From contig CAWCLO010000003.1 of NCBI GenBank assembly GCA_963796455.1, forward strand, positions 256,001 through 320,000: a DNA stretch of 64,000 nucleotides. Direction: 5' to 3'. The position numbers were made by a program, and so were the translations under genes. This DNA comes from Candidatus Sulfomarinibacteraceae bacterium. GTDB taxonomy: Bacteria > Acidobacteriota > Thermoanaerobaculia > Thermoanaerobaculales > Sulfomarinibacteraceae. The notes below the pieces were generated by a model, which was not told the origin of the DNA, did no database searches, and saw only the letters and a list, made by a program, of their open reading frames with translations. Shown here one piece after another: positions 1-64,000 of the stretch; positions within the stretch are counted from its first letter, which is position 1; each line of letters opens with the position of its first letter.

Positions 1-151
1 GTTTCTGCGCGCCACGACCGAGCTCATGCAGGTCATGGCGCGAGCGTGCGGCCACCGCCACCTCAATGAGTTTCGTGGCGAGGATCTGACGACCTTCAAG
101 AAAGACATGGCTGAATTGACCGGAGTGAGATTCGGGGGAACGGCATCATGA
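1..151 (+). CDS. 3' end of an FMN-binding glutamate synthase-like protein (partial)
   Basis: Frame 2 reads FLRATTELMQVMARACGHRHLNEFRGEDLTTFKKDMAELTGVRFGG*, resembling the C-terminus of stand-alone GltB-FMN-domain proteins; the stop overlaps the next ATG (ATGA at 148-151). Confidence 0.65.
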   Translation, partial: FLRATTELMQVMARACGHRHLNEFRGEDLTTFKKDMAELTGVRFGGTAS

Positions 152-2088
152 ACGAGGGACGACTCGTGTGGTACCGCGTCGCGGATCTGGATGAACTGCC
201 CGAAGGACGCGTCAAAACCGTCACCGCCGGCCGCGAGAGCATCGCCCTGACCCATTTCGAAGGAGAATATGCGGCCCTGCTCAATGCCTGCCCCCACCAG
301 GGTGGGCCATTGGGTGAGGGATCCATCGAAGACGGCTGGCTTCGATGCCCCTGGCACGGCTGGGACTTTCATCCATGCACCGGTAAACCACCCGGCGGTT
401 ATGACGACGGCGTGCCGATCTTTCCGGTCGAAATCCGTGACGACGGGATCTATGTCGGGATCGAGGAAGAAACCACCCGTGAAAGGACAGTCGCGGACGT
501 CATGGTCGAAACCATGGTCGAGTGGGGTGTCAGCCACGTTTTCGGCATGGTGGGACACTCGAATCTCGGTCTCGCCGATGCATTTCGAAACCAGGAGGAG
601 GCCGGCCGATTGAACTACATCGGCATCCGCCACGAGGGCGCTGCCTCCTTTGCCGCTTCGGCCTATGCAAAACTGAGCGGGCGACCGGCGGCTTGCTTTT
701 CCATCGCCGGGCCGGGTGCCACAAACCTCTTGACCGGTCTGTGGGACGCCAAGATGGACCGGGTTCCGGTGCTCGCCCTGACCGGCCAGGTAGACACCCA
801 GGTCCTCGGGCCGGGCGCTTTCCAGGAGTGCGACCTCGCAGCGGCCTTTGCTCCGGTGGCAACTTGGAGCCAGACCGTGCTCGATGGCAGCCGCCACGCC
901 GAGCTGATGTCGTTGGCGCTCAAACACGCGATCGACGAACGAAATGTGGCTCACCTGGTCTTCCCCGACGAGGTCCAGGTGCTACCGGCCGACGGAATCG
1001 AGCCGCAGGCGCCCACCGGCCGTCTGGCAGAGCGCGAGATCAGCCCGCCCGCAGCAGTGTTGGATCGGGCGCTCGAAATGCTGGCGGCGGCCAAACGACC
1101 GGTCATCATCGTCGGCCATGGGGCCAAAGGTCAGATGGAATCGGTGATCGCACTGGCCGAGAAACTCGGAGCTCCCGTCGTGACCACGTTCAAGGGCAAG
1201 GGCTTGATCTCGGATCACCACCCTCTGGGATGCGGCGTTCTCGGACGGTCCGGCACGCCGGTAGCCAGCTGGTTCATGAATGAAAGCGATCTACTGCTGG
1301 TCTTTGGGGCGTCGTTCTCGAACCACACCGGCATCACCGAGAAGAAACCGATCATCCACGTCGACTTCGACCCTCTCGCCCTCGGCCGCAAGCACGCCGT
1401 GGATCTCCCGGTCTTCGGGCACATCGGGATGACCGCCAATCTGCTCTCGGCGGTACTCGTGCAACCGGCCACCGATGATCGCAAAAGTGAAATCGCCGAA
1501 CGGTGGCGTCTGTGGCGCGAAGAGAAGACGAGTCGGATGCAGGATGAGCTCGGCAACGGAGTCAGTTCAGCGACGGTCTTTGACTCGATGACCCGTCTCG
1601 TGCCCACGAACGCCGTGATCGCCGTCGATGTCGGCAACAACACCTATTCGTTCGGCCGCTATTTCGAGTGCACCGATCAGTCGGTTCTGATGTCCGGCTA
1701 CCTCGGTTCGATCGGTTTCGGCTATCCGGCGGCCATCGGCGCCTGGGCTGCCGCCCCGGATCGACCGATCATCGCAGTCACCGGCGACGGAGGCTTCGCA
1801 CAGTACATGGCCGAGGTGACCACCGCCGCCAGACACCGGATGAACATCACCCATGTGCTGCTCAACAACTCCCAACTCGGCAAGATCTCCAAAGAACAGC
1901 GAGCCGCAAATTACCCCGTCTGGCAGACCAGCCTCGTCAACCCGGACTTCGCTGCCTACGTGACGAGCTGTGGCGGCCTCGGGATCAGGGTCGAGGCAAA
2001 ATCGGAGCTCGATGAAGCCCTCGAGAGGGCCCTCGCCCACGATGGTCCCGCGACGGTGGAGGTCATCACGGACCCCGAGCTGATCTGA
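148..2088 (+). CDS. Rieske [2Fe-2S] domain fused to a thiamine-pyrophosphate enzyme (pyruvate oxidase/acetolactate synthase family)
   Basis: N-terminal CPHQGGPL...CPWHGW Rieske motifs; IRHEGAASFAA, GPGATN and the GDGG...NN TPP-binding motif. Confidence 0.9.
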   Translation: MNEGRLVWYRVADLDELPEGRVKTVTAGRESIALTHFEGEYAALLNACPHQGGPLGEGSIEDGWLRCPWHGWDFHPCTGKPPGGYDDGVPIFPVEIRDDGIYVGIEEETTRERTVADVMVETMVEWGVSHVFGMVGHSNLGLADAFRNQEEAGRLNYIGIRHEGAASFAASAYAKLSGRPAACFSIAGPGATNLLTGLWDAKMDRVPVLALTGQVDTQVLGPGAFQECDLAAAFAPVATWSQTVLDGSRHAELMSLALKHAIDERNVAHLVFPDEVQVLPADGIEPQAPTGRLAEREISPPAAVLDRALEMLAAAKRPVIIVGHGAKGQMESVIALAEKLGAPVVTTFKGKGLISDHHPLGCGVLGRSGTPVASWFMNESDLLLVFGASFSNHTGITEKKPIIHVDFDPLALGRKHAVDLPVFGHIGMTANLLSAVLVQPATDDRKSEIAERWRLWREEKTSRMQDELGNGVSSATVFDSMTRLVPTNAVIAVDVGNNTYSFGRYFECTDQSVLMSGYLGSIGFGYPAAIGAWAAAPDRPIIAVTGDGGFAQYMAEVTTAARHRMNITHVLLNNSQLGKISKEQRAANYPVWQTSLVNPDFAAYVTSCGGLGIRVEAKSELDEALERALAHDGPATVEVITDPELI

Positions 2089-2276
2089 GCAAGGGAACGG
2101 GTGCGGTGGAGCAGAGGGGCTCGATGCTAGATACTGGATGCTAGATGCTGGAACACTCTTGTCCAAGACAGAGTCTCGGATAGTTCAGGGACAGCGTCAG
2201 TGAGCAGGGGTCAGCGCCAGCGTTCAGTCGTCAGCGACAGATATCAGCGATCAGCGGCAGGGACAGCGAACAGCAC

Positions 2277-2630
2277 TCACTTCTTCGGGTTCAAGAGCCG
2301 CCAGGTCATTGCACGGACCTGATCGAAGGCCATCATCGCTTTACTGGCTCCATTTCGACTGATCGCCCCGGCGTGGGCGAGGAGCTCCAAGTGGCTGTCG
2401 ACCTCTTTCGCGGAAGCGTAGGCGATTCTCCAATGGTTCGACCGGTCTCTACCGACTCGGCCGTGCCCTTCTGCCAGATTCGCAGGGACCGAACTCGCCG
2501 ACCGGATCACCTGATCGGCTATGGACTTCAGCGGAGCTGGAACCCTCATCACGATCTTGATCGCGATTCCTGCTGCTTCGAGGGCTTTCGAGTGGGCGAC
2601 GAGGTTGGTGTTCGTGGCGGCTGAGGACAT
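2277..2630 (-). CDS. Four helix bundle protein (23S rRNA intervening-sequence protein / Avd-like), 117 aa
   Basis: DQVIRSASSVPANLAEGHGR and IAYASAKEVDSHL family motifs; 107/117 aa identical to 14965-15318. Confidence 0.88.
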   Translation of the reverse strand: MSSAATNTNLVAHSKALEAAGIAIKIVMRVPAPLKSIADQVIRSASSVPANLAEGHGRVGRDRSNHWRIAYASAKEVDSHLELLAHAGAISRNGASKAMMAFDQVRAMTWRLLNPKK

Positions 2631-2766
2631 GGTCACGTCCGGGTCGTTCATGCCCATTCCCACAAGCCGGTGTGGTGGCCGATGTCAAGGATGCCCTGCA
2701 CCCTGCCTGTCCTTGACATCGGCCGCCCACCGGCTACCCCTTCTGTTGAACGACCCGGAGGTGACC
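2631..2766 (-). promoter_or_regulatory. Nested stem-loop leader with an anti-Shine-Dalgarno arm
   Basis: 2631-2650 pairs with 2747-2766 (19/20); inner inverted repeat 2665-2691 / 2710-2735. Confidence 0.6.
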
Positions 2767-3002
2767 ACTTCGTCGCCTGTACCCCCGACCGCTGCTGCTG
2801 CTCCCCGTCGCTGACGGTGTCCCTGTTCGCTGTTGCCTGTCGCTGACGCTGGACACTGTCGCTGCCGCTGCAATTCGGGATCGGGATCCCGCTCCCGAAA
2901 AAGAGAAGGGGAGAATCGCAACGGCAGCTTCGATCAAATCTCCTTGATCGAACCATTTTTTGGCCATGAATCAGATGTACTCTTAAGCTTGAGGAGATAG
3001 GA

Positions 3003-4049
3003 ATGGGCGAGAAAAAGCTTCGGCTGGCATTGATATTCGGAGGGCGTTCGCGCGAGCACGAAGTGAGCGTTGTGTCGGCCCGATCGGTTGATCGAGCCCT
3101 CGATCGAGACCGTTACGAGGTCGTTCCCATGGCGATCGATCGCAGGGGTCTGTGGACGGCACCGGAGGTGGCGGCCCGGATTCTCGAAGACGCTCCCGAC
3201 CGCACCGACAGGGTCATCTCCTTCGAAGGTCTGCACCGGCTCGACCCCCGACTTCTCGCAGAGGACTTCGATGTCGCGTTTCCGGTGCTCCATGGCCCCT
3301 ATGGTGAAGACGGCACGATTCAGGGCCTCTTCGAAATGCTCGATCTCCCCTTTGTCGGCTGCGACACCGCCGCCTCTGCAGTGTGTATGGACAAGATCTT
3401 CTGCAAGAACATGCTCGCCCGGGCATCGATCCCGACGCCACCCTGGGAGGAAATCGACCGAGATCGTTGGGCATTTGATAAGGGTCCGTATATCGAACGC
3501 TGTCTGGCGCTCGGTCTTCCTCTCTTCGTCAAACCGGCACGACTGGGCTCGTCGGTTGGGATCAGCAAAGTCTGCGACGAAAACTCGTTGGCGGCGGCGA
3601 TCGATATCGCCTTCGAACACGGCCGGCGGGTTCTCGTGGAACAGGGGGTCGCGGCGCGCGAAATCGAGATTGCCGTCCTCGGGAACAACGATCCCCGGGC
3701 ATCGGTGCCGGGTGAGATCGTTCCCGGTAACGATTTTTACGACTACAACGACAAATATGTCGACTCTTCATGTCAATTGTTGGCGCCCGCGCCCCTGGAT
3801 GAGCTCACTTCGGTCCGCGCACAGGAGCTGGCGACCCGGGTTTTCACCCTCCTTGGATGCTCAGGGATGGCGCGCGTGGATCTCTTTCTCGAACCCAACG
3901 GGGACCGCTTGTGGGTCAACGAGGTCAACACGATTCCCGGTTTCACCTCGATCTCGATGTTTCCACGGCTCTGGGGCTTGTCGGGGATCGAGTATCCGGC
4001 CCTTTTGAACGAGTTGGTCGATCTCGCGCTCGAGCGCAAAGGCTCCTAG
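3003..4049 (+). CDS. ddl: D-alanine--D-alanine ligase
   Basis: FGGRSREHEVS, LHGPYGEDGTIQG, KPARLGSSVGI and NEVNTIPGFT motifs. Confidence 0.97.
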   Translation: MGEKKLRLALIFGGRSREHEVSVVSARSVDRALDRDRYEVVPMAIDRRGLWTAPEVAARILEDAPDRTDRVISFEGLHRLDPRLLAEDFDVAFPVLHGPYGEDGTIQGLFEMLDLPFVGCDTAASAVCMDKIFCKNMLARASIPTPPWEEIDRDRWAFDKGPYIERCLALGLPLFVKPARLGSSVGISKVCDENSLAAAIDIAFEHGRRVLVEQGVAAREIEIAVLGNNDPRASVPGEIVPGNDFYDYNDKYVDSSCQLLAPAPLDELTSVRAQELATRVFTLLGCSGMARVDLFLEPNGDRLWVNEVNTIPGFTSISMFPRLWGLSGIEYPALLNELVDLALERKGS

Positions 4050-4205
4050 CGGCCCCCGTCCGTTCCCGAAAGGGAGAAAGGGAGGGGAAAGGGAGAGGGC
4101 CCCACCACTCGATTCTGGATACTCGATGCTGGATGCTGCCACCGCTCCCATCCCAAAGGGAGAACCACCCGGCACCGATTTCTCCTGATGGAAACGACGC
4201 CCCCC

Positions 4206-4329
4206 GATGTCATCCTGAGCGGAGCCCCCCAGGGGCGGAGTCGAAGGATCTATGAGACGGACTGAAACGCCCGTGAACCGCAGATCCTTCGACTGCGGCC
4301 GCCGAAAGGCGCTCCCTCAGGATGACATC
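4206..4329. repeat. Long palindromic extragenic element (GATGTCATCCTGAG...CTCAGGATGACATC), copy 1
   Basis: 14-bp terminal inverted repeat plus inner IR AGTCGAAGGATCT/AGATCCTTCGACT; second copy at 36817-36973. Confidence 0.85.
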
Positions 4330-4527
4330 TTGAACGATCGTTCCGGTCCCGATCCCGCTCCCGATCCCGTATGGGGCTGACCGCACCCCAGGGTTGAGGG
4401 AGCGTTCGCTATCGCTATCGCTATCGGAATCGCTATCGAACGGCTGCGGTGGATTCCGTTCCTGTAAGGGGGAAAGGGAGAAAGGGAGAACCGTACCGGA
4501 GGCGTCGTTCGTGATAAGGAGCCGGGT

Positions 4528-4712
4528 CTCCTCTGCTCCTCTGCTCCTCTGCTCCTCTGCTCCTCTGCTCTCTCTGCTCCTCTGCTCCTCTGCTCCTCTG
4601 CTCCTCTGCTCCTCTGCTCCTCTGCTCCTCTGCTCCTCTGCTCCTCTGCTCCTCTGCTCCTCTGCTCCTCTGCTCCTCTGCTCCTCTGCTCCTCTGCTCC
4701 TCTGCTCCTCTG
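4528..4712. repeat. Octamer tandem repeat (CTCCTCTG)x23
   Basis: 5 perfect units, one 9-nt unit, then 17 perfect units. Confidence 0.97.
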
Positions 4713-4794
4713 CTTCAACCGCTCGCATCCGATACCCGGATGCAGTAGGATCACGGGGCACACAGAGTGTCCGGAAAATGCCGCGGTTTGGGGG

Positions 4795-4823
4795 TTGACC
4801 TCCGCCGCCACAGGCACTATCTT
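4795..4823 (+). promoter_or_regulatory. Putative sigma70 promoter of maeB
   Basis: TTGACC-17 nt-TATCTT, about 65 nt upstream of the ATG. Confidence 0.55.
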
Positions 4824-4886
4824 CCGCGCTTGTGAAATCTTTCTCTTTTAGATTTCAGTCTGCGCAAACAACAGAGGAGCCGAAGC

Positions 4887-7151
4887 ATGAAGAAGAAGAT
4901 TACCCGCGAAGAAGCGCTCGCGTACCACACCGGCAAACGCCACGGCAAGACCGAGGTCGTCGCCACCAAACCGTGCATCACGCAGCGTGATCTTTCGCTC
5001 GCCTACACCCCCGGCGTGGCCGAACCCTGCCTTGAAATCGCCCGCGACCCCGAACTTGTCTACGAGTACACCAACAAGGGCAATCTGGTGGCCGTGGTTT
5101 CGAACGGCACCGCCGTCCTCGGTCTCGGCGATATCGGGCCGATGGCCAGCAAACCGGTCATGGAAGGCAAAGGCGTCCTTTTCAAACGATTTGCCGACAT
5201 CGATGTTTTCGATATCGAGGTCGACACCAAAGATTCGCAGGAAATCATCCGTTTTTGTGAGCTCCTGGCACCGACTCTCGGCGGTATCAACCTCGAGGAC
5301 ATCGGCGCACCCGAGTGCTTCGAGATCGAAGAAAAGCTCAAAAAGAGCTGCAATATCCCGGTCTTCCACGACGACCAGCACGGCACGGCCATCATTTCCG
5401 GCGCCGCCCTCGTCAACGCGCTCGAGATCGCGGAAAAGAAAATCGAGGACGTCAAGGTCGTGTTTTCGGGAGCCGGCGCGGCGGGCATCGCCTGTGCGGC
5501 ATTTTATGTGTCGCTCGGAGTCAAACAGGAGAACCTCCTGATGGTGGACTCCAAGGGCGTGATCTACAAGGGCCGCACCAAGGGCATGAACAAGTACAAG
5601 GAGCGATTTGCTGTCGAGACCGATGCCAGAACCCTGGCTGACGCCATGGACGGTGCCGATGTCTTCGCCGGTGTATCGGTGAAGGGCCTCGTGACCAAGG
5701 AGATGGTTGCGACCATGGCCGCCGACCCGATCATTTTTGCCATGGCCAACCCCGATCCGGAGATCTTGCCCGAAGACGCCTTCGAGGTGCGCTCTGACAT
5801 CATCATGGCCACCGGTCGATCGGATTATCCGAACCAGGTCAACAACGTGCTCGGGTTTCCGTTCATTTTCCGCGGTGCGCTTGATGTTGCGGCCTCCGGC
5901 ATCAACGAAAAGATGAAGCTGGCAGCCGCCCGCGCCCTCGCCCATCTCGCCAAGGAAGACGTGCCCGATTCGGTGATGCGGGCCTACGGCGGTCAAAAGA
6001 TCCGTTTTGGTCGCGAATACCTCATTCCCAAACCCTTCGATTACCGGGTTCTTCTGTGGGAAGCTCCCGCCGTCGCCGAGGCGGCCATCGAAACGGGAGT
6101 GGCCCGCAAGCCGTATTCTTCGAAGGAAGACTACGTCCGCGAGTTGGAAAACCGCCTGTCGCGGACCCGACGCGTGATGCACAGCGTTTTTGACGAGGCG
6201 GTCGCCGATCCAAAAAGGATCGTTTTCCCCGAGGGGGAGAACGAAAAGATCGTTCGCGCGGCCAAAATCCTCGCCGACGAGGGCATTTGCAACCCCGTTC
6301 TTCTCGGATCCACCGACAAGGTCCGCAAATTGCTCGAACTGCACGAGGTACCGAGCGACGCCGTCGAGGTCATCGATCCGACCGCCAACGGTGACGGTGA
6401 GGTATTTGCAGAGGTGCTGACCAGAATGCGCTGGCGCAACGGCGTCACCCTCGATGTCGCCCGCAAGCTGATGCGCGACCCGGTCTACTACGGCAATATG
6501 ATGGTGCAACAGAAAAAAGCCGATGGTCTGATTGCAGGACTCACCATGTCCTACCCGGAGACGATCCGCCCGGCACTCCAAATTCACAAAACCAGAGAGG
6601 GAATCGGCCGTGCCGCCGGGCTCTATCTGTTGCTCTTCGAAGATCGGATGCTGTTCATCGCCGACACGACCGTCAACCAGAACCCGACCGCGGAAGAACT
6701 GGCGGAGATCGCCTTTTTGTCGAGCCAGGCCGCCGAGCACTATTTCGGGGTCACCCCGCGGGTCGCGATGTTGTCCTACTCCAACTTCGGCTCCAATATC
6801 GACCACCGCTCGCAGAAGGTCCGAGACGCTGTCGCCATCGCCGAAAAACGGTGGCCCGATCTCGTGATCGAGGGCGAGATGCAGGCCGATACCGCAATCG
6901 AGCCCGGGATCGCCAGGGATGCATTCCCGCTGTCTCGGATCCAGGGTGACGCCAATATCCTGGTGTGCCCCGATCTCGAATCGGCCAATATCGCCTACAA
7001 GCTGCTGTGGAGGCTCGGCAAGGTCGAGGCCATCGGTCCGATCCTGACCGGCATCGACGCTGCGGTCCATATCCTCCAGCGTGGAGTGGATGTCAACGAC
7101 ATCGTCAATGTGGCGGCGCTCTGCGTGCTCAAGGCGCAACGCTGGAATTGA
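4887..7151 (+). CDS. maeB: NADP-dependent malic enzyme with C-terminal phosphotransacetylase-like domain
   Basis: [22 protein letters not shown] and [12 protein letters not shown] motifs, then a PTA-like domain ([15 protein letters not shown]); GAGGAG RBS. Confidence 0.97.
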
Positions 7152-7379
7152 AAGAGCGGTTTTCCGAGAGGCAATCGACTCAAAAGCGGAGACAAACCCC
7201 GCCCTTACGGGGTTCTTTGGAGGGGCGGATTTTATCCCGCCCACTCAATCTCTCTCTCCGAGTGCCGTTGCGGCCGCTATCCGGATCGGAATGCCTTGCA
7301 CTTCCTGGCTGTTGGAATATCCAGCAAATCCAAACACGGGTCCGGCAAAACTCGGACCCAGGAGATCCTGGAGGGAACC

Positions 7380-7823
7380 ATGCAGGATACTCTCGAAGCA
7401 GTCCTCAACCACAAGGGGTCAACGGTCCTATCCGTCGACCCGAAGGATTCCGTCATGGACGCGGTCCGCAAGATGAACTGCGAAAAAGTGGGCGCTCTGC
7501 TGGTGTGTGTCGAAGGCCGGATGGTCGGGATCTTCACCGAGCGGGACGTTTTGTGCCGGGTCATCGACCCGGGCAGGGACCCTGACGCCACCGAGGTGTC
7601 GGAGGTCATGACATCCGAGGTCATGACGGTTCGATCGAAGACCAGCGTCCACGAAGCGATGGCGATCATCACCGAGAAAAGATGCCGCCACCTGCCGGTG
7701 ATCGACGATGGCACACTCCGTGGGATGGTTTCCAGCGGTGACCTCACGCGATGGGTGAGCCGAAGCCAGGAGGGGCACATCCAGGACTTGATGAACTTCA
7801 TCACGGGCAAATATCCGGGGTGA
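7380..7823 (+). CDS. CBS domain pair protein
   Basis: VGIFTERD and RCRHLPV...GMVSSGDL motifs; GGAGG RBS before ATG 7380. Confidence 0.9.
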   Translation: MQDTLEAVLNHKGSTVLSVDPKDSVMDAVRKMNCEKVGALLVCVEGRMVGIFTERDVLCRVIDPGRDPDATEVSEVMTSEVMTVRSKTSVHEAMAIITEKRCRHLPVIDDGTLRGMVSSGDLTRWVSRSQEGHIQDLMNFITGKYPG

Positions 7824-7824
7824 T

Positions 7825-7852
7825 TTCGGAGTTCGGAGTTCGGAGTTCGGAA
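7825..7852. repeat. Heptamer repeat (TTCGGAG)x~4
   Basis: Directly after the CBS stop codon; related TTCGGAT repeats at 44560-44820. Confidence 0.85.
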
Positions 7853-8021
7853 TTTTCAAAGCCTCGACGGCCGTCACGAATCCAGATTGCGACTGTGATG
7901 CGAATTCTGCGTTCATCTGCGTGATCTGCAGTTTCTCCGCTTTCGTTCGCTCCACAACTTCATGACCCCCAGCGCCGGTGATAGACTTGTAGGCACCAAC
8001 GAAAAGCTCGGAGGAGTTGCC

Positions 8022-8951
8022 ATGAAAGGTGTATGGAAGACGATCACACTCACCATCCTGGTCGCGGTAGTCGCCGCGACGACCCCGGTCCTGGCGCAAG
8101 ACGATGCTGCCGGAGGGCTCCGATTCTCGATCACGGTCTCGCAGTTCGAGAATCAATCCGGCTGGCACGGTCAGTGGGACCTCGGAAACGCCTGGGGCAC
8201 GGTTCTCACCGATATGCTGAACCAGAGCGGCCGATTCATCGTGCTCGGCGAGACGGATATGCGCGGCGCGGCGCTCGACGAACAAGATTTCGCCGCCTCG
8301 GGCAGGACCGCTGGCGGCAAAAAAGCTCCGGCCACGGGCCAGATGACTCCGGCCCAGTTACTGGTCAAGGGGGCCATCACCCACGTCCAGGGCGATACCG
8401 GTGGAGCCGGCGGTGGAATTCGCGTCAAGGGCTTCAAGATCGGTGGTAAAGGCGGTCAGGGCGAGGTCAACGCGACCATCTACATCGTTGATTCCACCAC
8501 CGGCCAGGTGCTGGCTTCCAAGAGCGTCGTCGGCACGAGCAAACGCAAGGGCCTCGGCGTCGGTTACAACACCGGCAGTTGGGGAGCCGCATTCGGGGGC
8601 CACAAAAACGACAACGTGGGGAAGGCGGTCGAGGACGCCTGCGCCGTCGCGGTGGATTTCATGGTCGCCCAACTGCCGAATATTCAGTGGACCGGATCGG
8701 TGGTCCTGGTCAAAGACGGCAAGGTCTATGTCAACCGCGGTGCTCGCGAAGGAGTAGCGGTCGGACAACACTTTTCGGTGGGCGAGGTGGAGATTCTCCG
8801 TGATCCCGACACCGGTGAGGTTTTGGACGAGAGCATGACCCAGCTGGCGGAGTTGAAGGTCGATCAGGTCAAGGAAAAGCTTTCCATCTGTCAGGTGGTC
8901 TCCGGCAAAGCGGCGGCCGTTTCCAAAGGCATGACAATTCACAAATACTGA
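8022..8951 (+). CDS. Secreted CsgG/HfaB-family protein with FlgT-C-like C-terminal domain
   Basis: Signal peptide; LLVKGAIT and IVDSTTGQVL motifs, then VYVNRGAREGVAVG...DPDTGEVL; GGAGGAG RBS. Confidence 0.75.
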   Translation: MKGVWKTITLTILVAVVAATTPVLAQDDAAGGLRFSITVSQFENQSGWHGQWDLGNAWGTVLTDMLNQSGRFIVLGETDMRGAALDEQDFAASGRTAGGKKAPATGQMTPAQLLVKGAITHVQGDTGGAGGGIRVKGFKIGGKGGQGEVNATIYIVDSTTGQVLASKSVVGTSKRKGLGVGYNTGSWGAAFGGHKNDNVGKAVEDACAVAVDFMVAQLPNIQWTGSVVLVKDGKVYVNRGAREGVAVGQHFSVGEVEILRDPDTGEVLDESMTQLAELKVDQVKEKLSICQVVSGKAAAVSKGMTIHKY

Positions 8952-8967
8952 GCATTTCATGCGCAGT

Positions 8968-9001
8968 AAAAACCGCGGTGGGCACCCACCGCGGTTTTTT
9001 T
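8968..9001 (+). terminator. Rho-independent terminator (bidirectional shape)
   Basis: AAAAACCGCGGTGG-GCAC-CCACCGCGGTTTTTT. Confidence 0.85.
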
Positions 9002-9060
9002 GTTGTCTGCTGAGGTATAATCCGCGACAGAACTACTTTGCGACGAGGGCGTCCAGGACA

Positions 9061-9513
9061 ATGCAACGCGCGACGATTTTTGCTGCGATTCTGATGATAG
9101 GCGGGATTCAGTCCGCCTATTCGCAGGACATTGCCTATCGCGCGGTCGAAAACCCCTTCCAGGACGAATTTGATTATGAAATAAACAGCGAACTCAACCC
9201 CATGGTGGAGATCGACGGGCTTCGACTGACCCGGTTTGCAATTCTGGTCAAAGGCGAGGGCGAGTTCGAAGCCGACAAGGCGACCTCACTGACGGTCGAA
9301 TACGGCGCTCGCAATACCAACCCGGAGTCAGTCAAGGTCTACGTCATCGCCCTCTTGGAGGACGCCGAGGGAGACGCCCTTGATCGCCTCGAATGCGACC
9401 CCACCACGGTCGGCAGAGAACGCCTCAAGGAAGTGAGCCAGAAGTTCAAGCTTCCGGGGAGCGTCCTCGAGGCAACCCGGAAGATCTACCTCTTTGTCGA
9501 GATCGAGCGCTGA
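9061..9513 (+). CDS. Hypothetical secreted protein
   Basis: Signal-peptide-like N-terminus (MQRATIFAAILMIGGIQSAYS); coding-like composition. Confidence 0.7.
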   Translation: MQRATIFAAILMIGGIQSAYSQDIAYRAVENPFQDEFDYEINSELNPMVEIDGLRLTRFAILVKGEGEFEADKATSLTVEYGARNTNPESVKVYVIALLEDAEGDALDRLECDPTTVGRERLKEVSQKFKLPGSVLEATRKIYLFVEIER

Positions 9514-9523
9514 CCTAAGACCT

Positions 9524-10186
9524 CTACCAGGTGGTCTGACGCCGCAACAAGGCGAGGAACTCCTCACGAACCAGACGATCAGCAAAACACCCGCGTAGAG
9601 CGGAGGTCGTCGTCATGGCACCGGCCTTTTTGACGCCGCGCATCTCAACGCACAGGTGCCGAGCCTCAATGACCACCATCACCCCCTGAGGTTCGAGTTC
9701 TGACCAAAGGAACTCGGCCACCTGTTCGGTCAGTCGTTCCTGGAGTTGCGGGCGCTTGGCAAAGAACTCGAGAATACGCGGCAATTTGGACAACCCGACA
9801 ACTTCGGATTCGGGAATATAGGCAATGTGGGCATGGCCGTAAAAGGGCACGAAATGATGCGCGCACATGGAATAGAAGGGGATCTCCTTTTCAATCACCA
9901 TGTGGTGGTAGCCCTCGTCGTTGGGAAAAGTGGTGACCTTTGGCGCCGCACCCTCCCGAAGTCCGTGGAACATTTCCAGATACATCTTTGCCACTCTTTT
10001 CGGCGTGTCCTCGAAGTTGGGGTCCGAAAGATCGAGGTTGAGCGCCCGCATGACCCCTTCCATGTGGCTCGCCACTGACGAGATGATGCGCTCCTCGTCG
10101 CCGCGAGGGATCGAGTTGTCGCCGTTTGCGGCCGTGTCCTTCGCGCCGTTTTGTTCGTCGCTGTCGATGGATGCGATGTCGGACAT
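9524..10186 (-). CDS. folE: GTP cyclohydrolase I
   Basis: TPKRVAKMY, SMCAHHFVPF, GLSKLPR, QLQERLT and HLCVEMRG motifs; GGGAG RBS 7 nt before ATG 10186. Confidence 0.96.
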   Translation of the reverse strand: MSDIASIDSDEQNGAKDTAANGDNSIPRGDEERIISSVASHMEGVMRALNLDLSDPNFEDTPKRVAKMYLEMFHGLREGAAPKVTTFPNDEGYHHMVIEKEIPFYSMCAHHFVPFYGHAHIAYIPESEVVGLSKLPRILEFFAKRPQLQERLTEQVAEFLWSELEPQGVMVVIEARHLCVEMRGVKKAGAMTTTSALRGCFADRLVREEFLALLRRQTTW

Positions 10187-10254
10187 TTTCATACTCCCTG
10201 TGCATCGGAGAATCGCGCCACAGCCTAGCGTATTCCAGGCCACCCCACCACCCG

Positions 10255-10550
10255 CCTGCGTCCGTGCCCGAATTGCGGCGGCAGCGGCAGTGTTCAGCGG
10301 CAGCGATCTCGTGTAATGACGGCGTGGTCACCTCCGGGTCGTTCAACGGATGAAACAACCGTTGTGGTGTAGGCGTCTCGCCTGCACACCGTGCGGCCGA
10401 GACGGCCGCACCACAAAGGCCGGAACTCCGAAGATGCGGGGGCTGTTCGCTGTCGCTGGCTCCCGTTCGCTGTCGCTGTCCCTGAATGCTGTCCGAGACG
10501 CTGTCTTGGCTATGAACGATCCTGCATCCTGAATTTTGCATCGAGCACCG
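10255..10550 (+). mobile_element. Gene-less copy of the modular element with a REP-like doublet as cargo
   Basis: Left motif 10268-10291, anti-SD 20-mer 10326-10345, hairpin doublet 10363-10415, right hairpin 10491-10510. Confidence 0.6.
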
Positions 10551-10559
10551 AGCGAGATA

Positions 10560-10775
10560 CGGGCCTCCCTTTCCCCTCTGCCCCTTTTTCCCTCTGCGAG
10601 TTGGTGGATCGATCTGGCCGTCGATAGCGATAGCGATTCCGATAGCGATAGCGATGGGTACTCCGCCCCTCTGCCACGTAGAAGCTCGTTCTCCCTTTCT
10701 CCCTTTCTCCCTTTCTCCCTTTCTCCTCCGCCCCTCTGCCAGACGGAAAGGGATCCAGCATCCAGCATCGAGCGG
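10560..10775. repeat. Microsatellite mosaic (GATAGC)n, (TTTCTCCC)n, (CAGCATC)n
   Basis: Directly visible tandem 6-, 7- and 8-mers; the same units occur at 4070-4140, 4405-4490 and 44755-44847. Confidence 0.8.
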
Positions 10776-10810
10776 CCCGACAGACGGTCGGGTGGTGTAC
10801 CATCCGAAAC

Positions 10811-11656
10811 GTGAACGGCACCCTCCTCATCACCGGCTCGCACGGTCAATTGGGAAGAGCTCTGACCGGGTTATGCCGCAACCGCGGTCTCGATTTTGAA
10901 GCCCGCGATATCGATACCATCGACATCAAAGATGGGGGGGCGATGACCGAATGGATCGAGACCAATCAACCCCCGGCAGTCATCAACTGCGCCGCCTTCA
11001 CAGCCGTCGACGATTGTGAATCCAATCAGGATCTGGCGATGAGGGTAAACGGCGAGGCGGTTGGAACGATTGCCTCGGCGTGTAACTCGATCGGCGCCCG
11101 TCTGGTTCAGATTTCTACCGACTACGTTTTTCCGGGAGACGCCACCGAGCCCTATCTCGAAAGTGATCCGGTCGCCCCGGCCACCGTCTACGGACAAACC
11201 AAGCTGCGCGGCGAAGAATTGGCGATGACTGCCCGCCGCCACCTCGTGGTTCGTACGGCCTGGCTCTACGGTCTCGGCGGTCGAAATTTCGTCGAAGCCA
11301 TCAGGGCACAGATCGAGGGAGGCGCCACTTCACTCAAGGTGGTGTCCGACCAGATCGGGACCCCGACCTTCTGCGGCGACCTCGCCGGGGCAGTCCTCGA
11401 TCTTATCGAAAAGGATGCGTTGGGCATCGTCCACGCCGTCAACGCCGGTATCACTTCATGGCACGGCTTTGCGGTCGAGATCGCCCGCTGCCTCGGCTCC
11501 GATGTCGAGATATCCGCTGTTACGAGCGATCAGTTCCCCAGGGCGGCCCGGCGGCCCGCATACTCCGCCCTCGACACCGGTCGGCTCCGACTGTTGATCG
11601 GGCGATCCATGCCGCCGTGGCAGGACGCTCTCGCACGGTACCTGGCAGAATCATGA
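10811..11656 (+). CDS. rfbD: dTDP-4-dehydrorhamnose reductase
   Basis: TGSHGQLG, NCAAFTAVD, STDYVF, YGQTKLRGE and DQIGTPT motifs. Confidence 0.93.
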   Translation: MNGTLLITGSHGQLGRALTGLCRNRGLDFEARDIDTIDIKDGGAMTEWIETNQPPAVINCAAFTAVDDCESNQDLAMRVNGEAVGTIASACNSIGARLVQISTDYVFPGDATEPYLESDPVAPATVYGQTKLRGEELAMTARRHLVVRTAWLYGLGGRNFVEAIRAQIEGGATSLKVVSDQIGTPTFCGDLAGAVLDLIEKDALGIVHAVNAGITSWHGFAVEIARCLGSDVEISAVTSDQFPRAARRPAYSALDTGRLRLLIGRSMPPWQDALARYLAES

Positions 11657-12615
11657 GAATTCTCATCACCGGCGCTGCCGGTTTTGTCGGGCCATACCTC
11701 GCACAACACCTTCGTTCGATGGTGCCGAAGGCCGAGATCTGGGGCCTTGTCTGGTCAGATGACGAGCGAAGCGCTCCCGAATTCGTCACTCCCATACCTG
11801 GCGACCTGACCGATCGGCCCTCTTTGTCGCGAGCGATCGAAACGGCTCGACCTGAAATCGTCTTCCATCTCGCGGGGGCCTCATCCGTCGCTTCATCATG
11901 GGACAACCCGGATCTCTTTTTGAAGGTGAACCTGGAAGGCTCCATCAACCTTTTCGAGGCAATACGTGATTCCGGCTGTGATTCGAGGATCGTTTTGGCG
12001 TCCTCGGCAGAGATCTATGGTTCGGTGCCACTCGCCGAGCAACCGATTGTGGAGAATACACCGCTGCAACCCCTTTCACCATACGGTAAGAGCAAGGCTG
12101 CTCAGGACCTGGCGGCGCTGCAGTACTTTCAGGAATTCGGGCTCCAGACAATCCGTCTTCGCCTCTTCCACCACACCGGGCCCGCCCGCCCGCCATTCTT
12201 TGTGGCTTCGAGTTTTGCGCGTCAGATCGCACGCATTGAACAAGGCCTCGACCCTCCAACGCTCTCGGTCGGCAATCTCGATGCGGTGCGCGATTTCTCC
12301 GATGTTCGCGATGTCGCTCGCGCCTATTGGCTCGTCGCCGATCGAGGCGAAGCCGGGGCGGCCTACAACGTATGCTCCAGTCGAGGACGAAGCATGGGTC
12401 AACTTCTCGATATGATGCTCGCCATGACCGCGTCAAAAGTCGAAATCAGCATCGACCCTGATCGGCTTCGAGCCGCTGATATCCCACATCTCGTAGGCGA
12501 CCACACAAGGCTCTCCACCGCGACCGGTTGGCAGCCGGAAATAGCCTTTGAACAAACCCTGGAAGATCTCCTGGACTGGTGGCGAGCAGAGTTGAGAAAC
12601 CACCGCATCGATTGA
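11653..12615 (+). CDS. NDP-sugar dehydratase/reductase (GDP-mannose 4,6-dehydratase / Rmd-like SDR)
   Basis: TGAAGFVG, SSAEIYG, PYGKSK and VGNLDAVRDFSDVRD motifs; ATGA overlap with rfbD. Confidence 0.88.
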   Translation: MRILITGAAGFVGPYLAQHLRSMVPKAEIWGLVWSDDERSAPEFVTPIPGDLTDRPSLSRAIETARPEIVFHLAGASSVASSWDNPDLFLKVNLEGSINLFEAIRDSGCDSRIVLASSAEIYGSVPLAEQPIVENTPLQPLSPYGKSKAAQDLAALQYFQEFGLQTIRLRLFHHTGPARPPFFVASSFARQIARIEQGLDPPTLSVGNLDAVRDFSDVRDVARAYWLVADRGEAGAAYNVCSSRGRSMGQLLDMMLAMTASKVEISIDPDRLRAADIPHLVGDHTRLSTATGWQPEIAFEQTLEDLLDWWRAELRNHRID

Positions 12616-12662
12616 TTCTTGTACCCTCGACATGACACAGTGCAACGACAGGGAGGACGAAG

Positions 12663-14432
12663 ATGGAAATGGATCGGCGCAACCGGATTGCTCAATGGGT
12701 CTTCGACTCGCGCGCGATTCTCGGACGATTCCATCTGTGGTTGGAAGACGTCGAAATCGAAAGCGAAGGAGTGTCCGAAACGGGCGATATGTCCTTTGTC
12801 GGCGGTTCGTTAGAACGAGCATTTGTGGTTGCGACCGCCGTCACCGCTCTCGGCACCAGGCTCTTTGGACGCTGGGGTGAGGGAGCGGATCTCGACAAGG
12901 CGGGAATCAACCGCGTCAAAAAGGACGCGGATGCGGTCTCGGCCTATGCGCTGTCCGAGGCATTGTGGTATCTCACCCGCAGTCTTCCGGAAAACCACGC
13001 CGTCATGATCTCCCTCGGCGAGGGCCTGATGCCGAAGGCCGGCGAGACTCCCGAAATGGGCTCGAACCCTTTGCTCGGGTTCGGCCGGGTCTATGCGCGG
13101 CCGCAGGTGGCGCGTTTCCTCGACCGAAGGGTCCACCGCCTGGTCAATGATCCGACTTACGAGTGGCCCGAGTTCTGGTTCGATCTCCAGAGTGCCGGCA
13201 TCACCATCTGGGGTGCTGCAGTGGATACTCTGGAAAACACATCCCGATTCGCCAAGGGCAGTCCAACCGGACCGATGACAATTCTTCACCTTTATGACCA
13301 ACCACTCAAGGTGGCACGGCCCTATGAGGGCTACATGGGCAATATCACCCTGCCTCGAGAGGTTGTCGACCAGGCCGCGGATCGATCCATTCTGATCGAC
13401 TATCGAACGCCCCGGGCCCGGGTCATGGAAGCGATCCGGGACACGTATCCTATGATCCGACCCGAAAATGTTCACGTCTGGACTCTGGGAGGACCGAGCC
13501 GCGAAAACCGCCTCTCGAACCTGTGGGCTGAGTGGCAGGAACTCGGCGCTCACCTCGTCGAAGATGGCTGGCCGATGCCCGGCACGAACATCCCGGTTTT
13601 CACCGAATCGGGAACCTACGCGCCGGCTTTTCGTGTCGGCACCTTCGAAGATGAAGACGGCGCCACCCATGTATTCATCTGCGATGGGTATGCGGCATCG
13701 GCGGAAGCCATGCAGGCGGCGAGTCTCGATCCGATCCTCGATCTCTCGACCTCGATGACCCTGTTTTCGTCCAGTTTCAAGGCCCCTGCGGATCGTGAGC
13801 GTGAGGTCATTGCACTGGACCCCGAGGCCGAAGATTTTGCCGATCAACTCGCTGCCACCCTTGAATCAGAGATCGATCCGGCCCTTGCCAGGGAATACAG
13901 CGAGAGCCTTCGCGGCGCTCGCGAAGCCTTGATGCCGGTCGACAAAAAGACGATCACCGCGGACGATTTCTTCCCTCTCAAACAGTGGCGGGTGCTCGCT
14001 CTCGCAGGCTATATGCTGCCCGATCCCTATACCGGCTCGAATGGTGTGGAACAGATCAGCGACGATCGTTTCAGGGTCACGACACGGGCGGCGACCCGCA
14101 ACGGCATGATCAACGTGACCCTCGTTCTTCGACTGATGGAGACGAAGGACCAGATGCAGATGGTTTTTTCACCCCTTCTCGATCGCTTTTATTCGGGTCA
14201 GGACCACACCACACGGGCGGTCAAGATCTCGGATTCAGGCAGGATCAGAAACGAATTGCAGACGTTGGCCTCAGAAGCGATCGAATTCCTGCCGGATGAT
14301 CGTATGTTGGTCAACTTCGGTTTGATCGACGATTCCGTGCTGCCTCCGGACAAGCGTGATCTCATCCGTGAAGTCCTGGTCTGGTACAAGAAGAACCACC
14401 CCACCTGGTTCAAGTGGCTCGAGATGAAATAG
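12663..14432 (+). CDS. Hypothetical protein, distant class II fructose-1,6-bisphosphatase (GlpX)-like
   Basis: ISLGEG...NPLL, AVDTLENT..FAKG and EGYM resemble GlpX VIGEG...APML, AVDPLEGT..AKG and DxYM; GGGAGG RBS. Confidence 0.55.
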   Translation: MEMDRRNRIAQWVFDSRAILGRFHLWLEDVEIESEGVSETGDMSFVGGSLERAFVVATAVTALGTRLFGRWGEGADLDKAGINRVKKDADAVSAYALSEALWYLTRSLPENHAVMISLGEGLMPKAGETPEMGSNPLLGFGRVYARPQVARFLDRRVHRLVNDPTYEWPEFWFDLQSAGITIWGAAVDTLENTSRFAKGSPTGPMTILHLYDQPLKVARPYEGYMGNITLPREVVDQAADRSILIDYRTPRARVMEAIRDTYPMIRPENVHVWTLGGPSRENRLSNLWAEWQELGAHLVEDGWPMPGTNIPVFTESGTYAPAFRVGTFEDEDGATHVFICDGYAASAEAMQAASLDPILDLSTSMTLFSSSFKAPADREREVIALDPEAEDFADQLAATLESEIDPALAREYSESLRGAREALMPVDKKTITADDFFPLKQWRVLALAGYMLPDPYTGSNGVEQISDDRFRVTTRAATRNGMINVTLVLRLMETKDQMQMVFSPLLDRFYSGQDHTTRAVKISDSGRIRNELQTLASEAIEFLPDDRMLVNFGLIDDSVLPPDKRDLIREVLVWYKKNHPTWFKWLEMK

Positions 14433-14829
14433 TCGCTGGATACTCGATGCTGGATACGTCGAGATCGTCAGTCTCGCCACACAATTACCAAATCTCTTCG
14501 ATTGATCTGATCTGCTGATTGTGCACTGTTCCGGTAGCCAAATCGCGAATTAGGAATCGAATATCCAGTATCCAGTATTACTGCTGTCAGAACAGACCGT
14601 CACCTGAAGTTTCCCGCCCGACAACACTTGGTTTACAGGTTGGTTTTTGGCATATCCGGTTGGCGGTTGCCCGTGCCCGCGTCCGCGTCCGCGTCCGCGT
14701 CCGAATTGCAGCGGCAGCGACAGTGTCCAGTGTCAGCGATCAGCGATCAGCGATCAGCGGCAGCGGCAGCGGAGGAGCGGCAGCGGGCGGAGCGGCAGCG
14801 GCAGCGGTCAGGAGTCCAGGCGACGAAGT

Positions 14830-14966
14830 GGCCACCTCCGGGTCGTTCAACAGAAGGGGTAGCCGGTGGGCGGCCGATGTCAAGGACAGGCAGGGTGCAG
14901 GGCATCCTTGACATCGGCCGCCCACCGGCTTGTGGGTATAGGCATGAACGAACCGGAGGTGACCAT
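14830..14966 (+). promoter_or_regulatory. Nested stem-loop leader covering the GGAGG RBS
   Basis: 14830-14849 pairs with 14945-14964 (18/20); perfect 26-bp IR 14861-14886 / 14905-14930 with an 18-nt loop. Confidence 0.65.
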
Positions 14967-15318
14967 GTCCTCAGCCGCCACGAACACCAACCTCGTTGCC
15001 CACTCGAAAGCCCTCGAAGCAGCAGGAATCGCGATCAAGCTCGTGATGAGGGTTCCAGCTCCACTGAAGTCCATAGCCGATCAGGTAGTCCGATCGGCGA
15101 GTTCAGTCCCCGCGAACCTGGCAGAAGGGCACGGCCGTTTCGGTAGAGACCGGTTAAACCACTGGAGAATCGCCTACGCCTCGGCGAAAGAGGTCGACAG
15201 CCATTTGCAGCTCCTCGCCCACGCCGGGGCGATCACCCCGAACGGAGCCAGTGAAGCGATGGACGCCTTCGATCAGGTCCGTGCGATGACCTGGCGGCTC
15301 TTGAACCCGAAGGAGTGA
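14965..15318 (+). CDS. Four helix bundle protein (23S rRNA intervening-sequence protein / Avd-like), 117 aa
   Basis: DQVVRSASSVPANLAEGHGR motif; GGAGG at 14955-14959; paralog of 2277-2630. Confidence 0.9.
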   Translation: MSSAATNTNLVAHSKALEAAGIAIKLVMRVPAPLKSIADQVVRSASSVPANLAEGHGRFGRDRLNHWRIAYASAKEVDSHLQLLAHAGAITPNGASEAMDAFDQVRAMTWRLLNPKE

Positions 15319-15470
15319 GTGCTGTTCGCTGTCCCTGCCGCTGATCGCTGGCGCTGATCACTGTCGCTGCCGCTGACTCCTGTTCGCTGACGCTGTCCCT
15401 GAACGCTGTCCGAGACGCTGTCTTGGACAAGTGTGATCCAGCATCCAGTATCCCCTGGCGGATCGAAGTC

Positions 15471-15875
15471 TCATTTCACCTGAAGAGTTTCGAGCGTCTC
15501 TCGAAGAGTCGGGGTCATTCGTACCGGCCGACCAGTTGTGTTGTCGACGCAGGCAAGAACAGTCATTGCAACAGCTGCCACTTCACCGTCCACCGTCACC
15601 ACGTATTCGAAGGTGAAGGAAGCTCCTCGGATTTCGCCCACCCGCAGCCACACCCTCACATCGCCGTACAACCCCACAGGCCGTTTGAAGTCGATTTCCA
15701 GGCGTTTGACAAAAAACGGCACATCCATCGCCTCGCGTCCGCCAAATCTTTGCAGCCAGACTTCTGATCGCGCCTGTTCGATGTAGCTCGCAAAGACCGC
15801 GTTGTTGACGTGGGCAAAGGCATCCAGATCCCGCCACCGCACCTGAATCGGACATGAAAATGGATAGTCTTTCAT
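15471..15875 (-). CDS. Acyl-CoA thioesterase (4HBT/YbgC hotdog family)
   Basis: VRWRDLDAFAHVNNAVFASYIEQAR motif. Confidence 0.92.
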   Translation of the reverse strand: MKDYPFSCPIQVRWRDLDAFAHVNNAVFASYIEQARSEVWLQRFGGREAMDVPFFVKRLEIDFKRPVGLYGDVRVWLRVGEIRGASFTFEYVVTVDGEVAAVAMTVLACVDNTTGRPVRMTPTLRETLETLQVK

Positions 15876-15934
15876 CTTCGACAGGGTATCAGTCCGAGAA
15901 CAGGATGAGCGACCACGGTGAGCAACCGGGAGCC

Positions 15935-17695
15935 TCAGTCTTCGAGATAACCAAAGGCCTTGAGTCGTTCCCGTTCCCGTTGACTCAGTTCGACGCTGCG
16001 ATCACCCCGTTTGGAGCCGATTCGTTGGTGCAGGGCGACACCGGCCTTCTGATTGAGCCGCAACAAGGCCTCGAGCCTGTTCGCCAGCTCGTCCTCACCC
16101 TCGACGAGATTTTCCTGCTCTCCTGGGTCGGTATCCAGGTTGTAGATCGCGCGGATCTTTTTGTGCTGATCGAAAATACCCTTGATTTGTCCGTCGATGA
16201 CGGCGCGATCGAGCACCCCGGCGACAATCGGGCTCGTTGCGGGTCGCGCCCCAAGGACAAAACCGGGCAGCGTGTCCACCGGCAGACCGGCGAAATCGAG
16301 CAGGGTCGGAGCCAGATCCACCGACGCTGTGGGCTCCTCGTGCACCACTCCGCCGCGCTCGCCGCCGGGCCATTTAATCAGCAGCGGCACCTTCAGAATC
16401 TCCTCGTAGACCGTTCCGTGGTTGAAGCCGCCGTGTTCGGAGAACTCCTCGCCGTGATCACTGGTCACGACAACCAGGAGATCATCCCAGATTCCCTGCT
16501 GTCGAAGCGCCTCGAACAACGAACCCAACGATCGGTCGAGATAACTCACGCCGTCGTCATATGTGGAGCGCAGGATCTCGACGTCTTCGGGATCACGGGC
16601 AATCGTCCCCTGGCTCAAGGCGGTCACAAAGGTCGATGCGCACAGATCATCCCTGCAACCGAAGTTCTCGACCCCGAACCGTTCGGCGATCGAGGGCCGA
16701 TTGACTCCCGGCGCCTCATAGGGCAGGAGACTGAAATCAGAATGCGGCTCAAAGGTGTGGAGAAAGAAAAAGAAGGGCTCATCGGGATGAGCGAGGATCC
16801 ACTCCGCCGCCGACCGCGCCTGCCGGGCAGCCCTCCAGCGGGTCACCCGGTAACTCTCGAAGCCCTTGCCAAATCCCCAGCGGGGAGAAAGCCAGGTGCA
16901 GTCGAAGACCAGACCGGCGGTGGTGTAGCCGCCTTTTCTGAATCGATCGGCAAGAGTCGGCACCAGGGGGTCCATCGCGTGGTGAACCAGGAGCGCCCGA
17001 TGGGTGTCGGGGGAATAGCCGGTCAGCATGCTCGCGTGTGACGGCTTGGTCCAACTCGCGGCCGCATAGTGCCGCCGCCAACTCTCAGACTCAGCTGCAA
17101 AACGATCGAGGGCCGGTGTGTCGACCTCTCCACCAAAGGCGCCGATGGCGTCGAGGCGCAGGGTGTCGACCGAAATCACGAGGATTCGAGAAGGAGAATT
17201 GCCGGCCTGCACAGTCACCGGCACCCGTTGCCGAAGACCCAGCTCGCGGAGATGCACGACGCAACCGGAGGCAAGGGCGGCCTCGATCTCGACGACGGCC
17301 ATCTTTCCCGCAAGCTCTCCGAGCGCCACTTCCCGCCGCCACCAGCCATCGCCCGGTTCGAAGCCGAGATCGATGGATACCGTGCTGCCGTCACCCGCCC
17401 GCACCGCCCCTCTGAGGGCATTGTTTGGGGATGTGTCGGCATCGGCGCGGCATTCGAGGTGACCGACCAGTTCTAGCGACGGATCATCAGCCAACTCGAC
17501 CTCGGTCTTCATCACCTCGCCCGATGAGATGGTCACGGCGACCCAGGTCTCGTCCGACGCGAAAACCTCCTGCGCCCGAAGTCGACGGCCATCGACCATG
17601 ACCCGTTGCTCGATCACCAGATCGACAAACCGGGTCTGGGATGGTCCGCGGGCACAGCCAACGATGCCGATGACCATGAGTGCGGCGAGCAACAC
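15935..17695 (-). CDS. Sulfatase-like hydrolase, probable lipoprotein
   Basis: ISVDTLRLD, SWTKPSHASMLTG, HTFEPH and TSDHGEEF motifs; IVGC lipobox-like site; start uncertain. Confidence 0.85.
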   Translation of the reverse strand: MLLAALMVIGIVGCARGPSQTRFVDLVIEQRVMVDGRRLRAQEVFASDETWVAVTISSGEVMKTEVELADDPSLELVGHLECRADADTSPNNALRGAVRAGDGSTVSIDLGFEPGDGWWRREVALGELAGKMAVVEIEAALASGCVVHLRELGLRQRVPVTVQAGNSPSRILVISVDTLRLDAIGAFGGEVDTPALDRFAAESESWRRHYAAASWTKPSHASMLTGYSPDTHRALLVHHAMDPLVPTLADRFRKGGYTTAGLVFDCTWLSPRWGFGKGFESYRVTRWRAARQARSAAEWILAHPDEPFFFFLHTFEPHSDFSLLPYEAPGVNRPSIAERFGVENFGCRDDLCASTFVTALSQGTIARDPEDVEILRSTYDDGVSYLDRSLGSLFEALRQQGIWDDLLVVVTSDHGEEFSEHGGFNHGTVYEEILKVPLLIKWPGGERGGVVHEEPTASVDLAPTLLDFAGLPVDTLPGFVLGARPATSPIVAGVLDRAVIDGQIKGIFDQHKKIRAIYNLDTDPGEQENLVEGEDELANRLEALLRLNQKAGVALHQRIGSKRGDRSVELSQRERERLKAFGYLED

Positions 17696-17915
17696 AACAG
17701 CCCTCGTCGTGTCGACAAGACGGAATGAATGCCTCGTGTTCAGAAACGCCCCTTCAAATCTCTTCGTTCTCGAGAACCGGAGAGACGACCCCGGCTCTGG
17801 ACGGGCCAGTTTACATCACTGCGCGTTGACCCTTGGGGGCGGGCCCTGCGACAAGTGGTCGACCTCGGCTCGAGCATCATCACCGTTGCACCCGGAAGCG
17901 CCTCCGTGCCGGCAG

Positions 17916-17946
17916 AAAAAAACGAGGGCTGCGAAAAGCAGCCCTC
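17916..17946 (-). terminator. Rho-independent terminator
   Basis: Minus strand GAGGGCTGC-TTTTC-GCAGCCCTC-GTTTTTTT, 30 nt after the stop at 17976. Confidence 0.85.
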
Positions 17947-17975
17947 ATTTGAATCGACTTTCAGTCAGCCGGGAA

Positions 17976-19898
17976 TCACTCGGGATCGAATGCCGAGGTG
18001 TCGCCGACGCCACAGATCTCGCCGGCCGGGTTGACGTAGACCTGCACGTTCGAGGTCTCGGTATCGGTCACCTCGATCGTATAAACGACGTCCGACAGGG
18101 CTCCATAGAACACCCAGTACTTGTTGTTGATGGGTACCCCGTTGAGCACCTTGACCACCAATTCGAGGTTCTCGCTGTTGAAGAACCAGAATGATCCGGT
18201 GTTGTCGGTACCCGGCACCACGGTGCCGACGCCAGTTTCTCCGTTGCGCTGATTGAGCCAGTCGACCTTGACTTCAAAACGATTGTCGAGCAGACACAGC
18301 GTCTCGGCGTCGGAAACACAGGTTCCGACTTTGGCAGCGGTCTTTGAGGTCACTCTTGTTTCGACATCAAAGACCTCTTCGCTCATCGGCATCACCGAAC
18401 CGACCCGGGCGCTCGCCATCTTGCCTTCGGGGAAGGCCTGGGTATCACCGAGTCCGCAGATGTCTCCGGGCACGTTGCGATACAAGACAACATCTCCATT
18501 GTCGGTATCGGTGGCGATGATCCAGTACTCAACATCCGACAACGCTCCGTAGAAGAGCCAATATGCGCCGGTGAGGGACCGTCCATCGAGCATCTTCACG
18601 ATCAACTCGATGTTGGACTGATTGAAGAACCACACGAATCCACTCTTGTTCGACGCCTCGATTGCTGTGCCGTAATCGTGGTTTCCGGTACGCTGGTCCC
18701 GCCACTCGGTCTCGATCTTGAACCGATTGTCGAGCAGGCAGAGATTGTCGCCACCGGCGGAACAGGTGGTCGAACCATCGTCATCCGTAATGACCACAAC
18801 AGCGGTGTCAAGATCACCGAGGACTGTGCCCGAGGGGTTGGTCAGCGTGAGCCGCACCAGTTTGGATCGTTCCGCGGTGCCGTCATTGGTGATCGGCACG
18901 GTAAAGGTCTTGTCGGCCGTTTCGCCGTCGCTCCACACCAGGGTGCCGGAGACGGAGGAATAATCGGAACCGGCGACGGCGCTGAGGTCTTCGGTCGAGT
19001 AGTCGACCGAAACCTGACCGCTGCTGCCACTGCCCCGGGTCACCGTCACGGTTGCCGAACCACCGTCTTCATCGACAAAGAAACCATCGCCGATGTACTC
19101 GATCCCAACTCCACTGCCATCTTCGACGATCGTCAGCAACATGGAGGATGGGCTACCGAGGACGGCCCCGCCGGTGGGATCCGAGAGTGCAACGTTGACG
19201 GTCGCGCTGACGATTCGTTCAGGGTTGTCGATGATCGGTACCTGAAAGGTCTTGGTGCCGCCCTGGCCGTCGGGCCAATCCAGTGATCCTGTCGTGGCAA
19301 CATAGTCGACCCCGGCAACGGCCGTCCCGTCGCTGGTGCCGTAGGTGACCGAAACCGCACCATCGGTGCCGTCGAATCGCGTCACCCTGATGGTGGCGAA
19401 GGCTTCTGCTCCACCTACACTCTGGGCCGGGCTGTCAAAAAAGAACGCCCCGGCACCACCGTATTTCAGCTGTGTTCTCTCGGCAACGCTGTTGCGGAAA
19501 AAGAATTCGCCATCATTCGCCACGCTGCCCGAGGACCCATCACGAAGCATCACGGAATCGACGACGAGACGGCCGGTCGGGGCCACCCGAAGCATCGAAT
19601 CACCGGCTCCATCCGCGGCGAAGGCAGTGCCGTCGATGACACTTCGATCCCAACCGTTTCCTTTGATGGTAATCACCGAGGTGACGTAGGGCAACGGACT
19701 TTTTAGAACAATTGAATAGTCCGTGGCAAATACGATCTCGTCTGGTTCTGACGTCGAATTCGCACGTTTGATCGCGTCACGCAACGACCCCGCTCCGGAG
19801 TCTGCGTTTGTCGTCACCACCAGAACCTCAGCACCAGCAAGCGGCACCGCGAGGACCGCCACGAAAAAGAGCATCATTGCAACTCGCAACTCTCTCAT
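17976..19898 (-). CDS. Secreted Calx-beta domain protein with two C-terminal Cys/Trp-rich repeats
   Basis: Signal peptide; DSGAGSLRDAI; two Calx-beta units (DGTAVAGVDY, SAVAGSDY); twice CLLDNRF...WFFN..N.EL.VK...YGALSDV. Confidence 0.85.
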   Translation of the reverse strand: MRELRVAMMLFFVAVLAVPLAGAEVLVVTTNADSGAGSLRDAIKRANSTSEPDEIVFATDYSIVLKSPLPYVTSVITIKGNGWDRSVIDGTAFAADGAGDSMLRVAPTGRLVVDSVMLRDGSSGSVANDGEFFFRNSVAERTQLKYGGAGAFFFDSPAQSVGGAEAFATIRVTRFDGTDGAVSVTYGTSDGTAVAGVDYVATTGSLDWPDGQGGTKTFQVPIIDNPERIVSATVNVALSDPTGGAVLGSPSSMLLTIVEDGSGVGIEYIGDGFFVDEDGGSATVTVTRGSGSSGQVSVDYSTEDLSAVAGSDYSSVSGTLVWSDGETADKTFTVPITNDGTAERSKLVRLTLTNPSGTVLGDLDTAVVVITDDDGSTTCSAGGDNLCLLDNRFKIETEWRDQRTGNHDYGTAIEASNKSGFVWFFNQSNIELIVKMLDGRSLTGAYWLFYGALSDVEYWIIATDTDNGDVVLYRNVPGDICGLGDTQAFPEGKMASARVGSVMPMSEEVFDVETRVTSKTAAKVGTCVSDAETLCLLDNRFEVKVDWLNQRNGETGVGTVVPGTDNTGSFWFFNSENLELVVKVLNGVPINNKYWVFYGALSDVVYTIEVTDTETSNVQVYVNPAGEICGVGDTSAFDPE

Positions 19899-20132
19899 TG
19901 TTCCCCCATCACCTATCTTTCGATTGAATGTCTCGATGACACGTCACAATTCGCCAGAATCTTAACACGTAGCCTTTTTTCCACAGAGCAAGGAAAAGTA
20001 ACAACCCCGTAAAAATGCTGTGAACCAGGTTCTCTTCGTGGTCCTCGGTGATCACGGTCACCGGACTCGTCAACGACGGCCTTACTGGCGTTTACGCCAC
20101 AGGCACCCCGAATGTTTAGGCTCTCGAGCGAA

Positions 20133-21653
20133 TCAATCGTCAAAACGGCCTTTTGGCGGCTTGATCACAGCGCCCGAGGCAACTGTTATACGAAGAAAAC
20201 GGCCCTGGCTGAGCCGCGACAGCCACCATTCACCCACCTCGAAGCTGACCATCGATTCCGCATCCGCGACAAAATCGCCGTTGACGGCGTCAAAAACGGC
20301 AACGGTGAGAAATGGCGGTGGGGCGATCGTTTCGGAGCCGATCTGAGAATCAAAGAGCACGGTAAAGGGAATGTCGGCGCGAGAGCGCTGATAGTCAAAG
20401 AATGCTGCGAGGGTTCGGTCAGCGACGATGACGGCCCCTCGCTGACCCGCCTCGTGCATCGCCATGGACACACCCTGCACCGCCGGAGATTCGAATCGGC
20501 GGTACTCGCCGAGTGCCGGTTGGGCGGCAACAAAGCTCATCAAACAGAGGGCTGTGACGAACAGAGTCGTCCATCCTTTGCAGAGGGCCGCCATCCCGAG
20601 GACCGCAAAACCCGAGCCCAGCGCCACAATCGGCAGAAAATAGCGGACATTCCCGGCATACGAAAAGCCAGCAACTGCCACCACAATCGGAAGGAGCCCA
20701 AAAAAGGCTGCGACCACCCCGGCCGGGAGATTCGTGCGCTGGCGAAAGAGAAGGGCAAAACCCAGGATCACGAGCCCGCTCCACAAAACGGCGAGAGCCG
20801 GCAGTAGGAAGGCCCGCGCCAGCCCCATTTCGGAGTATTGCAGGGTGGCGCCTGCCAGGCTGCCGAAGTGGTATTGGCGGTGCTCGGTCATCGCCTGCTG
20901 CAGGGGCCCCAAACCGCCGGCGTCGATTGCGACAAGCGCAAAGCCTCCCAGGACCAGTGCCGCCAGCGGCACTGACACCGACAACCGCTCTCTCCGGCTT
21001 TTTGAAATCACCATTCGATAGACCGCGATGGCGGCCACCGCCGGGACCAGGTGGGGACGGACCAGAAGACAGCATCCGGCCATGATCGATCCCGTAGCCC
21101 CACCTCGCGCTCCACCGTCATTCCGAAGCCAGAATGCGAGGCTGGCAGCAAGGAGCGCTGTCGCCAGAGGACCACTGAACGCACGACTGCTGAGAAACAG
21201 GGTCGATGGTGTGAAGAGGTAAAGGAGGGAGCCGGCTATCGCCAGATCCCGGCGAAGCCAGAGATTGAAGAGGGCGGTGAGCGGAAATATCACCCACAGA
21301 CTCGCCGCCCAGCTGACGATCTGAAGCGCTCGCGCAGGGTCATCCACCATCAGGTGAACCACTTTCCCGAGACCGATCCAGAGCGGAAACCACGGCGGAT
21401 GGGGGTGGTTGGCGGTGGCATCGAAATCGACCACCGCAGCCGCGAAATAGGCTTCGTCCTGTTCCCAGATCGATGCCGGAAAGGCAACGGTCCGCGAAAA
21501 AACAATGACCGCCAGAAGCAGGATCGTCGCGCCGACGTCGAGTCGCCGATTCGAGAGACCAAACAAGGAGACCGAAAAAATCGGGTTCGACGGCCCGAGG
21601 GTCTCGGATGGTGCCCACCACGGACTGCGAAGCGCTTCTGAAGAGATCGTCAT
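20133..21653 (-). CDS. Polytopic membrane protein, GT-C-fold glycosyltransferase-like
   Basis: Many TM helices; first loop WEQDE...HPPWFPLW; later RYFLP. Confidence 0.6.
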   Translation of the reverse strand: MTISSEALRSPWWAPSETLGPSNPIFSVSLFGLSNRRLDVGATILLLAVIVFSRTVAFPASIWEQDEAYFAAAVVDFDATANHPHPPWFPLWIGLGKVVHLMVDDPARALQIVSWAASLWVIFPLTALFNLWLRRDLAIAGSLLYLFTPSTLFLSSRAFSGPLATALLAASLAFWLRNDGGARGGATGSIMAGCCLLVRPHLVPAVAAIAVYRMVISKSRRERLSVSVPLAALVLGGFALVAIDAGGLGPLQQAMTEHRQYHFGSLAGATLQYSEMGLARAFLLPALAVLWSGLVILGFALLFRQRTNLPAGVVAAFFGLLPIVVAVAGFSYAGNVRYFLPIVALGSGFAVLGMAALCKGWTTLFVTALCLMSFVAAQPALGEYRRFESPAVQGVSMAMHEAGQRGAVIVADRTLAAFFDYQRSRADIPFTVLFDSQIGSETIAPPPFLTVAVFDAVNGDFVADAESMVSFEVGEWWLSRLSQGRFLRITVASGAVIKPPKGRFDD

Positions 21654-21744
21654 ATCGAAGTCACCACAGTGTATTGCATCACCGCACCGCATCTCCACGC
21701 ACCCGAGACAACGGGATTCGGCGCAAGGTAGTAGGATCGCTTCG

Positions 21745-22431
21745 ATGACAACGTACTCGGTCCACGCGCACGAAATCCATCTCCGGTGGTCCTCGATGAC
21801 TGAGGCTGAGGGGCGAATCGACGCATTGCGACGTCTGCTCGAGGAGCGGGAACTCGACAGGGCCGATCGTTTCCGGGTCGAGAAGGCTCGCCGCCGATTC
21901 ATCAACGCCCGAGCCGCGCTGCGTCTGGTTCTCGGTGAATTTGTCGCTTCACGTCCTGAAGAGATCGTGTTTTGTTATGGAAAACGCGGCAAACCACGGC
22001 TCCCGGGTAGCGATCTCTACTTCAATGCCAGCGATTCAGGAGACATCGTGGTCATCGGGCTTGCCGGTGAGGAACTCGGCGTTGATCTCGAGATGCGTCG
22101 TCCCCTCGGCCGTCCCGAGCAGCTGGCCCGCCGGGTCTGTGCGGCGACCGAGCTGGAGACCTGGCGCAACCTCCCGGAGGCGCTGCAAAACCCGGTGCTC
22201 CTCCGGCTCTGGACCTGTAAAGAAGCGATCCTCAAGGCGGTCGGGACCGGTCTCAGCGGAGGACTGACGAATGCCGTGGTCGATCTGCAACCCGACGGGT
22301 CGACCCCGAGAGGGGCTTTTTTTGACGACGAATTGACCCTGCTTCCGATCCAAATTCCCGCCGACGTCGTCGGGACCGTCGCGATCCGCGGCGCCGGATG
22401 GTCGATGGTTCATTCTCGGATGCAGCTCTGA
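21745..22431 (+). CDS. 4'-phosphopantetheinyl transferase (Sfp-type)
   Basis: GKP, FNASDS, LGVDLE and WTCKEAILKAVGTGL motifs. Confidence 0.92.
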   Translation: MTTYSVHAHEIHLRWSSMTEAEGRIDALRRLLEERELDRADRFRVEKARRRFINARAALRLVLGEFVASRPEEIVFCYGKRGKPRLPGSDLYFNASDSGDIVVIGLAGEELGVDLEMRRPLGRPEQLARRVCAATELETWRNLPEALQNPVLLRLWTCKEAILKAVGTGLSGGLTNAVVDLQPDGSTPRGAFFDDELTLLPIQIPADVVGTVAIRGAGWSMVHSRMQL

Positions 22432-22614
22432 TAGGATCATTCGGTGATGCACACGGCCCAGACCGCAGGCAATTGGCGCCGCCTCAACACGACCGGTTAT
22501 TACGCCGGTTCCATTCGGTGCCAGTGGCCTTCTGTCTGAGGATATTTCAGAGGGCCCGCTGGCAACGGCGGGGCCTCGACCCCGCCTGGCCCGCAGCCCT
22601 CCCAAGGAGCCCCC

Positions 22615-23751
22615 ATGCGGACCGACGAAACTTCCCAAACCGGCACCGAGATGCTCGACCAACACCGGCGAGATATCGAGGCCCTGGATCGCCGCATCCT
22701 GCACCTGGTCTGTGAACGGCTCGAACTGGCGCGACAGATCGGCGAACTCAAACAGAGCTCCGGCGTTCCCCTTCGCAACTTCAAGGTCGAAGCGGAGGTC
22801 TACCGTCGTTTTGAAGATGCCAGCAAGTACCTCGGTCTCGACGAAGTCGTCGGTCGCGATCTGGCGAAATATCTGATCGGGAAAGCGGTCGAGGAACAGG
22901 CGGCCCACCGCGACACGGTTTATCAGGGCAATGCGTTACGAACTCTGGTGGTCGGCGGCAAGGGAGGCATGGGCCGCTGGATCGCGCGTCTGCTCCAGGG
23001 GCAGGGCCACCGTGTCAGGATTTTCGACCCCGATCCGGGTGACAGTCCGCTGACCGAGGTCGACGATCTCGAAACGGCCGCACCCGAAGCGGACCTCATT
23101 ATCCTGGCAGTGCCGATGACTGCCTGCGCAAAGGTTCTGAAAGAGCTTTCCGCCCTCCAGGTAGGTGGTGTCATTGCGGAGATGTGCAGCCTCAAGGCCC
23201 ACCTCCAGCCCCTGATGGATTCCCTCCGCGAAGACGGCATGCGTCTGGTGTCCTTCCACCCCCTGTTCGGTCCCGATGTGAGGATGCTGTCCGGGCGCAC
23301 CATCGTCTTTTGCGATGAGGCCCGGGCGCAAGACATCGAGGTTGTCCGCGGGCTCTTCACCGAGACCTCGGCCCGCCTCGTCCAGATGTCGATCGCAGAA
23401 CACGATCGGAGGATGGGACTGGTCCTCGGTCTGACCCACCTCGCCAATCTGGTTTTTGCCCGCGCCCTCTCCCACTCCGAACTCCCGGCCGAGGATCTGG
23501 CCGAAGTGGCCGGCGTGACCTTCAAGAAACAACTCGGAACAACCGGCGAAGTGGCATCGGAGAACCCCGGTCTCTACTTCGAGATCCAGGCCCTCAACAA
23601 GCTCACACCGGAGACCGGCCGCTGGTTGCGTCGGGCGCTCGACGAGTGGCTGAGCGTGGTCGAAAACAATGATGCCGCGGCGTTCACCGAACTTATGACC
23701 TCGTGCAACGAGTATCTCGAAGGAACGCGGCTCGAGGGGACCGGTCCGTGA
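22615..23751 (+). CDS. tyrA: Bifunctional chorismate mutase / prephenate dehydrogenase
   Basis: N-terminal AroQ-like RRDIEALDRRIL; VVGGKGGMG, SFHPLFGP and EHDRRM motifs. Confidence 0.88.
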   Translation: MRTDETSQTGTEMLDQHRRDIEALDRRILHLVCERLELARQIGELKQSSGVPLRNFKVEAEVYRRFEDASKYLGLDEVVGRDLAKYLIGKAVEEQAAHRDTVYQGNALRTLVVGGKGGMGRWIARLLQGQGHRVRIFDPDPGDSPLTEVDDLETAAPEADLIILAVPMTACAKVLKELSALQVGGVIAEMCSLKAHLQPLMDSLREDGMRLVSFHPLFGPDVRMLSGRTIVFCDEARAQDIEVVRGLFTETSARLVQMSIAEHDRRMGLVLGLTHLANLVFARALSHSELPAEDLAEVAGVTFKKQLGTTGEVASENPGLYFEIQALNKLTPETGRWLRRALDEWLSVVENNDAAAFTELMTSCNEYLEGTRLEGTGP

Positions 23752-24863
23752 GAACCATCGATACCATCATCGCGGCCCTCGATGGCCACGGCCCGCCAAC
23801 ATCCTCGTGGCTCGTCGGGGAGCCCTGTGTGGCTCCTCCAGGTGTTTTGTGCGAGGCCTTTCAACGTGCCGCACGGTCCGCCCGTTTCCCCTATCCGCCG
23901 ATCGGTGGATTGCCCCAGCTTCGTGAGGTGCTCGCGAGTCGCCACCGAGAAGGCGGGTCGACCGTGGATCCGAAACAGGTTGTTGTGACCGCGGGCGCCA
24001 AGGGTGGATTGTTTGCTGTGTTGGCCGCCTTGCTCGAGCCCGGCGACGAACTCATTCACCCCCGGCCCTGTTATCCCGCGTATCCCAAGATGGCGAGCCG
24101 GCTCGGGGCACGGCCCATCGCTGTTGCGGAGGACGCCGGGTCTTTTGCAGACTGGGCGTCTTCGGTCGCCGAGAAAATCACCGCACAGACCCGCGCGGTC
24201 ATCCTTGCCACGCCTTCCAATCCATCCGGTTCGACTCTCACCGGCAAGGATGCGGCCGAACTGGTCGACATCTGTCGCCGCAAAAATATCCGACTCATCT
24301 GCGATGAGGCCTACGGGGACTTCCGGTTCAGGAATGCCGATGACGATCTGGCTGCGGACTTCGACCCCTCAAGAGAAACTGTCATCCAGATCCGAAGCGT
24401 GTCCAAAAGCTGGGCCTTGTGTGGTTGGCGCGTCGGTTGGGTGGTGGCCGATCCGGTGTTTGCTGCGAGGGTTGCAAGCTGCCACGCATCGTTTTTGAAT
24501 CCGGCATCGGGGCCGGCCCAGGAGGCCCTCCTCGCCCTACCGGATATCCCCGAGAACTACCTCTCCGATGCCAGAGAAGTTGTCGCGGGGCGAATCACCG
24601 ATGTCCGCCGGTCCCTCGAAGCGGTGGGGCTCGAACCCAAATCGCCGGGGGGCGGCTTCTACCTCTGGTTCGATATCGGACACATCACATCAGCATCGGT
24701 CACCGCGACCAGATGGTGTCGCGATCTGGCCGAGACCGAGGGAGTGGGCCTCTGGCCCGGCGAAGATTTTCAAGGACCGGATTACGTGCGTCTCTCGGTG
24801 ACAGGGCCGTCCGATGCTTCGTGGCAGCAATCCCTCGATCAACTCGTCTCGGCTCTTGGGTGA
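23748..24863 (+). CDS. PLP-dependent aminotransferase class I/II
   Basis: PSNPSG, DEAY and SVSKSWALCGWRVG motifs; GTGA overlap with tyrA. Confidence 0.9.
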   Translation: MRTIDTIIAALDGHGPPTSSWLVGEPCVAPPGVLCEAFQRAARSARFPYPPIGGLPQLREVLASRHREGGSTVDPKQVVVTAGAKGGLFAVLAALLEPGDELIHPRPCYPAYPKMASRLGARPIAVAEDAGSFADWASSVAEKITAQTRAVILATPSNPSGSTLTGKDAAELVDICRRKNIRLICDEAYGDFRFRNADDDLAADFDPSRETVIQIRSVSKSWALCGWRVGWVVADPVFAARVASCHASFLNPASGPAQEALLALPDIPENYLSDAREVVAGRITDVRRSLEAVGLEPKSPGGGFYLWFDIGHITSASVTATRWCRDLAETEGVGLWPGEDFQGPDYVRLSVTGPSDASWQQSLDQLVSALG

Positions 24864-24933
24864 CATGGATCATCGATCTTCAGGTATAGTCGGGCAACCG
24901 GGCCGATTCCCGGAAGGGGCAATGGAGGATGTT

Positions 24934-26235
24934 ATGAAATCTCGTTTTCTGGTTTGTTTTGCGATCACGCTTGTGAGCCTCGGTTTGGCGGCTACGGTTG
25001 TGGCCGATGAGCCGCAAAAAGACCGTCTGACCTATGTGGAAAAGACGAAATACCCGGTCATGGATGAGATGAAGGAAGCCAGCGACGCACAACAGAAGGC
25101 CGCCGAAGCCGAGACTGCGGAGATCCTCGCCCAGGTGAGCGAAGCAAAAAAGGCGCGTGACGAGGCCAAGCGAGAGCTGCGTTTCGACATGACGGGGATC
25201 GACCGGCCCGCAGCCCCCGGTTCGTTTGCAACTCAGGCCTGGCATTTTCCACCCACACCGCAATACCGTACCGGGACATGCTGGAGCTTTGCCACCACCT
25301 CGTTCATGGAATCGGAGATCTATCGCCAATCCGGTCATGAGATCAAGCTTTCGGAGATGTGGACCGCGTACTGGGAGTTCGTCAACAAGGCGCGCGGTTT
25401 TGTCGCGACGCGAGGTGAGTCGTACCTGGGTCAAGGCTCACAGTCAAACGCTCTTTTGCGTGTATATCGGGAACACGGCGTGGTCCCACGATCCGCCTAC
25501 GAAGGCGTCCTGGCAGAAGATGGGCGTTTCGATCACAACGGGATGATGGACCAGATCAAGGCCTTTCTCCATTGGTGCCGCGACAACGACTATTGGAACG
25601 AAGAGGTCATCATCGGCTGTGTTCGCCTCATCCTCGATTCGACCATGGGCCGGCCGCCGGAGCATGCCGAGTGGAAAGGATCAAAGATCGATCCACAAGC
25701 GTTTCTCGCCGATGTCTGCGGCATCGACCCCGATGACTATGTGAGTTTGATCTCCACTCTTTCCATTCCGTTCTGGACGCTCGGTTCTTACGCCGTACCC
25801 GACAACTGGTGGCACGATACGAGCTATATCAACGTTCCGCTGGATACTTTTTATGGGGTGATCAAGGACGCCGCGGCCGCCGGTCAGAGCCTGGTCATCG
25901 GCGGGGATGTATCGGAACCGGGACTATGGGGTCTTCAGGACGTGGCGCTCGTCCCGACCTTCGACATTCCTCAGGCCTATATCGACCAGGATTCGCGGGA
26001 GTTACGTTTTGTCAATCGATCGACGACCGACGATCACCTCATCCACGTGCTTGGCGTGACCCGAATCGACGACCACGACTGGTTCCTCATCAAGGACTCC
26101 AACCGGTCCTCGCGCGCCGGCCAATTCGAGGGTTACTACTTCTTCAGGGACGATTACATTCGCTTGAAGATACTCATGACAACGGTCCACCGCGACTGGG
26201 TTGCCGAGATCATCAAGCGAGTCGACGCCGAGTAG
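24934..26235 (+). CDS. Secreted C1-family cysteine peptidase (aminopeptidase C-like)
   Basis: Signal peptide; QYRTGTCWSF catalytic Cys motif; TTDDH; GGAGG RBS. Confidence 0.87.
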   Translation: MKSRFLVCFAITLVSLGLAATVVADEPQKDRLTYVEKTKYPVMDEMKEASDAQQKAAEAETAEILAQVSEAKKARDEAKRELRFDMTGIDRPAAPGSFATQAWHFPPTPQYRTGTCWSFATTSFMESEIYRQSGHEIKLSEMWTAYWEFVNKARGFVATRGESYLGQGSQSNALLRVYREHGVVPRSAYEGVLAEDGRFDHNGMMDQIKAFLHWCRDNDYWNEEVIIGCVRLILDSTMGRPPEHAEWKGSKIDPQAFLADVCGIDPDDYVSLISTLSIPFWTLGSYAVPDNWWHDTSYINVPLDTFYGVIKDAAAAGQSLVIGGDVSEPGLWGLQDVALVPTFDIPQAYIDQDSRELRFVNRSTTDDHLIHVLGVTRIDDHDWFLIKDSNRSSRAGQFEGYYFFRDDYIRLKILMTTVHRDWVAEIIKRVDAE

Positions 26236-26425
26236 AGATCTACAGTCTCGGCTTCGATTCCAGGAGTGGGTTTTTCCAAATCCGCTCGAGCGGTTTGCAA
26301 CCGTAAAGATCAGAAGTGAGCAATGAGTTTCGCCAGAACCGCCTGAGAAAAATCCTTGCGCCGGCTTCGCGGACTTTGCGTCTTCGCGTTTGCAAGGCCA
26401 ATGACACGGGTGGCTCGCTTCGGAT

Positions 26426-27223
26426 TCAGTCGTCGCCTTCGAGCCAATCGGGTGTGCTTTTGGTCTCGAGAAACGCCCGGACGCCGGTTCGGCAATCCGG
26501 ATCCATCCGCTGGCTGATATTTGCCTCGGCCGCAACCTCCAGCGCCTCGCGCCACCCAAGACCCACCGTCTCGTTGAGGAGCGCTTTGGTGGCCGCCAGG
26601 GCGGAAGGAGAGGCCTTGGCGCACACCGAGCGGGCAAGCGCGACCGCCGCCTCGATGCAACCGCCGTTCGGTGCCAACTCGTCCGCCAGACCGAGAGCCA
26701 CCGCACGTTCGCCATTGATCATCTCCGGATCGAGGAGCAGTCGCCGGGCGACGTGGCCCGGGACCCTCCGGGTTAGAAACGTCAGCACCATCGCGGCCAG
26801 AAAGCCGATCTTGACCTCGGTATAGGCGAAGCGGGCGCCGGGCTCGGCAACGACAAGATCGCAGGCCGTCGCGAGCCCGCAACCGCCGGCCACTGCCGCG
26901 CCGTGAACCGCGGCCACGGTCAGTTTTGGGTGGCCGATCAAGACCTCGAAGAGCCGACGCAGGTGTTCGGTGTCCCGACGAGCCGCCTCCTCGTCTCCAC
27001 CAGTCGCCAGCGCTTCGAGCGCTGAAAGATCGGCGCCGGCTGAAAAATGCTGACCGGATCCGGTCAAGACGACCGCACGGATGGTGTCATCGGTTGCGGC
27101 GCCTGCCAACGCGGTTCGCAAAGCCTCGACCATGGCGGAGGACAATGGATTCGCCCGTTTGGGATCGTTGAGAGAAAGAACCACCACCGGTCCGTCGCGA
27201 TGTTTCAATACCTGTTCGGTCAT
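26426..27223 (-). CDS. Enoyl-CoA hydratase/isomerase family (methylglutaconyl-CoA hydratase-like)
   Basis: FSAGADL, GAAVAGGCGL and EVKIG motifs. Confidence 0.9.
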   Translation of the reverse strand: MTEQVLKHRDGPVVVLSLNDPKRANPLSSAMVEALRTALAGAATDDTIRAVVLTGSGQHFSAGADLSALEALATGGDEEAARRDTEHLRRLFEVLIGHPKLTVAAVHGAAVAGGCGLATACDLVVAEPGARFAYTEVKIGFLAAMVLTFLTRRVPGHVARRLLLDPEMINGERAVALGLADELAPNGGCIEAAVALARSVCAKASPSALAATKALLNETVGLGWREALEVAAEANISQRMDPDCRTGVRAFLETKSTPDWLEGDD

Positions 27224-27237
27224 GGATTCATCCTAAC

Positions 27238-28335
27238 TCATCGTCCAGCGGCCCGTTGATAGACAGCCAGCAGCTGTGGCAGGACGGTTTCGGACGCAAA
27301 CAGGTTGGCGCGTTCATAACCTCTTTCACGGAGACGACGGCGGAGGTCGCGATTCGAAATCACCGCTTCGAGAGCCCCCGCCAGATCAGCGGAGTCTTCC
27401 GGATCGATATAGAGCGCTGCCTCGCCAGCGACCTCGGGCAACGACGATCTCCCCGAGGTCACAACCGGCGCGCCACACGCCATTGCCTCGGCTACCGGCA
27501 GACCGAATCCTTCAGCCAGGGAGGGAAAGACAAATGCTCTGGCACGGCGGTACAGGGATGCCAGAGAATCATCCGAAACTTCACCGATCGGCACGACCCA
27601 ACCGCGCTGTGCCATGGATTCGAGACGCTGTCGAACTTCGCCCTGCTTCCATCCTGTCGCAGCCACCACCACCAGCTGGTGCGACCTTTTGATGCCCTCG
27701 GCAAGTTGTTCCCACGCATCGGCGAGCCGCCCGATGTTCTTTCGTGGTTCGAGGCTCCCGACCGCAAGCACATAGGGACGGTTGATGCCGAGTGACCGCG
27801 CCGCCTCGAGATCCGCCTGGGCATCACCCGCCGGCGTGAAGTTCCGACCGATGATCGGCGGCACGACCTCGATTGTTTCAGGAGGGACGGCCAGCAGGCG
27901 GAGGGCCTCACGGCGGGTGGCCTCGGAAACCGACAACAAGATTGCGCCCCGGGCCAGGGCCTCGGAGAGCGAGGTCAAGGTCCGCACCCGATTGCCGATG
28001 ACGTGGTATTCGGGATGACTGAGGGCCGTCAGGTCGTGCAGGGTAAAGATATGGCACGGTGCCCCCGGCTCCGGCATCGCAAAACCGGGGGCATGGAAAA
28101 GATCGAGCTTCTCGAGCTCGTCGCGATCGGGCTGGGCAGTGACCACCCGTGACGGCAGCTCTCCGAAGACGTCTTCATAGAGCTTGCGCCGGGGCGCACG
28201 ACCATCGAGATCGAAGAGCACCAGGTCATGATCGACACCCGGGGTCGAGAGCGCTCGCACCAGTTCGCGGGTGAATGTGGTCACCCCGCCCTTGCCATGC
28301 AGCACCCGACCGACGTCAATCCCGATCCGCATCAA
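27238..28335 (-). CDS. Glycosyltransferase family 4
   Basis: GSLEPRKN and EGFGLPVAEAMACG motifs. Confidence 0.93.
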   Translation of the reverse strand: MMRIGIDVGRVLHGKGGVTTFTRELVRALSTPGVDHDLVLFDLDGRAPRRKLYEDVFGELPSRVVTAQPDRDELEKLDLFHAPGFAMPEPGAPCHIFTLHDLTALSHPEYHVIGNRVRTLTSLSEALARGAILLSVSEATRREALRLLAVPPETIEVVPPIIGRNFTPAGDAQADLEAARSLGINRPYVLAVGSLEPRKNIGRLADAWEQLAEGIKRSHQLVVVAATGWKQGEVRQRLESMAQRGWVVPIGEVSDDSLASLYRRARAFVFPSLAEGFGLPVAEAMACGAPVVTSGRSSLPEVAGEAALYIDPEDSADLAGALEAVISNRDLRRRLRERGYERANLFASETVLPQLLAVYQRAAGR

Positions 28336-28566
28336 TCAGGTTTCCCGGTCTCTCGAGCACTCGCGCCGCAGTCCTTCGAGATGTTGGAGAAGAGCTTCGC
28401 CGGTGGCCCGGGAGAGCCGTCCATCGGCCATCGCCGCTGCCACCTCCGCCTCGGATCCAGCCAGCTGCCGCCTCCACTTCCACCTTCGCGCGATCGGTCG
28501 CAGTGCCGCGAGACCGATCACCGCCGCGGCCATCACGAGCACCAAGATTGGCAGGACCCAGGTCAT
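28336..28566 (-). CDS. Small membrane-anchored hypothetical protein
   Basis: Fills the gap between two GT genes with a 4-nt overlap and an abutting junction; one TM helix. Confidence 0.65.
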   Translation of the reverse strand: MTWVLPILVLVMAAAVIGLAALRPIARRWKWRRQLAGSEAEVAAAMADGRLSRATGEALLQHLEGLRRECSRDRET

Positions 28567-29390
28567 TCTTCAGTCATCCCGGAACACCAGTTTTCGACCG
28601 CTGTGTTTCCGTAGCGGCGGCGGAGACGTCTTTCGATGTACGCCGCCTCCCACCGCGGCCGGTGCAGAGCGTAGAACCTGAGCTGCGACGGTCGATAAAT
28701 CTCGTCGACCCCCTTTTTGCTTGCAAAGCCTCCCTGATGGATGACGGAAATATCCGGATCGTGGTCCAACTTCCATCCCGCCGTCTCCATCCGGATACAG
28801 AGATCGACGTCCTCGAAATACATGAAAAAACTCTCGTCGAAACCACCGATTTCTCGAAATGCTTCGGTTCGAATCAGAACACAGGCGGCGGTGTACCAGA
28901 CGCGGCCGACCAAACGCGAAGCAAACCTGGCCAGACTCCCGTGCGCCCACGCCCGTCCTTCGAATGGATTGCGGAATACCTGCAGCGCCTCCCCCGCCAC
29001 CCCCCGGGTTGGCGACCAGACAAACTGACGACCACCATCGGGGTAATACAGATTCGGCGCCACCATGCCGATCCGCGGGTTCTCATTCATCCGAGCCTCG
29101 AAGAGCTCGAGAGCACCGGGTTCCAGCCACGCATCCACATTGAGCAGGAGCAGCGATTCTCCGGATGCCTCCGCCGCCGCCAGATTGTTGGCCGCACCGA
29201 AGCCGAGGTTTTGATCCTGCGCCAGGATCCTGGCCTCGGGAAACCGCGTTGTGATGATCTCGATCGAACGATCCGTCGAAGCATTGTCCACCACCAGGAC
29301 CTCGAGGTCCTCGCCGATGGTGCCGAGGCTCTGAAGACACCTTTCAATGAGGGCCTCGCCGTCGTGATTGACGAGAATTGCCGAGATCAT
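28563..29390 (-). CDS. Glycosyltransferase family 2 (rhamnosyltransferase-like)
   Basis: VVDNASTD, NLGFGAANN and FFMYFEDVDLC motifs. Confidence 0.92.
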   Translation of the reverse strand: MISAILVNHDGEALIERCLQSLGTIGEDLEVLVVDNASTDRSIEIITTRFPEARILAQDQNLGFGAANNLAAAEASGESLLLLNVDAWLEPGALELFEARMNENPRIGMVAPNLYYPDGGRQFVWSPTRGVAGEALQVFRNPFEGRAWAHGSLARFASRLVGRVWYTAACVLIRTEAFREIGGFDESFFMYFEDVDLCIRMETAGWKLDHDPDISVIHQGGFASKKGVDEIYRPSQLRFYALHRPRWEAAYIERRLRRRYGNTAVENWCSGMTEE

Positions 29391-30505
29391 GGCCGCGCCA
29401 CCTTCCGGAGCAACGCAACCAGGGCGCGAGAGGTCGTTTCCCAACTCCATTGCCGGCTCAAATCCACGGCCTCTGCGGCGATTCCACCGGCCATCACGGG
29501 CTGCCTCAATACCCGTGAAATGTTCTCTTGAATGGCCTCCGCCGAAAAATCGCGGCATCGGAGCGGATAATCCGGCCACAGATCGTCCAGCCCCAGTCCC
29601 CGGCTCACCACCACGGGCGTTGCGCAGGCAAGGCACTCGAGGGGTGGAAGGCCAAAGCCCTCGTAATGGGAAACATAGACGGCCACCGACGCGCCGCGAT
29701 AAAGCGGCGCCAACCATCGTTCGTCAACCCAACCCAGCTCGACCACGGAATCCGCGATTCCGAGATCGTTGATCCATCGCCGGAACTCGGCGGGTCGTCG
29801 TAACCGATTAGCCCCGGCGATCACCAGTTTCTGATCGGGAAACTGCCGCGTGATTCCGGCGAAAGCCTGCAGCACCTGCTGCGGCATCCTGCGTTCGAGG
29901 ATCGTGCCGAGCCAAAGCACATAGGGTCCGGTGATACCGAGTTCGGCGAGCACGGGTTGATCCGCGTCCGAGGACTGCGGAGAAAACAGGCTGTGTTTCA
30001 CGCCGAGAGGAATCACCGATACCTCGTCCGGCGATACCGGGTACCGCTGCACCACCTCGTCCCTGATGTGGTCTGCCGGGACGAATATGTGCTGTGCCAC
30101 GCGCGCCGAGCGACGGGCCAGCAGACGACGGCGCCAGCGCTCCTTCGGACCGAATTCCTGCGGCAGGATCTCGAAACTGAGATCGTGAATGCTGACCGCC
30201 GACGGCCCCCGATAACTCAGAGGCAAGGAGTAGGAAGGGCCAAAGAGCACATCGAGTTCGTATTCTCCAAGCTCTCGAGGAAGCCGCAGCTGCTCCCACA
30301 AAACGCGACTGCCACCGCGCTTCGAACAATGGCAAAAAAACGAGTCGCCCGCCGGGACTGCGGACGGCACCACTTCGCCTTGAAAAAAAAGATGCCACTC
30401 GCAGCCATGATTCCAGCAATCAAGACCGTCGAGAATTCCTTCGAGATAACGCCCGGCACCGGTGCTTTTGCCCTCCATCTCGGCTGCTATGACTCCGATT
30501 CTCAT
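29387..30505 (-). CDS. Glycosyltransferase family 4
   Basis: IHDLSFE and EGFGLPPLECLAC motifs. Confidence 0.9.
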   Translation of the reverse strand: MRIGVIAAEMEGKSTGAGRYLEGILDGLDCWNHGCEWHLFFQGEVVPSAVPAGDSFFCHCSKRGGSRVLWEQLRLPRELGEYELDVLFGPSYSLPLSYRGPSAVSIHDLSFEILPQEFGPKERWRRRLLARRSARVAQHIFVPADHIRDEVVQRYPVSPDEVSVIPLGVKHSLFSPQSSDADQPVLAELGITGPYVLWLGTILERRMPQQVLQAFAGITRQFPDQKLVIAGANRLRRPAEFRRWINDLGIADSVVELGWVDERWLAPLYRGASVAVYVSHYEGFGLPPLECLACATPVVVSRGLGLDDLWPDYPLRCRDFSAEAIQENISRVLRQPVMAGGIAAEAVDLSRQWSWETTSRALVALLRKVARP

Positions 30506-30673
30506 CGACGCTATCCTAACCCGGTCTTCCCGTCGGGTGTGCAAGGATTCACCAGTTGACAGTCGATCATCCCTTCGGAGACTGACAACTGACAACTGCT
30601 GACGTCGCTTTCTGGGCGCAAATCGGAAATGGTTCCAATCTTGCGCACCTCGTGCTGCGCTATCATCAGCTTC

Positions 30674-31972
30674 ATGCTTCGCCGGTTGACGACCACACTC
30701 GGGTTCTTCCTCGCCATCGTGCGCGATCTGGCCGGCACGTTGCGCGAACGCTGGCGCACCTTTCAATTGCGAGTGGTCCAGGGGGAAGAGATCGGTGTCG
30801 TCGGCGTCGATGTTTATCCGTTTTTTGAACGCATGACCGGCGTCGGCTGGTATGAGTGGAACGTGCTGGCCGCCCTCGACCGTCGAGACGATGGTCTCCG
30901 TTACAACCTCTATGCCCGGACCTTTCTCGCACCCAGCGAGGCACCCCCACCCATGATGCCGGGAAGCCGCCATATGCGGCTTCGGGTACACCAGATTCCA
31001 CCCGGGTTTCTGCTCCCCGTTGCTCCGACCCTTGCGGTCCTACGGACCTTCGTCGAACCTCTGCTCCGTTGTTTTGACGGCAACGACCTGTTCTTTGCGC
31101 CCAATTTCTTTCCCCATGGCGACCAGGAGCCCTTCGCCCATTCGCTGGTGGCCACCGTGCACGATCTCGCCTTCGCAGCCATGCCGGAGACGGTCTCGCC
31201 GGCGACGCTCGCGGAACTCGAGCGCCATCTGCCGCGGACGCTCTATCACGGGGACCGGCTGATCGCGGTCTCGGATGCCACGGCCGGAGAGCTCGTCGAC
31301 CGCCTCGGGGTCAATCCTCGATCGGTGCGGACCATTCACGAGGGCGTCGACCTCGATGCGGCTTCTTCGCTGCAACCGAATGACGAGGAGATCGAAGTCC
31401 CCGAGCAGTATCTGCTGTTTGTTTCGACCCTCGAGCCGCGAAAAAACATCACCGGAATCCTGCGCTCATTCAGACTGCTGGTCGAATGGGGTTACACCGG
31501 CGATCTGGTGTTGGTCGGCCGCTGGGGCTGGCGGACGGAAACGATCCGGGAAGAGCTCGCCAACTCACCGGTTCGCGCGAAGATCCACCATCTCGACTAC
31601 GTCGACCGCCCGCGGCTCACCGCCCTCTATGAAAACGCCGAGGCCTTTCTCTTTCCCTCGTGGCTCGAAGGTTTCGGGTTGCCGATCGTGGAGTCCATGG
31701 CATGTGGTACACCGGTGGTGACCTCCGGAACCTCGGCGATGCCCGAGATCGCCGGTCCGGCCGCCGTCTACGTGGACCCGGAGAGCCCACACGGCATCGC
31801 GTCCGCCATGGCGGCTCTCTTGCGCGATCCGCAACACCGTGACCGACTGGTCAAACTGGGGCTTGAACGGGCGCAGAAATTCGATTGGGAAAAAGCTGCC
31901 CAGGCGACCGCTACGGTGCTTCGCGACACCATTGGACTGCTGACCGAAGAGCCCGACGAATTCCGCGTGTAG
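30674..31972 (+). CDS. Glycosyltransferase family 4
   Basis: TGVGWY, STLEPRKN and EGFGLPIVESMACG motifs. Confidence 0.92.
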   Translation: MLRRLTTTLGFFLAIVRDLAGTLRERWRTFQLRVVQGEEIGVVGVDVYPFFERMTGVGWYEWNVLAALDRRDDGLRYNLYARTFLAPSEAPPPMMPGSRHMRLRVHQIPPGFLLPVAPTLAVLRTFVEPLLRCFDGNDLFFAPNFFPHGDQEPFAHSLVATVHDLAFAAMPETVSPATLAELERHLPRTLYHGDRLIAVSDATAGELVDRLGVNPRSVRTIHEGVDLDAASSLQPNDEEIEVPEQYLLFVSTLEPRKNITGILRSFRLLVEWGYTGDLVLVGRWGWRTETIREELANSPVRAKIHHLDYVDRPRLTALYENAEAFLFPSWLEGFGLPIVESMACGTPVVTSGTSAMPEIAGPAAVYVDPESPHGIASAMAALLRDPQHRDRLVKLGLERAQKFDWEKAAQATATVLRDTIGLLTEEPDEFRV

Positions 31973-31994
31973 CCCATCCCGGTCCCAGCGAAAT

Positions 31995-32890
<896 letters not shown>

Positions 32891-32913
32891 CCTGGTTCGG
32901 GGCCCAGAAACTC

Positions 32914-34314
32914 TCAGGCTTTGGCGGCGAAGAAGGCGAGGCGAAGGGTCCGCCACAGAATCTTGATATCGAGCCCGAGGCTCCAGTTCTCGATGTAGTA
33001 GAGATCGTGCACGATGCGTTGCCGGATCGAGGTATCGCCACGGAGGCCGTTGACCTGGGCCCACCCCGTCAGACCTGCCCGAACCCGGTGGCGGACGTTG
33101 TACGCGGGATATCGGTTGCGAAAACGCTCGACGAATTTCGGCTGCTCGGGGCGCGGACCAACCAGCGACATATCGCCACGCAATACGTTGTAGAGCTGCG
33201 GCAGCTCATCCAGATTAGTGCGCCGCAGGAAGGCCCCGATCGACGTGACTCGCGAATCCTGATTGCGGGTCCATTGCGACTCGTCTTCGGCGTCGCTTCT
33301 CATCGACCGGAACTTGTAGAGCTCGAACGAACGGCCATCCATACCCGTCCTCACCTGCGAGAAAAAGATCGGCCCACCATCCTCGCGTTTGATCAGGAGG
33401 GCGACGATGGGAAAGAGCCAGGAGGTCACGAGCAGAAGAGTCGCCGAACCGAAGATGTCGAAGGCGCGTTTGACGATCTGATTCCAACCCTGGAGCGGTA
33501 TCTGGGTGAGGTTGATCAACGGCAGACCGTCGAGATCCTCGATTCCGGCCCGCATGACGTAGTACTGCAGGACATCCGGAACGACCTTGATGTCCATCAG
33601 CATCTGTCCCGCCCGCCGGACCAGCTGCACCGTTCGATAGTGGGCGGCCAGGGGCAGGGCGATCATGACCTGATCGACCCGTTTCTCCTCGACGATTTTT
33701 TCCAGATCCCGGGTGGTTCCGAGCACCGGAACGTTTTGGATGTCCCGTTGCTGTCGTCCCGGGTCATCATCGAGAAAGCCGACGATCTCGAAACCATATT
33801 CTTCGTGCGCTTCAAGTCGTTCCACCACCAGTCGACCGAGATCTCCGGCGCCGATGACGAGGACCCTGTGGAGATTGCCGCCGGATCGGCGGATCCTGGC
33901 CAGCGCCGCACCGAGGGTGTAGCGGAAGAAGCTGACGGTCAGTGTCTCGGCAACCGCAAAGATGGCAATAAAGAGACGCGAGTAGGTGAAGTTTTCGGGG
34001 CGATAGAAGGTCAGACCCGCGGTGAGGAGGACCGTCGCCAGGAACACGGCCACCGTGACCCGCATCGACTCGTCGAAGCGGGAGCGTATTCGCCGCCGGT
34101 GATACAGACCTTGAAAATAGAAGACCGTCGGAAAGAGGACCAGGACCACCGGCAGGAGTTGGAGGTACTTCTGGAACGGCGGCATGCCTTTGGTGACAGG
34201 TTGGATTTCGACCACGAAGCGCAGCCAGTAGGCAAACAGAAAGGCGACCCCGGTGGCCAGCACATCGCCGACGAGCTTCACCACACCCTCGATCTGGCGA
34301 CGACGTTCAATCAC
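32914..34314 (-). CDS. Undecaprenyl-phosphate glucose phosphotransferase (WcaJ-like)
   Basis: TM N-terminus; VIGAG, KRAFD, KFRSM, DELPQL, MSLVGPRPE and GLTGWAQVNGLRG motifs. Confidence 0.93.
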   Translation of the reverse strand: MIERRRQIEGVVKLVGDVLATGVAFLFAYWLRFVVEIQPVTKGMPPFQKYLQLLPVVLVLFPTVFYFQGLYHRRRIRSRFDESMRVTVAVFLATVLLTAGLTFYRPENFTYSRLFIAIFAVAETLTVSFFRYTLGAALARIRRSGGNLHRVLVIGAGDLGRLVVERLEAHEEYGFEIVGFLDDDPGRQQRDIQNVPVLGTTRDLEKIVEEKRVDQVMIALPLAAHYRTVQLVRRAGQMLMDIKVVPDVLQYYVMRAGIEDLDGLPLINLTQIPLQGWNQIVKRAFDIFGSATLLLVTSWLFPIVALLIKREDGGPIFFSQVRTGMDGRSFELYKFRSMRSDAEDESQWTRNQDSRVTSIGAFLRRTNLDELPQLYNVLRGDMSLVGPRPEQPKFVERFRNRYPAYNVRHRVRAGLTGWAQVNGLRGDTSIRQRIVHDLYYIENWSLGLDIKILWRTLRLAFFAAKA

Positions 34315-35405
34315 TTACGAGCTTCTCCAAACCCGAGCCGATCGAGGAGAAATCCAAAACGTGTACGGAAGCGTTCACGGGAAAAGAGATCGGCTCGCTG
34401 CTGCAAAAGCCTGGCGTCCCAGGAGCGATCGAGAACCCGCGCGGTGGCGTCGGCAAGGGCCTCCACCGACTCGCCCTCCGCCAGATCGCCCTCGATCCCG
34501 GCGCGCACGATGTCCGCCGTCCCCGAATGTGCGAGACCGACCACCGGCGTGCCGCAGGCCAGGGCCTCGACCGACGCCATTCCAAAGTCCTCGATATTGG
34601 GTACGAGCAGAGCCCCGGCGCGCCGGTACGCGTCGCGCAGCTCGTCGCGCCCGAGCCAACCGCAAAAGCGGACATCCGATCCGCCGAGCCGACGCATCGC
34701 CCGCATCCTCGGACCGGTGCCGATGATCTCCAGTTTTCGACCCAGCTTCCGGGCAACCGCAATCGCGACCTCCACCCTCTTGTACGGAACAAGGGCCGCA
34801 ACCGTCAGGAGATGATCGCCGTGCTCACCCCCGGGGGTGAAGTACTCCGTCGCCACCGGCGGCGGGATGACCTCGGCCGTCCGGTTCCAATAGTGCTTGA
34901 TCCGCCAGGCAACGAGACGGGAGTTGGCGACCAGGCGGTCGACCCTGGCCGATGACACCATGTCCCACTGGCGAAGACGCGCAAAGCCCATCTCGAAGAA
35001 GGGGCGCATCAGCCGTGGCAGGGGCTCGAGATACTGCGCCCGCTGATCCCAGATATAACGCATCGGTGTATGGACATAGCTGAGGTGGAAGGCCCCGGGC
35101 GGCGGGATCACGCCTTTGGCGACCGCGTGCGAAGACGAGATCACGAGATCAGCGCCGGAAAATGCGAGGCTTTCCGCTGCCGCCGGCATCAGCGGCAAAA
35201 GGTGGCGCCAACGACGTCCGCCAAAGGACAGGGATTGCAGCCACGAGGTTTTGATCTCATGCTCCTCGAGCAAGGGAGCCACACTTCCGGCACGGTGCAC
35301 GAGGGTGTGAATCGTGGCGTCCGGAAACAGCCGCGCGATGTCATACAAAACCCACTCGCCACCGCGCATCCCGGTCAACCAGTCGTGAACCAACGCAACC
35401 CGCAA
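34311..35405 (-). CDS. Glycosyltransferase family 4
   Basis: VALVHDWLTGMRGGE, HTPMRYIWD and EDFGMASVEALACG motifs. Confidence 0.93.
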   Translation of the reverse strand: MRVALVHDWLTGMRGGEWVLYDIARLFPDATIHTLVHRAGSVAPLLEEHEIKTSWLQSLSFGGRRWRHLLPLMPAAAESLAFSGADLVISSSHAVAKGVIPPPGAFHLSYVHTPMRYIWDQRAQYLEPLPRLMRPFFEMGFARLRQWDMVSSARVDRLVANSRLVAWRIKHYWNRTAEVIPPPVATEYFTPGGEHGDHLLTVAALVPYKRVEVAIAVARKLGRKLEIIGTGPRMRAMRRLGGSDVRFCGWLGRDELRDAYRRAGALLVPNIEDFGMASVEALACGTPVVGLAHSGTADIVRAGIEGDLAEGESVEALADATARVLDRSWDARLLQQRADLFSRERFRTRFGFLLDRLGFGEARK

Positions 35406-36521
35406 TCAGACCTCCCCGAGGGCCAACCTATATACGGCCACCGTTTCCTCCACCGTCCGTTCCCAACTCAGGCTCTCTGCACGTCGCCGGCCGGCCTCGA
35501 CCATGCGTCGACGAAGAGGATCGTCCACCAGCACCTTTTCGATCGCCTCCGCCACCTCGTCGACCTCGAGGGGGTTGACCAGCCGGGCGGAACCCTCTCC
35601 AAGCTCGCGCATCGCACCAAGGTTGGAGGTCACTACCGGGAGACCGGCACACATCGCCTCCAACACCGGCAGACCAAAACCCTCGTAGAGCGACACGTGC
35701 AACAGCATCGCTGCCATATGGTACATCGCCTGCAGATGGGTGCGCGGCACCCGGCCCAACAATCGCACCCGATCGCCAAGACCAAGACGTTCGGCGCGGT
35801 CATGGAGTCGGCTCTGAGCATCGGCCCCACCGAGGAAGACCAACTGCCCCGGCACCCTGTGTTCGCGAACCGCCAGGTGGTAGGCGCGCAGGACGAGATC
35901 GAGGTTTTTGTGCGGCTTGTCGTTGGAAACCACCAGGACGATCGGCGACCTGAGGCCATAGTGGGCCTTGAGAGAATCCAGATCCTCCTTGGACGGACGA
36001 TCGGCCAGCGCGGGATCGACTCCGTTCGGAACGACCACAATCCGTTTTGGATCGGCGGCCAGGAGATTGATGAGATCGCGCCGGGAGGAACGTGAAACCG
36101 TGATGACCCGGCGTGACCGGCGCAGCGCCGAACCCATCATCAATCGAAGATAGAGCCGCGCGAGGTGGGGACGGTCCTTTGGCGGGTAGAACAGCTGGAT
36201 GAGATCGTGAACCGTGACCACCACCGGCTTCGGGATCAACCGCGGCGCCACATAGTGGGGAAAGTGAATGAGATCTACACGCTCTCGCCACAGCATTGCC
36301 GGCAACTGCAGATGTTCGGCGACTCCGTAGCCACGAGCCGAGCTCGTGACCACCCGCGCCCGCGGAGCGAGGTTGGAGACCCGTTCCTCGTGACCCGAAC
36401 GGGCAATCACGGTGAGATCGAGGTCGGTTCGTTGATCGAGTCCACGGAGCAGCGCCCGCAGATAGGTGCCGATCCCGAAATCGGTCAACTTGCGCCCGTC
36501 GAGCGCCAACCTCATTCCCAT
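35406..36521 (-). CDS. Glycosyltransferase family 4
   Basis: GIGTY, KPHKNL and EGFGLPVLEAM motifs. Confidence 0.93.
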   Translation of the reverse strand: MGMRLALDGRKLTDFGIGTYLRALLRGLDQRTDLDLTVIARSGHEERVSNLAPRARVVTSSARGYGVAEHLQLPAMLWRERVDLIHFPHYVAPRLIPKPVVVTVHDLIQLFYPPKDRPHLARLYLRLMMGSALRRSRRVITVSRSSRRDLINLLAADPKRIVVVPNGVDPALADRPSKEDLDSLKAHYGLRSPIVLVVSNDKPHKNLDLVLRAYHLAVREHRVPGQLVFLGGADAQSRLHDRAERLGLGDRVRLLGRVPRTHLQAMYHMAAMLLHVSLYEGFGLPVLEAMCAGLPVVTSNLGAMRELGEGSARLVNPLEVDEVAEAIEKVLVDDPLRRRMVEAGRRRAESLSWERTVEETVAVYRLALGEV

Positions 36522-36589
36522 GGGGCCATTGTAGCGTCAACGCTCGGGGCGCACGGATTCGGGTTGCGGGCGGACCGACGCTCGGCCCT

Positions 36590-37215
36590 CCCGGATGATG
36601 CAGGATTCAAGATCACACTCATCCATGACAGCGCCTTGGACAGCGATCAGGGACGGCGACCCGGATCGGCGGACAGCGTCAGCGTCCGGTCATCAGCGAC
36701 AGGAATCGGCGGCAGCGAACAGCAGACCTTCGATGGTGGAAAACACCTTCTATGGATCCTCGCTCTCACGGTGACCCATAGCTGTAGGGATTATTGAGCT
36801 GGTTGAATACACTCAAGATGTCATCCTGAGCGGAGCCCCCACAGGGGCGTAGTCGAAGGATCTATGAGATGAAACGGAAAGAACCTCGCCCGCAGAACCT
36901 GCCCTGAGCGAGCAGCGCGAGTCGAACGGGTCCTTCGACTGCGCGCCGAAGGCGCTGCGCTCAGGATGACATCGGGAGGCGACATTCGTTTGCGTGCGGA
37001 ATCCGTGACGGGTGGCTCTCGCTGAAGACGGCCGCTGTTGACTGAACGCTGAACACTGACCGCTGCCCCTGTTCGCTGTTACCTGACGCTGGACACTGCC
37101 GCTGGCGACTGTTCGCTGCCGCTGCCCCTGATCGCCGTCCGAGACTCTGTCTTGGACAAGTATGATCCAGCATCCAGCATCCAGCATCGAGTATCGAGTA
37201 TCGAGCATCTTGCGC
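36590..37215. mobile_element. Composite element: two facing right-end modules enclosing a long palindrome
   Basis: Right hairpin on minus strand 36621-36641 and on plus strand 37137-37157; CAGCG/CGCTG flanks; palindrome 36817-36973. Confidence 0.5.
36817..36973. repeat. Long palindromic extragenic element, copy 2
   Basis: Shares about 50 nt GATGTCATCCTGAGCGGAGCCCCC..AGGGGCG.AGTCGAAGGATCTATGAGA with 4206-4260. Confidence 0.85.
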
Positions 37216-37251
37216 CCTGCATCCCGGCCGTCCGCCGCTATACTGACCCCA

Positions 37252-38175
37252 ATGCGAACTGCCGTGGTCATCCCGTCGATCGGCGCTCGATCGCTTTCCG
37301 AGTGTCTCGAGTCGGTTCGGAGACTCGATCCCGCGCCCACCGAGGTGCTGGTGGTCTTTTCGGGAAACCGAGACCTTCCAGAACTCGATCCGGACATCCA
37401 GGTTCTTCAATTCGACCATCGGCTCGGATTCGCCGAAGCCTGTAACGCCGGGATCAATGCTGTCTGGGAGCGTGTCGATGCGGTGGCCCTGATCAATGAC
37501 GATGCCTTTGTCAGCCCCCAATGGCTCGGCCGGCTGGTTGAATTCCTCGGAATCGACCCGAAGTTGGCGGCCGTTCAAGGGACGGTCATCGACGCCGCTG
37601 GAAATCGGATCGATGGCCGCGGCGTCGAGATCAGCCGCTGGGGTCTCGCCTTTCAGGTGGATCGCGGTCTCGTTGCCGAACCCGAACCGGAGCGACCCAT
37701 CCCGAGAATCGCGGTCTCCGCCACTGCCGCCCTCTACCGATCTGTTGCCCTCCGCGAAGTTTCATTCAAAACCGCGACGGTTTTTGATCCTCGATTCGAC
37801 AGCTACCACGAGGACGTCGACCTCGGCCTCCGTCTGACTCGCCTCGCGTGGCGCTCGTGTTGGGTCCCGGGCGCCGAGTGCCGCCACCTTGGTTCCTCGT
37901 CGGGCGCCCGGCTCGGTTGGCGCCATCCCTGGTGGCTGCTCGCCAACCCATGGCGGGTGATCTCCGGCAATCTTGGACGATGGCCCACCATCAAAACGAT
38001 TCCCAAGACCTGTTGGGGCGAGGCCCGGGCGACCCTGCGGATGGCTCGGAACAATCCACGCGCCGTAGCCGCGGCCGGTCTGGTCGCCGCGGCACTTCCA
38101 TTTCTCATCCTCTCGGGTTGGAGGAGGACGACCCCGGGCGACCGGTTCACTCGTCTTCCGGAGAAGTACTCATGA
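37252..38175 (+). CDS. Glycosyltransferase family 2
   Basis: LGFAEACNAG, LINDDA and SYHEDVDLG motifs. Confidence 0.9.
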   Translation: MRTAVVIPSIGARSLSECLESVRRLDPAPTEVLVVFSGNRDLPELDPDIQVLQFDHRLGFAEACNAGINAVWERVDAVALINDDAFVSPQWLGRLVEFLGIDPKLAAVQGTVIDAAGNRIDGRGVEISRWGLAFQVDRGLVAEPEPERPIPRIAVSATAALYRSVALREVSFKTATVFDPRFDSYHEDVDLGLRLTRLAWRSCWVPGAECRHLGSSSGARLGWRHPWWLLANPWRVISGNLGRWPTIKTIPKTCWGEARATLRMARNNPRAVAAAGLVAAALPFLILSGWRRTTPGDRFTRLPEKYS

Positions 38176-39047
38176 CCTCGGTCGCCGCAGTGGTCGTCCG
38201 TTGGAAAAATGGCGACGAAATCCGCCGCTGTCTGCAATCCTTGATCGATCTGGGAGGTGACTGCCTGCAACGGATCATCCTGGTGGACTCGGGCTCGGGC
38301 GACGGCGGCGCCGAGCGCCTCCGGACCGACTTCCCTGATGTGGATGTCGTTGCCCTCGAGGAAAACCTCGGCTTTGCCCATGCCGTCAATCGAGGCGCTG
38401 CTAACGCCGATGAACCCCTCCTGATGGTGCTCAACCCCGACACCGAGGTCCGCGCCAATGCAATCGACTCTCTGGCCGGCGTCCTCGACGAACGTCCGGC
38501 CACCGCTGCTTCGGTGCCGCTGCTCGAGTCGGTCGACGGCAGCAGCCAGCACGAATGGCAGCTCCGGCGCCTCCCGACACCCCTCCAACTCGCTCTCGGT
38601 CGTTCGGGCGCCCCGCAGTTTTCAAACCCGCCGGCCACGATCCTTCCGGTCGAACAACCCGCAGCGGCGGCATGGTTGGTCCGTCGTCAAGTATGGGATG
38701 CAATCGGCGGTCTCGATGCCGGCTATGTGCCTGCCTGGTGGGAGGACGTGGATTTCTGTGCCCGGCTTCAGGGACGCCTCGCCGACCCCGAATTTTCGAG
38801 CACCGAGGGCTTCGTCGTCGAACCAAGGGCCCGATTCACCCACGTCGGCGGTTCCAGCGTCAAGGAGTTGGACGACGCGACTTTTCTCGTTGCGTATTAC
38901 AGGAATCTCTTGCGCTACGCCGCCCAACACCACCCCGATCACTTCAGAACCATTCGGGCAGGTCTTCGACTCAGCCTCAAGACCCGAGGCATCCTCCGTC
39001 CGGGACGGCGGCAAGCTTACGCGACCGTTCTCGACGCTTTGCGCTGA
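38172..39047 (+). CDS. Glycosyltransferase family 2
   Basis: LVDSGSGD, NLGFAHAVN, LNPDT and WWEDVDFC motifs; ATGA overlap. Confidence 0.9.
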   Translation: MTSVAAVVVRWKNGDEIRRCLQSLIDLGGDCLQRIILVDSGSGDGGAERLRTDFPDVDVVALEENLGFAHAVNRGAANADEPLLMVLNPDTEVRANAIDSLAGVLDERPATAASVPLLESVDGSSQHEWQLRRLPTPLQLALGRSGAPQFSNPPATILPVEQPAAAAWLVRRQVWDAIGGLDAGYVPAWWEDVDFCARLQGRLADPEFSSTEGFVVEPRARFTHVGGSSVKELDDATFLVAYYRNLLRYAAQHHPDHFRTIRAGLRLSLKTRGILRPGRRQAYATVLDALR

Positions 39048-39054
39048 GACCTCA

Positions 39055-39345
39055 ACCTCTTGGCTCCATTCAGGGACAGCAATCAGGTGCGGTGACGAAC
39101 TGACTACATCCGGGTCGTTCAACAGACGGAACAGTCGCTGTGGTGTTGGCGTCTCGCCTGCACACCGTGCGGCCGAGACGGCCGCACCACCAAGATCGGA
39201 GCCCCGAAGAAGTGAGGGCTGTTCGCTGTCCCGGCCGCTGATCGCTGTTTTCGGTCGCTGCTTCCTGTCGCTGGCCGCTGTTCACTGTCCCTGTCGCTGA
39301 AAACTGTCGCTGCCGCTGCAATTCGGACACGGACGCGGCACGAAG
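39055..39345 (+). mobile_element. Gene-less copy of the modular element with a REP-like doublet and a remnant of the four-helix-bundle 3' end
   Basis: TCCGGGTCGTTCAACAGA 39109-39126; doublet 39139-39190; CCGAAGAAGTGA plus downstream flank 39204-39247; left motif inverted at 39303-39326. Confidence 0.6.
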
Positions 39346-39438
39346 CCGATAGAGCCCGTGATTTCATGTCGAGTCGGAAGCTCTCGGTAGGTTAGCGCGC
39401 ACGGGGCTTTCATCCGCCCGTTCGACCGCAAATTTTTC

Positions 39439-41238
39439 TCAGAAGGGCCACACCCGGGGCGCCAGAAACACCGCCGCCAGAAGCACGAGCAGGCTCAGGG
39501 GCAGTCCGACCCGTCCGAAATCGGTGAAACGATAACCGCCGGGGCCATAGACCATGAGATTTGTCTGATACCCGACCGGAGTCAGAAAACTGGCGGATGC
39601 GATCAGCGCCACCACCATCACGAAGGGACGCGGATCGACCCCGAGACTCCCTGCGGTCGCCACCGCGAGGGGAAACATGAGGGCCGCGGCAGCGGTATTG
39701 GTGACGACCTCGGTGAAGAGCATCGTCAGCAGCGCCATACCGGCCAGCACCGCATAGGGGCCCCATGGACCGAGACCGGTGACGACAGTATCGGCGATGG
39801 CGTGAACCGCGCCCGAGTTCAGGAGCGCTTGCCCGAGGGCGATGGCGCCCGCAATCGCAAAAAGAGTCTGGAGCTCCAGGGACTGACGGGCACTGGGCAC
39901 CGAAATGCAGCGGCCGGCGATCATGGCCCCGGCAATCAAAAACGCAGCCAGGACCGTGGGCAGGATCTGGCTCGTCAACAGCGCCACCAACACACCGAGA
40001 AGCACCAGCGACAGGGCCGCCCGGTCATGACGTGGAGGCCGAGAATCCATCACCCCACTGACCAGAAAGAAATCCCGGTTGTTGCGGTGGGCGTCGGCAA
40101 AATGGGGACCGGTCTGCAACAACAGGGTATCACCCGAGTGGAGCACGATATCTCCAAGACGGCCCATGAGACGGGACCCGCCGCGATGAACCGCGACCAC
40201 CGCCGCGTTGTAGTGGGCGCGAAAATTCGATTCGCTGAGGCTCTGGCCAATCAACGGCGAGGTCGGCGAAACCACCGCTTCGGAGAGCATCTTTTCCCGC
40301 TGTTCGGAAAGCTCGTGCTCGTAGCCCGGATCCGCCACCGGCTTCAAACCCGGGATTTTTTCGAGATCGACGATGGAGTTGAGGACCCCGGTAAAGGTCA
40401 GCACATCTCCGGTTTCGATCACATGATCGGGCTGAACGGGTGCGATGAGCTCACCATCGCGGACGATCTCCACCAAAAAGAGCCCGTGCAGATGGCGCAG
40501 ACCCGCCTCTTCGACGTGCTGCCCCACCAGACGGCAGGTCGGGGTCACTTCCATCTCTACCAGGTATTCACGCGGCGAAGCACCGATCTCCTCGAGCATG
40601 TCGGTTCGTTCGGGCAGGATTCGGCCCGAGAACACGACGAGGTAGACGACGCCGATGATGGCGCAGGGGATGCCCACTGCACCGATTTCGAACAGACCCA
40701 TCGGGCGCAGCGAGTCGGCAAGACCGGGGTCTGAGGCAACCCTGTTGGCCATCATGCCCTGGACAACCAGATTGGTGCTGGTGCCGATCAACGTCGCCAT
40801 GCCGCCGAGGATCGACATGAACGAAAGCGGAATCAGCAGGCGGGATGGAGAGATTCGGTTTTTGGCACACCATCGCGTGAGCATCGGGATGAACATCGCC
40901 ACGACCGGGGTGTTGTTGAGAAAGGCCGAGAGACCCGGTACCGCGAGACCCATCCGCAACAAAACACCCTTGCGGCTGCGGACTTTGCCGAGGAGTCTCC
41001 GACCGACCATGTCGAGGGCGCCTGTTTCGCTCACCCCGGCGGCCACGATATAGAGGGCGGCGATGGTCAGCATGCCCGGATTGACAAACCCCAGGAACAT
41101 TTCCTGGATCGAGAGAATCCCGGCCAGACTGCAGGCCAGCACCGCGCCCCACAGCAGGGCATCGGCGGGAAGATTACGAGCGAGGCCGATGACCGCGGCA
41201 ACGGTCACGGCGATGGCAAACCACGCGGTCCAGGTCAT
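39439..41238 (-). CDS. SLC13/DASS family permease with TrkA-C domains
   Basis: SAFLNNTPVV, TLIGTSTNL and TPVGYQTNLMVYGPGGY motifs. Confidence 0.93.
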   Translation of the reverse strand: MTWTAWFAIAVTVAAVIGLARNLPADALLWGAVLACSLAGILSIQEMFLGFVNPGMLTIAALYIVAAGVSETGALDMVGRRLLGKVRSRKGVLLRMGLAVPGLSAFLNNTPVVAMFIPMLTRWCAKNRISPSRLLIPLSFMSILGGMATLIGTSTNLVVQGMMANRVASDPGLADSLRPMGLFEIGAVGIPCAIIGVVYLVVFSGRILPERTDMLEEIGASPREYLVEMEVTPTCRLVGQHVEEAGLRHLHGLFLVEIVRDGELIAPVQPDHVIETGDVLTFTGVLNSIVDLEKIPGLKPVADPGYEHELSEQREKMLSEAVVSPTSPLIGQSLSESNFRAHYNAAVVAVHRGGSRLMGRLGDIVLHSGDTLLLQTGPHFADAHRNNRDFFLVSGVMDSRPPRHDRAALSLVLLGVLVALLTSQILPTVLAAFLIAGAMIAGRCISVPSARQSLELQTLFAIAGAIALGQALLNSGAVHAIADTVVTGLGPWGPYAVLAGMALLTMLFTEVVTNTAAAALMFPLAVATAGSLGVDPRPFVMVVALIASASFLTPVGYQTNLMVYGPGGYRFTDFGRVGLPLSLLVLLAAVFLAPRVWPF

Positions 41239-41239
41239 C

Positions 41240-44200
41240 TCAGTCCTCTCCCCGCCCCTCGCCGGCAGAGCTCACAATCACCCGGTCGATCACCCCCGCT
41301 CCGTCGATTGGACCGTGAAGTGTGATCCACAAGCGATGGTGTCCCGCCTCGCGAGGAGTCGGCACGGGCAGCCGCCCGTCCTGGGAATCCCCCACCACAT
41401 CGATCATCACTGCATCTCCTTCGTTCCAGCGGATCCCCAAAGCTGCACCCTCCTGGGCCGCGCCTTCGAGCCATCCCTCCACGGCGACACTGGAATTATC
41501 GCGAAGATGCAGGGGCACTGAAATACCGTCGCCGTCGCCGAGTCTCCGCCCCCCGCGGTGAAGAAACCGCGAAAACGTCCCGGCGGGCGGGACCGACGCG
41601 CCGCCTATTCTCCGGACCTGGGGTGCCTCGGCCTCCACGACCCAATCGTAACGAAGACCGACCGTCAATGCCAGAACGGCTGCCGCCGTCAGCCACAGGC
41701 CAATCCCGGCGCGGCGCAGGACCAGACCGGCGAAGGGCTTCCGGTAGACGAGCCAGACGGCAGCCAGAATCAACACCAGCAAAACGAGCGGCACCACGAT
41801 CGTTGCTGTATTCGGCAGCAAGAATGACGGGAAGAGACTGCGGGCATCCGCTCCGAAGCGGCGGGCCAGGGTATCCGCGAGCCAATAGCCGCCATCTCCG
41901 GGATTGGCGGAGAGGTGGGGACGGGTGACAAGGACCCACCAGGCGATGACCGACGGCGGCAACAGCAGCTCGGCGAGACGTCGGAAACGATATGTCCCGG
42001 CGAGGATCATTCCTCCGCTCAGCGCGAAAGCCGGGATCATCGGGATCAGATAGCGAGCGGGAGGCGAACCGCCCCCGTACCATTCGATGGAGTGCAGTAA
42101 TGCCGCGACGGTCAGACCGCTGCCGAGGATCAATGCGCGCTCGCCCGGCCCACCACGACGCCACAAAGCCACCAGCCCCGCCAGGGCCGCGAGCACCAGA
42201 GGCCCAGTAAACGCGAGCCCACCGGCCGGATCAAAGGCAAGCCCACCGAGGACCCGCGCGACGAGTCCGGGATCTTCGGGCACCAGGTGATAGAGCCGGC
42301 GATGGGCGCCGAAAGGGTGGCCCATGGTCAGCCAGCCAGCGGTCAAGCCCGCCGCCGCGGCCAGACTCAACAACACCAACCCGCGCACGAACACGCCGCG
42401 TCCTTTGCCGATCCATGCGGCAGCCGCCACCGGGAAGGCCACCAGGGCGAGCCGGGTCTTGACCGCGGTGGCCATGACGGCGATCACGAGACTCGCAATC
42501 CGCCCTCCACGTGGTCGTGCCGCGAGAACGAGAATCGCCGCCACCGCCAGCGCCCCAACCAAACCCGGCCAGATCTGTGTCGAGAAGGTGGCCACCGGAT
42601 ATGTCATGACCATCAGCAACACCAGGATGCATACCCGGCTGTGACCCACCGAGAGCTCGCGCGCCCTGCGGGCCAGCAGGGAAACCAGCCAGGCGCCGGC
42701 CAGCGCCATCAGGACCAGCGCTCCGGCACGACCGGCCACGATGTATCCGGGGAGCAGCAACAACGCCAGGAAGGGCGAGTGCACCACCGGTTTGCCAGCG
42801 TCATAAACGGCATCCTGAGGACGTTTCCCGAGATCGATATTGTTCCCGAGTTCGAGATCGCGATCAGCTGCCATGGATTCGGCGGCGATCAGATGATAGG
42901 GCTCATCGCCCCACGAGGGCATCAGATGCGGTGTCGCCAGGGCCAGAGGGATCAGCAGAAAAGCGGCGAGGGTGAAGAACCTGCCCCTGTCGAGCCAGGT
43001 TCGAAGGGCTGCCAACCAGGCCAGTCCAACGGCCAATAGCGCCAGATCCACCGCAGCACGCTCCCCCACGACACGGAGAGGTTCCACCCACGCCCGCGCC
43101 GCCATCGAAGCCAGGACGAGGATCATCCACGGCAGGACGGCGATGGACCGTTTCCTTGCGGAAGAAAGGAGCTGGATCGCCGCAACTGCCAAGGCCGCCG
43201 CGAATATCCACTGCGGAAGCAACCATGAGCGGCGCGGCGGCGGTCGCCCGGGGCCGGCGGTCTCGACCCGGACCACCACCTCGTCGCTGAGATCCGGATG
43301 CCGGACCACTACCGGCCGCTCTCCCACCGGCACCTCGAGCCGGTGCCGCGCTGCCGAGCGCCACAGCGTATTTCGACCAAAGCGCTCCGGCCGCCAGACC
43401 AACGCTTCGGTGCCGGGCTCGTGTCTCTCGCCCGCGCTCCCCAAATCAGCCCATCGAAGCGTCTCCCAACCGGCAGCAAGGGGATGCTCTTCGCCGCCAA
43501 TCCTGACCACCGCCACTGCGCCGTCCACCGGGCCTCCGGTGCCACGCAGGCCGACATCGATCATGTAGGCCCAAGCCTCCCCCGCCGGGAGAACCTTCTC
43601 GGGAGCATCCACGGTCAACGAGAAGGCCGGTCTGTTGGGCGGCGTCTCCACAACCGGGCCCAGCACGAAGGTCGTCGCGAACCACAGAATCCCAGCCACC
43701 ATCGGCCCCACCCGCGGCGCGGCCACCAACACGGCCAGGAAAACCAATGGCGCAAGGGGCAGGAGCTCTGGGTAGATCATCCCGACCCGAGCGCCCGCCC
43801 AAGCCGAAATCGAGGCACCGAGGAGCGCGGCCGCGCCAAGCCCCGGCAGCCAGCGGGAAACCTGGCGGTCGAGCGCCCTGCCCCTCCCGAAAATCCCGAG
43901 GACGAAGAAAAACACCAGAGCGATACCGCAGGCCAGGGGCCATCGTTGCCAGGGGAGGGAAGCCATAGTGACGGCGGTGAGTTCCGCCGCGCGCAGGCCG
44001 TAACGACGGGATACCGCCCACGGGCCCAATGCAGCTAGAGCCAGGGTCAGAGCCACCGGCAGGGCTCCAAAGCCGCTCAGCCCGAGACCCACAGCGGCCC
44101 GCGCCGCGAGACCGAAGAATGCCGCCAAGAGACCGCGGCGCTCCGCTGGTGTGCGATCCCATGCGGCGGAAATCGCGACCCAACCGGCGAGCAACAACAG

Positions 44201-44449
44201 CGGAGCCACCAAACTCCGCCGCATGGCGGTCCCGGCGACGACGGTCAATACAAATGCCGCCGGCAGCAACATGGCCTCGGCCAGCCGTCGGCGTGCACCA
44301 TGGCCGGCCCACCACCCGGTGGGGACAAAGACGAGGGCCACCGCAAGTGACGCCCAGACAGCCTCGTTTGAAGACACCACTTCAAGCCGCGCCAAAACCG
44401 CGGCAAGAAAAACAAACGCAGCCGACGAGGCGCAGGCTAGCAGGCGCAT
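41240..44449 (-). CDS. Large polytopic membrane protein with a GT-C-like C-terminal half
   Basis: More than 20 hydrophobic segments; GDEPYH...SMAADRDLEL.NN and W.GG.SPPARYLIP motifs. Confidence 0.65.
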   Translation of the reverse strand: MRLLACASSAAFVFLAAVLARLEVVSSNEAVWASLAVALVFVPTGWWAGHGARRRLAEAMLLPAAFVLTVVAGTAMRRSLVAPLLLLAGWVAISAAWDRTPAERRGLLAAFFGLAARAAVGLGLSGFGALPVALTLALAALGPWAVSRRYGLRAAELTAVTMASLPWQRWPLACGIALVFFFVLGIFGRGRALDRQVSRWLPGLGAAALLGASISAWAGARVGMIYPELLPLAPLVFLAVLVAAPRVGPMVAGILWFATTFVLGPVVETPPNRPAFSLTVDAPEKVLPAGEAWAYMIDVGLRGTGGPVDGAVAVVRIGGEEHPLAAGWETLRWADLGSAGERHEPGTEALVWRPERFGRNTLWRSAARHRLEVPVGERPVVVRHPDLSDEVVVRVETAGPGRPPPRRSWLLPQWIFAAALAVAAIQLLSSARKRSIAVLPWMILVLASMAARAWVEPLRVVGERAAVDLALLAVGLAWLAALRTWLDRGRFFTLAAFLLIPLALATPHLMPSWGDEPYHLIAAESMAADRDLELGNNIDLGKRPQDAVYDAGKPVVHSPFLALLLLPGYIVAGRAGALVLMALAGAWLVSLLARRARELSVGHSRVCILVLLMVMTYPVATFSTQIWPGLVGALAVAAILVLAARPRGGRIASLVIAVMATAVKTRLALVAFPVAAAAWIGKGRGVFVRGLVLLSLAAAAGLTAGWLTMGHPFGAHRRLYHLVPEDPGLVARVLGGLAFDPAGGLAFTGPLVLAALAGLVALWRRGGPGERALILGSGLTVAALLHSIEWYGGGSPPARYLIPMIPAFALSGGMILAGTYRFRRLAELLLPPSVIAWWVLVTRPHLSANPGDGGYWLADTLARRFGADARSLFPSFLLPNTATIVVPLVLLVLILAAVWLVYRKPFAGLVLRRAGIGLWLTAAAVLALTVGLRYDWVVEAEAPQVRRIGGASVPPAGTFSRFLHRGGRRLGDGDGISVPLHLRDNSSVAVEGWLEGAAQEGAALGIRWNEGDAVMIDVVGDSQDGRLPVPTPREAGHHRLWITLHGPIDGAGVIDRVIVSSAGEGRGED

Positions 44450-44559
44450 GGGGCGACTCGACCGGATTCAGAGGGACCGTGTGGCATCCTGCAAAGTATA
44501 GAGGGATCGGGTTGCTCCCGCCCAACCGGACACCGGATCCACCTACCACCGCGAGAGAA

Positions 44560-44847
44560 TTTCGGATTTCGAATTTCGAAATTGGGATTTCGGAATTCGG
44601 ATTTCGGACTATTGGCACGTCAGCCATTTGCGGAGGGTCGCGGGAGAAAAGGGGTTCGGTTCAGACCTTACAAGTCCTCAAATGGCAGAAAGGTGGAGGG
44701 GAAGGCGAAAGTGGGTTGCCATCCATTCACGTTCCGGATCGTCCTCACATCTATTGCGATAGCGATTTCTGAAGTGGCTTTCGCGGAAATCCGAAATCCG
44801 AAATCCGAAATCCGAAATCGACCTCCCTTTCTCCCTTTCTCCCTTTC
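44560..44847. repeat. Inverted pair of heptamer repeats (TTTCGGA)n / (TCCGAAA)n plus (TTTCTCCC)n
   Basis: 44560-44608 versus 44787-44818, enclosing about 180 nt of apparently non-coding sequence. Confidence 0.85.
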
Positions 44848-44921
44848 AAAAACCGAGGTGGCCGCCACCATTTTTTGTCGCGGAGTACCGGCCGGGCCTC
44901 AGGTTGTGACAAGATGACGCC

Positions 44922-45947
44922 GTGGTTGAGGCTGAAAAATACGCGGTGGTGGTGATTTCCTACAATCACGCCGAGACCCTTCCCGCCTGTTTCGAGGCGG
45001 TTTCGCGGCTCGATCCACCACCGGAACAACTGGTGGTCGTCGACAACGCGTCGGCTGACGATTCGGCCGCGATCGTTACTGGCTTCGAAGCCCCGTTCCC
45101 GATCGCCCTGATCCGGGAAGACCGCAATACCGGGTTTGCGGCCGCCGCCAATCGTGGCATCCGCTCCACCCGCACTCCCTGGGTTCTGCTGCTCAACCCC
45201 GACTGCGCACCACGCGTCGATTTCGTATTGATGATGATGAAGGCGGCCGCCGCACAGACCGACTTCGAACGCATCGGGTCTGTAACACCCAAGTTGGTGC
45301 GGAGCGAGGGGCTCTCCCTCGAACCGACTTCCGTGATCGATGCGGCGGGGATGATCGTGACCCCTTCAGGCCGCCACCTCGATCGCGGCAGCGGAGAGGC
45401 GGACCAGGGAGCCTACGACCGCGAAGCATGGGTTTTTGGCGGAACCGGCGCCGCTGCCCTCTACCGGCGCCAGGCACTCGAAGACGTTGCCTATGAAGGA
45501 AACGAGTTTTTTGCCGAATCCTTCTTTGCATATCGCGAGGATGCGGAATTGGCATGGCGTCTGCAGACGAGAGGGTGGAGATGTCTCTACGCACCCGGCG
45601 CGGTTGCCGCCCATCGCCGCGGCTTTCGTCCGGAACAGGGCCGCGGAGGCCACGACGCCATCAACCAATGGTCGGTTCGCAACCGATTTCTGCTTCGCTG
45701 GCATTGCGCGGATCTCGGCTGGCACCTGCGGTGTCTGCCCTCGTGGCTGGTCCGGGACCTGCTCGTCATCGGTGCCTGTCTTTCCATCGAACGCGGCTCG
45801 CTACCCGGCCTTGCGCAGGCGTGGGCTCTGCGAAAGGATGCTGCCGGCCGCCGCCGTTGGGTGCTCAGCCGCCAAACAGAGTCATCAAAACGGATCGCCC
45901 GTTGGTTTCGTACACGGGGAAGGGTGGAGGAGGTTTCTACAGGGTGA
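44922..45947 (+). CDS. Glycosyltransferase family 2
   Basis: VVDNASAD, NTGFAAAAN, LNPD and FFAYREDAELAWR motifs. Confidence 0.92.
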   Translation: MVEAEKYAVVVISYNHAETLPACFEAVSRLDPPPEQLVVVDNASADDSAAIVTGFEAPFPIALIREDRNTGFAAAANRGIRSTRTPWVLLLNPDCAPRVDFVLMMMKAAAAQTDFERIGSVTPKLVRSEGLSLEPTSVIDAAGMIVTPSGRHLDRGSGEADQGAYDREAWVFGGTGAAALYRRQALEDVAYEGNEFFAESFFAYREDAELAWRLQTRGWRCLYAPGAVAAHRRGFRPEQGRGGHDAINQWSVRNRFLLRWHCADLGWHLRCLPSWLVRDLLVIGACLSIERGSLPGLAQAWALRKDAAGRRRWVLSRQTESSKRIARWFRTRGRVEEVSTG

Positions 45948-47035
45948 AGATCGCGATCATCGGCACCCGGGGCATTCCAGCGAATTACGGCGGATTCGAG
46001 ACCTTTGCCGAGGAGCTGGGGGCGCGTCTGGCAGACCGTGGGCACGAGGTCACGGTCTACGGCCGGCGCGGATTCATCGACCCCAAATTGCGCCGCTACC
46101 GGGGCATGCGTCTGGTCGTGCTGCCCTCCTTCCGCAGTAAACATCTCGAAACCGTTTCGAACACATTCATCGCTTCGCTGCACGCGTCACGACAGGATTT
46201 CGATGTGGCGTTGATGTGCAATGCAGCCAATGCGCCCTTCGTTCGGATCCTGCAACTGGCCGGGATCCCTGTCGCGCTCAACGTCGACGGCCTCGAGCGA
46301 AAAAGGCGCAAATGGGGCATCGCCGGCCGCACCTACTACCGTCTCTGCGAGCGCCTCGCGGCCCGGTTCCCGAACGCTCTGGTGACTGACGCCGAAGTGA
46401 TCCGCCGTTACTACCGCCGCGCCTATGGGGTACCGTCGGAAATGATCGTCTACGGCGGCGACCTCGAGCCTCCCGAGTCCGAGGACACCCTGAAGGCTCT
46501 CGGGCTCGAACCAAATGAGTACCTGCTCTATGTCTCGAGATTCGAGCCCGAAAACAACCCTGATCGAGTCGTTGCGGCTTACAACACAGTCGAAGGCGTC
46601 CGCAAGCTGGCCATGGTCGGTGGCGCACCCTATGCCGACGCGCTCACCCGAAAGGTCCACGACATCGCGGATGAGCGGGTGCTCCTGCCCGGACCTGTCT
46701 ACGGCGAGGGATATCGCCAACTGCTCTTCAACTGCCGCCTCTACATCCACGCCACCGAGGTCGGCGGCACCCACCCGGCCCTTGTCGAGGCGATGGGTTC
46801 CGGGCGACCGGTGCTGTACTATGACACGCCGGAAAATCGTGAGGTCGCAGGCGATGCCGGTGTTCGTTTTCGCTTTGAAGGAGATCGGGAGCTCGCTTCG
46901 CTGCTCTCCGAAATCCTCGATGACGACGCCCGCCTCGAGGAGATGTCGAAGCGGTCCCGGCAACGTGCCGAGGAGCGCTACCGCTGGAGCGATGTGGCGG
47001 ACGCCTACGAACGGGTACTGGGGGATCTGTGCTGA
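45944..47035 (+). CDS. Glycosyltransferase family 4 with DUF1972-like N-terminus (rhamnosyltransferase-like)
   Basis: IIGTRGIPANYGGFETF, RFEPENN and EVGGTHPALVEAM motifs; GTGA overlap. Confidence 0.92.
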   Translation: MKIAIIGTRGIPANYGGFETFAEELGARLADRGHEVTVYGRRGFIDPKLRRYRGMRLVVLPSFRSKHLETVSNTFIASLHASRQDFDVALMCNAANAPFVRILQLAGIPVALNVDGLERKRRKWGIAGRTYYRLCERLAARFPNALVTDAEVIRRYYRRAYGVPSEMIVYGGDLEPPESEDTLKALGLEPNEYLLYVSRFEPENNPDRVVAAYNTVEGVRKLAMVGGAPYADALTRKVHDIADERVLLPGPVYGEGYRQLLFNCRLYIHATEVGGTHPALVEAMGSGRPVLYYDTPENREVAGDAGVRFRFEGDRELASLLSEILDDDARLEEMSKRSRQRAEERYRWSDVADAYERVLGDLC

Positions 47036-48459
47036 AGGAGCGAGCCAAGGTCGTTGCCTATTGGGTGTGGACCACCGACCTGGTCCTCACCTCGCTGGCC
47101 TTCCTCCTCGCCTGGTGGTTGCGATCACACCTCGGCCACACCTTGGCGCCCTCGATCTTTCCGACCGAGCTCTATCCCCTCTCCCGCTATCTCGGTCTGC
47201 TGCCGCTCGTGCTGGCCATTTGGACCGTCCTGCTGGTGACACGGGAGACCTACACCTCGCGCCGCACCGTCGCATTGTCGTCGGAGCTCTGGCAGGTCGT
47301 CCAGGTCGTGGGTGCCGGCACCCTGACCCTTGCGGCTGCGGGATGGCTCCTCCGGCTGGATTTCGTATCGCGGCCGTTTTTGGCCCTTTTTGCCTCCTTG
47401 AACCTCATCTTCCTGGTGGCCGAGAAGCTGGTTTTGCGTCTGCTGGCCCGCCGGATCCGCAAACGCGGGTACAACTACCGATCGCTGCTGATCGTCGGGA
47501 TCAACCCGCGCTCCGAAGAAGTTGCTCAGATCGTCATGGCCCACCCCCATTGGGGTCTGAAGGTGATCGGTTTTGTCGCGCCTAACGGCGGCCACGAAGA
47601 TGACGTGTCAGGGCTACCGGTGCTCGGACGAGCCGACGATCTGCCACAGATATTGCAGGAAAAGGTCGTCGACGAGGTGATCTTCGTGCTGTCGCGGCGA
47701 CAGCTCGAGGAGTTCGAAGAGAGCTTTCTGGTCTGCTCCGAACTCGGTATCCGCGCCCGCGTCGCTCTCTATTTCCCGCACATGAAGGCGCGGGTTGTCC
47801 TGGAAGATCTGGAGGGGATTCCTCTCCTGACCTTCACCAATACACCCGGAGCACCGTTTCCTATGTTCGTCAAACGACTCATGGACATTGGGGCCTCCAC
47901 CGTGGGCATCGCACTGCTGGCTCCGGTGATCCCTCTGATCGCCGTCGCCATCAAGCTGAGTTCGCGCGGTCCGGTGATCTTCAAGCAGGAACGATGCGGA
48001 CTCAACGGCCGTCGATTCAACCTCCGCAAGTTTCGAACCATGTACGAAGGCTCGGATCAGAAGATGGACGAGGTCGCGCACCTCAACGAGGTGGAGGGGC
48101 CCGCGTTCAAAGCCCGCAATGACCCGCGGGTCACACCGGTCGGTAGAGTCCTCCGCAGGCTCTCTCTGGATGAAGTTCCACAGCTCTACAACGTCCTCAA
48201 GGGGGACATGTCATTGGTCGGCCCGCGCCCACCCTTGCCCGAAGAGGTGGCTCACTACGAACGCTGGCAGCGCCGACGCCTATCCATGAAGCCCGGTCTG
48301 ACGGGGCTCTGGCAGGTGTCCGGCAGATCCGATCTGGGTGATTTCAACAGCTGGATCGCCCTCGACCTCACCTACATCGACCAGTGGTCACTGTGGCGGG
48401 ACATCAAGATCCTGCTCAAGACGGTCCCCGCCGTTTTGTCGACTCGCGGCGCCTCCTGA
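47029..48459 (+). CDS. Exopolysaccharide biosynthesis polyprenyl glycosylphosphotransferase
   Basis: KRLMD, KFRTM, NDPRVT, DEVPQL, MSLVGPRP and PGLTGLWQVSGR motifs. Confidence 0.93.
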   Translation: MLKERAKVVAYWVWTTDLVLTSLAFLLAWWLRSHLGHTLAPSIFPTELYPLSRYLGLLPLVLAIWTVLLVTRETYTSRRTVALSSELWQVVQVVGAGTLTLAAAGWLLRLDFVSRPFLALFASLNLIFLVAEKLVLRLLARRIRKRGYNYRSLLIVGINPRSEEVAQIVMAHPHWGLKVIGFVAPNGGHEDDVSGLPVLGRADDLPQILQEKVVDEVIFVLSRRQLEEFEESFLVCSELGIRARVALYFPHMKARVVLEDLEGIPLLTFTNTPGAPFPMFVKRLMDIGASTVGIALLAPVIPLIAVAIKLSSRGPVIFKQERCGLNGRRFNLRKFRTMYEGSDQKMDEVAHLNEVEGPAFKARNDPRVTPVGRVLRRLSLDEVPQLYNVLKGDMSLVGPRPPLPEEVAHYERWQRRRLSMKPGLTGLWQVSGRSDLGDFNSWIALDLTYIDQWSLWRDIKILLKTVPAVLSTRGAS

Positions 48460-48503
48460 GCTTCCTTTCGCGGAGGCTGTGGTTGTCGGCTGGGGGCTGG
48501 ATT

Positions 48504-49307
48504 TCAGTCTTGCTCGAGTGCGTCGAGGGTCGGCGGGCTCAGAAACAGACGCGGCTCCCAAGGGCCATAAACGGTGGGGCTGATCTTCGTCACCCTGGTC
48601 GCGCCGCTCTCCCTGCCTTCGTAATTGATCCCGACCGCAAGAATCTGTGACGGGACTTTGGCGCCGTTGATCTCGTCGTATTTCAGATAGCGATACCGAA
48701 TGCCCACGGGTTGGACGTCGCGGAGATCAGCCGGTGGGATGAAGTCGACCCCGAGGATCGAATAGTCTTCCTTGTCCACCACCACCCGCCAGGTCGTGGT
48801 CAGCACCGGTGAGACAAAAAAGCCCTTGGCAAAGGGTGTCATAAGCGCCCAGGCCTCACGGCCGTCCCACTGGGTTTCCCGGACCTCTTTGACCCACACA
48901 CCATCCATCTTCAGGCTATAGGGCAGGAGCAGGGTGTAGAGCTGCTGGTTGATCGTCCCCTTGGCCATGTAGGAGGTCTGGGGGCGCTCGTCATATTTGC
49001 CCTTGTCGGTGGCCCACCCCTCGTCTCCGCGCCGCGCGATGACGATGTCCCCGGGCAACTCCATTCGAAGATTGCTCAGTTCGGCGGTGTCTACATAGGC
49101 CGAATACTGGCGATTGAAAGATGTCCCGTCATTTCTTATTTCTTCCGCGGTGACATCCAGTTTGAGGACACCGAGTGTCGCGAAGGCATCCCCGCCGACG
49201 GCGGCGATGACACGATCGATGATGACCGAAGCTTCAGGAGTTTCGGCGCTAGCCATCGGAACAGCGGCGATCGCAACGAGCAGACACAAGGTAACGACGC
49301 GAAACAT
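48504..49307 (-). CDS. Hypothetical secreted protein (possible LolA-like fold)
   Basis: Signal peptide MFRVVTLCLLVAIAAVPMASA; VIAAVGG; GGGAG RBS; the fold is a guess. Confidence 0.7.
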   Translation of the reverse strand: MFRVVTLCLLVAIAAVPMASAETPEASVIIDRVIAAVGGDAFATLGVLKLDVTAEEIRNDGTSFNRQYSAYVDTAELSNLRMELPGDIVIARRGDEGWATDKGKYDERPQTSYMAKGTINQQLYTLLLPYSLKMDGVWVKEVRETQWDGREAWALMTPFAKGFFVSPVLTTTWRVVVDKEDYSILGVDFIPPADLRDVQPVGIRYRYLKYDEINGAKVPSQILAVGINYEGRESGATRVTKISPTVYGPWEPRLFLSPPTLDALEQD

Positions 49308-49401
49308 ATCTCTTTCTCCCTGGGTTGAATGCCATTTTGGCGGCATATTCGACCGCCGGGCATTATAAAGCAACTGCCGTGCCAACGGTTTCGATGAGTT
49401 C

Positions 49402-49430
49402 AAAAAAGGGGCGGCCGAGCCGCCCCTTTT
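49402..49430 (-). terminator. Rho-independent terminator
   Basis: AAAAAAGGGGCGGC-CGA-GCCGCCCCTTTT. Confidence 0.85.
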
Positions 49431-49450
49431 CAATTATTTTACTTCGGAAA

Positions 49451-52400
49451 TCACGGAGCCAATCCGATGTACCTACGTTGCGCGGGCAGGTAGATCGAAT
49501 CCTGCGTACGGTTGTCGATCTCGGTTCCGAAGATCGCCACCGCTCCACCTTCGATCACCTCGACCTTGATGGTGCCCTCGATGGTCGTGAACTCGAGACC
49601 AAGGGCTTTGAAGATGTCCCACTGGTCGTAGACCCCAGGCCCGATCGTGAGCGTCCACGGCTCGGCGGCGGGGAAGCCACCAAGACCGAAGAGCGTGATC
49701 TTGACCGTTGTCCACAGGCTTTCGTCGGTGTTGACGAGACCGAGATTCGTGCGGAATCCGGTGTTTTTGTCTCCGTTGTTCGAAATCCCGGCGACAAAGC
49801 CTGTCTCTCCAGGTTTCAGGAGATCGTCTTCAGTGAAGGCGAACAGACCGAGTCCGCTGGTGCCGCCGCTCTGATTCTCGTTGTAGGTTCGAGCCGCAAC
49901 CTGCGGCACCGGCAGACCCGGCGCTCCCTCGAGCACCATGTAGCCCCGTTGCCCCTGCAGACCCAATACGGAACCCACCACATCGACGTAGCCCTGACTG
50001 AAGCCAGGAGCCAGGAGCGGCCACACAAAGCCATAGGCGTCACCCGAACTGCCGCTGACGACGAATTTGCCCTGGCCGCCGAGCCATTGTCCGGAATCCG
50101 CCTCATAGGGGTTGTAAAGCCAAACATCGGTGTGCCACTCAGAATCGCCGGCGCCTGCCAAATTTGCGACACCAACCAGCCACACGCGATCAACCTCGCT
50201 GAAGGAGGATCGGTGGAGGACCGAATCGCCGGTCATGTTGTCGATCACCGTCGCAAAGGCATCCAGATCACGTCCTCTGACGTCCGCTTTGACCGAGAAG
50301 AGATCGATGTCGCCATCGTATTTCAGCCAGGCCGCAATATCGTTGATCTGGAAGGTGCTGTGTCCCGGAACGGGTGCGCTCTCGACGGCGCCAACCGGGT
50401 TTCCGTGGTTGTCGTACATGAACAGCCCGACCCAGGCGTCCTCGTCTCCGTAGTTCACCAGCCGGAAATTCGTTCGGTAGTCCTCGTTTTTCACCAATCC
50501 GGCAAAGCCGATCAGGTCAAACTCGGATCTCTTGACCGGCAGCGCCGGAACATTCAATCCGAGGCTCCCATCCGGCGTGTCATTGAAGGTGCGCGAAACT
50601 GTCATCACCTTGCACCCGCTCGCACTTTCCGACTCGATCCGTGCCGAACCGGACAACTCATCACCCGCAAGACCTGGAATGACATCAACGATGTCTGTAA
50701 AGACCCGGGTCTCGTTGGCATTGAGATCGAACTCGCGCGACAGGAGCTGCACATCCGTGTTGTTGGTGCCACCGGGCTCGTAGGAGACCTTGACCGCGAG
50801 CGTTTCATCACACGGGTTGAAGAAGCGGAAATCGGTCTCCCACTGGGTGTTTTCGTCACCGGCCAGGCTGACAGCCGCCCCGACCACATAGTCCTCCACA
50901 GGAGCCTGCAGAACCTCGTAGGTCTGCGAGTAGTTCGCCCCGCCATAACAATTGGATGCCACGAGCGTGACCCGGTAGGTGCCCGGGTCCCTGAAAACAT
51001 AGCTGAAGTGCTGATCCGGGCTGGTCGCCACGACCTCATCGAGGCCACCTTCATCCAAGAGCAGGCTCACCGTCCAGAGCCATGCTGTAGGAGCCGTGTC
51101 CAGCACCGGTTCGACGCCGTTCTGACGCACGGTGTGGGTCTTGTTCTCGATCTTGACCAGACCGGTGCGCGAGTTCTCGGAGGTGTTCTCGACGACGTTG
51201 TAGGTGACGACTCCGCTGCCCGTCCCCGAAGCATTGGTGAGATTGATCCACGAGGAGGTGGTGGTCGCATCCCACGGACATTCGGCGGTAGTTGTCACGT
51301 TGACCGAGCCGACTCCACCGGTTGGATAGAAATTGACCGAAGTCGGCGAGATGGTCCACGAGCACCCGGTGCCGCCGCCTCCTCCACCACCAGTGTCACA
51401 GGAACCGGTGTTGGTGACATCGACCGTCGTCGGGCCGGCACTCACGCTGCCGCCGGCCGAAAGATCCACGTTCACGCTGACATTCTTTGCACCACCTGAG
51501 GCGAAAGCAAAGGTGATCGCATTGCAATCATTGAAGAGGCTTGGAGTGCATTGCGGGTTCTGTACGGCACCGTTGCAACCGGTTTCGCCGAAGTTCCAAT
51601 AGGCCCCGGAAACCTCGCCAGTCAGACCTTCAAGTCGGAATGTCACCGTTTCGCCGATCTCGGGATCCGGGGGTGTCCAACTGAAACCGAGGGCCTTGGC
51701 GTTCTTCGACGATTTTTCCGACGTTTCAGTGAAGCTCACCAACTCACCGGTGTAGATCTCGTCGTTCGAGACGACGAAGGAAGCATCGGGAGCACCATCG
51801 GCAAAACAGCACTCACCCTTGTTCTGAACCACCGGGTGTTTGGTCTGGGTGCGGTCGTCGGCCAGAACCATGGTCACCGATTTCTCGCCTGCGGTCTGGA
51901 AGGCCCATTCGATGGAATTACAGGCTCCCGGTGGGAGGAAGAGACAGTTGATCTGCGGGCTCGATCCTGCGCAGTTCTCCTCGCCGAAATTCCACGATTC
52001 AACCACCAGGATCGGATCTACGGTGAAGGTCACGACCTCGCCGCGTTCGGGGAATGGATTCGACATCGTGAAGTTGGCCGCGACGTATGGCGCCCCCTGA
52101 TCGACCCGAAAACTCCGACCGCCGGCGACGACAAAACCGGTTCGCGCAGGACCGAAATTCTGCTGTATGGCAAAGCGAACGGTGCCTGTTCCGGAGTCCG
52201 TACCGACCGGGTTGAGGATATTGATCCAGCTCGACGTTGAGGTCGCGCTCCACGAACAGCCATAACTCGTAAAGACGGTGAAAGCAAACTCGGCAGCAGC
52301 AGGGCCGGGGGCGATGCCTCCGTCACCACTGTGGGTGTAGGTGCAGGTGGTTCCTCCACCACCGCCGCCGCCACCGGTGGTGCAGCTGCCGCTGGATGCG

Positions 52401-54886
52401 ATCGTGATCGTGCGCTCCTCATCCGGTCGTGTGTCGGTATATCTCGTGCTGCCGATTTCGATCTCGAGCCCGACATCTTGTCTCCACTCGAGGAATATTT
52501 GAATAGCTAGGGCGTCGCAGTCGTGAACAGGCCTCGAGGTGCAGACCTGGGTGGAACTCTCGCCGTCACACCCGCTGCCACCCATGGTCCAGGTGGCCTT
52601 GTCGATCGGAACCCCCACTCCGTCGATGGCGAAGATGAGGTTCGTCGCCCCGCTCCAGCGTGCCGCCCGGGAAATCGATGGTCGGCCGGATTTCGCCGTT
52701 GAGGAATCGAACATTCGGTTTCGGTGTACTCGCTGGTCTCGGATGCCGCCGCCGGTGACTTTCAGGGTGATGTCATAAGCGCCCCAGCCCAGCGCATCAG
52801 CTGGAATCACACAACGTTCTTCATCGAAACAAACATCACGTTCCATGGCGCAGGCACTGTTGTCACCAGGGGGCGCATTATCACAATCGGCGGTACGGTT
52901 TTTGGGGCCGTAGACCGTCCACTCGTAGAGATCGATCGACCCCTTCGAGTCGCCACCGTCGAGGGTGATGGCCGAGTTGTTCAGAAGATCGCCGGTCTGC
53001 GAATCCGAGCTGATGGTGAAGTCGGCCGCAACCGAGGAGACCGGATATTCCCGCGAGCTTTCGTACTCGTAGGTTGTGTCTCCATCGAGATCGCCCCAAC
53101 GGTTGTCATAGGGAAAATCGCTGTCCTGGGAAACGCCGCTCGCGCCATGATCGTAGTTGACGGTCAGCGTGAATTCCCAGTCGCCGGAAATATCGAGATC
53201 CACATCGATGACCGCACCGTATTCGGTCGTGGGCGGGCTCGACGGTGCGTCGATGGTCCAGACATAGGTGTCGGTGTCCGAAGGATTGGCTGCGGCGGTG
53301 GCTGAGAGGGTCACGGACTCTCCGACGACCGCGGTCTCCGGATCCACGGTAAATCCTGCCGTCGGCTCCCGGTCGATGCCGATCGGCTTCGAGGCATCCG
53401 GCACCGCGGGATCGAGACCACTGTTCGAGATCTCGATGTTGGCCGTGAAGACTTCCCCTATGGCAACATTCTTGGGCACGGTAAAGCTCATCTCGGATGG
53501 GTTGGACGGCACCGGCAGGGTCTCACCAGCCTCGAATACACTGTCGCGTTCGACCCACAGGGCCCAGGCATCATAGGACCCTGAGGAGTGGTCGCGGATG
53601 GTGACTGCGTCGCCGGGAAAAACCGAGGCCGGGGTCACCGTCAGATCGGCGACGGCTTCGGTCGGGCCCATGCAGGCTGACAGATCGAAAACCTGGTGCA
53701 TCGCGTAGCGACTCAAATACAGAGCCGAACCATCGGGTGCCAGGGCTCCGTCCATATCGAGGAGACAATCCTGATATTCGTTGTGCGGCTCCGAGAGGTC
53801 GCCCCAGAAATCATTGTCAAAGGCTTGCGGCCCGGCCTCGGGATCGATCAGATAGGTGAGGGATGAATTGAGAAACGACGTCGCGGCCGTCCAGAGCACC
53901 AGCGGGCTCGAGCCGTTCTCTGAACCCAGGGCCACCATGCTGGCGTTGCCGGGGATGGACCATGAGGACTTGAGCTGCGGGTTACCCGGATCATTCGAAA
54001 GGTCCCAGAAACGGACTTCACCAACGTTCCGGTTGGCCGAGACCACCAGGTCGTGGGCCTCGTTGACGGCGAGGTTGTGGTTCTGGCCTTTCATGCCCGA
54101 GGGCGACGAAGTGTGTTCGAGACGGAGCCCAAGACCGGTTCCACTGGTCTTGAACACTGCCGCGTCGCCAAAGAGCCCGGTCCCGAGATAGAGATACGAC
54201 GTCGAGCCCATTTCAACACTCGCGCCTCCGGAGACCGACACCGCCGATCCGCCGACCTCGATACACTGGAGCTCGACCAGGCTATTCACCCCATTGACGG
54301 CGAAAAGAGCGTGTTGGGAGCAGCTTTCGCTGATTCCACCGGCAATCAGATAGACCTGGTTGTCGTGGGAAAAGACCTTCGAACTGAGGGTCAGGCGATT
54401 GTTCCGGCTGTATTCGGTGAAATCGGGCTCGGAGCCCGTCCCAAAATCGAAGACGACCACCCCCGCGACTTTGTGGTCCATGACGCCGTAACGGCAGTTG
54501 TCGCAGACGTCTACGGAGACAACATCGTAGTCCGAATCGCCGGCAGTTCCGAAGTTGAATCTGGAGCCGTCGATCTTATCCGGATTGGTGGCGTTGGTGC
54601 CGCCGATATCGTAGATTTCCAACTCGTTTCCGCGGCTCAGGAGCAGGTACACTCCGCCGTTCCAACTGAATGTTTCCGTGTTGAGGGCGCGATCGCGATT
54701 CGGGCTCGAAACACAGCGCAGATCATCCGCGTAATTCAGGTGCGTGATCAGTGTGTCGGTAAAATCCTGGCAGTAGGCACCCTGGGCTTCGGCCGTGGGC
54801 GCAACGGCAACCGCCGCAAGCATCAGCGCGGAGATTACAACGCACCGAATAAGAGTCGATTTCGTGAGAATCCATGAGCACAACAT
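49451..54886 (-). CDS. Giant secreted surface protein (~1810 aa): propeller-like N-terminus, PKD and BACON domains, two C-terminal lineage-type repeats
   Basis: GGAGGTGAGC-ATG start; PKD (W.FG, PGTYRVTLVASN) and BACON (CSWSATSTSSWI...RTG) motifs, poly-Gly linkers. Confidence 0.85.
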   Translation of the reverse strand: MLCSWILTKSTLIRCVVISALMLAAVAVAPTAEAQGAYCQDFTDTLITHLNYADDLRCVSSPNRDRALNTETFSWNGGVYLLLSRGNELEIYDIGGTNATNPDKIDGSRFNFGTAGDSDYDVVSVDVCDNCRYGVMDHKVAGVVVFDFGTGSEPDFTEYSRNNRLTLSSKVFSHDNQVYLIAGGISESCSQHALFAVNGVNSLVELQCIEVGGSAVSVSGGASVEMGSTSYLYLGTGLFGDAAVFKTSGTGLGLRLEHTSSPSGMKGQNHNLAVNEAHDLVVSANRNVGEVRFWDLSNDPGNPQLKSSWSIPGNASMVALGSENGSSPLVLWTAATSFLNSSLTYLIDPEAGPQAFDNDFWGDLSEPHNEYQDCLLDMDGALAPDGSALYLSRYAMHQVFDLSACMGPTEAVADLTVTPASVFPGDAVTIRDHSSGSYDAWALWVERDSVFEAGETLPVPSNPSEMSFTVPKNVAIGEVFTANIEISNSGLDPAVPDASKPIGIDREPTAGFTVDPETAVVGESVTLSATAAANPSDTDTYVWTIDAPSSPPTTEYGAVIDVDLDISGDWEFTLTVNYDHGASGVSQDSDFPYDNRWGDLDGDTTYEYESSREYPVSSVAADFTISSDSQTGDLLNNSAITLDGGDSKGSIDLYEWTVYGPKNRTADCDNAPPGDNSACAMERDVCFDEERCVIPADALGWGAYDITLKVTGGGIRDQRVHRNRMFDSSTAKSGRPSISRAARWSGATNLIFAIDGVGVPIDKATWTMGGSGCDGESSTQVCTSRPVHDCDALAIQIFLEWRQDVGLEIEIGSTRYTDTRPDEERTITIASSGSCTTGGGGGGGGTTCTYTHSGDGGIAPGPAAAEFAFTVFTSYGCSWSATSTSSWINILNPVGTDSGTGTVRFAIQQNFGPARTGFVVAGGRSFRVDQGAPYVAANFTMSNPFPERGEVVTFTVDPILVVESWNFGEENCAGSSPQINCLFLPPGACNSIEWAFQTAGEKSVTMVLADDRTQTKHPVVQNKGECCFADGAPDASFVVSNDEIYTGELVSFTETSEKSSKNAKALGFSWTPPDPEIGETVTFRLEGLTGEVSGAYWNFGETGCNGAVQNPQCTPSLFNDCNAITFAFASGGAKNVSVNVDLSAGGSVSAGPTTVDVTNTGSCDTGGGGGGGTGCSWTISPTSVNFYPTGGVGSVNVTTTAECPWDATTTSSWINLTNASGTGSGVVTYNVVENTSENSRTGLVKIENKTHTVRQNGVEPVLDTAPTAWLWTVSLLLDEGGLDEVVATSPDQHFSYVFRDPGTYRVTLVASNCYGGANYSQTYEVLQAPVEDYVVGAAVSLAGDENTQWETDFRFFNPCDETLAVKVSYEPGGTNNTDVQLLSREFDLNANETRVFTDIVDVIPGLAGDELSGSARIESESASGCKVMTVSRTFNDTPDGSLGLNVPALPVKRSEFDLIGFAGLVKNEDYRTNFRLVNYGDEDAWVGLFMYDNHGNPVGAVESAPVPGHSTFQINDIAAWLKYDGDIDLFSVKADVRGRDLDAFATVIDNMTGDSVLHRSSFSEVDRVWLVGVANLAGAGDSEWHTDVWLYNPYEADSGQWLGGQGKFVVSGSSGDAYGFVWPLLAPGFSQGYVDVVGSVLGLQGQRGYMVLEGAPGLPVPQVAARTYNENQSGGTSGLGLFAFTEDDLLKPGETGFVAGISNNGDKNTGFRTNLGLVNTDESLWTTVKITLFGLGGFPAAEPWTLTIGPGVYDQWDIFKALGLEFTTIEGTIKVEVIEGGAVAIFGTEIDNRTQDSIYLPAQRRYIGLAP

Positions 54887-55038
54887 GCTCACCTCCGAGG
54901 ACAAAATTACCGCACGAGCGGCCGGGCTGTCAATCAGCGGGTTCATCATAGACCTTTTATCTTTGAATAATTTACGGGGTTGGCGAGGGATGTGACCACG
55001 GTCACCGGAAAACGTTTCGGTCCATGCCGAGTTGCGGC

Positions 55039-55067
55039 ATTCTAGGGTCTGGTTCACCATATGTCAA
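55039..55067 (-). promoter_or_regulatory. Putative sigma70 promoter of the giant surface protein gene
   Basis: Minus strand TTGACA-17 nt-TAGAAT. Confidence 0.65.
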
Positions 55068-55164
55068 TGCGTAGATATATGGTGGGCGAAAATCGCGAAA
55101 CCGCATGAGATGGAGCCGGGCTCCCCTAGCCTTTTTTGAGGACGCAGCCGGTGGCTGCGCCCTC

Positions 55165-55194
55165 AAAAAAGAGGCGGCCCGAAGGCCGCCTCTT
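55165..55194 (-). terminator. Rho-independent terminator
   Basis: Minus strand AAGAGGCGGCC-TTCG-GGCCGCCTCTTTTTT, with a cUUCGg tetraloop. Confidence 0.92.
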
Positions 55195-55217
55195 CGCAAC
55201 TGAAGTCAGACTTCAGA

Positions 55218-56762
55218 TTATTCGCTCGCGACGTACATCAGACCGAGGTCCGGAAGAACCTGAGTCTGGTCGCAGTTGTAGTTCGCCATGACGGCGCCGG
55301 TGAGGGCAGCGGTGTAGTCACCGAAGCCGGAGTACTTGGCACCGACCCAGGTCTGGTACCAGTCGTTGACGGCCACATCGGCGCCGTTCGAACCAGGCCA
55401 CACGAAGAGGAGCCAACCGAAGAACTCGTCATCCGCATCTTCGCGGACGATGAAGAACTGGCTGATGTCGACTTCCTGGGTCTCCAGGGGGAGAAGGTTC
55501 GGAACCGGGCGGATGGGATCTTCGGTACCGGACCACGGGTCCTCGTCCGAAGAGACCGTGTTCACGTTCTCGTCCTCATCCCACGCGTAGTAGGTGTAGG
55601 GCACACACGCGGAGGCATAGAGGTTGGCGGGACCGGCGGAGGTGATGTTGCCCCAGTTAGGACCAGTGTCCGAGCTGGCGAGATCCATCACGGTGCGGTT
55701 CAGCGACGAGGCTTTGAACGCACGGATCCAGGTGTTGACACCGGCTTCTTCCTGAAGCTGGTAGCGAATGGCCCACGCGGACGGCAGCGGCTCACGAGCA
55801 TCCGCACCGGCCGAGAAAGCCAGGGTGTAACGGAAGTAGAAGGTCGGAACCTGACCGGCAACCGGGTAACCGGCGGGGCCGACAGACTCGAGGTGAACTG
55901 CCTGGTCCGCCTCGGAGAAGCGGCTGGTGGCATTGAGCCAAATCGTGTCGCCGACGAGCACGTTGTCATCGATGACGCCGTCGGTGTTGGCACGATCAAG
56001 GGCGAAGTAGGTGGAAGCCTGCGCATCGGGAAGGTCCTTGTTGCAGGCGGCAACGACGTCGGCGGTGACATACATCCACACCGGGCCGCTATCGCGCGAG
56101 ATGAACCATGTATCGGCCGGGAAGACCTCGGTGTCGTCATCGCAATTGAGGTAGGACTTCGCAGCGGTCTGGCTGGCTTTGAGGTAACCCTCGAAGACGC
56201 TCAGGGTGCCCGGGGGGATCGCGTCAACATAGTTCTCCGGCGAGGAGATCCAGTCATCGGGATCGCAGTCGAGCGGGTTGGTCGACTCGGGGTCGTCCAG
56301 GTTGTTGATCACGAGGACCGGGTCGTGGAGCTCATTGTGGCTCGACCACGGGCCATCGTCGAACGGCGTGCCGCCGGCGTTGGAGGTGCCGGTACCATCC
56401 CACCAGATGTTCTCTTTGCGGCCGGTGTCGGCGTCCTCGGTCGGCAGCAGGCCGAGGGCGAGGATGTCGCGGATGTTCATCCGCGTCACGTCGTAACCGG
56501 TCATGGTCAAGTTGAAATCGAGGATCGCGACCGAATAGTCCGTCCACACCGTGATGTGAACGATCTGCGCCTCCGAAGAGACGTTGGTGATAGCGATCTG
56601 GGTGGTGTCGCCATCGAAACCACCTTCATAGTCAAAAGCGACAAACGGGAACAGCAGCGTCGCTGCCGGCACCGCGTCAAACGAGCAGTAGTTGGCATTT
56701 GCCACACCGCTCACGCCAAGGACCGCAGCCCCCAGCAGCGCAATTGTAAGAAACCTCTTCAT
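55218..56762 (-). CDS. Acidic secreted protein, candidate S-layer/major surface protein
   Basis: Signal peptide ending ANA; DAVPAATLLFPF...WTDYS...DFN..MTGYDV motif; strong AGGAAGGAG RBS; own promoter and terminator. Confidence 0.7.
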   Translation of the reverse strand: MKRFLTIALLGAAVLGVSGVANANYCSFDAVPAATLLFPFVAFDYEGGFDGDTTQIAITNVSSEAQIVHITVWTDYSVAILDFNLTMTGYDVTRMNIRDILALGLLPTEDADTGRKENIWWDGTGTSNAGGTPFDDGPWSSHNELHDPVLVINNLDDPESTNPLDCDPDDWISSPENYVDAIPPGTLSVFEGYLKASQTAAKSYLNCDDDTEVFPADTWFISRDSGPVWMYVTADVVAACNKDLPDAQASTYFALDRANTDGVIDDNVLVGDTIWLNATSRFSEADQAVHLESVGPAGYPVAGQVPTFYFRYTLAFSAGADAREPLPSAWAIRYQLQEEAGVNTWIRAFKASSLNRTVMDLASSDTGPNWGNITSAGPANLYASACVPYTYYAWDEDENVNTVSSDEDPWSGTEDPIRPVPNLLPLETQEVDISQFFIVREDADDEFFGWLLFVWPGSNGADVAVNDWYQTWVGAKYSGFGDYTAALTGAVMANYNCDQTQVLPDLGLMYVASE

Positions 56763-56925
56763 TCTCAGCTCCTTCCTTTTCCTCATTAATCGAAATCGAA
56801 TCTCTGGTTTACGTCCGACCGTCGTGGCCGGTGTGCGGTTCTTCGTCTCTCCGATGTTCCGCATCACCTCCCGTAAATAATTTCAATCCACGAACTTAAA
56901 TTTAGAATATGTCATCACAGCATAA

Positions 56926-56955
56926 AAGGTAGCACCTGATGCTCATCCATGTCAA
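56926..56955 (-). promoter_or_regulatory. Putative sigma70 promoter (extended -10)
   Basis: Minus strand TTGACA-18 nt-TACCTT with a preceding TG, in an AT-rich gap. Confidence 0.55.
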
Positions 56956-57079
56956 CACCGGGATGCCCGAATCACATCGTCGATGATCCCATCCTTGCCC
57001 CTACAAGTCAAGTTCAAGTACCTGTCCCGGAGTCGATTAAGCCTCGAAAAGGCTGCGGCCTCGGCCGGATCCCGCGCGA

Positions 57080-58723
57080 TCACTCTCCATCCAGTTTCCG
57101 CGTCAACCACACGCCGACGCCGCCCGGCTGGCCCGCCGCCGGCACCAATCCGGCGATGATGTCGTCGCGCCCGTCTCCGTCGAGGTCGCGCAACCGAATG
57201 TCATAAGCCGTCCCGGTCTTATCGAGGTTGTCCGCCACCTCTTTGACAAAGGAGCCGTCTTCGGTCTGCAAATAGACCTCGATCCCGCCAGCCTTGCGGC
57301 CCGCCACCAAATCGACCCGGCCGTCGCCATCGAGATCACCCAGCCCGAGCCGGAAATACACTGCCGCACGCTCGGTGTCCCAGACCACGGGATTGCCGTT
57401 TCGCCAACCCTCCTTTCGGAAGGCAAAGGGGTAGGCGATGATGCCGTTGCGAATCTCGGTTTCGTTTTGCTGGATCTTGAACTGGGCGAAGGTCGAGAAG
57501 ATCTCACCGCCGAGGGCCTCGACGTTGTAGTGGTAAGCGCCGCTGAGGACACCGTTGAATCCGGCGGCCTGCCATCCTTCGTCACCCTTGTTGAGATAGA
57601 CGAGCCGGCGTTCTCCGACAGTGTTCGACGAGACCACCAGATCGATCAGGTCGTCGCCGTCGATGTCGACCGAGCGGATGACATCCGCGATCAGGTTTTG
57701 GGGCAGGCCCTTGGTCACCACCGTCCACGAATCGGCGCCCTTCTCGAGGACCCACACGGTGGTCGTCTTTTCGAGACGTTCGCTGGTCTTGAGGTCGTAG
57801 TCGATTTCGGCGATGAAGGCGAGATCGGTGTCACCGTCGTTATCGAAGTCGGCGGCCGTGACCGCCCGCGAAGTGATCCGGGGATCGGGTGTAGGCAGTC
57901 GCTCGACCCGTTCGAAGCGACCGGCTCCGTCTCCGTAAAGCGCGAACTGACCACCAAAGTGGACCGCCAGCACGATGTCCTGATGACCGTCACCATCGAG
58001 ATCCGCGACATCGAGTCCACCATAGTCCAGGGGCAGCGTGCTCGGCCATCCGAAATCCGACCAGTTCTTGAAGGTCCCGTCGCCCTTGCCGAGGAGGATC
58101 GACATCAGAGGCGGGTAATCCTTGCGTCGCGGCGGGAAGATCAGATCGACGTGGCCGTCCTCGTTCATGTCGGCCATCGCGAAACCCATTTGCCAGCGGC
58201 CGCCTTCCGGGAGGGAGTCGTCCGCAAACTCGAAGCGGAGACTTTTCTGGAACGGCGCCGGTACGACCTCGGCCTCGTAGTCGAGAAAGTAGAGGGCACC
58301 CGGTGTATTGGACGCCGCCTTCTGGTCCATCAACCGGGCTTCGCCAACCTGCTTGTGCGACCAGACGATATACAGAGGTGAGTTCGGGTCCTCCGGCGGG
58401 ATGCCGCGCAGCCACACGTATTGATCATCTTCGCGGACGATCTCCATCTTGATGCTGGCGACGATATGCGGATAGGCATATTTCTCGTCGATCTTGACGA
58501 CATACTTCTTCTCGAAAGGCTTCGGCGTCAGCCAATCCTCGACAAACTGGGACCAGGATTGCTCGGGTTTGTTCTTCCAGTAGTCCATCATCTGCTGTTT
58601 TCGTTCTTCCGTCATCCTTCCACTTTGGGATGGATCGGAAATGGGCGGAACGGATTGCGTCCAGGCCGCCGTCGCCGTCAGGGCGAAAACGGTCATGAGC
58701 ATGGTTATTCTCTTCAAGGTCAT
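57080..58723 (-). CDS. Secreted FG-GAP/VCBS repeat protein
   Basis: Repeated ADMNEDGHVDL, ADLDGDGHQDI, ADFDNDGDTDL, DLDGDGRVDL; signal peptide; GGAGG RBS. Confidence 0.88.
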   Translation of the reverse strand: MTLKRITMLMTVFALTATAAWTQSVPPISDPSQSGRMTEERKQQMMDYWKNKPEQSWSQFVEDWLTPKPFEKKYVVKIDEKYAYPHIVASIKMEIVREDDQYVWLRGIPPEDPNSPLYIVWSHKQVGEARLMDQKAASNTPGALYFLDYEAEVVPAPFQKSLRFEFADDSLPEGGRWQMGFAMADMNEDGHVDLIFPPRRKDYPPLMSILLGKGDGTFKNWSDFGWPSTLPLDYGGLDVADLDGDGHQDIVLAVHFGGQFALYGDGAGRFERVERLPTPDPRITSRAVTAADFDNDGDTDLAFIAEIDYDLKTSERLEKTTTVWVLEKGADSWTVVTKGLPQNLIADVIRSVDIDGDDLIDLVVSSNTVGERRLVYLNKGDEGWQAAGFNGVLSGAYHYNVEALGGEIFSTFAQFKIQQNETEIRNGIIAYPFAFRKEGWRNGNPVVWDTERAAVYFRLGLGDLDGDGRVDLVAGRKAGGIEVYLQTEDGSFVKEVADNLDKTGTAYDIRLRDLDGDGRDDIIAGLVPAAGQPGGVGVWLTRKLDGE

Positions 58724-58761
58724 CAGAGGCCTCCAAAAATTTTCAGCACCAGATCGCCACA

Positions 58762-59598
58762 TCACACCAGATCGGCGATCGACGAGCGCCAGCGCTCGAG
58801 CGCCGCCGCACCGATCACCAGGAGCAACAGCCCCCCCACGGCCAGATACGCTATGGCCGCGATCGACGGCGGCGCAGCGCCCAAAAGGCCGGTGCGCATC
58901 ACACCGACCAGGGGAGTGAGCGGATTGAGTTGAATCACGGTGCGCACCAGATCCGATGGCACCAGCGCGAGAGGATACACGATCGGCGCCGCGTAGAAAA
59001 CCACTTGCAGCACCAGACCCATCACCTCGGCGAGATCCGGGAGCAGGGCCCCCACCAGACTGACGGTCAGAGCAATGCCGACGATCCACAGAATCAGCAA
59101 CAAGAGCCCCAGCGCCACCCACGGAACACCCGCCAATGTAAGGTGGCCGCGCCAGATGCAAAACACAACCACCAAAACAAATGAAATTGCATGGTGGAGC
59201 AGAACGCCAAAGGTGTCGCCCAGTACCAGCACTTCCACCGGCATCTTGACCCGCTGGACGAGATTGGCATGAGCGCGAAAAACCCGCGCCGACCGCAACG
59301 TTGCATCGTTGACGGCCAGATAGGGCACCAGGCCCGTGATTAAAAACACACCGAATCCCACGGGAGGCAACCGAGCAAGATCGATGCCAAGACCTTCGAC
59401 CTTGATTTGGAGAATGGCGGAAAAGACGACCATGTAGAGCACGAACTGGACTGCGGTGCTCAACGGGGTCCACAACCAGCCGAGATAGGAGCCCGCATAA
59501 CGGGAAGCAAAGGCCCGCCACGCGAGCTGGCCGAGCAGGAAGCGATGCTGCGCCAAGGTGCGCGGTAGCCGCAGAAACGCAAAAACGTGTGTGTTCAT
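58762..59598 (-). CDS. wzm: ABC-2 polysaccharide export permease (Wzm/RfbA-like)
   Basis: RYAGSYLGWLW, FYAAPIVYP and LNPLTPLV motifs. Confidence 0.88.
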   Translation of the reverse strand: MNTHVFAFLRLPRTLAQHRFLLGQLAWRAFASRYAGSYLGWLWTPLSTAVQFVLYMVVFSAILQIKVEGLGIDLARLPPVGFGVFLITGLVPYLAVNDATLRSARVFRAHANLVQRVKMPVEVLVLGDTFGVLLHHAISFVLVVVFCIWRGHLTLAGVPWVALGLLLLILWIVGIALTVSLVGALLPDLAEVMGLVLQVVFYAAPIVYPLALVPSDLVRTVIQLNPLTPLVGVMRTGLLGAAPPSIAAIAYLAVGGLLLLVIGAAALERWRSSIADLV

Positions 59599-59682
59599 GG
59601 TGAATTAGCGTCCACGTGAATACCTGACCCGAAGAATGTTGTGCTGAGGATCACAGGTGCTGCCCATAACGCATCTATTTCC

Positions 59683-59711
59683 TTGACGGTCTTGCTGCAG
59701 CACCATATTAT
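59683..59711 (+). promoter_or_regulatory. Putative sigma70 promoter of the XRE operon
   Basis: TTGACG-17 nt-TATTAT. Confidence 0.65.
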
Positions 59712-59786
59712 AAGTAACGTCTGGCCGTACTGTGTCCGCCCGTCGCGGCGAAGAGTACTACAGGCAGAATGCGAAGGGCAATCAGC

Positions 59787-60203
59787 GTGGCAAAGAAAGC
59801 GCAACTCACGTCACCGCAGGTGGCCGCCATCGGCAGCCGCATGCGAGAGTTGCGCAAGGAGCGCGGCCTGACTCAGGCCGAGCTGGCGCGCCAGATTGGC
59901 ATCCAACAGTCCGACCTGTCGCGAATGGAGAAGGGTGAATACCGGGTCTCGCTGGACAATCTCTTCAGGATCCTCGGGGTATTCAACCTCGATCTTGCGG
60001 ATTTCTTCGGCGACAAACCGAGTGCTACCGAGTCGCTGCAGCAACCTCTCAGCCAGCAGGATATGCAGACCCTGCACATGCTGCGGGAGCTCAGCCCGGC
60101 CGGCCGGGCCGAAGTCCAGGAGTTCCTGGAATTCAAACTGCGCCGGGAACGGCAGGAACGACGCACGATCCCGGCCCGACGCTCCGGAGACCAAAGCTCA
60201 TGA
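59787..60203 (+). CDS. XRE-family helix-turn-helix regulator
   Basis: LRKERGLTQAELARQIGIQQSDLSRMEKG. Confidence 0.92.
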   Translation: MAKKAQLTSPQVAAIGSRMRELRKERGLTQAELARQIGIQQSDLSRMEKGEYRVSLDNLFRILGVFNLDLADFFGDKPSATESLQQPLSQQDMQTLHMLRELSPAGRAEVQEFLEFKLRRERQERRTIPARRSGDQSS

Positions 60204-61102
60204 GTGCGCACTACGACGATCTGCTGACGCGCGCGGAGCAGGCCCTCGGGCGTGACGAATTTGAAGAATCCGCGAAGCTTTTCGCCGAGGCCGAGTCCGA
60301 GGCCCGAGCGACCGGCGATTTCGACGGCGCGGACCGCGCGTTCTGCAACCGCTGTTCGGTGCTGGTCGAGCTCGATCAGGGCGCCGATCAGATTCCCAAG
60401 CTGAAGGAAATCCTCCTTCGCTCATCCGATACCCGTAATCGCTTCCTCGCCGCCTATTGCACAGGGGTCGCGTACTACGTCTCAGAAGAATTCGACCGTG
60501 CTCAAAACTATGCTCGCCGCGCCACTTCCCTGGCGCGCGATCTCGAAGACGCCGGCCTCGAGCACAAAAGCCTCAACCTGGTGGGCACACTCGCCGCCCG
60601 CGCTTCAGTTTTTGATGAGGCCGAAGACGCCTTCAGGCGATGCCTCGAGGCCTACCGGGGGGCAGAAGGCTATCAGCGGGTCATGGCAGCGCAGGTCGAG
60701 GACAACCTCGGCTACGTGATGCTCTGCACCGATCGCCTCGAAGAGGGCATCTCCCACTGCGAGCATGCTCGAGAGGTGATGGACCAGATCGGCGCCGATC
60801 ACTTTGTTTACGAAACACTACAAGATCTTTGTTATGGATACGTCCTTGTCGACGAGCTCGATAGAGCCCAGGAGCACGGCGCGAGGGCGCTCGAGCTCGC
60901 GGTCGAGTTCTCCGACGAGCAGATCGCCAAGAACTGTTTGTTCCTGTTGAGTGAAATCGCGGTGCGACGCGGCGACACATTCGGTGCCCGCCGATACCTG
61001 CACGAGCTCACCGCGTACTACCCGGAGGCCGGAGTTTCCGAGGAGATCATCGATGTCTTCCTCGCAACCGATCTGACCTCCGTGGTGAATTTGAGGGGGT
61101 AG
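60200..61102 (+). CDS. Tetratricopeptide-repeat-like protein
   Basis: Helical repeats (SLNLVG, EDNLGY, LQDLCYGY); ATGA overlap with the XRE gene. Confidence 0.8.
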   Translation: MSAHYDDLLTRAEQALGRDEFEESAKLFAEAESEARATGDFDGADRAFCNRCSVLVELDQGADQIPKLKEILLRSSDTRNRFLAAYCTGVAYYVSEEFDRAQNYARRATSLARDLEDAGLEHKSLNLVGTLAARASVFDEAEDAFRRCLEAYRGAEGYQRVMAAQVEDNLGYVMLCTDRLEEGISHCEHAREVMDQIGADHFVYETLQDLCYGYVLVDELDRAQEHGARALELAVEFSDEQIAKNCLFLLSEIAVRRGDTFGARRYLHELTAYYPEAGVSEEIIDVFLATDLTSVVNLRG

Positions 61103-61104
61103 CG

Positions 61105-62124
61105 ATGAAGGGATTCAGATTCATTCTGATCGCCGTCATCGCGCTCGGCCTTGCCGGATCCGCCGGCGCCGCCGGGCCGATGGCGCTGACCCGTGACGGC
61201 GACCTGTATTCGGTCACCGCCCACGAGACCCGACTGGTGGTCACCGCCCGGCTGGCGGACGGCCCGGTCATCGATTTTGTCGTGCCCCAATCGGCAGCCG
61301 CGATCGCCGACTCTCTGCAGGTGGGAGTCGATGAAGCGAGCGGTTCTCTCTACGTTGTCTGGCAGACCCGAACCGGAATCCACGCAAACGTCAAACTCGC
61401 AGCCTACGTCGATGGAACCTGGATCGGTCCGGTGACGATCGGTGGTTTCGACGGCTATGCGGCCTCCAACCCGCAACTGCTGGTTCATCGCGCCACCTCA
61501 GTGGTGACTGAAGAAATGCTTGTCGGTGACCAACCCTCGTACACCGAGGTGGCCACGACCTTCCTCCACCTCGGATGGTGGAGCCAGGCCGGTGATCAGG
61601 ACAAAGGCAAAGCCCGCTATCTGGCGATTCCTCTCGAAGCCGACGGCAGCTTTTATACCGGCGATCTGCAAGCGGTCGATCTGGCTGAGCTCCTGCCCTA
61701 CGGGGTCGCGTGCTTTGACATTGATGCATCGGACAACCTCAACCATCCAAAACTCTTCATCGACCCGCAGAGCAGAAAACCGCATATATTCGTCACCGAT
61801 TATGCCGAGTGTGCGTTCCAGATCATGGAACTGCGGCCGGTCGTGATCGAAGAGATCGACGATGCGGGCGAAAAGAGACGTCGCCAGATCATCATCCTTC
61901 GTCACGGATCAACCATCGCCATGCGTCGCAATCTTCCGCTGGCCACGGCCAAGCTCGAGATCGGCACTGATCTGTCGATCGTGATGCACTGGGACGAGGG
62001 CGTCGATCAGCTGAAGTACATCCTCCTGGACAAGGACGGCACTTCCGAAACCAAGAGCCTCATGATCGACCAGCTTTTGACCCATGAAAACGCGGTCGAA
62101 TTGATCCGGGGCTTGACGAACTGA
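61105..62124 (+). CDS. Hypothetical secreted protein
   Basis: Signal peptide MKGFRFILIAVIALGLAGSAGA; starts 2 nt after the TPR stop. Confidence 0.8.
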   Translation: MKGFRFILIAVIALGLAGSAGAAGPMALTRDGDLYSVTAHETRLVVTARLADGPVIDFVVPQSAAAIADSLQVGVDEASGSLYVVWQTRTGIHANVKLAAYVDGTWIGPVTIGGFDGYAASNPQLLVHRATSVVTEEMLVGDQPSYTEVATTFLHLGWWSQAGDQDKGKARYLAIPLEADGSFYTGDLQAVDLAELLPYGVACFDIDASDNLNHPKLFIDPQSRKPHIFVTDYAECAFQIMELRPVVIEEIDDAGEKRRRQIIILRHGSTIAMRRNLPLATAKLEIGTDLSIVMHWDEGVDQLKYILLDKDGTSETKSLMIDQLLTHENAVELIRGLTN

Positions 62125-62144
62125 TTCGTTATTCTGAGAAACCC

Positions 62145-62176
62145 AAAGGCCCGCTCTTCGGAGCGGGCCTTTTTTC
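62145..62176 (+). terminator. Rho-independent terminator
   Basis: AAAGGCCCGCTC-TTCG-GAGCGGGCCTTTTTT. Confidence 0.92.
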
Positions 62177-62193
62177 TTGCAGACGCCGGCTGG

Positions 62194-63312
62194 TCAGGGA
62201 ATGACCCGACGAACCAGCCCTTCGAGCGATTCGGCATAGCCGGCCCATGTCGATTTTTCGCGCCCGGCCGTTCCAAGCGTCAACTCGTGCAATCGATTGC
62301 GGTCGAGATCTGTCATTGCGCGAGCAATCGCCGTTGCAGAGCCCGGCTGCACGATGAGTCCATCAACACCGTCCTTCACGACCTCCGGAAGACCCCCGAC
62401 GGAGGTACTCAAGACCGGGACGCCCGCGCCCAGGGCGAGCGGGGCAACCGCCGACTGCGAGCCCGACCGGTAGGGAAGCACCACGAGATCGGCGGCAGCG
62501 AGCAATCCCGCGACTTCCGGTTCGGGAACCCATCCGAATCGCAAACCGACCCGGTCTTCGAGTCCGAGCCTTTGGACCTGGGTTCTGAGTTCCTGACCAA
62601 GTGATCCCCACGGTTCACCAGCGACGACGAGCATCCAGTCACTGTCCGCCGGAAGCTGTGCCATCGCTTCAAGGAGAAGATCGACGCCCTTGTACGGCCG
62701 TAACAGCCCAAGAAAGAGCGCCACCCGTTTTCCTTCGGCGATCCCCAGGGTCGCCCGCGCCTCCTCGGGCGAGGGCATTGGACCGGGATCGATGGACGGC
62801 AAAGGGCACGAATTCGTTGGGAGACCCGGATAAATTTCCTCGAGTTGTTCCTGGAGCGCCGAAGCGTGAGTGAAAAGGGCCTGACATCGGCCGAGGACCG
62901 AACGGGCCGCCAGACGCTGGATTCGTGAGGCGTCGTGGTCGAAGGGGTTATGCACCACTGCGACCGCAGGCGGTCGCCGGCCGGCGAGCATGAAGCGCCA
63001 CAAGCCGGCCCAGGCCCAGGTCCAGTAGGGCAGGATCCACGCCTCACCGCCCAGCGCCAGGGCCCGCTTCCGACTTCCGGCCCACGACAGAGGATTCAAA
63101 GGGTCCAGCTCTGCGGTGGCAAACTCGAGGCGGCGACAGGCCTCCGGATCGCGGTCGTCCCGGCCCGGAAAAAGAAACCGGGGATATTGCCGCTTTGGAG
63201 TCAGAAAACTGACCTCATGACCACGCGCGGAAAGTGCGTCCGCCATCTCGGTGGTCGTGCGTGCGACGCCGCCCCGGTATGGATGCCCCGACCCGAAAAC
63301 GATCAGGCGCAC
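62194..63312 (-). CDS. Glycosyltransferase family 4
   Basis: HPYRGGVA, GLLRPYKG and LPYRSGSQS motifs. Confidence 0.92.
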   Translation of the reverse strand: MRLIVFGSGHPYRGGVARTTTEMADALSARGHEVSFLTPKRQYPRFLFPGRDDRDPEACRRLEFATAELDPLNPLSWAGSRKRALALGGEAWILPYWTWAWAGLWRFMLAGRRPPAVAVVHNPFDHDASRIQRLAARSVLGRCQALFTHASALQEQLEEIYPGLPTNSCPLPSIDPGPMPSPEEARATLGIAEGKRVALFLGLLRPYKGVDLLLEAMAQLPADSDWMLVVAGEPWGSLGQELRTQVQRLGLEDRVGLRFGWVPEPEVAGLLAAADLVVLPYRSGSQSAVAPLALGAGVPVLSTSVGGLPEVVKDGVDGLIVQPGSATAIARAMTDLDRNRLHELTLGTAGREKSTWAGYAESLEGLVRRVIP

Positions 63313-63321
63313 GGCACAGCC

Positions 63322-63837
63322 TCAACTGGTCGGGGGATGGGTCACCTTGCGAAATCGTTTCTCGAGCTGCAGGCGAACCGGGTCCGGAACCAGCCCGGTC
63401 ACATCACCACCGAGCACCACCACCTCGCGGACCAGCCTCGAGGAGAGGTAGAGGACCTCCTCCTTGGGGGTCAGAAAGACCGTCTCGATCGTCGGGGAGA
63501 GACGCCGGTTCATCAGCGCCATCTGAAATTCGTACTCGAAATCCGAGACTGCGCGCATACCGCGAATGATGATGGTGGCGTCCATCTCGTCGAGAAAATT
63601 GACCAACAGACCGGAAAAGGACCGGACTTCGACGGCCGGGTCGTCGTGGTAGATCTCTTCAATCATCTCCGCCCGTTCGGACGGCGTGAACATGGCGTCT
63701 TTGCCAGCGTTCTGGAGGACACCGACGATCACCCGCGGAAAAATCCGGGTCGCCCGTTCGACAATCGCCACGTGCCCGACGTGGAATGGGTCGAAAGAAC
63801 CGGGATAGACGGCAAGCGGTTCGTGTTTTTCAGTCAT
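63322..63837 (-). CDS. coaD: Phosphopantetheine adenylyltransferase
   Basis: YPGSFDPFHVGH, RGMRAVSDFEYE and LSSRLVRE motifs. Confidence 0.96.
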   Translation of the reverse strand: MTEKHEPLAVYPGSFDPFHVGHVAIVERATRIFPRVIVGVLQNAGKDAMFTPSERAEMIEEIYHDDPAVEVRSFSGLLVNFLDEMDATIIIRGMRAVSDFEYEFQMALMNRRLSPTIETVFLTPKEEVLYLSSRLVREVVVLGGDVTGLVPDPVRLQLEKRFRKVTHPPTS

Positions 63838-63884
63838 CGCGGGGATTGTAGCACCCGGCTTCACCCTGTGGGCTGCGCCGCTCG

Positions 63885-64000
63885 CTCGATGCTGGATGCT
63901 GGATGCAAGATGCTGGATTTCGAATCACTCTTCTCCAAGACATTGTCCCCGGACGGCATCCAGGGACGCCGACGGGGAACGGCGGACAGCGACAGCGAAC
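63885..64000 (-). mobile_element. Right end of a further modular element (truncated by the window)
   Basis: (GATGCTG)n, then hairpin 63933-63953, CAGGGAC and GGACAGCGACAGCGAAC, in the same order as 2120-2275. Confidence 0.6.

What the first reader, a model, noticed from the sequence alone, without database searches (positions are those of the whole stretch)
2120..64000. Family of modular intergenic elements with a constant frame and exchangeable cargo (four-helix-bundle gene, REP doublet or palindrome), with no mobility enzyme in the window
Seen: at least six loci (2120-2900, 10255-10550, 14670-15452, 36590-37215, 39055-39345, 63885-end) reuse the same parts. These are a left motif CCGAATTGCAGCGGCAGCGACAGT (2855-2878, 10268-10291, 14701-14724, 39303-39326), CAGCG-rich arms, a core motif CCGGGTCGTTCAAC, and a right hairpin followed by CAGCATC 7-mers. 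Two loci hold an intact four-helix-bundle gene, two a hairpin doublet and one a long palindrome. All sit strictly between genes. Known: this protein family includes 23S rRNA intervening-sequence proteins and the DGR accessory protein Avd, which binds nucleic acid. Inference: a poorly described non-autonomous or RNA-based dispersed element system in which the small protein recognises its own structured RNA/ssDNA and spread relies on a trans factor. This is my best candidate for a novel system; I cannot verify novelty here.
Basis: partly seen in the sequence, partly recalled or inferred. Interest (0 to 1): 0.9.

Follow-up and report, generated by a model that had tools for sequence, protein, structure and literature searches.

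The report
IS4-shelled four-helix-bundle cassette, freely recombining
The repeated pieces are whole, truncated and refilled copies of a small transposase-less DNA cassette with IS4-type ends, likely moved by a transposase supplied from elsewhere, whose passenger gene (the unexplained 'rRNA intervening-sequence' protein) is kept under purifying selection in dozens of copies that appear to swap pieces with one another.

Summary
The repeats are real and genome-wide: 65 near-full copies of the four-helix-bundle (FHB) gene and 117 left ends. The full element (window 14579-15435) has 19-bp terminal inverted repeats and a 9-bp target duplication; the CAGCATC 7-mers are the target, not part of it. Autonomous IS4-family transposons with the same ends exist, one in the same genus; none was found in this 90.5%-complete genome, nor any reverse transcriptase. 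So the shell is a mobile insertion cassette, not an RNA element. The 'exchangeable cargo' is fixed subfamilies: full gene, a REP-doublet replacement, and deletions. Unexplained: the passenger (repeat arms, covarying leader hairpin, FHB gene) also rides in ISL3 shells or bare in relatives; 58 intact copies show dN/dS 0.14 yet near linkage equilibrium, like one recombining pool; and most FHB genes sampled across the phylum sit between inverted 7-8-mer arms. This scan already reported the IS4 and ISL3 cassettes and the heptamer arms on other DNA; the recombination, selection, subfamily and empty-site results are added here. Verdict: new variant of a known kind.

The parts
14579..15435 (+). Locus C: complete 857-bp IS4-ended cassette with intact FHB gene
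   Evidence: both TIRs and 9-bp duplication ATCCAGTAT/ATCCAGCAT
14570..14578 (+). Left copy of the 9-bp target duplication, inside a heptamer run
14579..14597 (+). Left terminal inverted repeat (family form CACTGCTGTCCAAAACAGA)
   Evidence: same ends on autonomous IS4 elements
14598..14700 (+). Left subterminal region plus CCCGTG/CCGCGT hexamer run
   Evidence: shared by about 100 genomic copies
14701..14815 (+). 'Left motif' and CAGCG(A/G) left arm of the passenger cassette
   Evidence: 159 genomic motif hits at up to 3 mismatches
14828..14967 (+). Leader stem-loop: 'core' motif pairs with the GGAGGT ribosome-binding region and second ATG; inner hairpin covaries
   Evidence: z -9.8; 15 of 47 pairs with compensatory change in 24 sequences; p-distance 0.056 among copies
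14944..15318 (+). Four-helix-bundle gene (TIGR02436 / PF05635); likely start at ATG 14965
   Evidence: model pLDDT 93.6 matches 2GSC/2RLD (TM 0.80-0.84) and Avd 4DWL (TM 0.79)
15319..15416 (+). CGCTG right arm (inverted relative to the left arm)
   Evidence: (I14)
15417..15435 (+). Right terminal inverted repeat (family form TCTGTCTTGGACAAGAGTG)
15436..15444 (+). Right copy of the 9-bp target duplication
2154..2890 (-). Locus A: left-truncated copy with intact FHB gene (2277-2651) and right TIR (2154-2172); shares a ~520-bp near-identical tract with G000:C10:534228-535084 but not its ends
2120..2153 (-). CAGCATC-type heptamer run flanking A (target array)
10268..10520 (+). Locus B: REP-doublet subfamily copy without left end; doublet about 10362-10418
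36614..37164 (.). Locus D: two right ends facing outward (36614-36632 -, 37146-37164 +) with arms around an unrelated REP-like doublet (36818-36972)
39069..39326 (+). Locus E: core plus REP doublet plus arm, ending in an inverted left motif; no TIRs
63926..64000 (.). Locus F: inverted right end and arm; core and REP doublet follow beyond the window

Best explanation
The loci are whole, truncated and refilled copies of a transposase-less cassette with IS4-family terminal repeats and 9-bp target duplications, likely moved by cut-and-paste by an IS4 transposase supplied in trans, and carrying a likely older passenger made of inverted short-repeat arms, a leader hairpin and a four-helix-bundle gene. 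Shown: ends, duplication, matching autonomous IS4 elements, filled versus empty sites, subfamily structure, purifying selection, mosaic copies. Inferred: (1) the transposase visits intermittently, since none was found in this assembly; (2) its palindromic target preference AT(C/G)C(A/T)G(C/G)AT sends it into pre-existing heptamer arrays between genes; (3) an ancestral replacement of the gene by a RAYT-type REP doublet, and several deletions, founded gene-less subfamilies that transposed too, so the protein is not needed in cis for transposition; (4) once resident, copies exchange short tracts by homologous recombination, which truncates ends at repeat runs and turns the gene copies into one allele pool; (5) the protein is likely an Avd-like pentamer that binds its own arm or leader RNA and favours persistence or spread of its own cassette. 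Step 5 is the weakest (about 0.35 on its own).
For: 9-bp duplication: 22 of 73 elements with good ends perfect versus 1.8 (max 6) under shuffled pairing; mean identity 0.80 versus 0.52; also at non-consensus targets; 10 of 17 perfect in G071. Same TIRs on 1514-1609-bp elements L038, L074, L080, L082 encoding DUF4372 + DDE_Tnp_1 transposases, three with a perfect 9-bp duplication, and on congener element L121. Ends CA------T with 8-10-bp DR fit subgroup IS4Sa (PMC2266710 Table 1). Empty sites in relatives and a contig of run X6 that joins 14430 to 15473. A near-identical recent burst in G071. Subfamilies: FHB 32, REP doublet 28, other 25 of 85 elements, with fixed junctions. dN/dS 0.14 in 58 intact copies; pN/pS 0.10-0.26 in six relatives. 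r2 about 0.02-0.03 beyond 60 bp, decay with distance p=0.003 at third positions; ~520-bp shared tract. Same passenger in ISL3 shells with 8-bp duplication.
Against: No cognate transposase in G000, and a homolog in only 1 of 24 congeners and 6 of 76 family genomes, while exact left-end matches are abundant in G000, G071 and G072, so transposition is inferred from scars. Only 35 of 65 gene copies keep both shell ends. Many duplications are imperfect (51 of 73), and L121 itself shows no duplication. A passive passenger should decay, yet variants shared between copies are strongly synonymous (140 syn / 56 nonsyn, versus 60 / 101 for singletons), which the shell mechanism alone does not explain. 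Recurrent mutation could add to the four-gamete fraction; long identical runs exceed the codon-shuffled mean (11 versus 1.5) but equal its maximum. No expression data.
Confidence: 0.7

Rival explanations
1. The arm-bounded FHB cassette is the real selfish unit. It spreads mainly by recombination into matching short-repeat arrays, promoted by its own protein, and the IS4 and ISL3 shells are occasional vehicles.
For: Passenger found with IS4 ends (15), ISL3 ends (29) or neither (16) in 60 congener loci. 30 of 65 copies in G000 lack one or both shell ends, often breaking at hexamer runs. 20 of 27 unrelated FHB genes across the phylum have inverted shared 7-mers in their flanks versus 1.1 under shuffled pairing. 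Orthologous site C holds different heptamer types in different species. Purifying selection concentrated in shared variants.
Against: No nuclease, recombinase or RT activity is known for this fold; the high-copy expansions examined (G000, G071, G006) mostly carry shell ends; bare copies may be eroded shells; control windows also reached the inverted-sharing threshold in 7 of 25.
Confidence: 0.15
2. One reading: an RNA-based element in which the protein binds its RNA and a reverse transcriptase or HUH enzyme in trans copies it.
For: Avd-like fold; Avd binds an RNA stem-loop with all five protomers (bioRxiv 10.1101/2023.10.23.563531, passages); conserved leader hairpin; three short Y1_Tnp (RAYT-like) genes in the genome, two with REP-like flanks resembling the doublet cargo.
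Against: No RVT_1 match in G000 (90.5% complete); TIRs and 9-bp duplications match DDE transposition; no adenine-biased variation; the Y1_Tnp genes viewed are not inside the element frame.
Confidence: 0.07
3. The copies are retained because the protein or the hairpin helps the host (for example RNA chaperoning or transcript processing between convergent genes); selection acts on the pooled copies through the host.
For: Purifying selection in all seven genomes tested; 33 of 90 elements lie between convergent genes versus 21% of background gaps.
Against: 7 of 24 congeners have no match to this gene at E<=1e-20 and copy number ranges 1-48 in the rest; sites are empty in relatives; many deleted copies persist.
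Confidence: 0.05
4. The heptamer arrays are footprints: each excision leaves two 9-bp duplications joined through the terminal AT, adding 7 bp per cycle.
For: Array period 7 equals duplication 9 minus the 2-bp AT overlap; 41 of 96 AT-N5 heptamer arrays abut a TIR; ISL3 shells likewise sit in arrays made of their 8-bp duplication.
Against: 55 of 96 arrays have no TIR and are as long (5.96 versus 5.3 units); many unrelated unit types exist; GATGCTC arrays occupy site C in G071 and G040 without the cassette, and G040 has no exact left-end match; arrays commonly form inverted pairs.
Confidence: 0.08

Closest known systems
Mobile insertion cassettes (MIC231 of Bacillus cereus group; IS4 family) as described in PMC6199540 (passages read)
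   Same: Two IS4-family inverted repeats, no transposase, a passenger CDS, size within 0.7-3 kb, movement in trans.
   Different: Ends fit IS4Sa rather than IS231; dozens of copies; the same passenger also occurs in ISL3 shells; insertion into heptamer arrays; copies recombine and stay under purifying selection; trans-mobilisation not shown here.
IS4Sa-subgroup insertion sequences and their MITEs (PMC2266710, passages and Table 1 read)
   Same: CA------T ends, 9-bp duplication, cognate DDE_Tnp_1 transposases with a Y-(2)-R-(3)-E-(6)-K motif visible in L038/L074/L080.
   Different: The window elements encode no transposase; subgroup assignment rests on end pattern and duplication length, not on an ISfinder comparison.
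ORF-bearing 23S rRNA intervening sequences (S23p; PMC4990558, passages read)
   Same: Same protein family inside complementary termini; that paper lists transposition remnant and ORF-assisted mobility as untested origin hypotheses.
   Different: Here the cassette is between protein genes, not in rRNA; RNase III excision untested; the gene is conserved rather than decaying.
DGR accessory protein Avd (bioRxiv 10.1101/2023.10.23.563531 and PMC10053308, passages read)
   Same: Same fold (TM 0.79 to 4DWL), nearby structured RNA.
   Different: About 10% identity; no RT found; no adenine-specific variation.
REP / REPIN elements with RAYT
   Same: One subfamily carries a REP-like doublet resembling the flanks of a Y1_Tnp gene in this genome.
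   Different: 64 of 72 such doublets sit inside this cassette's frame with fixed junctions, so they amplified with the IS4 shell.
Intergenic heptamer arrays of Xanthomonas and Nostoc (PMC4692102, passages and one supplement row) and Beggiatoaceae (PMC4679880, abstract and one passage)
   Same: Dispersed intergenic 7-mer runs, often in convergent inverted pairs; one GGGAATC run overlaps the start of XCC0516, the FHB protein of structure 2GSC.
   Different: The passages read do not link the arrays to FHB genes and report no association with IS elements; here an IS4 cassette targets them.

Membership tests
Mobile insertion cassette (IS4-derived) | Pair of IS-family terminal inverted repeats | tested here: met
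   identical ends on autonomous elements
Mobile insertion cassette (IS4-derived) | No transposase gene; passenger CDS between the ends | tested here: met
Mobile insertion cassette (IS4-derived) | Target duplication of the cognate IS length | tested here: met
   9 bp, 22 of 73 perfect versus 1.8 shuffled; 9 bp on L038, L074, L082
Mobile insertion cassette (IS4-derived) | Cognate transposase available in the same cell | tested here: inconclusive
   not found in G000, 90.5% complete; present in congener G052
Mobile insertion cassette (IS4-derived) | Trans-mobilisation demonstrated | not testable with these tools
   needs an experiment; filled versus empty sites are indirect support
IS4Sa subgroup | Ends CA------T, 8-10-bp DR, YREK motif in cognate transposase | tested here: met
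   PMC2266710 Table 1; sequences
IS4Sa subgroup | Transposase clusters with named IS4Sa members | not tested
   no ISfinder reference set was used
23S rRNA IVS with S23p ORF | PF05635/TIGR02436 ORF | tested here: met
23S rRNA IVS with S23p ORF | Located inside an rRNA gene | tested here: not met
   window has no Rfam match; short rRNA motifs map to C10:141083-145089, where no TIGR02436 match lies
23S rRNA IVS with S23p ORF | Excised from RNA by RNase III | not testable with these tools
   no RNA run listed
Diversity-generating retroelement | Reverse transcriptase | tested here: not met
   0 RVT_1 matches in G000; genome incomplete
Diversity-generating retroelement | Adenine-specific variation | tested here: not met
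   substitution spectrum not A-biased on either strand
REP/REPIN-RAYT | RAYT-like gene flanked by the same REP | tested here: inconclusive
   Y1_Tnp at C1:952748 has closely similar but not identical palindromes; this concerns the cargo, not the shell
ISL3-derived cassette (relatives' shell) | ISL3-matching ends and 8-bp duplication | tested here: met
   in relatives: L266, L267 transposases with the same ends; 8-bp identity 0.88 in 15 elements. Not the shell in this window; no ISL3 transposase in G000

The most novel reading that the evidence does not exclude
Four-helix-bundle 'IVS proteins' are the hallmark of a widespread, enzyme-less class of selfish cassettes: the pentamer binds its own repeat-armed RNA and promotes copying of the cassette by recombination into matching 6-8-mer arrays, while IS4 and ISL3 shells are borrowed for long jumps. 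This would explain the rRNA intervening-sequence ORFs, the bacterial heptamer arrays, and why dozens of copies in one genome behave as a single recombining, selected population.
Probability: 0.2. Interest if true: 0.87.

Novelty: new variant of a known kind. Interest (0 to 1): 0.56.

Why it matters
The shell is ordinary transposon biology, but the passenger is not explained by it. A gene of unknown function has been captured by two unrelated IS families, carries a leader hairpin as conserved as its protein, and is purged of amino-acid change across 58 reshuffled copies in one chromosome although gene-less subfamilies spread as well. That makes two old questions testable in one small system: whether the ORFs of rRNA intervening sequences help their own mobility, and where intergenic heptamer arrays come from. 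A cognate transposase, target consensus and natural gene-less controls are all identified.

Tried and rejected
RT, GIY-YIG, ISL3 and DUF4372 searches of the own genome: none, except one long-frame GIY-YIG match not examined further. The single DDE_Tnp_1 hit (C7:291107) has different ends. DDE hits in G071/G058 have other ends and look IS1380-like (family name recalled). Three ~2-kb end pairings were set aside as probable mispairings and not examined. Rfam: no match in the window. No sigma-70 promoter or terminator match in locus C. No RNA holder listed, so expression is untested. One search had an off-by-one in the end position, corrected. A 5- or 7-bp duplication with longer TIRs was considered and rejected because non-consensus targets duplicate 9 bp. 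Site-by-site cargo exchange was rejected in favour of subfamilies with fixed junctions. In one search the own-genome locus, one truncated locus (L262) and unpublished G099 were left out; L239's upstream score is an N-run artefact, so 'both arms periodic' is 14 rather than 15 of 27. PMC4679880, PMC8700078 and PMC5524665 gave nothing on FHB-repeat links. No complex prediction was run: the tool takes at most four copies and no RNA.


Full report
Observation. Two loci encode TIGR02436/PF05635 four-helix-bundle (FHB) proteins; a model from a 38-sequence alignment (pLDDT 93.6) matches XCC0516 (2GSC), BT_0352 (2RLD) and, more weakly by E-value, Avd (4DWL, TM 0.79). The window is G000:C3:256001-320000. 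The genome has 73 TIGR02436 matches, 65 near-full copies of the window gene at 86-94% nucleotide identity, 159 left-motif and 152 core-motif hits. The family is real and much larger than six loci.

True ends. 117 left ends were found; 93 paired with a right end, 90 of them under 1 kb (340-894 bp). Among 73 with good ends, flank identity peaks at 9 bp: mean 0.80 and 22 perfect, versus 0.52 and 1.8 (max 6) when left and right flanks are shuffled; non-consensus targets are duplicated too; the target consensus is the palindrome AT(C/G)C(A/T)G(C/G)AT. The CAGCATC 7-mers are therefore target. Only window locus C (14579-15435) is complete. Of 65 gene copies, 35 keep both shell ends, 11 the left only, 14 the right only, 5 neither.

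The trans factor. Four are 1514-1609-bp elements bounded by both ends with a 421-438-aa DUF4372 + DDE_Tnp_1 frame; three have a perfect 9-bp duplication, one 7 of 9. A homolog with the same ends lies in congener G052 (L121). Ends CA------T and 8-10-bp duplications define subgroup IS4Sa in PMC2266710 Table 1 (passages), and two IS ends around a passenger CDS define a mobile insertion cassette in PMC6199540 (passages). G000 itself (90.5% complete) gave no such transposase, no RT, no ISL3 transposase; homologs occur in 1 of 24 congeners and 6 of 76 family genomes.

Filled and empty sites. Between ddl and the malic enzyme gene, 22 loci from 21 relatives have 91-205 bp; G000 has 840 bp of stacked repeats. 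The pyruvate oxidase-ddl gap is under 100 bp in the 2 of 23 loci with this gene order, versus 914 bp here. At site C, 17 relatives with both flanking genes have 82-696 bp; by eye none shows this cassette and about 15 start with a heptamer run, of at least five different unit types. A contig of run X6, about 96% alike on the left gene, joins 14430 to 15473. All 90 short elements fall between heuristic gene calls; 33 are between convergent genes against 396 of 1881 background gaps (a gene split by an insertion would be missed).

Cargo. Of 85 elements, 32 carry the gene, 28 a REP-like doublet and 25 deletions or other inserts. The doublet copies share fixed junctions and keep the gene's last codons, so they descend from one replacement; 64 of 72 genomic doublets lie beside the core motif, and they resemble the palindromes flanking a Y1_Tnp gene. 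Locus D's palindrome is a separate repeat (116 loci, 0 near the core). Gene-less subfamilies have duplications as good as gene-bearing ones, so the protein is not needed in cis for transposition (inference).

The passenger is likely older than the shell. The gene has matches in 17 of 24 congeners, 1-48 each. In 60 congener loci that I fetched (best-scoring hits, not all) and could parse, the arms-leader-gene unit sits with IS4 ends in 15, with a second set of ends in 29, with neither in 16. The second ends match two ISL3 transposase loci and give an 8-bp duplication. Copies cluster largely by genome (midpoint-rooted, no direction claimed). The leader folds at z -9.8 and hides the GGAGGT site; 15 of 47 pairs show compensatory change in 24 related sequences, all but one in the inner stem, while the outer stem is nearly invariant; its p-distance among copies is 0.056 against 0.175-0.18 for the shell ends.

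Selection and recombination. 58 of 65 copies are intact; pairwise dS 0.35, dN/dS 0.14. Variants shared by several copies are 140 synonymous to 56 non-synonymous; singletons 60 to 101 (Fisher p 9e-11). Six relatives give pN/pS 0.10-0.26 on 5-18 copies each. Yet the copies have no stable tree: 65% of 2485 site pairs show four gametes, r2 is 0.02-0.03 beyond 60 bp (1/n = 0.017), and it decays with distance (p 0.003, third positions only). Of 10 module pairs only hairpin with the 5' half of the gene correlates (p 0.014). Window copy A shares about 520 near-identical bases with a C10 copy but neither end region. Four-gamete fractions are 0.42-0.59 in five relatives and 0.15 in G071, whose copies are a recent burst. 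Short-read contigs of four runs from three studies show the same alternative letters at several sites, so the alleles are not peculiar to one assembly; chimeric assembly of single loci was not excluded, and recurrent mutation may contribute.

Heptamer arrays. G000 has 1098 arrays of period 6-9; 41 of 96 AT-N5 heptamer arrays abut a shell end. Its four unrelated single-copy FHB genes each sit between their own inverted 6-8-mer arms, and those unit types are among the common arrays. Across the phylum, 24 of 27 FHB loci have a periodic flank (1 of 25 control windows) and 20 of 27 share inverted 7-mers (shuffled pairing 1.1, max 5; control windows 7 of 25). In PMC4692102 supplement file 2, row 27, a GGGAATC run overlaps the start of XCC0516, the 2GSC protein. 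I read the arrays as pre-existing targets rather than excision footprints, but the footprint arithmetic (9 minus 2 = 7) is not excluded.

Mechanism. Shown: IS4-type ends, duplication, cognate IS, empty sites, subfamilies, selection, mosaicism. Inferred: trans cut-and-paste into arrays, later short-tract recombination, and an RNA-binding role for the protein by analogy to Avd, whose five protomers contact one stem-loop (bioRxiv 10.1101/2023.10.23.563531, passages). What selects on the gene is open.

Novelty. The shell is a known kind. Nine full-text searches returned no listing that describes FHB genes in IS-ended cassettes or between heptamer arms; most subscription papers are not covered, I read passages only, and bioRxiv supplements were closed. 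PMC4990558 (passages) names transposition remnant and ORF-assisted mobility as open hypotheses for rRNA intervening sequences. This scan has reported the IS4 cassette, the ISL3 cassette and the heptamer arms before; those notes are leads, not support. Verdict: new variant of a known kind, interest 0.56.

Noticed in passing
window 4050-4886: 840-bp stack of unrelated repeats between ddl and the malic enzyme gene (8-mer, 7-mer and 6-mer runs, a REP-like doublet at 4207, about 23 copies of CTCCTCTG at 4531-4715); relatives have 91-205 bp here.
   Followed up: partly
window 44559-44855 and 10567-10780: Gene-less inverted heptamer arms and nested CTCCCTTT, CTCCTCTG and CGATAG runs; unit types match arms of single-copy FHB genes elsewhere in the genome for the last two.
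   Followed up: partly
G000:C4:1278079, C1:983116, C9:2705, C10:733016: Four unrelated single-copy FHB genes, each between its own inverted 8-, 8-, 7- and 6-mer arms.
   Followed up: partly
G000:C1:453902-454360: A GxxExxY-type (PF13366) gene also lies between inverted short-repeat arms, so the arm architecture is not limited to FHB genes.
   Followed up: no
G000:C1:952748, C4:210157, C1:740752: Three short Y1_Tnp (RAYT-like) genes with palindromic flanks; three longer Y1_Tnp frames (336-346 aa) elsewhere.
   Followed up: partly
L217-L235 (orthologs of window 14433-15470): The same intergenic site carries different heptamer types in different species, often as inverted arms around CCCACCC/GGGTGGG, suggesting repeated replacement.
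   Followed up: partly
G000:C10:353797 and C1:391606: Copies whose internal part is inverted relative to the shell.
   Followed up: no
L031, L035, L049, L067, L078: Elements or partial IS4 copies of about 1.1 kb with related ends in unrelated phyla; many 110-410-bp MITEs with the same ends occur across phyla.
   Followed up: no
window 27238-48459: Large cluster of glycosyltransferase and sugar-transferase genes, into which loci D and E have inserted.
   Followed up: no
window 49451-55060, 41240-44449, 55218-56867: Long ORFs with little or no family match (1869 aa with weak PKD/BACON hits; 1069 aa and 549 aa with none in NCBIfam or Pfam).
   Followed up: no
window 59769-61102: HTH transcriptional regulator followed by a TPR-like protein.
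   Followed up: no

Follow-up and report, generated by a model that had tools for sequence, protein, structure and literature searches.

What does a long nested hairpin do when it stands directly in front of a small protein gene, with its outer stem closing over the ribosome binding site? The question is raised by a locus in the window, the whole 64,000-nucleotide stretch of a Candidatus Sulfomarinibacteraceae genome that was analysed, where the gene for a 117-aa four-helix-bundle protein (14965..15318, plus strand; PF05635/TIGR02436, related to XCC0516, 2gsc) follows such a leader. The original prediction saw in it either a translational lock, opened by processing, by protein binding or by transcription starting inside the hairpin, or an invertible segment of about 95 bp. 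Here we set out the structure and its history within a mobile cassette, and then weigh what its conserved bases could be for.

A nested hairpin leader in a multicopy cassette

The outer stem joins an outer left arm (14830..14849, plus strand) to an outer right arm (14945..14964, plus strand), the latter of which contains the Shine-Dalgarno (SD) sequence GGAGGTGA (14955-14962) and ends just before the ATG at 14965-14967. Originally described as 20 bp, this stem is present with 18 of its 20 positions paired, the two mismatches being C.A and G.A. The inner stem is as described, 26 perfect base pairs with an 18-nt loop, its arms lying at 14861..14886 and 14905..14930 (both plus strand) around the apex loop at 14887..14904. 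An internal loop separates the two stems, with its left side at 14850..14860 and its right side at 14931..14944. As RNA the leader folds at -95.3 kcal/mol (z -10.2; 0/200 shuffles equal it), and as DNA it reaches a z of -11 to -13 on either strand (0/200 shuffles equal z -13), both strands of the copy at 14830-14964 folding equally well. The Rfam check proposed for the leader was run, and no model matches the window at gathering score. In six loci compared with Rfam, the matches were two sub-threshold miRNA models outside the leaders and one Acido-Lenti-1 in flanking sequence; at L069:1243-1289 an Acido-Lenti-1 motif above gathering score (RF01687) sits just 5' of a cassette leader.

The hairpin had been compared with one other copy, copy 1 (2625..2766, minus strand, ahead of a gene at 2277-2630 on the same strand). 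That copy shares the layout, but its SD sequence is mutated to GGACG and its inner stem is imperfect; and instead of two copies the genome holds 68 full leaders, dispersed over chromosomal contigs. A bulge, often with a mismatch too, is the usual form of the inner stem, and the perfect form occurs in 1/68 copies, the one at 14861-14930.

Leader and gene lie within an 857-bp cassette (14579..15435, plus strand) made up of IS4-type terminal inverted repeats (14579..14597, plus strand, and 15417..15435, minus strand), simple-repeat arms, the hairpin leader and the four-helix-bundle gene. A probable 9-bp target duplication encloses it, the left copy of which (14570..14578, plus strand) matches 15436-15444 at 8/9 positions and falls inside a heptamer array; exact 9-bp flanking repeats accompany 20/62 distinct end pairs, a count blurred by targets that are mostly heptamer arrays. 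The family consensus of the terminal repeat agrees over all 18 nt with an end of an autonomous IS4 element from a genome of the same genus (L158), whose transposase matches NF033592 with 251 bits against a cut-off of 115. With the L158 transposase as query, no cognate IS4 transposase was found in the genome, which is 90.5% complete; the sole PF01609 gene in the genome has different ends and was rejected as the cassette's transposase. No ISL3 transposase was found, and the cassette contains no site-specific recombinase.

The site of the cassette is polymorphic, and orthologous empty sites exist. The gene is missing beside the thioesterase in 19/19 relatives, the gap measures 83-697 bp in the 17 of them that have both flanking genes, and in run X6 a contig lacking the cassette has 219 other bases between the flanks. 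In a number of relatives (L030-L034, L037, L038, L042, L043) the orthologous gap holds other tandem hairpin repeats and heptamer arrays, and some of these hairpin repeats carry a TGTCAAGGGTGGC-like box. On the left of the cassette, a 589-aa ORF at 12663-14432 has no Pfam or NCBIfam match, and in 17 relatives its C-terminal part lies beside the thioesterase at 64-78% identity. Further repeat families are found at 4193-4288, 4572-4714, 36818-36986 and 44559-44818; they comprise an 8-nt tandem array, inverted heptamer arrays and a palindromic repeat that occurs at two sites.

The family occurs in 34/61 related genomes, and its best named records are mostly from Thermoanaerobaculia or Ca. Sulfomarinibacteraceae. 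A covariance-model search of a further 120 genomes from the phylum, with 24 candidates scored in each, gave no match at 1e-6, and neither leader nor protein has a match among 72,556 plasmid records. Relative to replication, 28 copies are head-on and 40 co-directional (p 0.18), with no enrichment of the template on the lagging strand.

The gene is under purifying selection. Its 117-codon frame is kept in 57/68 copies, 66 of the 70 PF05635 matches in the genome belong to this subfamily, and pN/pS is 0.17 (pS 0.28) over 56 intact paralogs. These paralogs are mosaic, with 51% of site pairs failing the four-gamete test, and dN/dS is 0.50 for private changes against 0.14 for shared ones. Two in-frame starts are conserved: an SD sequence with an ATG equivalent to that at 14965 in 101/110 distinct leaders, and a second ATG seven codons upstream, at 14944, in 95/110. 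The equivalent of the 14944 ATG is the sole start in several distant relatives; in L135, L136, L138, L149, L151 and L152 there is no GGAGG and no downstream ATG, the ORF opens at the upstream ATG, and the mRNA is predicted to be leaderless with its first codons under the outer stem. An upstream ORF ending at a conserved TAG was considered and rejected, its frame shifting with linker length. The right linker was also rejected as an SD-like sequence; both linkers are purine-rich (0.80 and 0.75), so the right one need not be an SD.

The leader structure is selected. Pairing is conserved in paralogs and relatives, as the original prediction expected: 14/47 pairs have changed on both sides among 20 genomes, and in 24 more diverse leaders 24/45 pairs are compensatory, a value that 0/500 shuffles reach, with 9/21 outer-stem pairs changed on both sides in step with divergent RBS regions. 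Within the genome, stems and apex have a diversity of 0.011-0.030 (the unpaired apex, 0.013) against 0.12-0.21 in the linkers and a pS of 0.28. Stem mismatches number 0.4 per stem in broken copies (only ten) against 0.12-0.28 in intact ones. Across 20 genomes picked by BLAST, the invariant columns include the TAGC at the base of the inner stem, the AT left unpaired at 14944, and both TTGAC/GTCAA boxes save for one or two positions. The leaders counted here and below are related, several coming from one genome, and counts of them are not independent.

A gene-less sister family of 76 copies offers a natural comparison. The copy at 10317..10447 (plus strand) keeps the outer left arm, with a REP doublet replacing the inner hairpin, the SD arm and the gene; a second, at 39093..39220 (plus strand), carries the same doublet. 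In the absence of its pairing partner the outer left arm has a diversity of 0.186 in the 76 gene-less copies, against 0.029 in full copies. This family is a REPIN-like unit travelling within IS4-type ends, and palindromes near-identical to its doublet flank a 212-aa Y1 (RAYT-like) gene at C1:952748-952915. Free-standing copies and a flanked Y1 transposase, as expected of a REP or REPIN, are seen for the core of this family alone and not for the hairpin of the full copies.

Damage to the full copies is also patterned. Internal deletions affect at least 25 genome copies (e.g., C1:391086, C3:98089), often rejoined at short homology inside the gene, and most often they begin 17-18 nt inside the inner left arm (14/34 mapped breaks), which suggests that the hairpin forms in DNA in vivo. 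Two natural copies, C1:701473(-) and C3:166995(-), are without the left arm and inner hairpin, and with them the predicted promoter and the lock; the ORF is intact in one and frameshifted in the other. In eight loci (L051, L059, L065, L069, L072, L075, L117, L120) another hairpin, about 110 nt long, comes right after the conserved ATGAAC, at the predicted start site.

A candidate promoter on the folded minus strand

How, then, is the gene transcribed? A conventional promoter and terminator scan of 14400-15500 returned no promoter-like site, and so none facing the gene, and no terminator. Promoters of the host follow the pattern TTGAC-17-TAnnnT, with 74 sites at spacer 17 against 5-29 at other spacers. 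The inner right arm does contain a plus-strand TTGACA (14908-14913), which was rejected as an ordinary promoter, there being no -10 behind it. The earlier suggestion that transcription starts inside the hairpin is probably right all the same. The invariant bases fit a promoter of another kind, one carried by the minus strand when it is folded.

We propose, with moderate confidence, that the nested hairpin is a single-stranded DNA fold-back promoter for the four-helix-bundle gene of the cassette. When single-stranded or extruded, the minus (template) strand would fold so that its 3' arm displays TTGACA followed, at a spacing of 16-17 nt, by a fork at the inner-stem foot consisting of a paired T and an unpaired A. 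The internal loop would act as a transcription bubble that is already open, with the 20 bp of the outer stem as downstream duplex. From a start near A14944, the host sigma-70 polymerase would transcribe the 5' arm and continue through the SD sequence and ATG into the gene. An RNA made in this way would be without the anti-SD arm and could be translated. In duplex DNA the promoter is expected to be silent because its boxes face away from the gene and there is no T at -7, and in read-through RNA from host genes the outer stem would fold over the RBS.

In coordinates, the predicted -35 element is the TTGACA at 14878..14883 (minus strand; exact in 65/68 genome copies, with the TA 16 nt away) and the predicted -10 element is TACCCC at 14856..14861 (minus strand), in which T-12 (14861) is paired, A-11 (14860) unpaired and -7 is not T. 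The left side of the internal loop (14850..14860, minus strand) is the predicted non-template bubble, and the right side (14931..14944, plus strand) the predicted template-strand bubble, ending in A14944, the predicted +1, which also opens the upstream in-frame ATG. The outer left arm, which in read-through RNA is the anti-SD arm, is predicted to be the non-template strand of the downstream duplex on the folded minus strand.

These positions are conserved across leaders. The box is present in 94/110 distinct leaders, where the minus-strand hexamer reads TTGACA in 73/94 and TTGAC-N in 88/94, although its conservation is partly built in because the box was the search anchor. A TA lies 16 or 17 nt behind the minus-strand box in 86/94 (T 92% and A 98% over 66 contexts), while T occurs at -7 in only 9% of the same contexts and no TA is found at the plus-strand foot of the inner stem in the 94 box-bearing leaders. 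Among the 61 distinct leaders with the TA, T-12 is paired in 55 and A-11 unpaired in all 61; the bubble measures 11-12 nt on the non-template side in 52 and 12-14 nt on the template side in 54; and a pyrimidine precedes the conserved +1 A in 58. The TA is kept in 66/68 full copies against 2/75 gene-less copies.

The open complex of sigma-70 polymerase has duplex DNA to -12, a flipped A-11, a bubble reaching to about +2, some 20 bp of downstream duplex and a pyrimidine-purine start. The layout of the leader appears to match this complex, as a pre-opened promoter aimed at the gene, and a promoter on the folded minus strand would accommodate the bases that do not vary, namely TTGAC, the TA at the base of the inner stem and the AT left unpaired at 14944.

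Several features also lean towards the minus strand as the strand that folds, and towards DNA as its form. Plus-strand A.C mismatches, which are G.T on the minus strand, exceed G.T about 2:1 (37 vs 18 cells in the inner stem, 16 vs 5 in the outer); counted as distinct events the asymmetry is weak, at 19 vs 9 (p 0.09) and 9 vs 5 (p 0.42). The minus strand is the better DNA fold in 77/110 and 62/68 leaders. In relatives the apex folds into a single mini-hairpin or a pair of them, whose triloops are often GNA or TNC (45/122 against a background of 11.5%), two thirds of them GNA on the minus strand, and GNA loops are stable in DNA. When ten 5' ends were tried, RNA from about 14944 had the initiation regions that were cheapest to open, at 2.3 and 7.2 kcal/mol.

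What would make the cassette single-stranded is a matter of guesses, among them DNA uptake, chromosomal DNA transfer, repair gaps and cruciform extrusion. The genome has a comEC-type gene, which is too common to weigh as evidence, and we know of no single-stranded stage in IS4 cut-and-paste transposition. Tentatively, and with less than even confidence, we extend the proposal: a chromosomal mobile cassette may sense single-stranded DNA and make its Avd-like protein only then, the protein acting on that incoming or exposed DNA, and the GTCAAGGG...CCCTTGAC core may mark a large undescribed class of such promoters, spread over the mobile elements of many bacteria. The sensor would consist of a duplex -35, a -12/-11 fork junction, a 12-nt bubble and a 20-bp downstream duplex doubling as the RBS lock, and the protein would be made only when the cassette is single-stranded because the template strand would then fold into a pre-opened sigma-70 promoter.

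Other readings of the hairpin

The most serious alternative is that the structure was selected mainly as RNA, as a lock on translation in read-through transcripts that is opened by RNase III or through the action of a protein, for which the product of the four-helix-bundle gene is a possible candidate. The lock of the original prediction does form in computation: opening the SD sequence costs 12-15 kcal/mol in read-through RNA against 2.7 without the 5' arm, and we regard this lock as a probable second effect of the hairpin. Covariation ties the outer stem to the RBS region or to the first codons, the left arm of this stem decays in the gene-less copies, where the partner is missing, a co-oriented gene lies upstream of 36/68 copies (by crude gene calls), and the genome encodes RNase III. 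There are precedents as well. IS10 has an RBS-sequestering stem. The RBS of the IS200 tnpA leader is likewise described as sequestered in a stem (PMC4513863), and the SD of the Coxiella intervening sequence (IVS) as removed by RNase III (PMC4990558). The lock alone, however, leaves the most conserved bases unexplained, namely the invariant TTGAC, the TA at 16-17 nt, the A that is unpaired in 61/61 leaders and the fixed size of the bubble. On the mRNA strand, moreover, A.C mismatches outnumber G.U pairs, some lineages (L124, L140, L154) have a flipped apex, and of the two copies lacking the whole anti-SD arm one has kept its ORF intact, the other being frameshifted. As the main reason for the structure, therefore, we think the lock unlikely, though deserving of attention; the fold-back promoter is preferred because the lock does not account for the TAGC foot, for the TTGAC boxes or for the AT that is left unpaired at 14944.

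Two further readings seem to us improbable, and about equally so. The first takes the minus-strand TTGACA-16/17-TA as a weak ordinary promoter of the duplex, directed outward in the manner of pOUT, whose RNA, complementary to the anti-SD arm, could unlock or otherwise regulate the gene. Its -35 and spacer are right for the host sigma factor, and the RNA would open with the complement of the outer left arm; but the -7 T is missing, the unpaired A-11, the length of the bubble and the conserved pyrimidine-A on the other arm are left unexplained, and genes at the metagenome loci described below are mostly on the fold-back side. The second makes the hairpin a mobility site in DNA, a cruciform like those of REPs or diversity-generating retroelements (DGRs) to which a HUH transposase or the Avd-like protein binds, with no promoter. 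A GTAG/ATAG at the 5' foot of a bulged stem does resemble REPs as these are described in PMC8266576, the GNA mini-loops are of DNA type, the unpaired apex is conserved, a true REP doublet occupies the same place in the gene-less sister copies, and the excess of dN/dS among private changes is what would be expected if the gene aids the spread of its own copy. On the other hand, no free-standing apex occurs in the genome (68/70 have the gene and 2 are truncated), the cassette ends are IS4-type, this hairpin flanks 0/6 Y1 transposase genes, and there is no reverse transcriptase (RVT_1) match in the genome, at 90.5% completeness; a REP/RAYT origin of the inner hairpin is thus not supported, and retro-mobility was rejected.

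It is very improbable that the hairpin is a functionless palindrome, maintained by template-switch self-correction (a mechanism described in PMC3820800) together with gene conversion: the perfect inner stem of one copy in 68 does look like a single template-switch correction and the paralogs are mosaic, but 67/68 copies retain bulges and mismatches, diversity in the stems and apex is 10-25 times below that of silent sites, and the unpaired bases are invariant. That the outer repeats bound a 95-bp invertible switch can be dismissed almost entirely, since although inverted repeats exist and the apex is reversed in a few other lineages, 68/68 gene starts with an apex show one orientation (four more have lost the apex) and the contigs of eight runs, which drop rare variants, contain no strand-changing joint inside the hairpin.

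A wider motif, and comparison with known systems

A scan with the inner-stem core found 119 metagenome loci, and 79 of the 80 with full flanks are without a PF05635 gene, so the core would be a general device. A TA lies 16-18 nt behind TTGAC at 48/339 positions in these loci against 5.4%, an excess that is partly due to ordinary promoters (L185). Where the TA is on one arm only (27 loci), a Pfam-recognised gene is on the fold-back side at 10 loci but at only 3 on the ordinary side; the fold-back-side genes encode DUF7768 (four), resolvase (two), IstB, a ParA-like ATPase, DUF6429 and a PDZ protease, so that 4/10 represent one family. The hairpins of L185-L303, widespread and combining the GTCAAGGG...CCCTTGAC core with GNA mini-loops, lie 5' of ParA-like, IstB, resolvase, DUF7768 and DUF6429 genes, and we put them forward as a candidate broad class of single-stranded DNA promoters.

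If the fold-back promoter is real, the mechanism of single-stranded DNA promoters would extend from conjugative elements to chromosomal mobile DNA, and a built-in bubble could stand in for half of the -10 box. For the PF05635 family, that of the '23S rRNA intervening-sequence protein', it would be the first time that a condition of expression is known, and one that points to single-stranded DNA events. Neither the cassette nor a chromosomal or IS-borne single-stranded DNA promoter was found described in the literature covered (titles and abstract openings, with subscription papers mostly outside); the present analysis adds statistics on the fork junction and the bubble, a control with gene-less copies, a comparison with plasmid promoters and the wider motif family.

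As a mobile element, the cassette is like other non-autonomous IS4 derivatives in its IS4-type ends, probable 9-bp duplications, missing transposase and site polymorphism, and we take it to resemble the mobile insertion cassettes, IS4 derivatives with a passenger gene. It differs from them in carrying a PF05635 passenger under purifying selection, in its dozens of copies and in having its own fold-back leader. With the S23p intervening sequences in the 23S rRNA of Coxiella (PMC4990558) it shares a protein family held within inverted repeats. Unlike those sequences, the cassette is intergenic, its neighbours being protein-coding genes and not an rRNA gene, and it is multicopy, keeps a strong SD and has a promoter-like leader. 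With the IS200 tnpA leader it has in common a near-perfect SD that is buried in a stem when the RNA includes both arms, as computed for the cassette; the gene, however, is not a transposase, no conventional promoter faces it, and the conserved bases are on the opposite strand.

The closest likeness is to the single-stranded DNA promoters of plasmids. In Frpo-type elements, the transferred strand is described as folding into stem-loops that rebuild -35 and -10 boxes, inactive as duplex (PMC9849209, PMC12672017, PMC11541004, bioRxiv 10.64898/2026.01.09.698686). According to PMC12672017, PMC9849209 and PMC11541004, such promoters have been demonstrated in conjugative plasmids of enterobacteria, with predictions for other conjugative elements, and they fall into class 1 (Frpo1/2 and ssi1-3), class 2 (klcA/ardA, or ssp2) and class 3 (M.EcoGIX). 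The class 2 klcA/ardA hairpins belong to F and pESBL, with starts mapped in pESBL (PMC12672017). We folded the leading-region hairpins of both plasmids and assigned the boxes ourselves: on the klcA/ardA template strand a TTG-type box beside the apex is followed after 15-16 nt by TAAGAT, which lies at the stem foot, and beyond it come an internal loop and an outer stem; the coding strand has TAGCCGG at the stem foot.

The two systems thus have in common a long stem-loop upstream of a gene, a -35 near the apex and a -10 at the stem foot (both carried by the template strand on its 3' arm and facing away from the gene in duplex), and an internal loop followed by an outer stem. The motif beside the -35 is also similar, CCCTTGAC in the cassette leader and CCCTGGAC (Frpo1/2, at the matching place) and CCCTTGCAT in the plasmid promoters. 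They differ in detail: the cassette has an exact TTGACA and no -7 T, which class 2 and 3 boxes possess; its bubble is 11-12 nt against 3 nt in class 2; and its apex measures 18-50 nt against up to about 150. Only in the cassette does the outer stem overlap the SD sequence or the first codons, with a PF05635 gene downstream and a promoter activity that is predicted. Local alignment to the F and pESBL promoters gave a best score of 26 against a shuffled mean of 24-25, and the covariance model had no hit in the leading regions of F or pESBL. The cassette is chromosomal, in 68 copies and IS4-derived, whereas the plasmid promoters lie in leading regions. The likeness is architectural, and both by sequence and by location the cassette leader stands outside classes 1-3.
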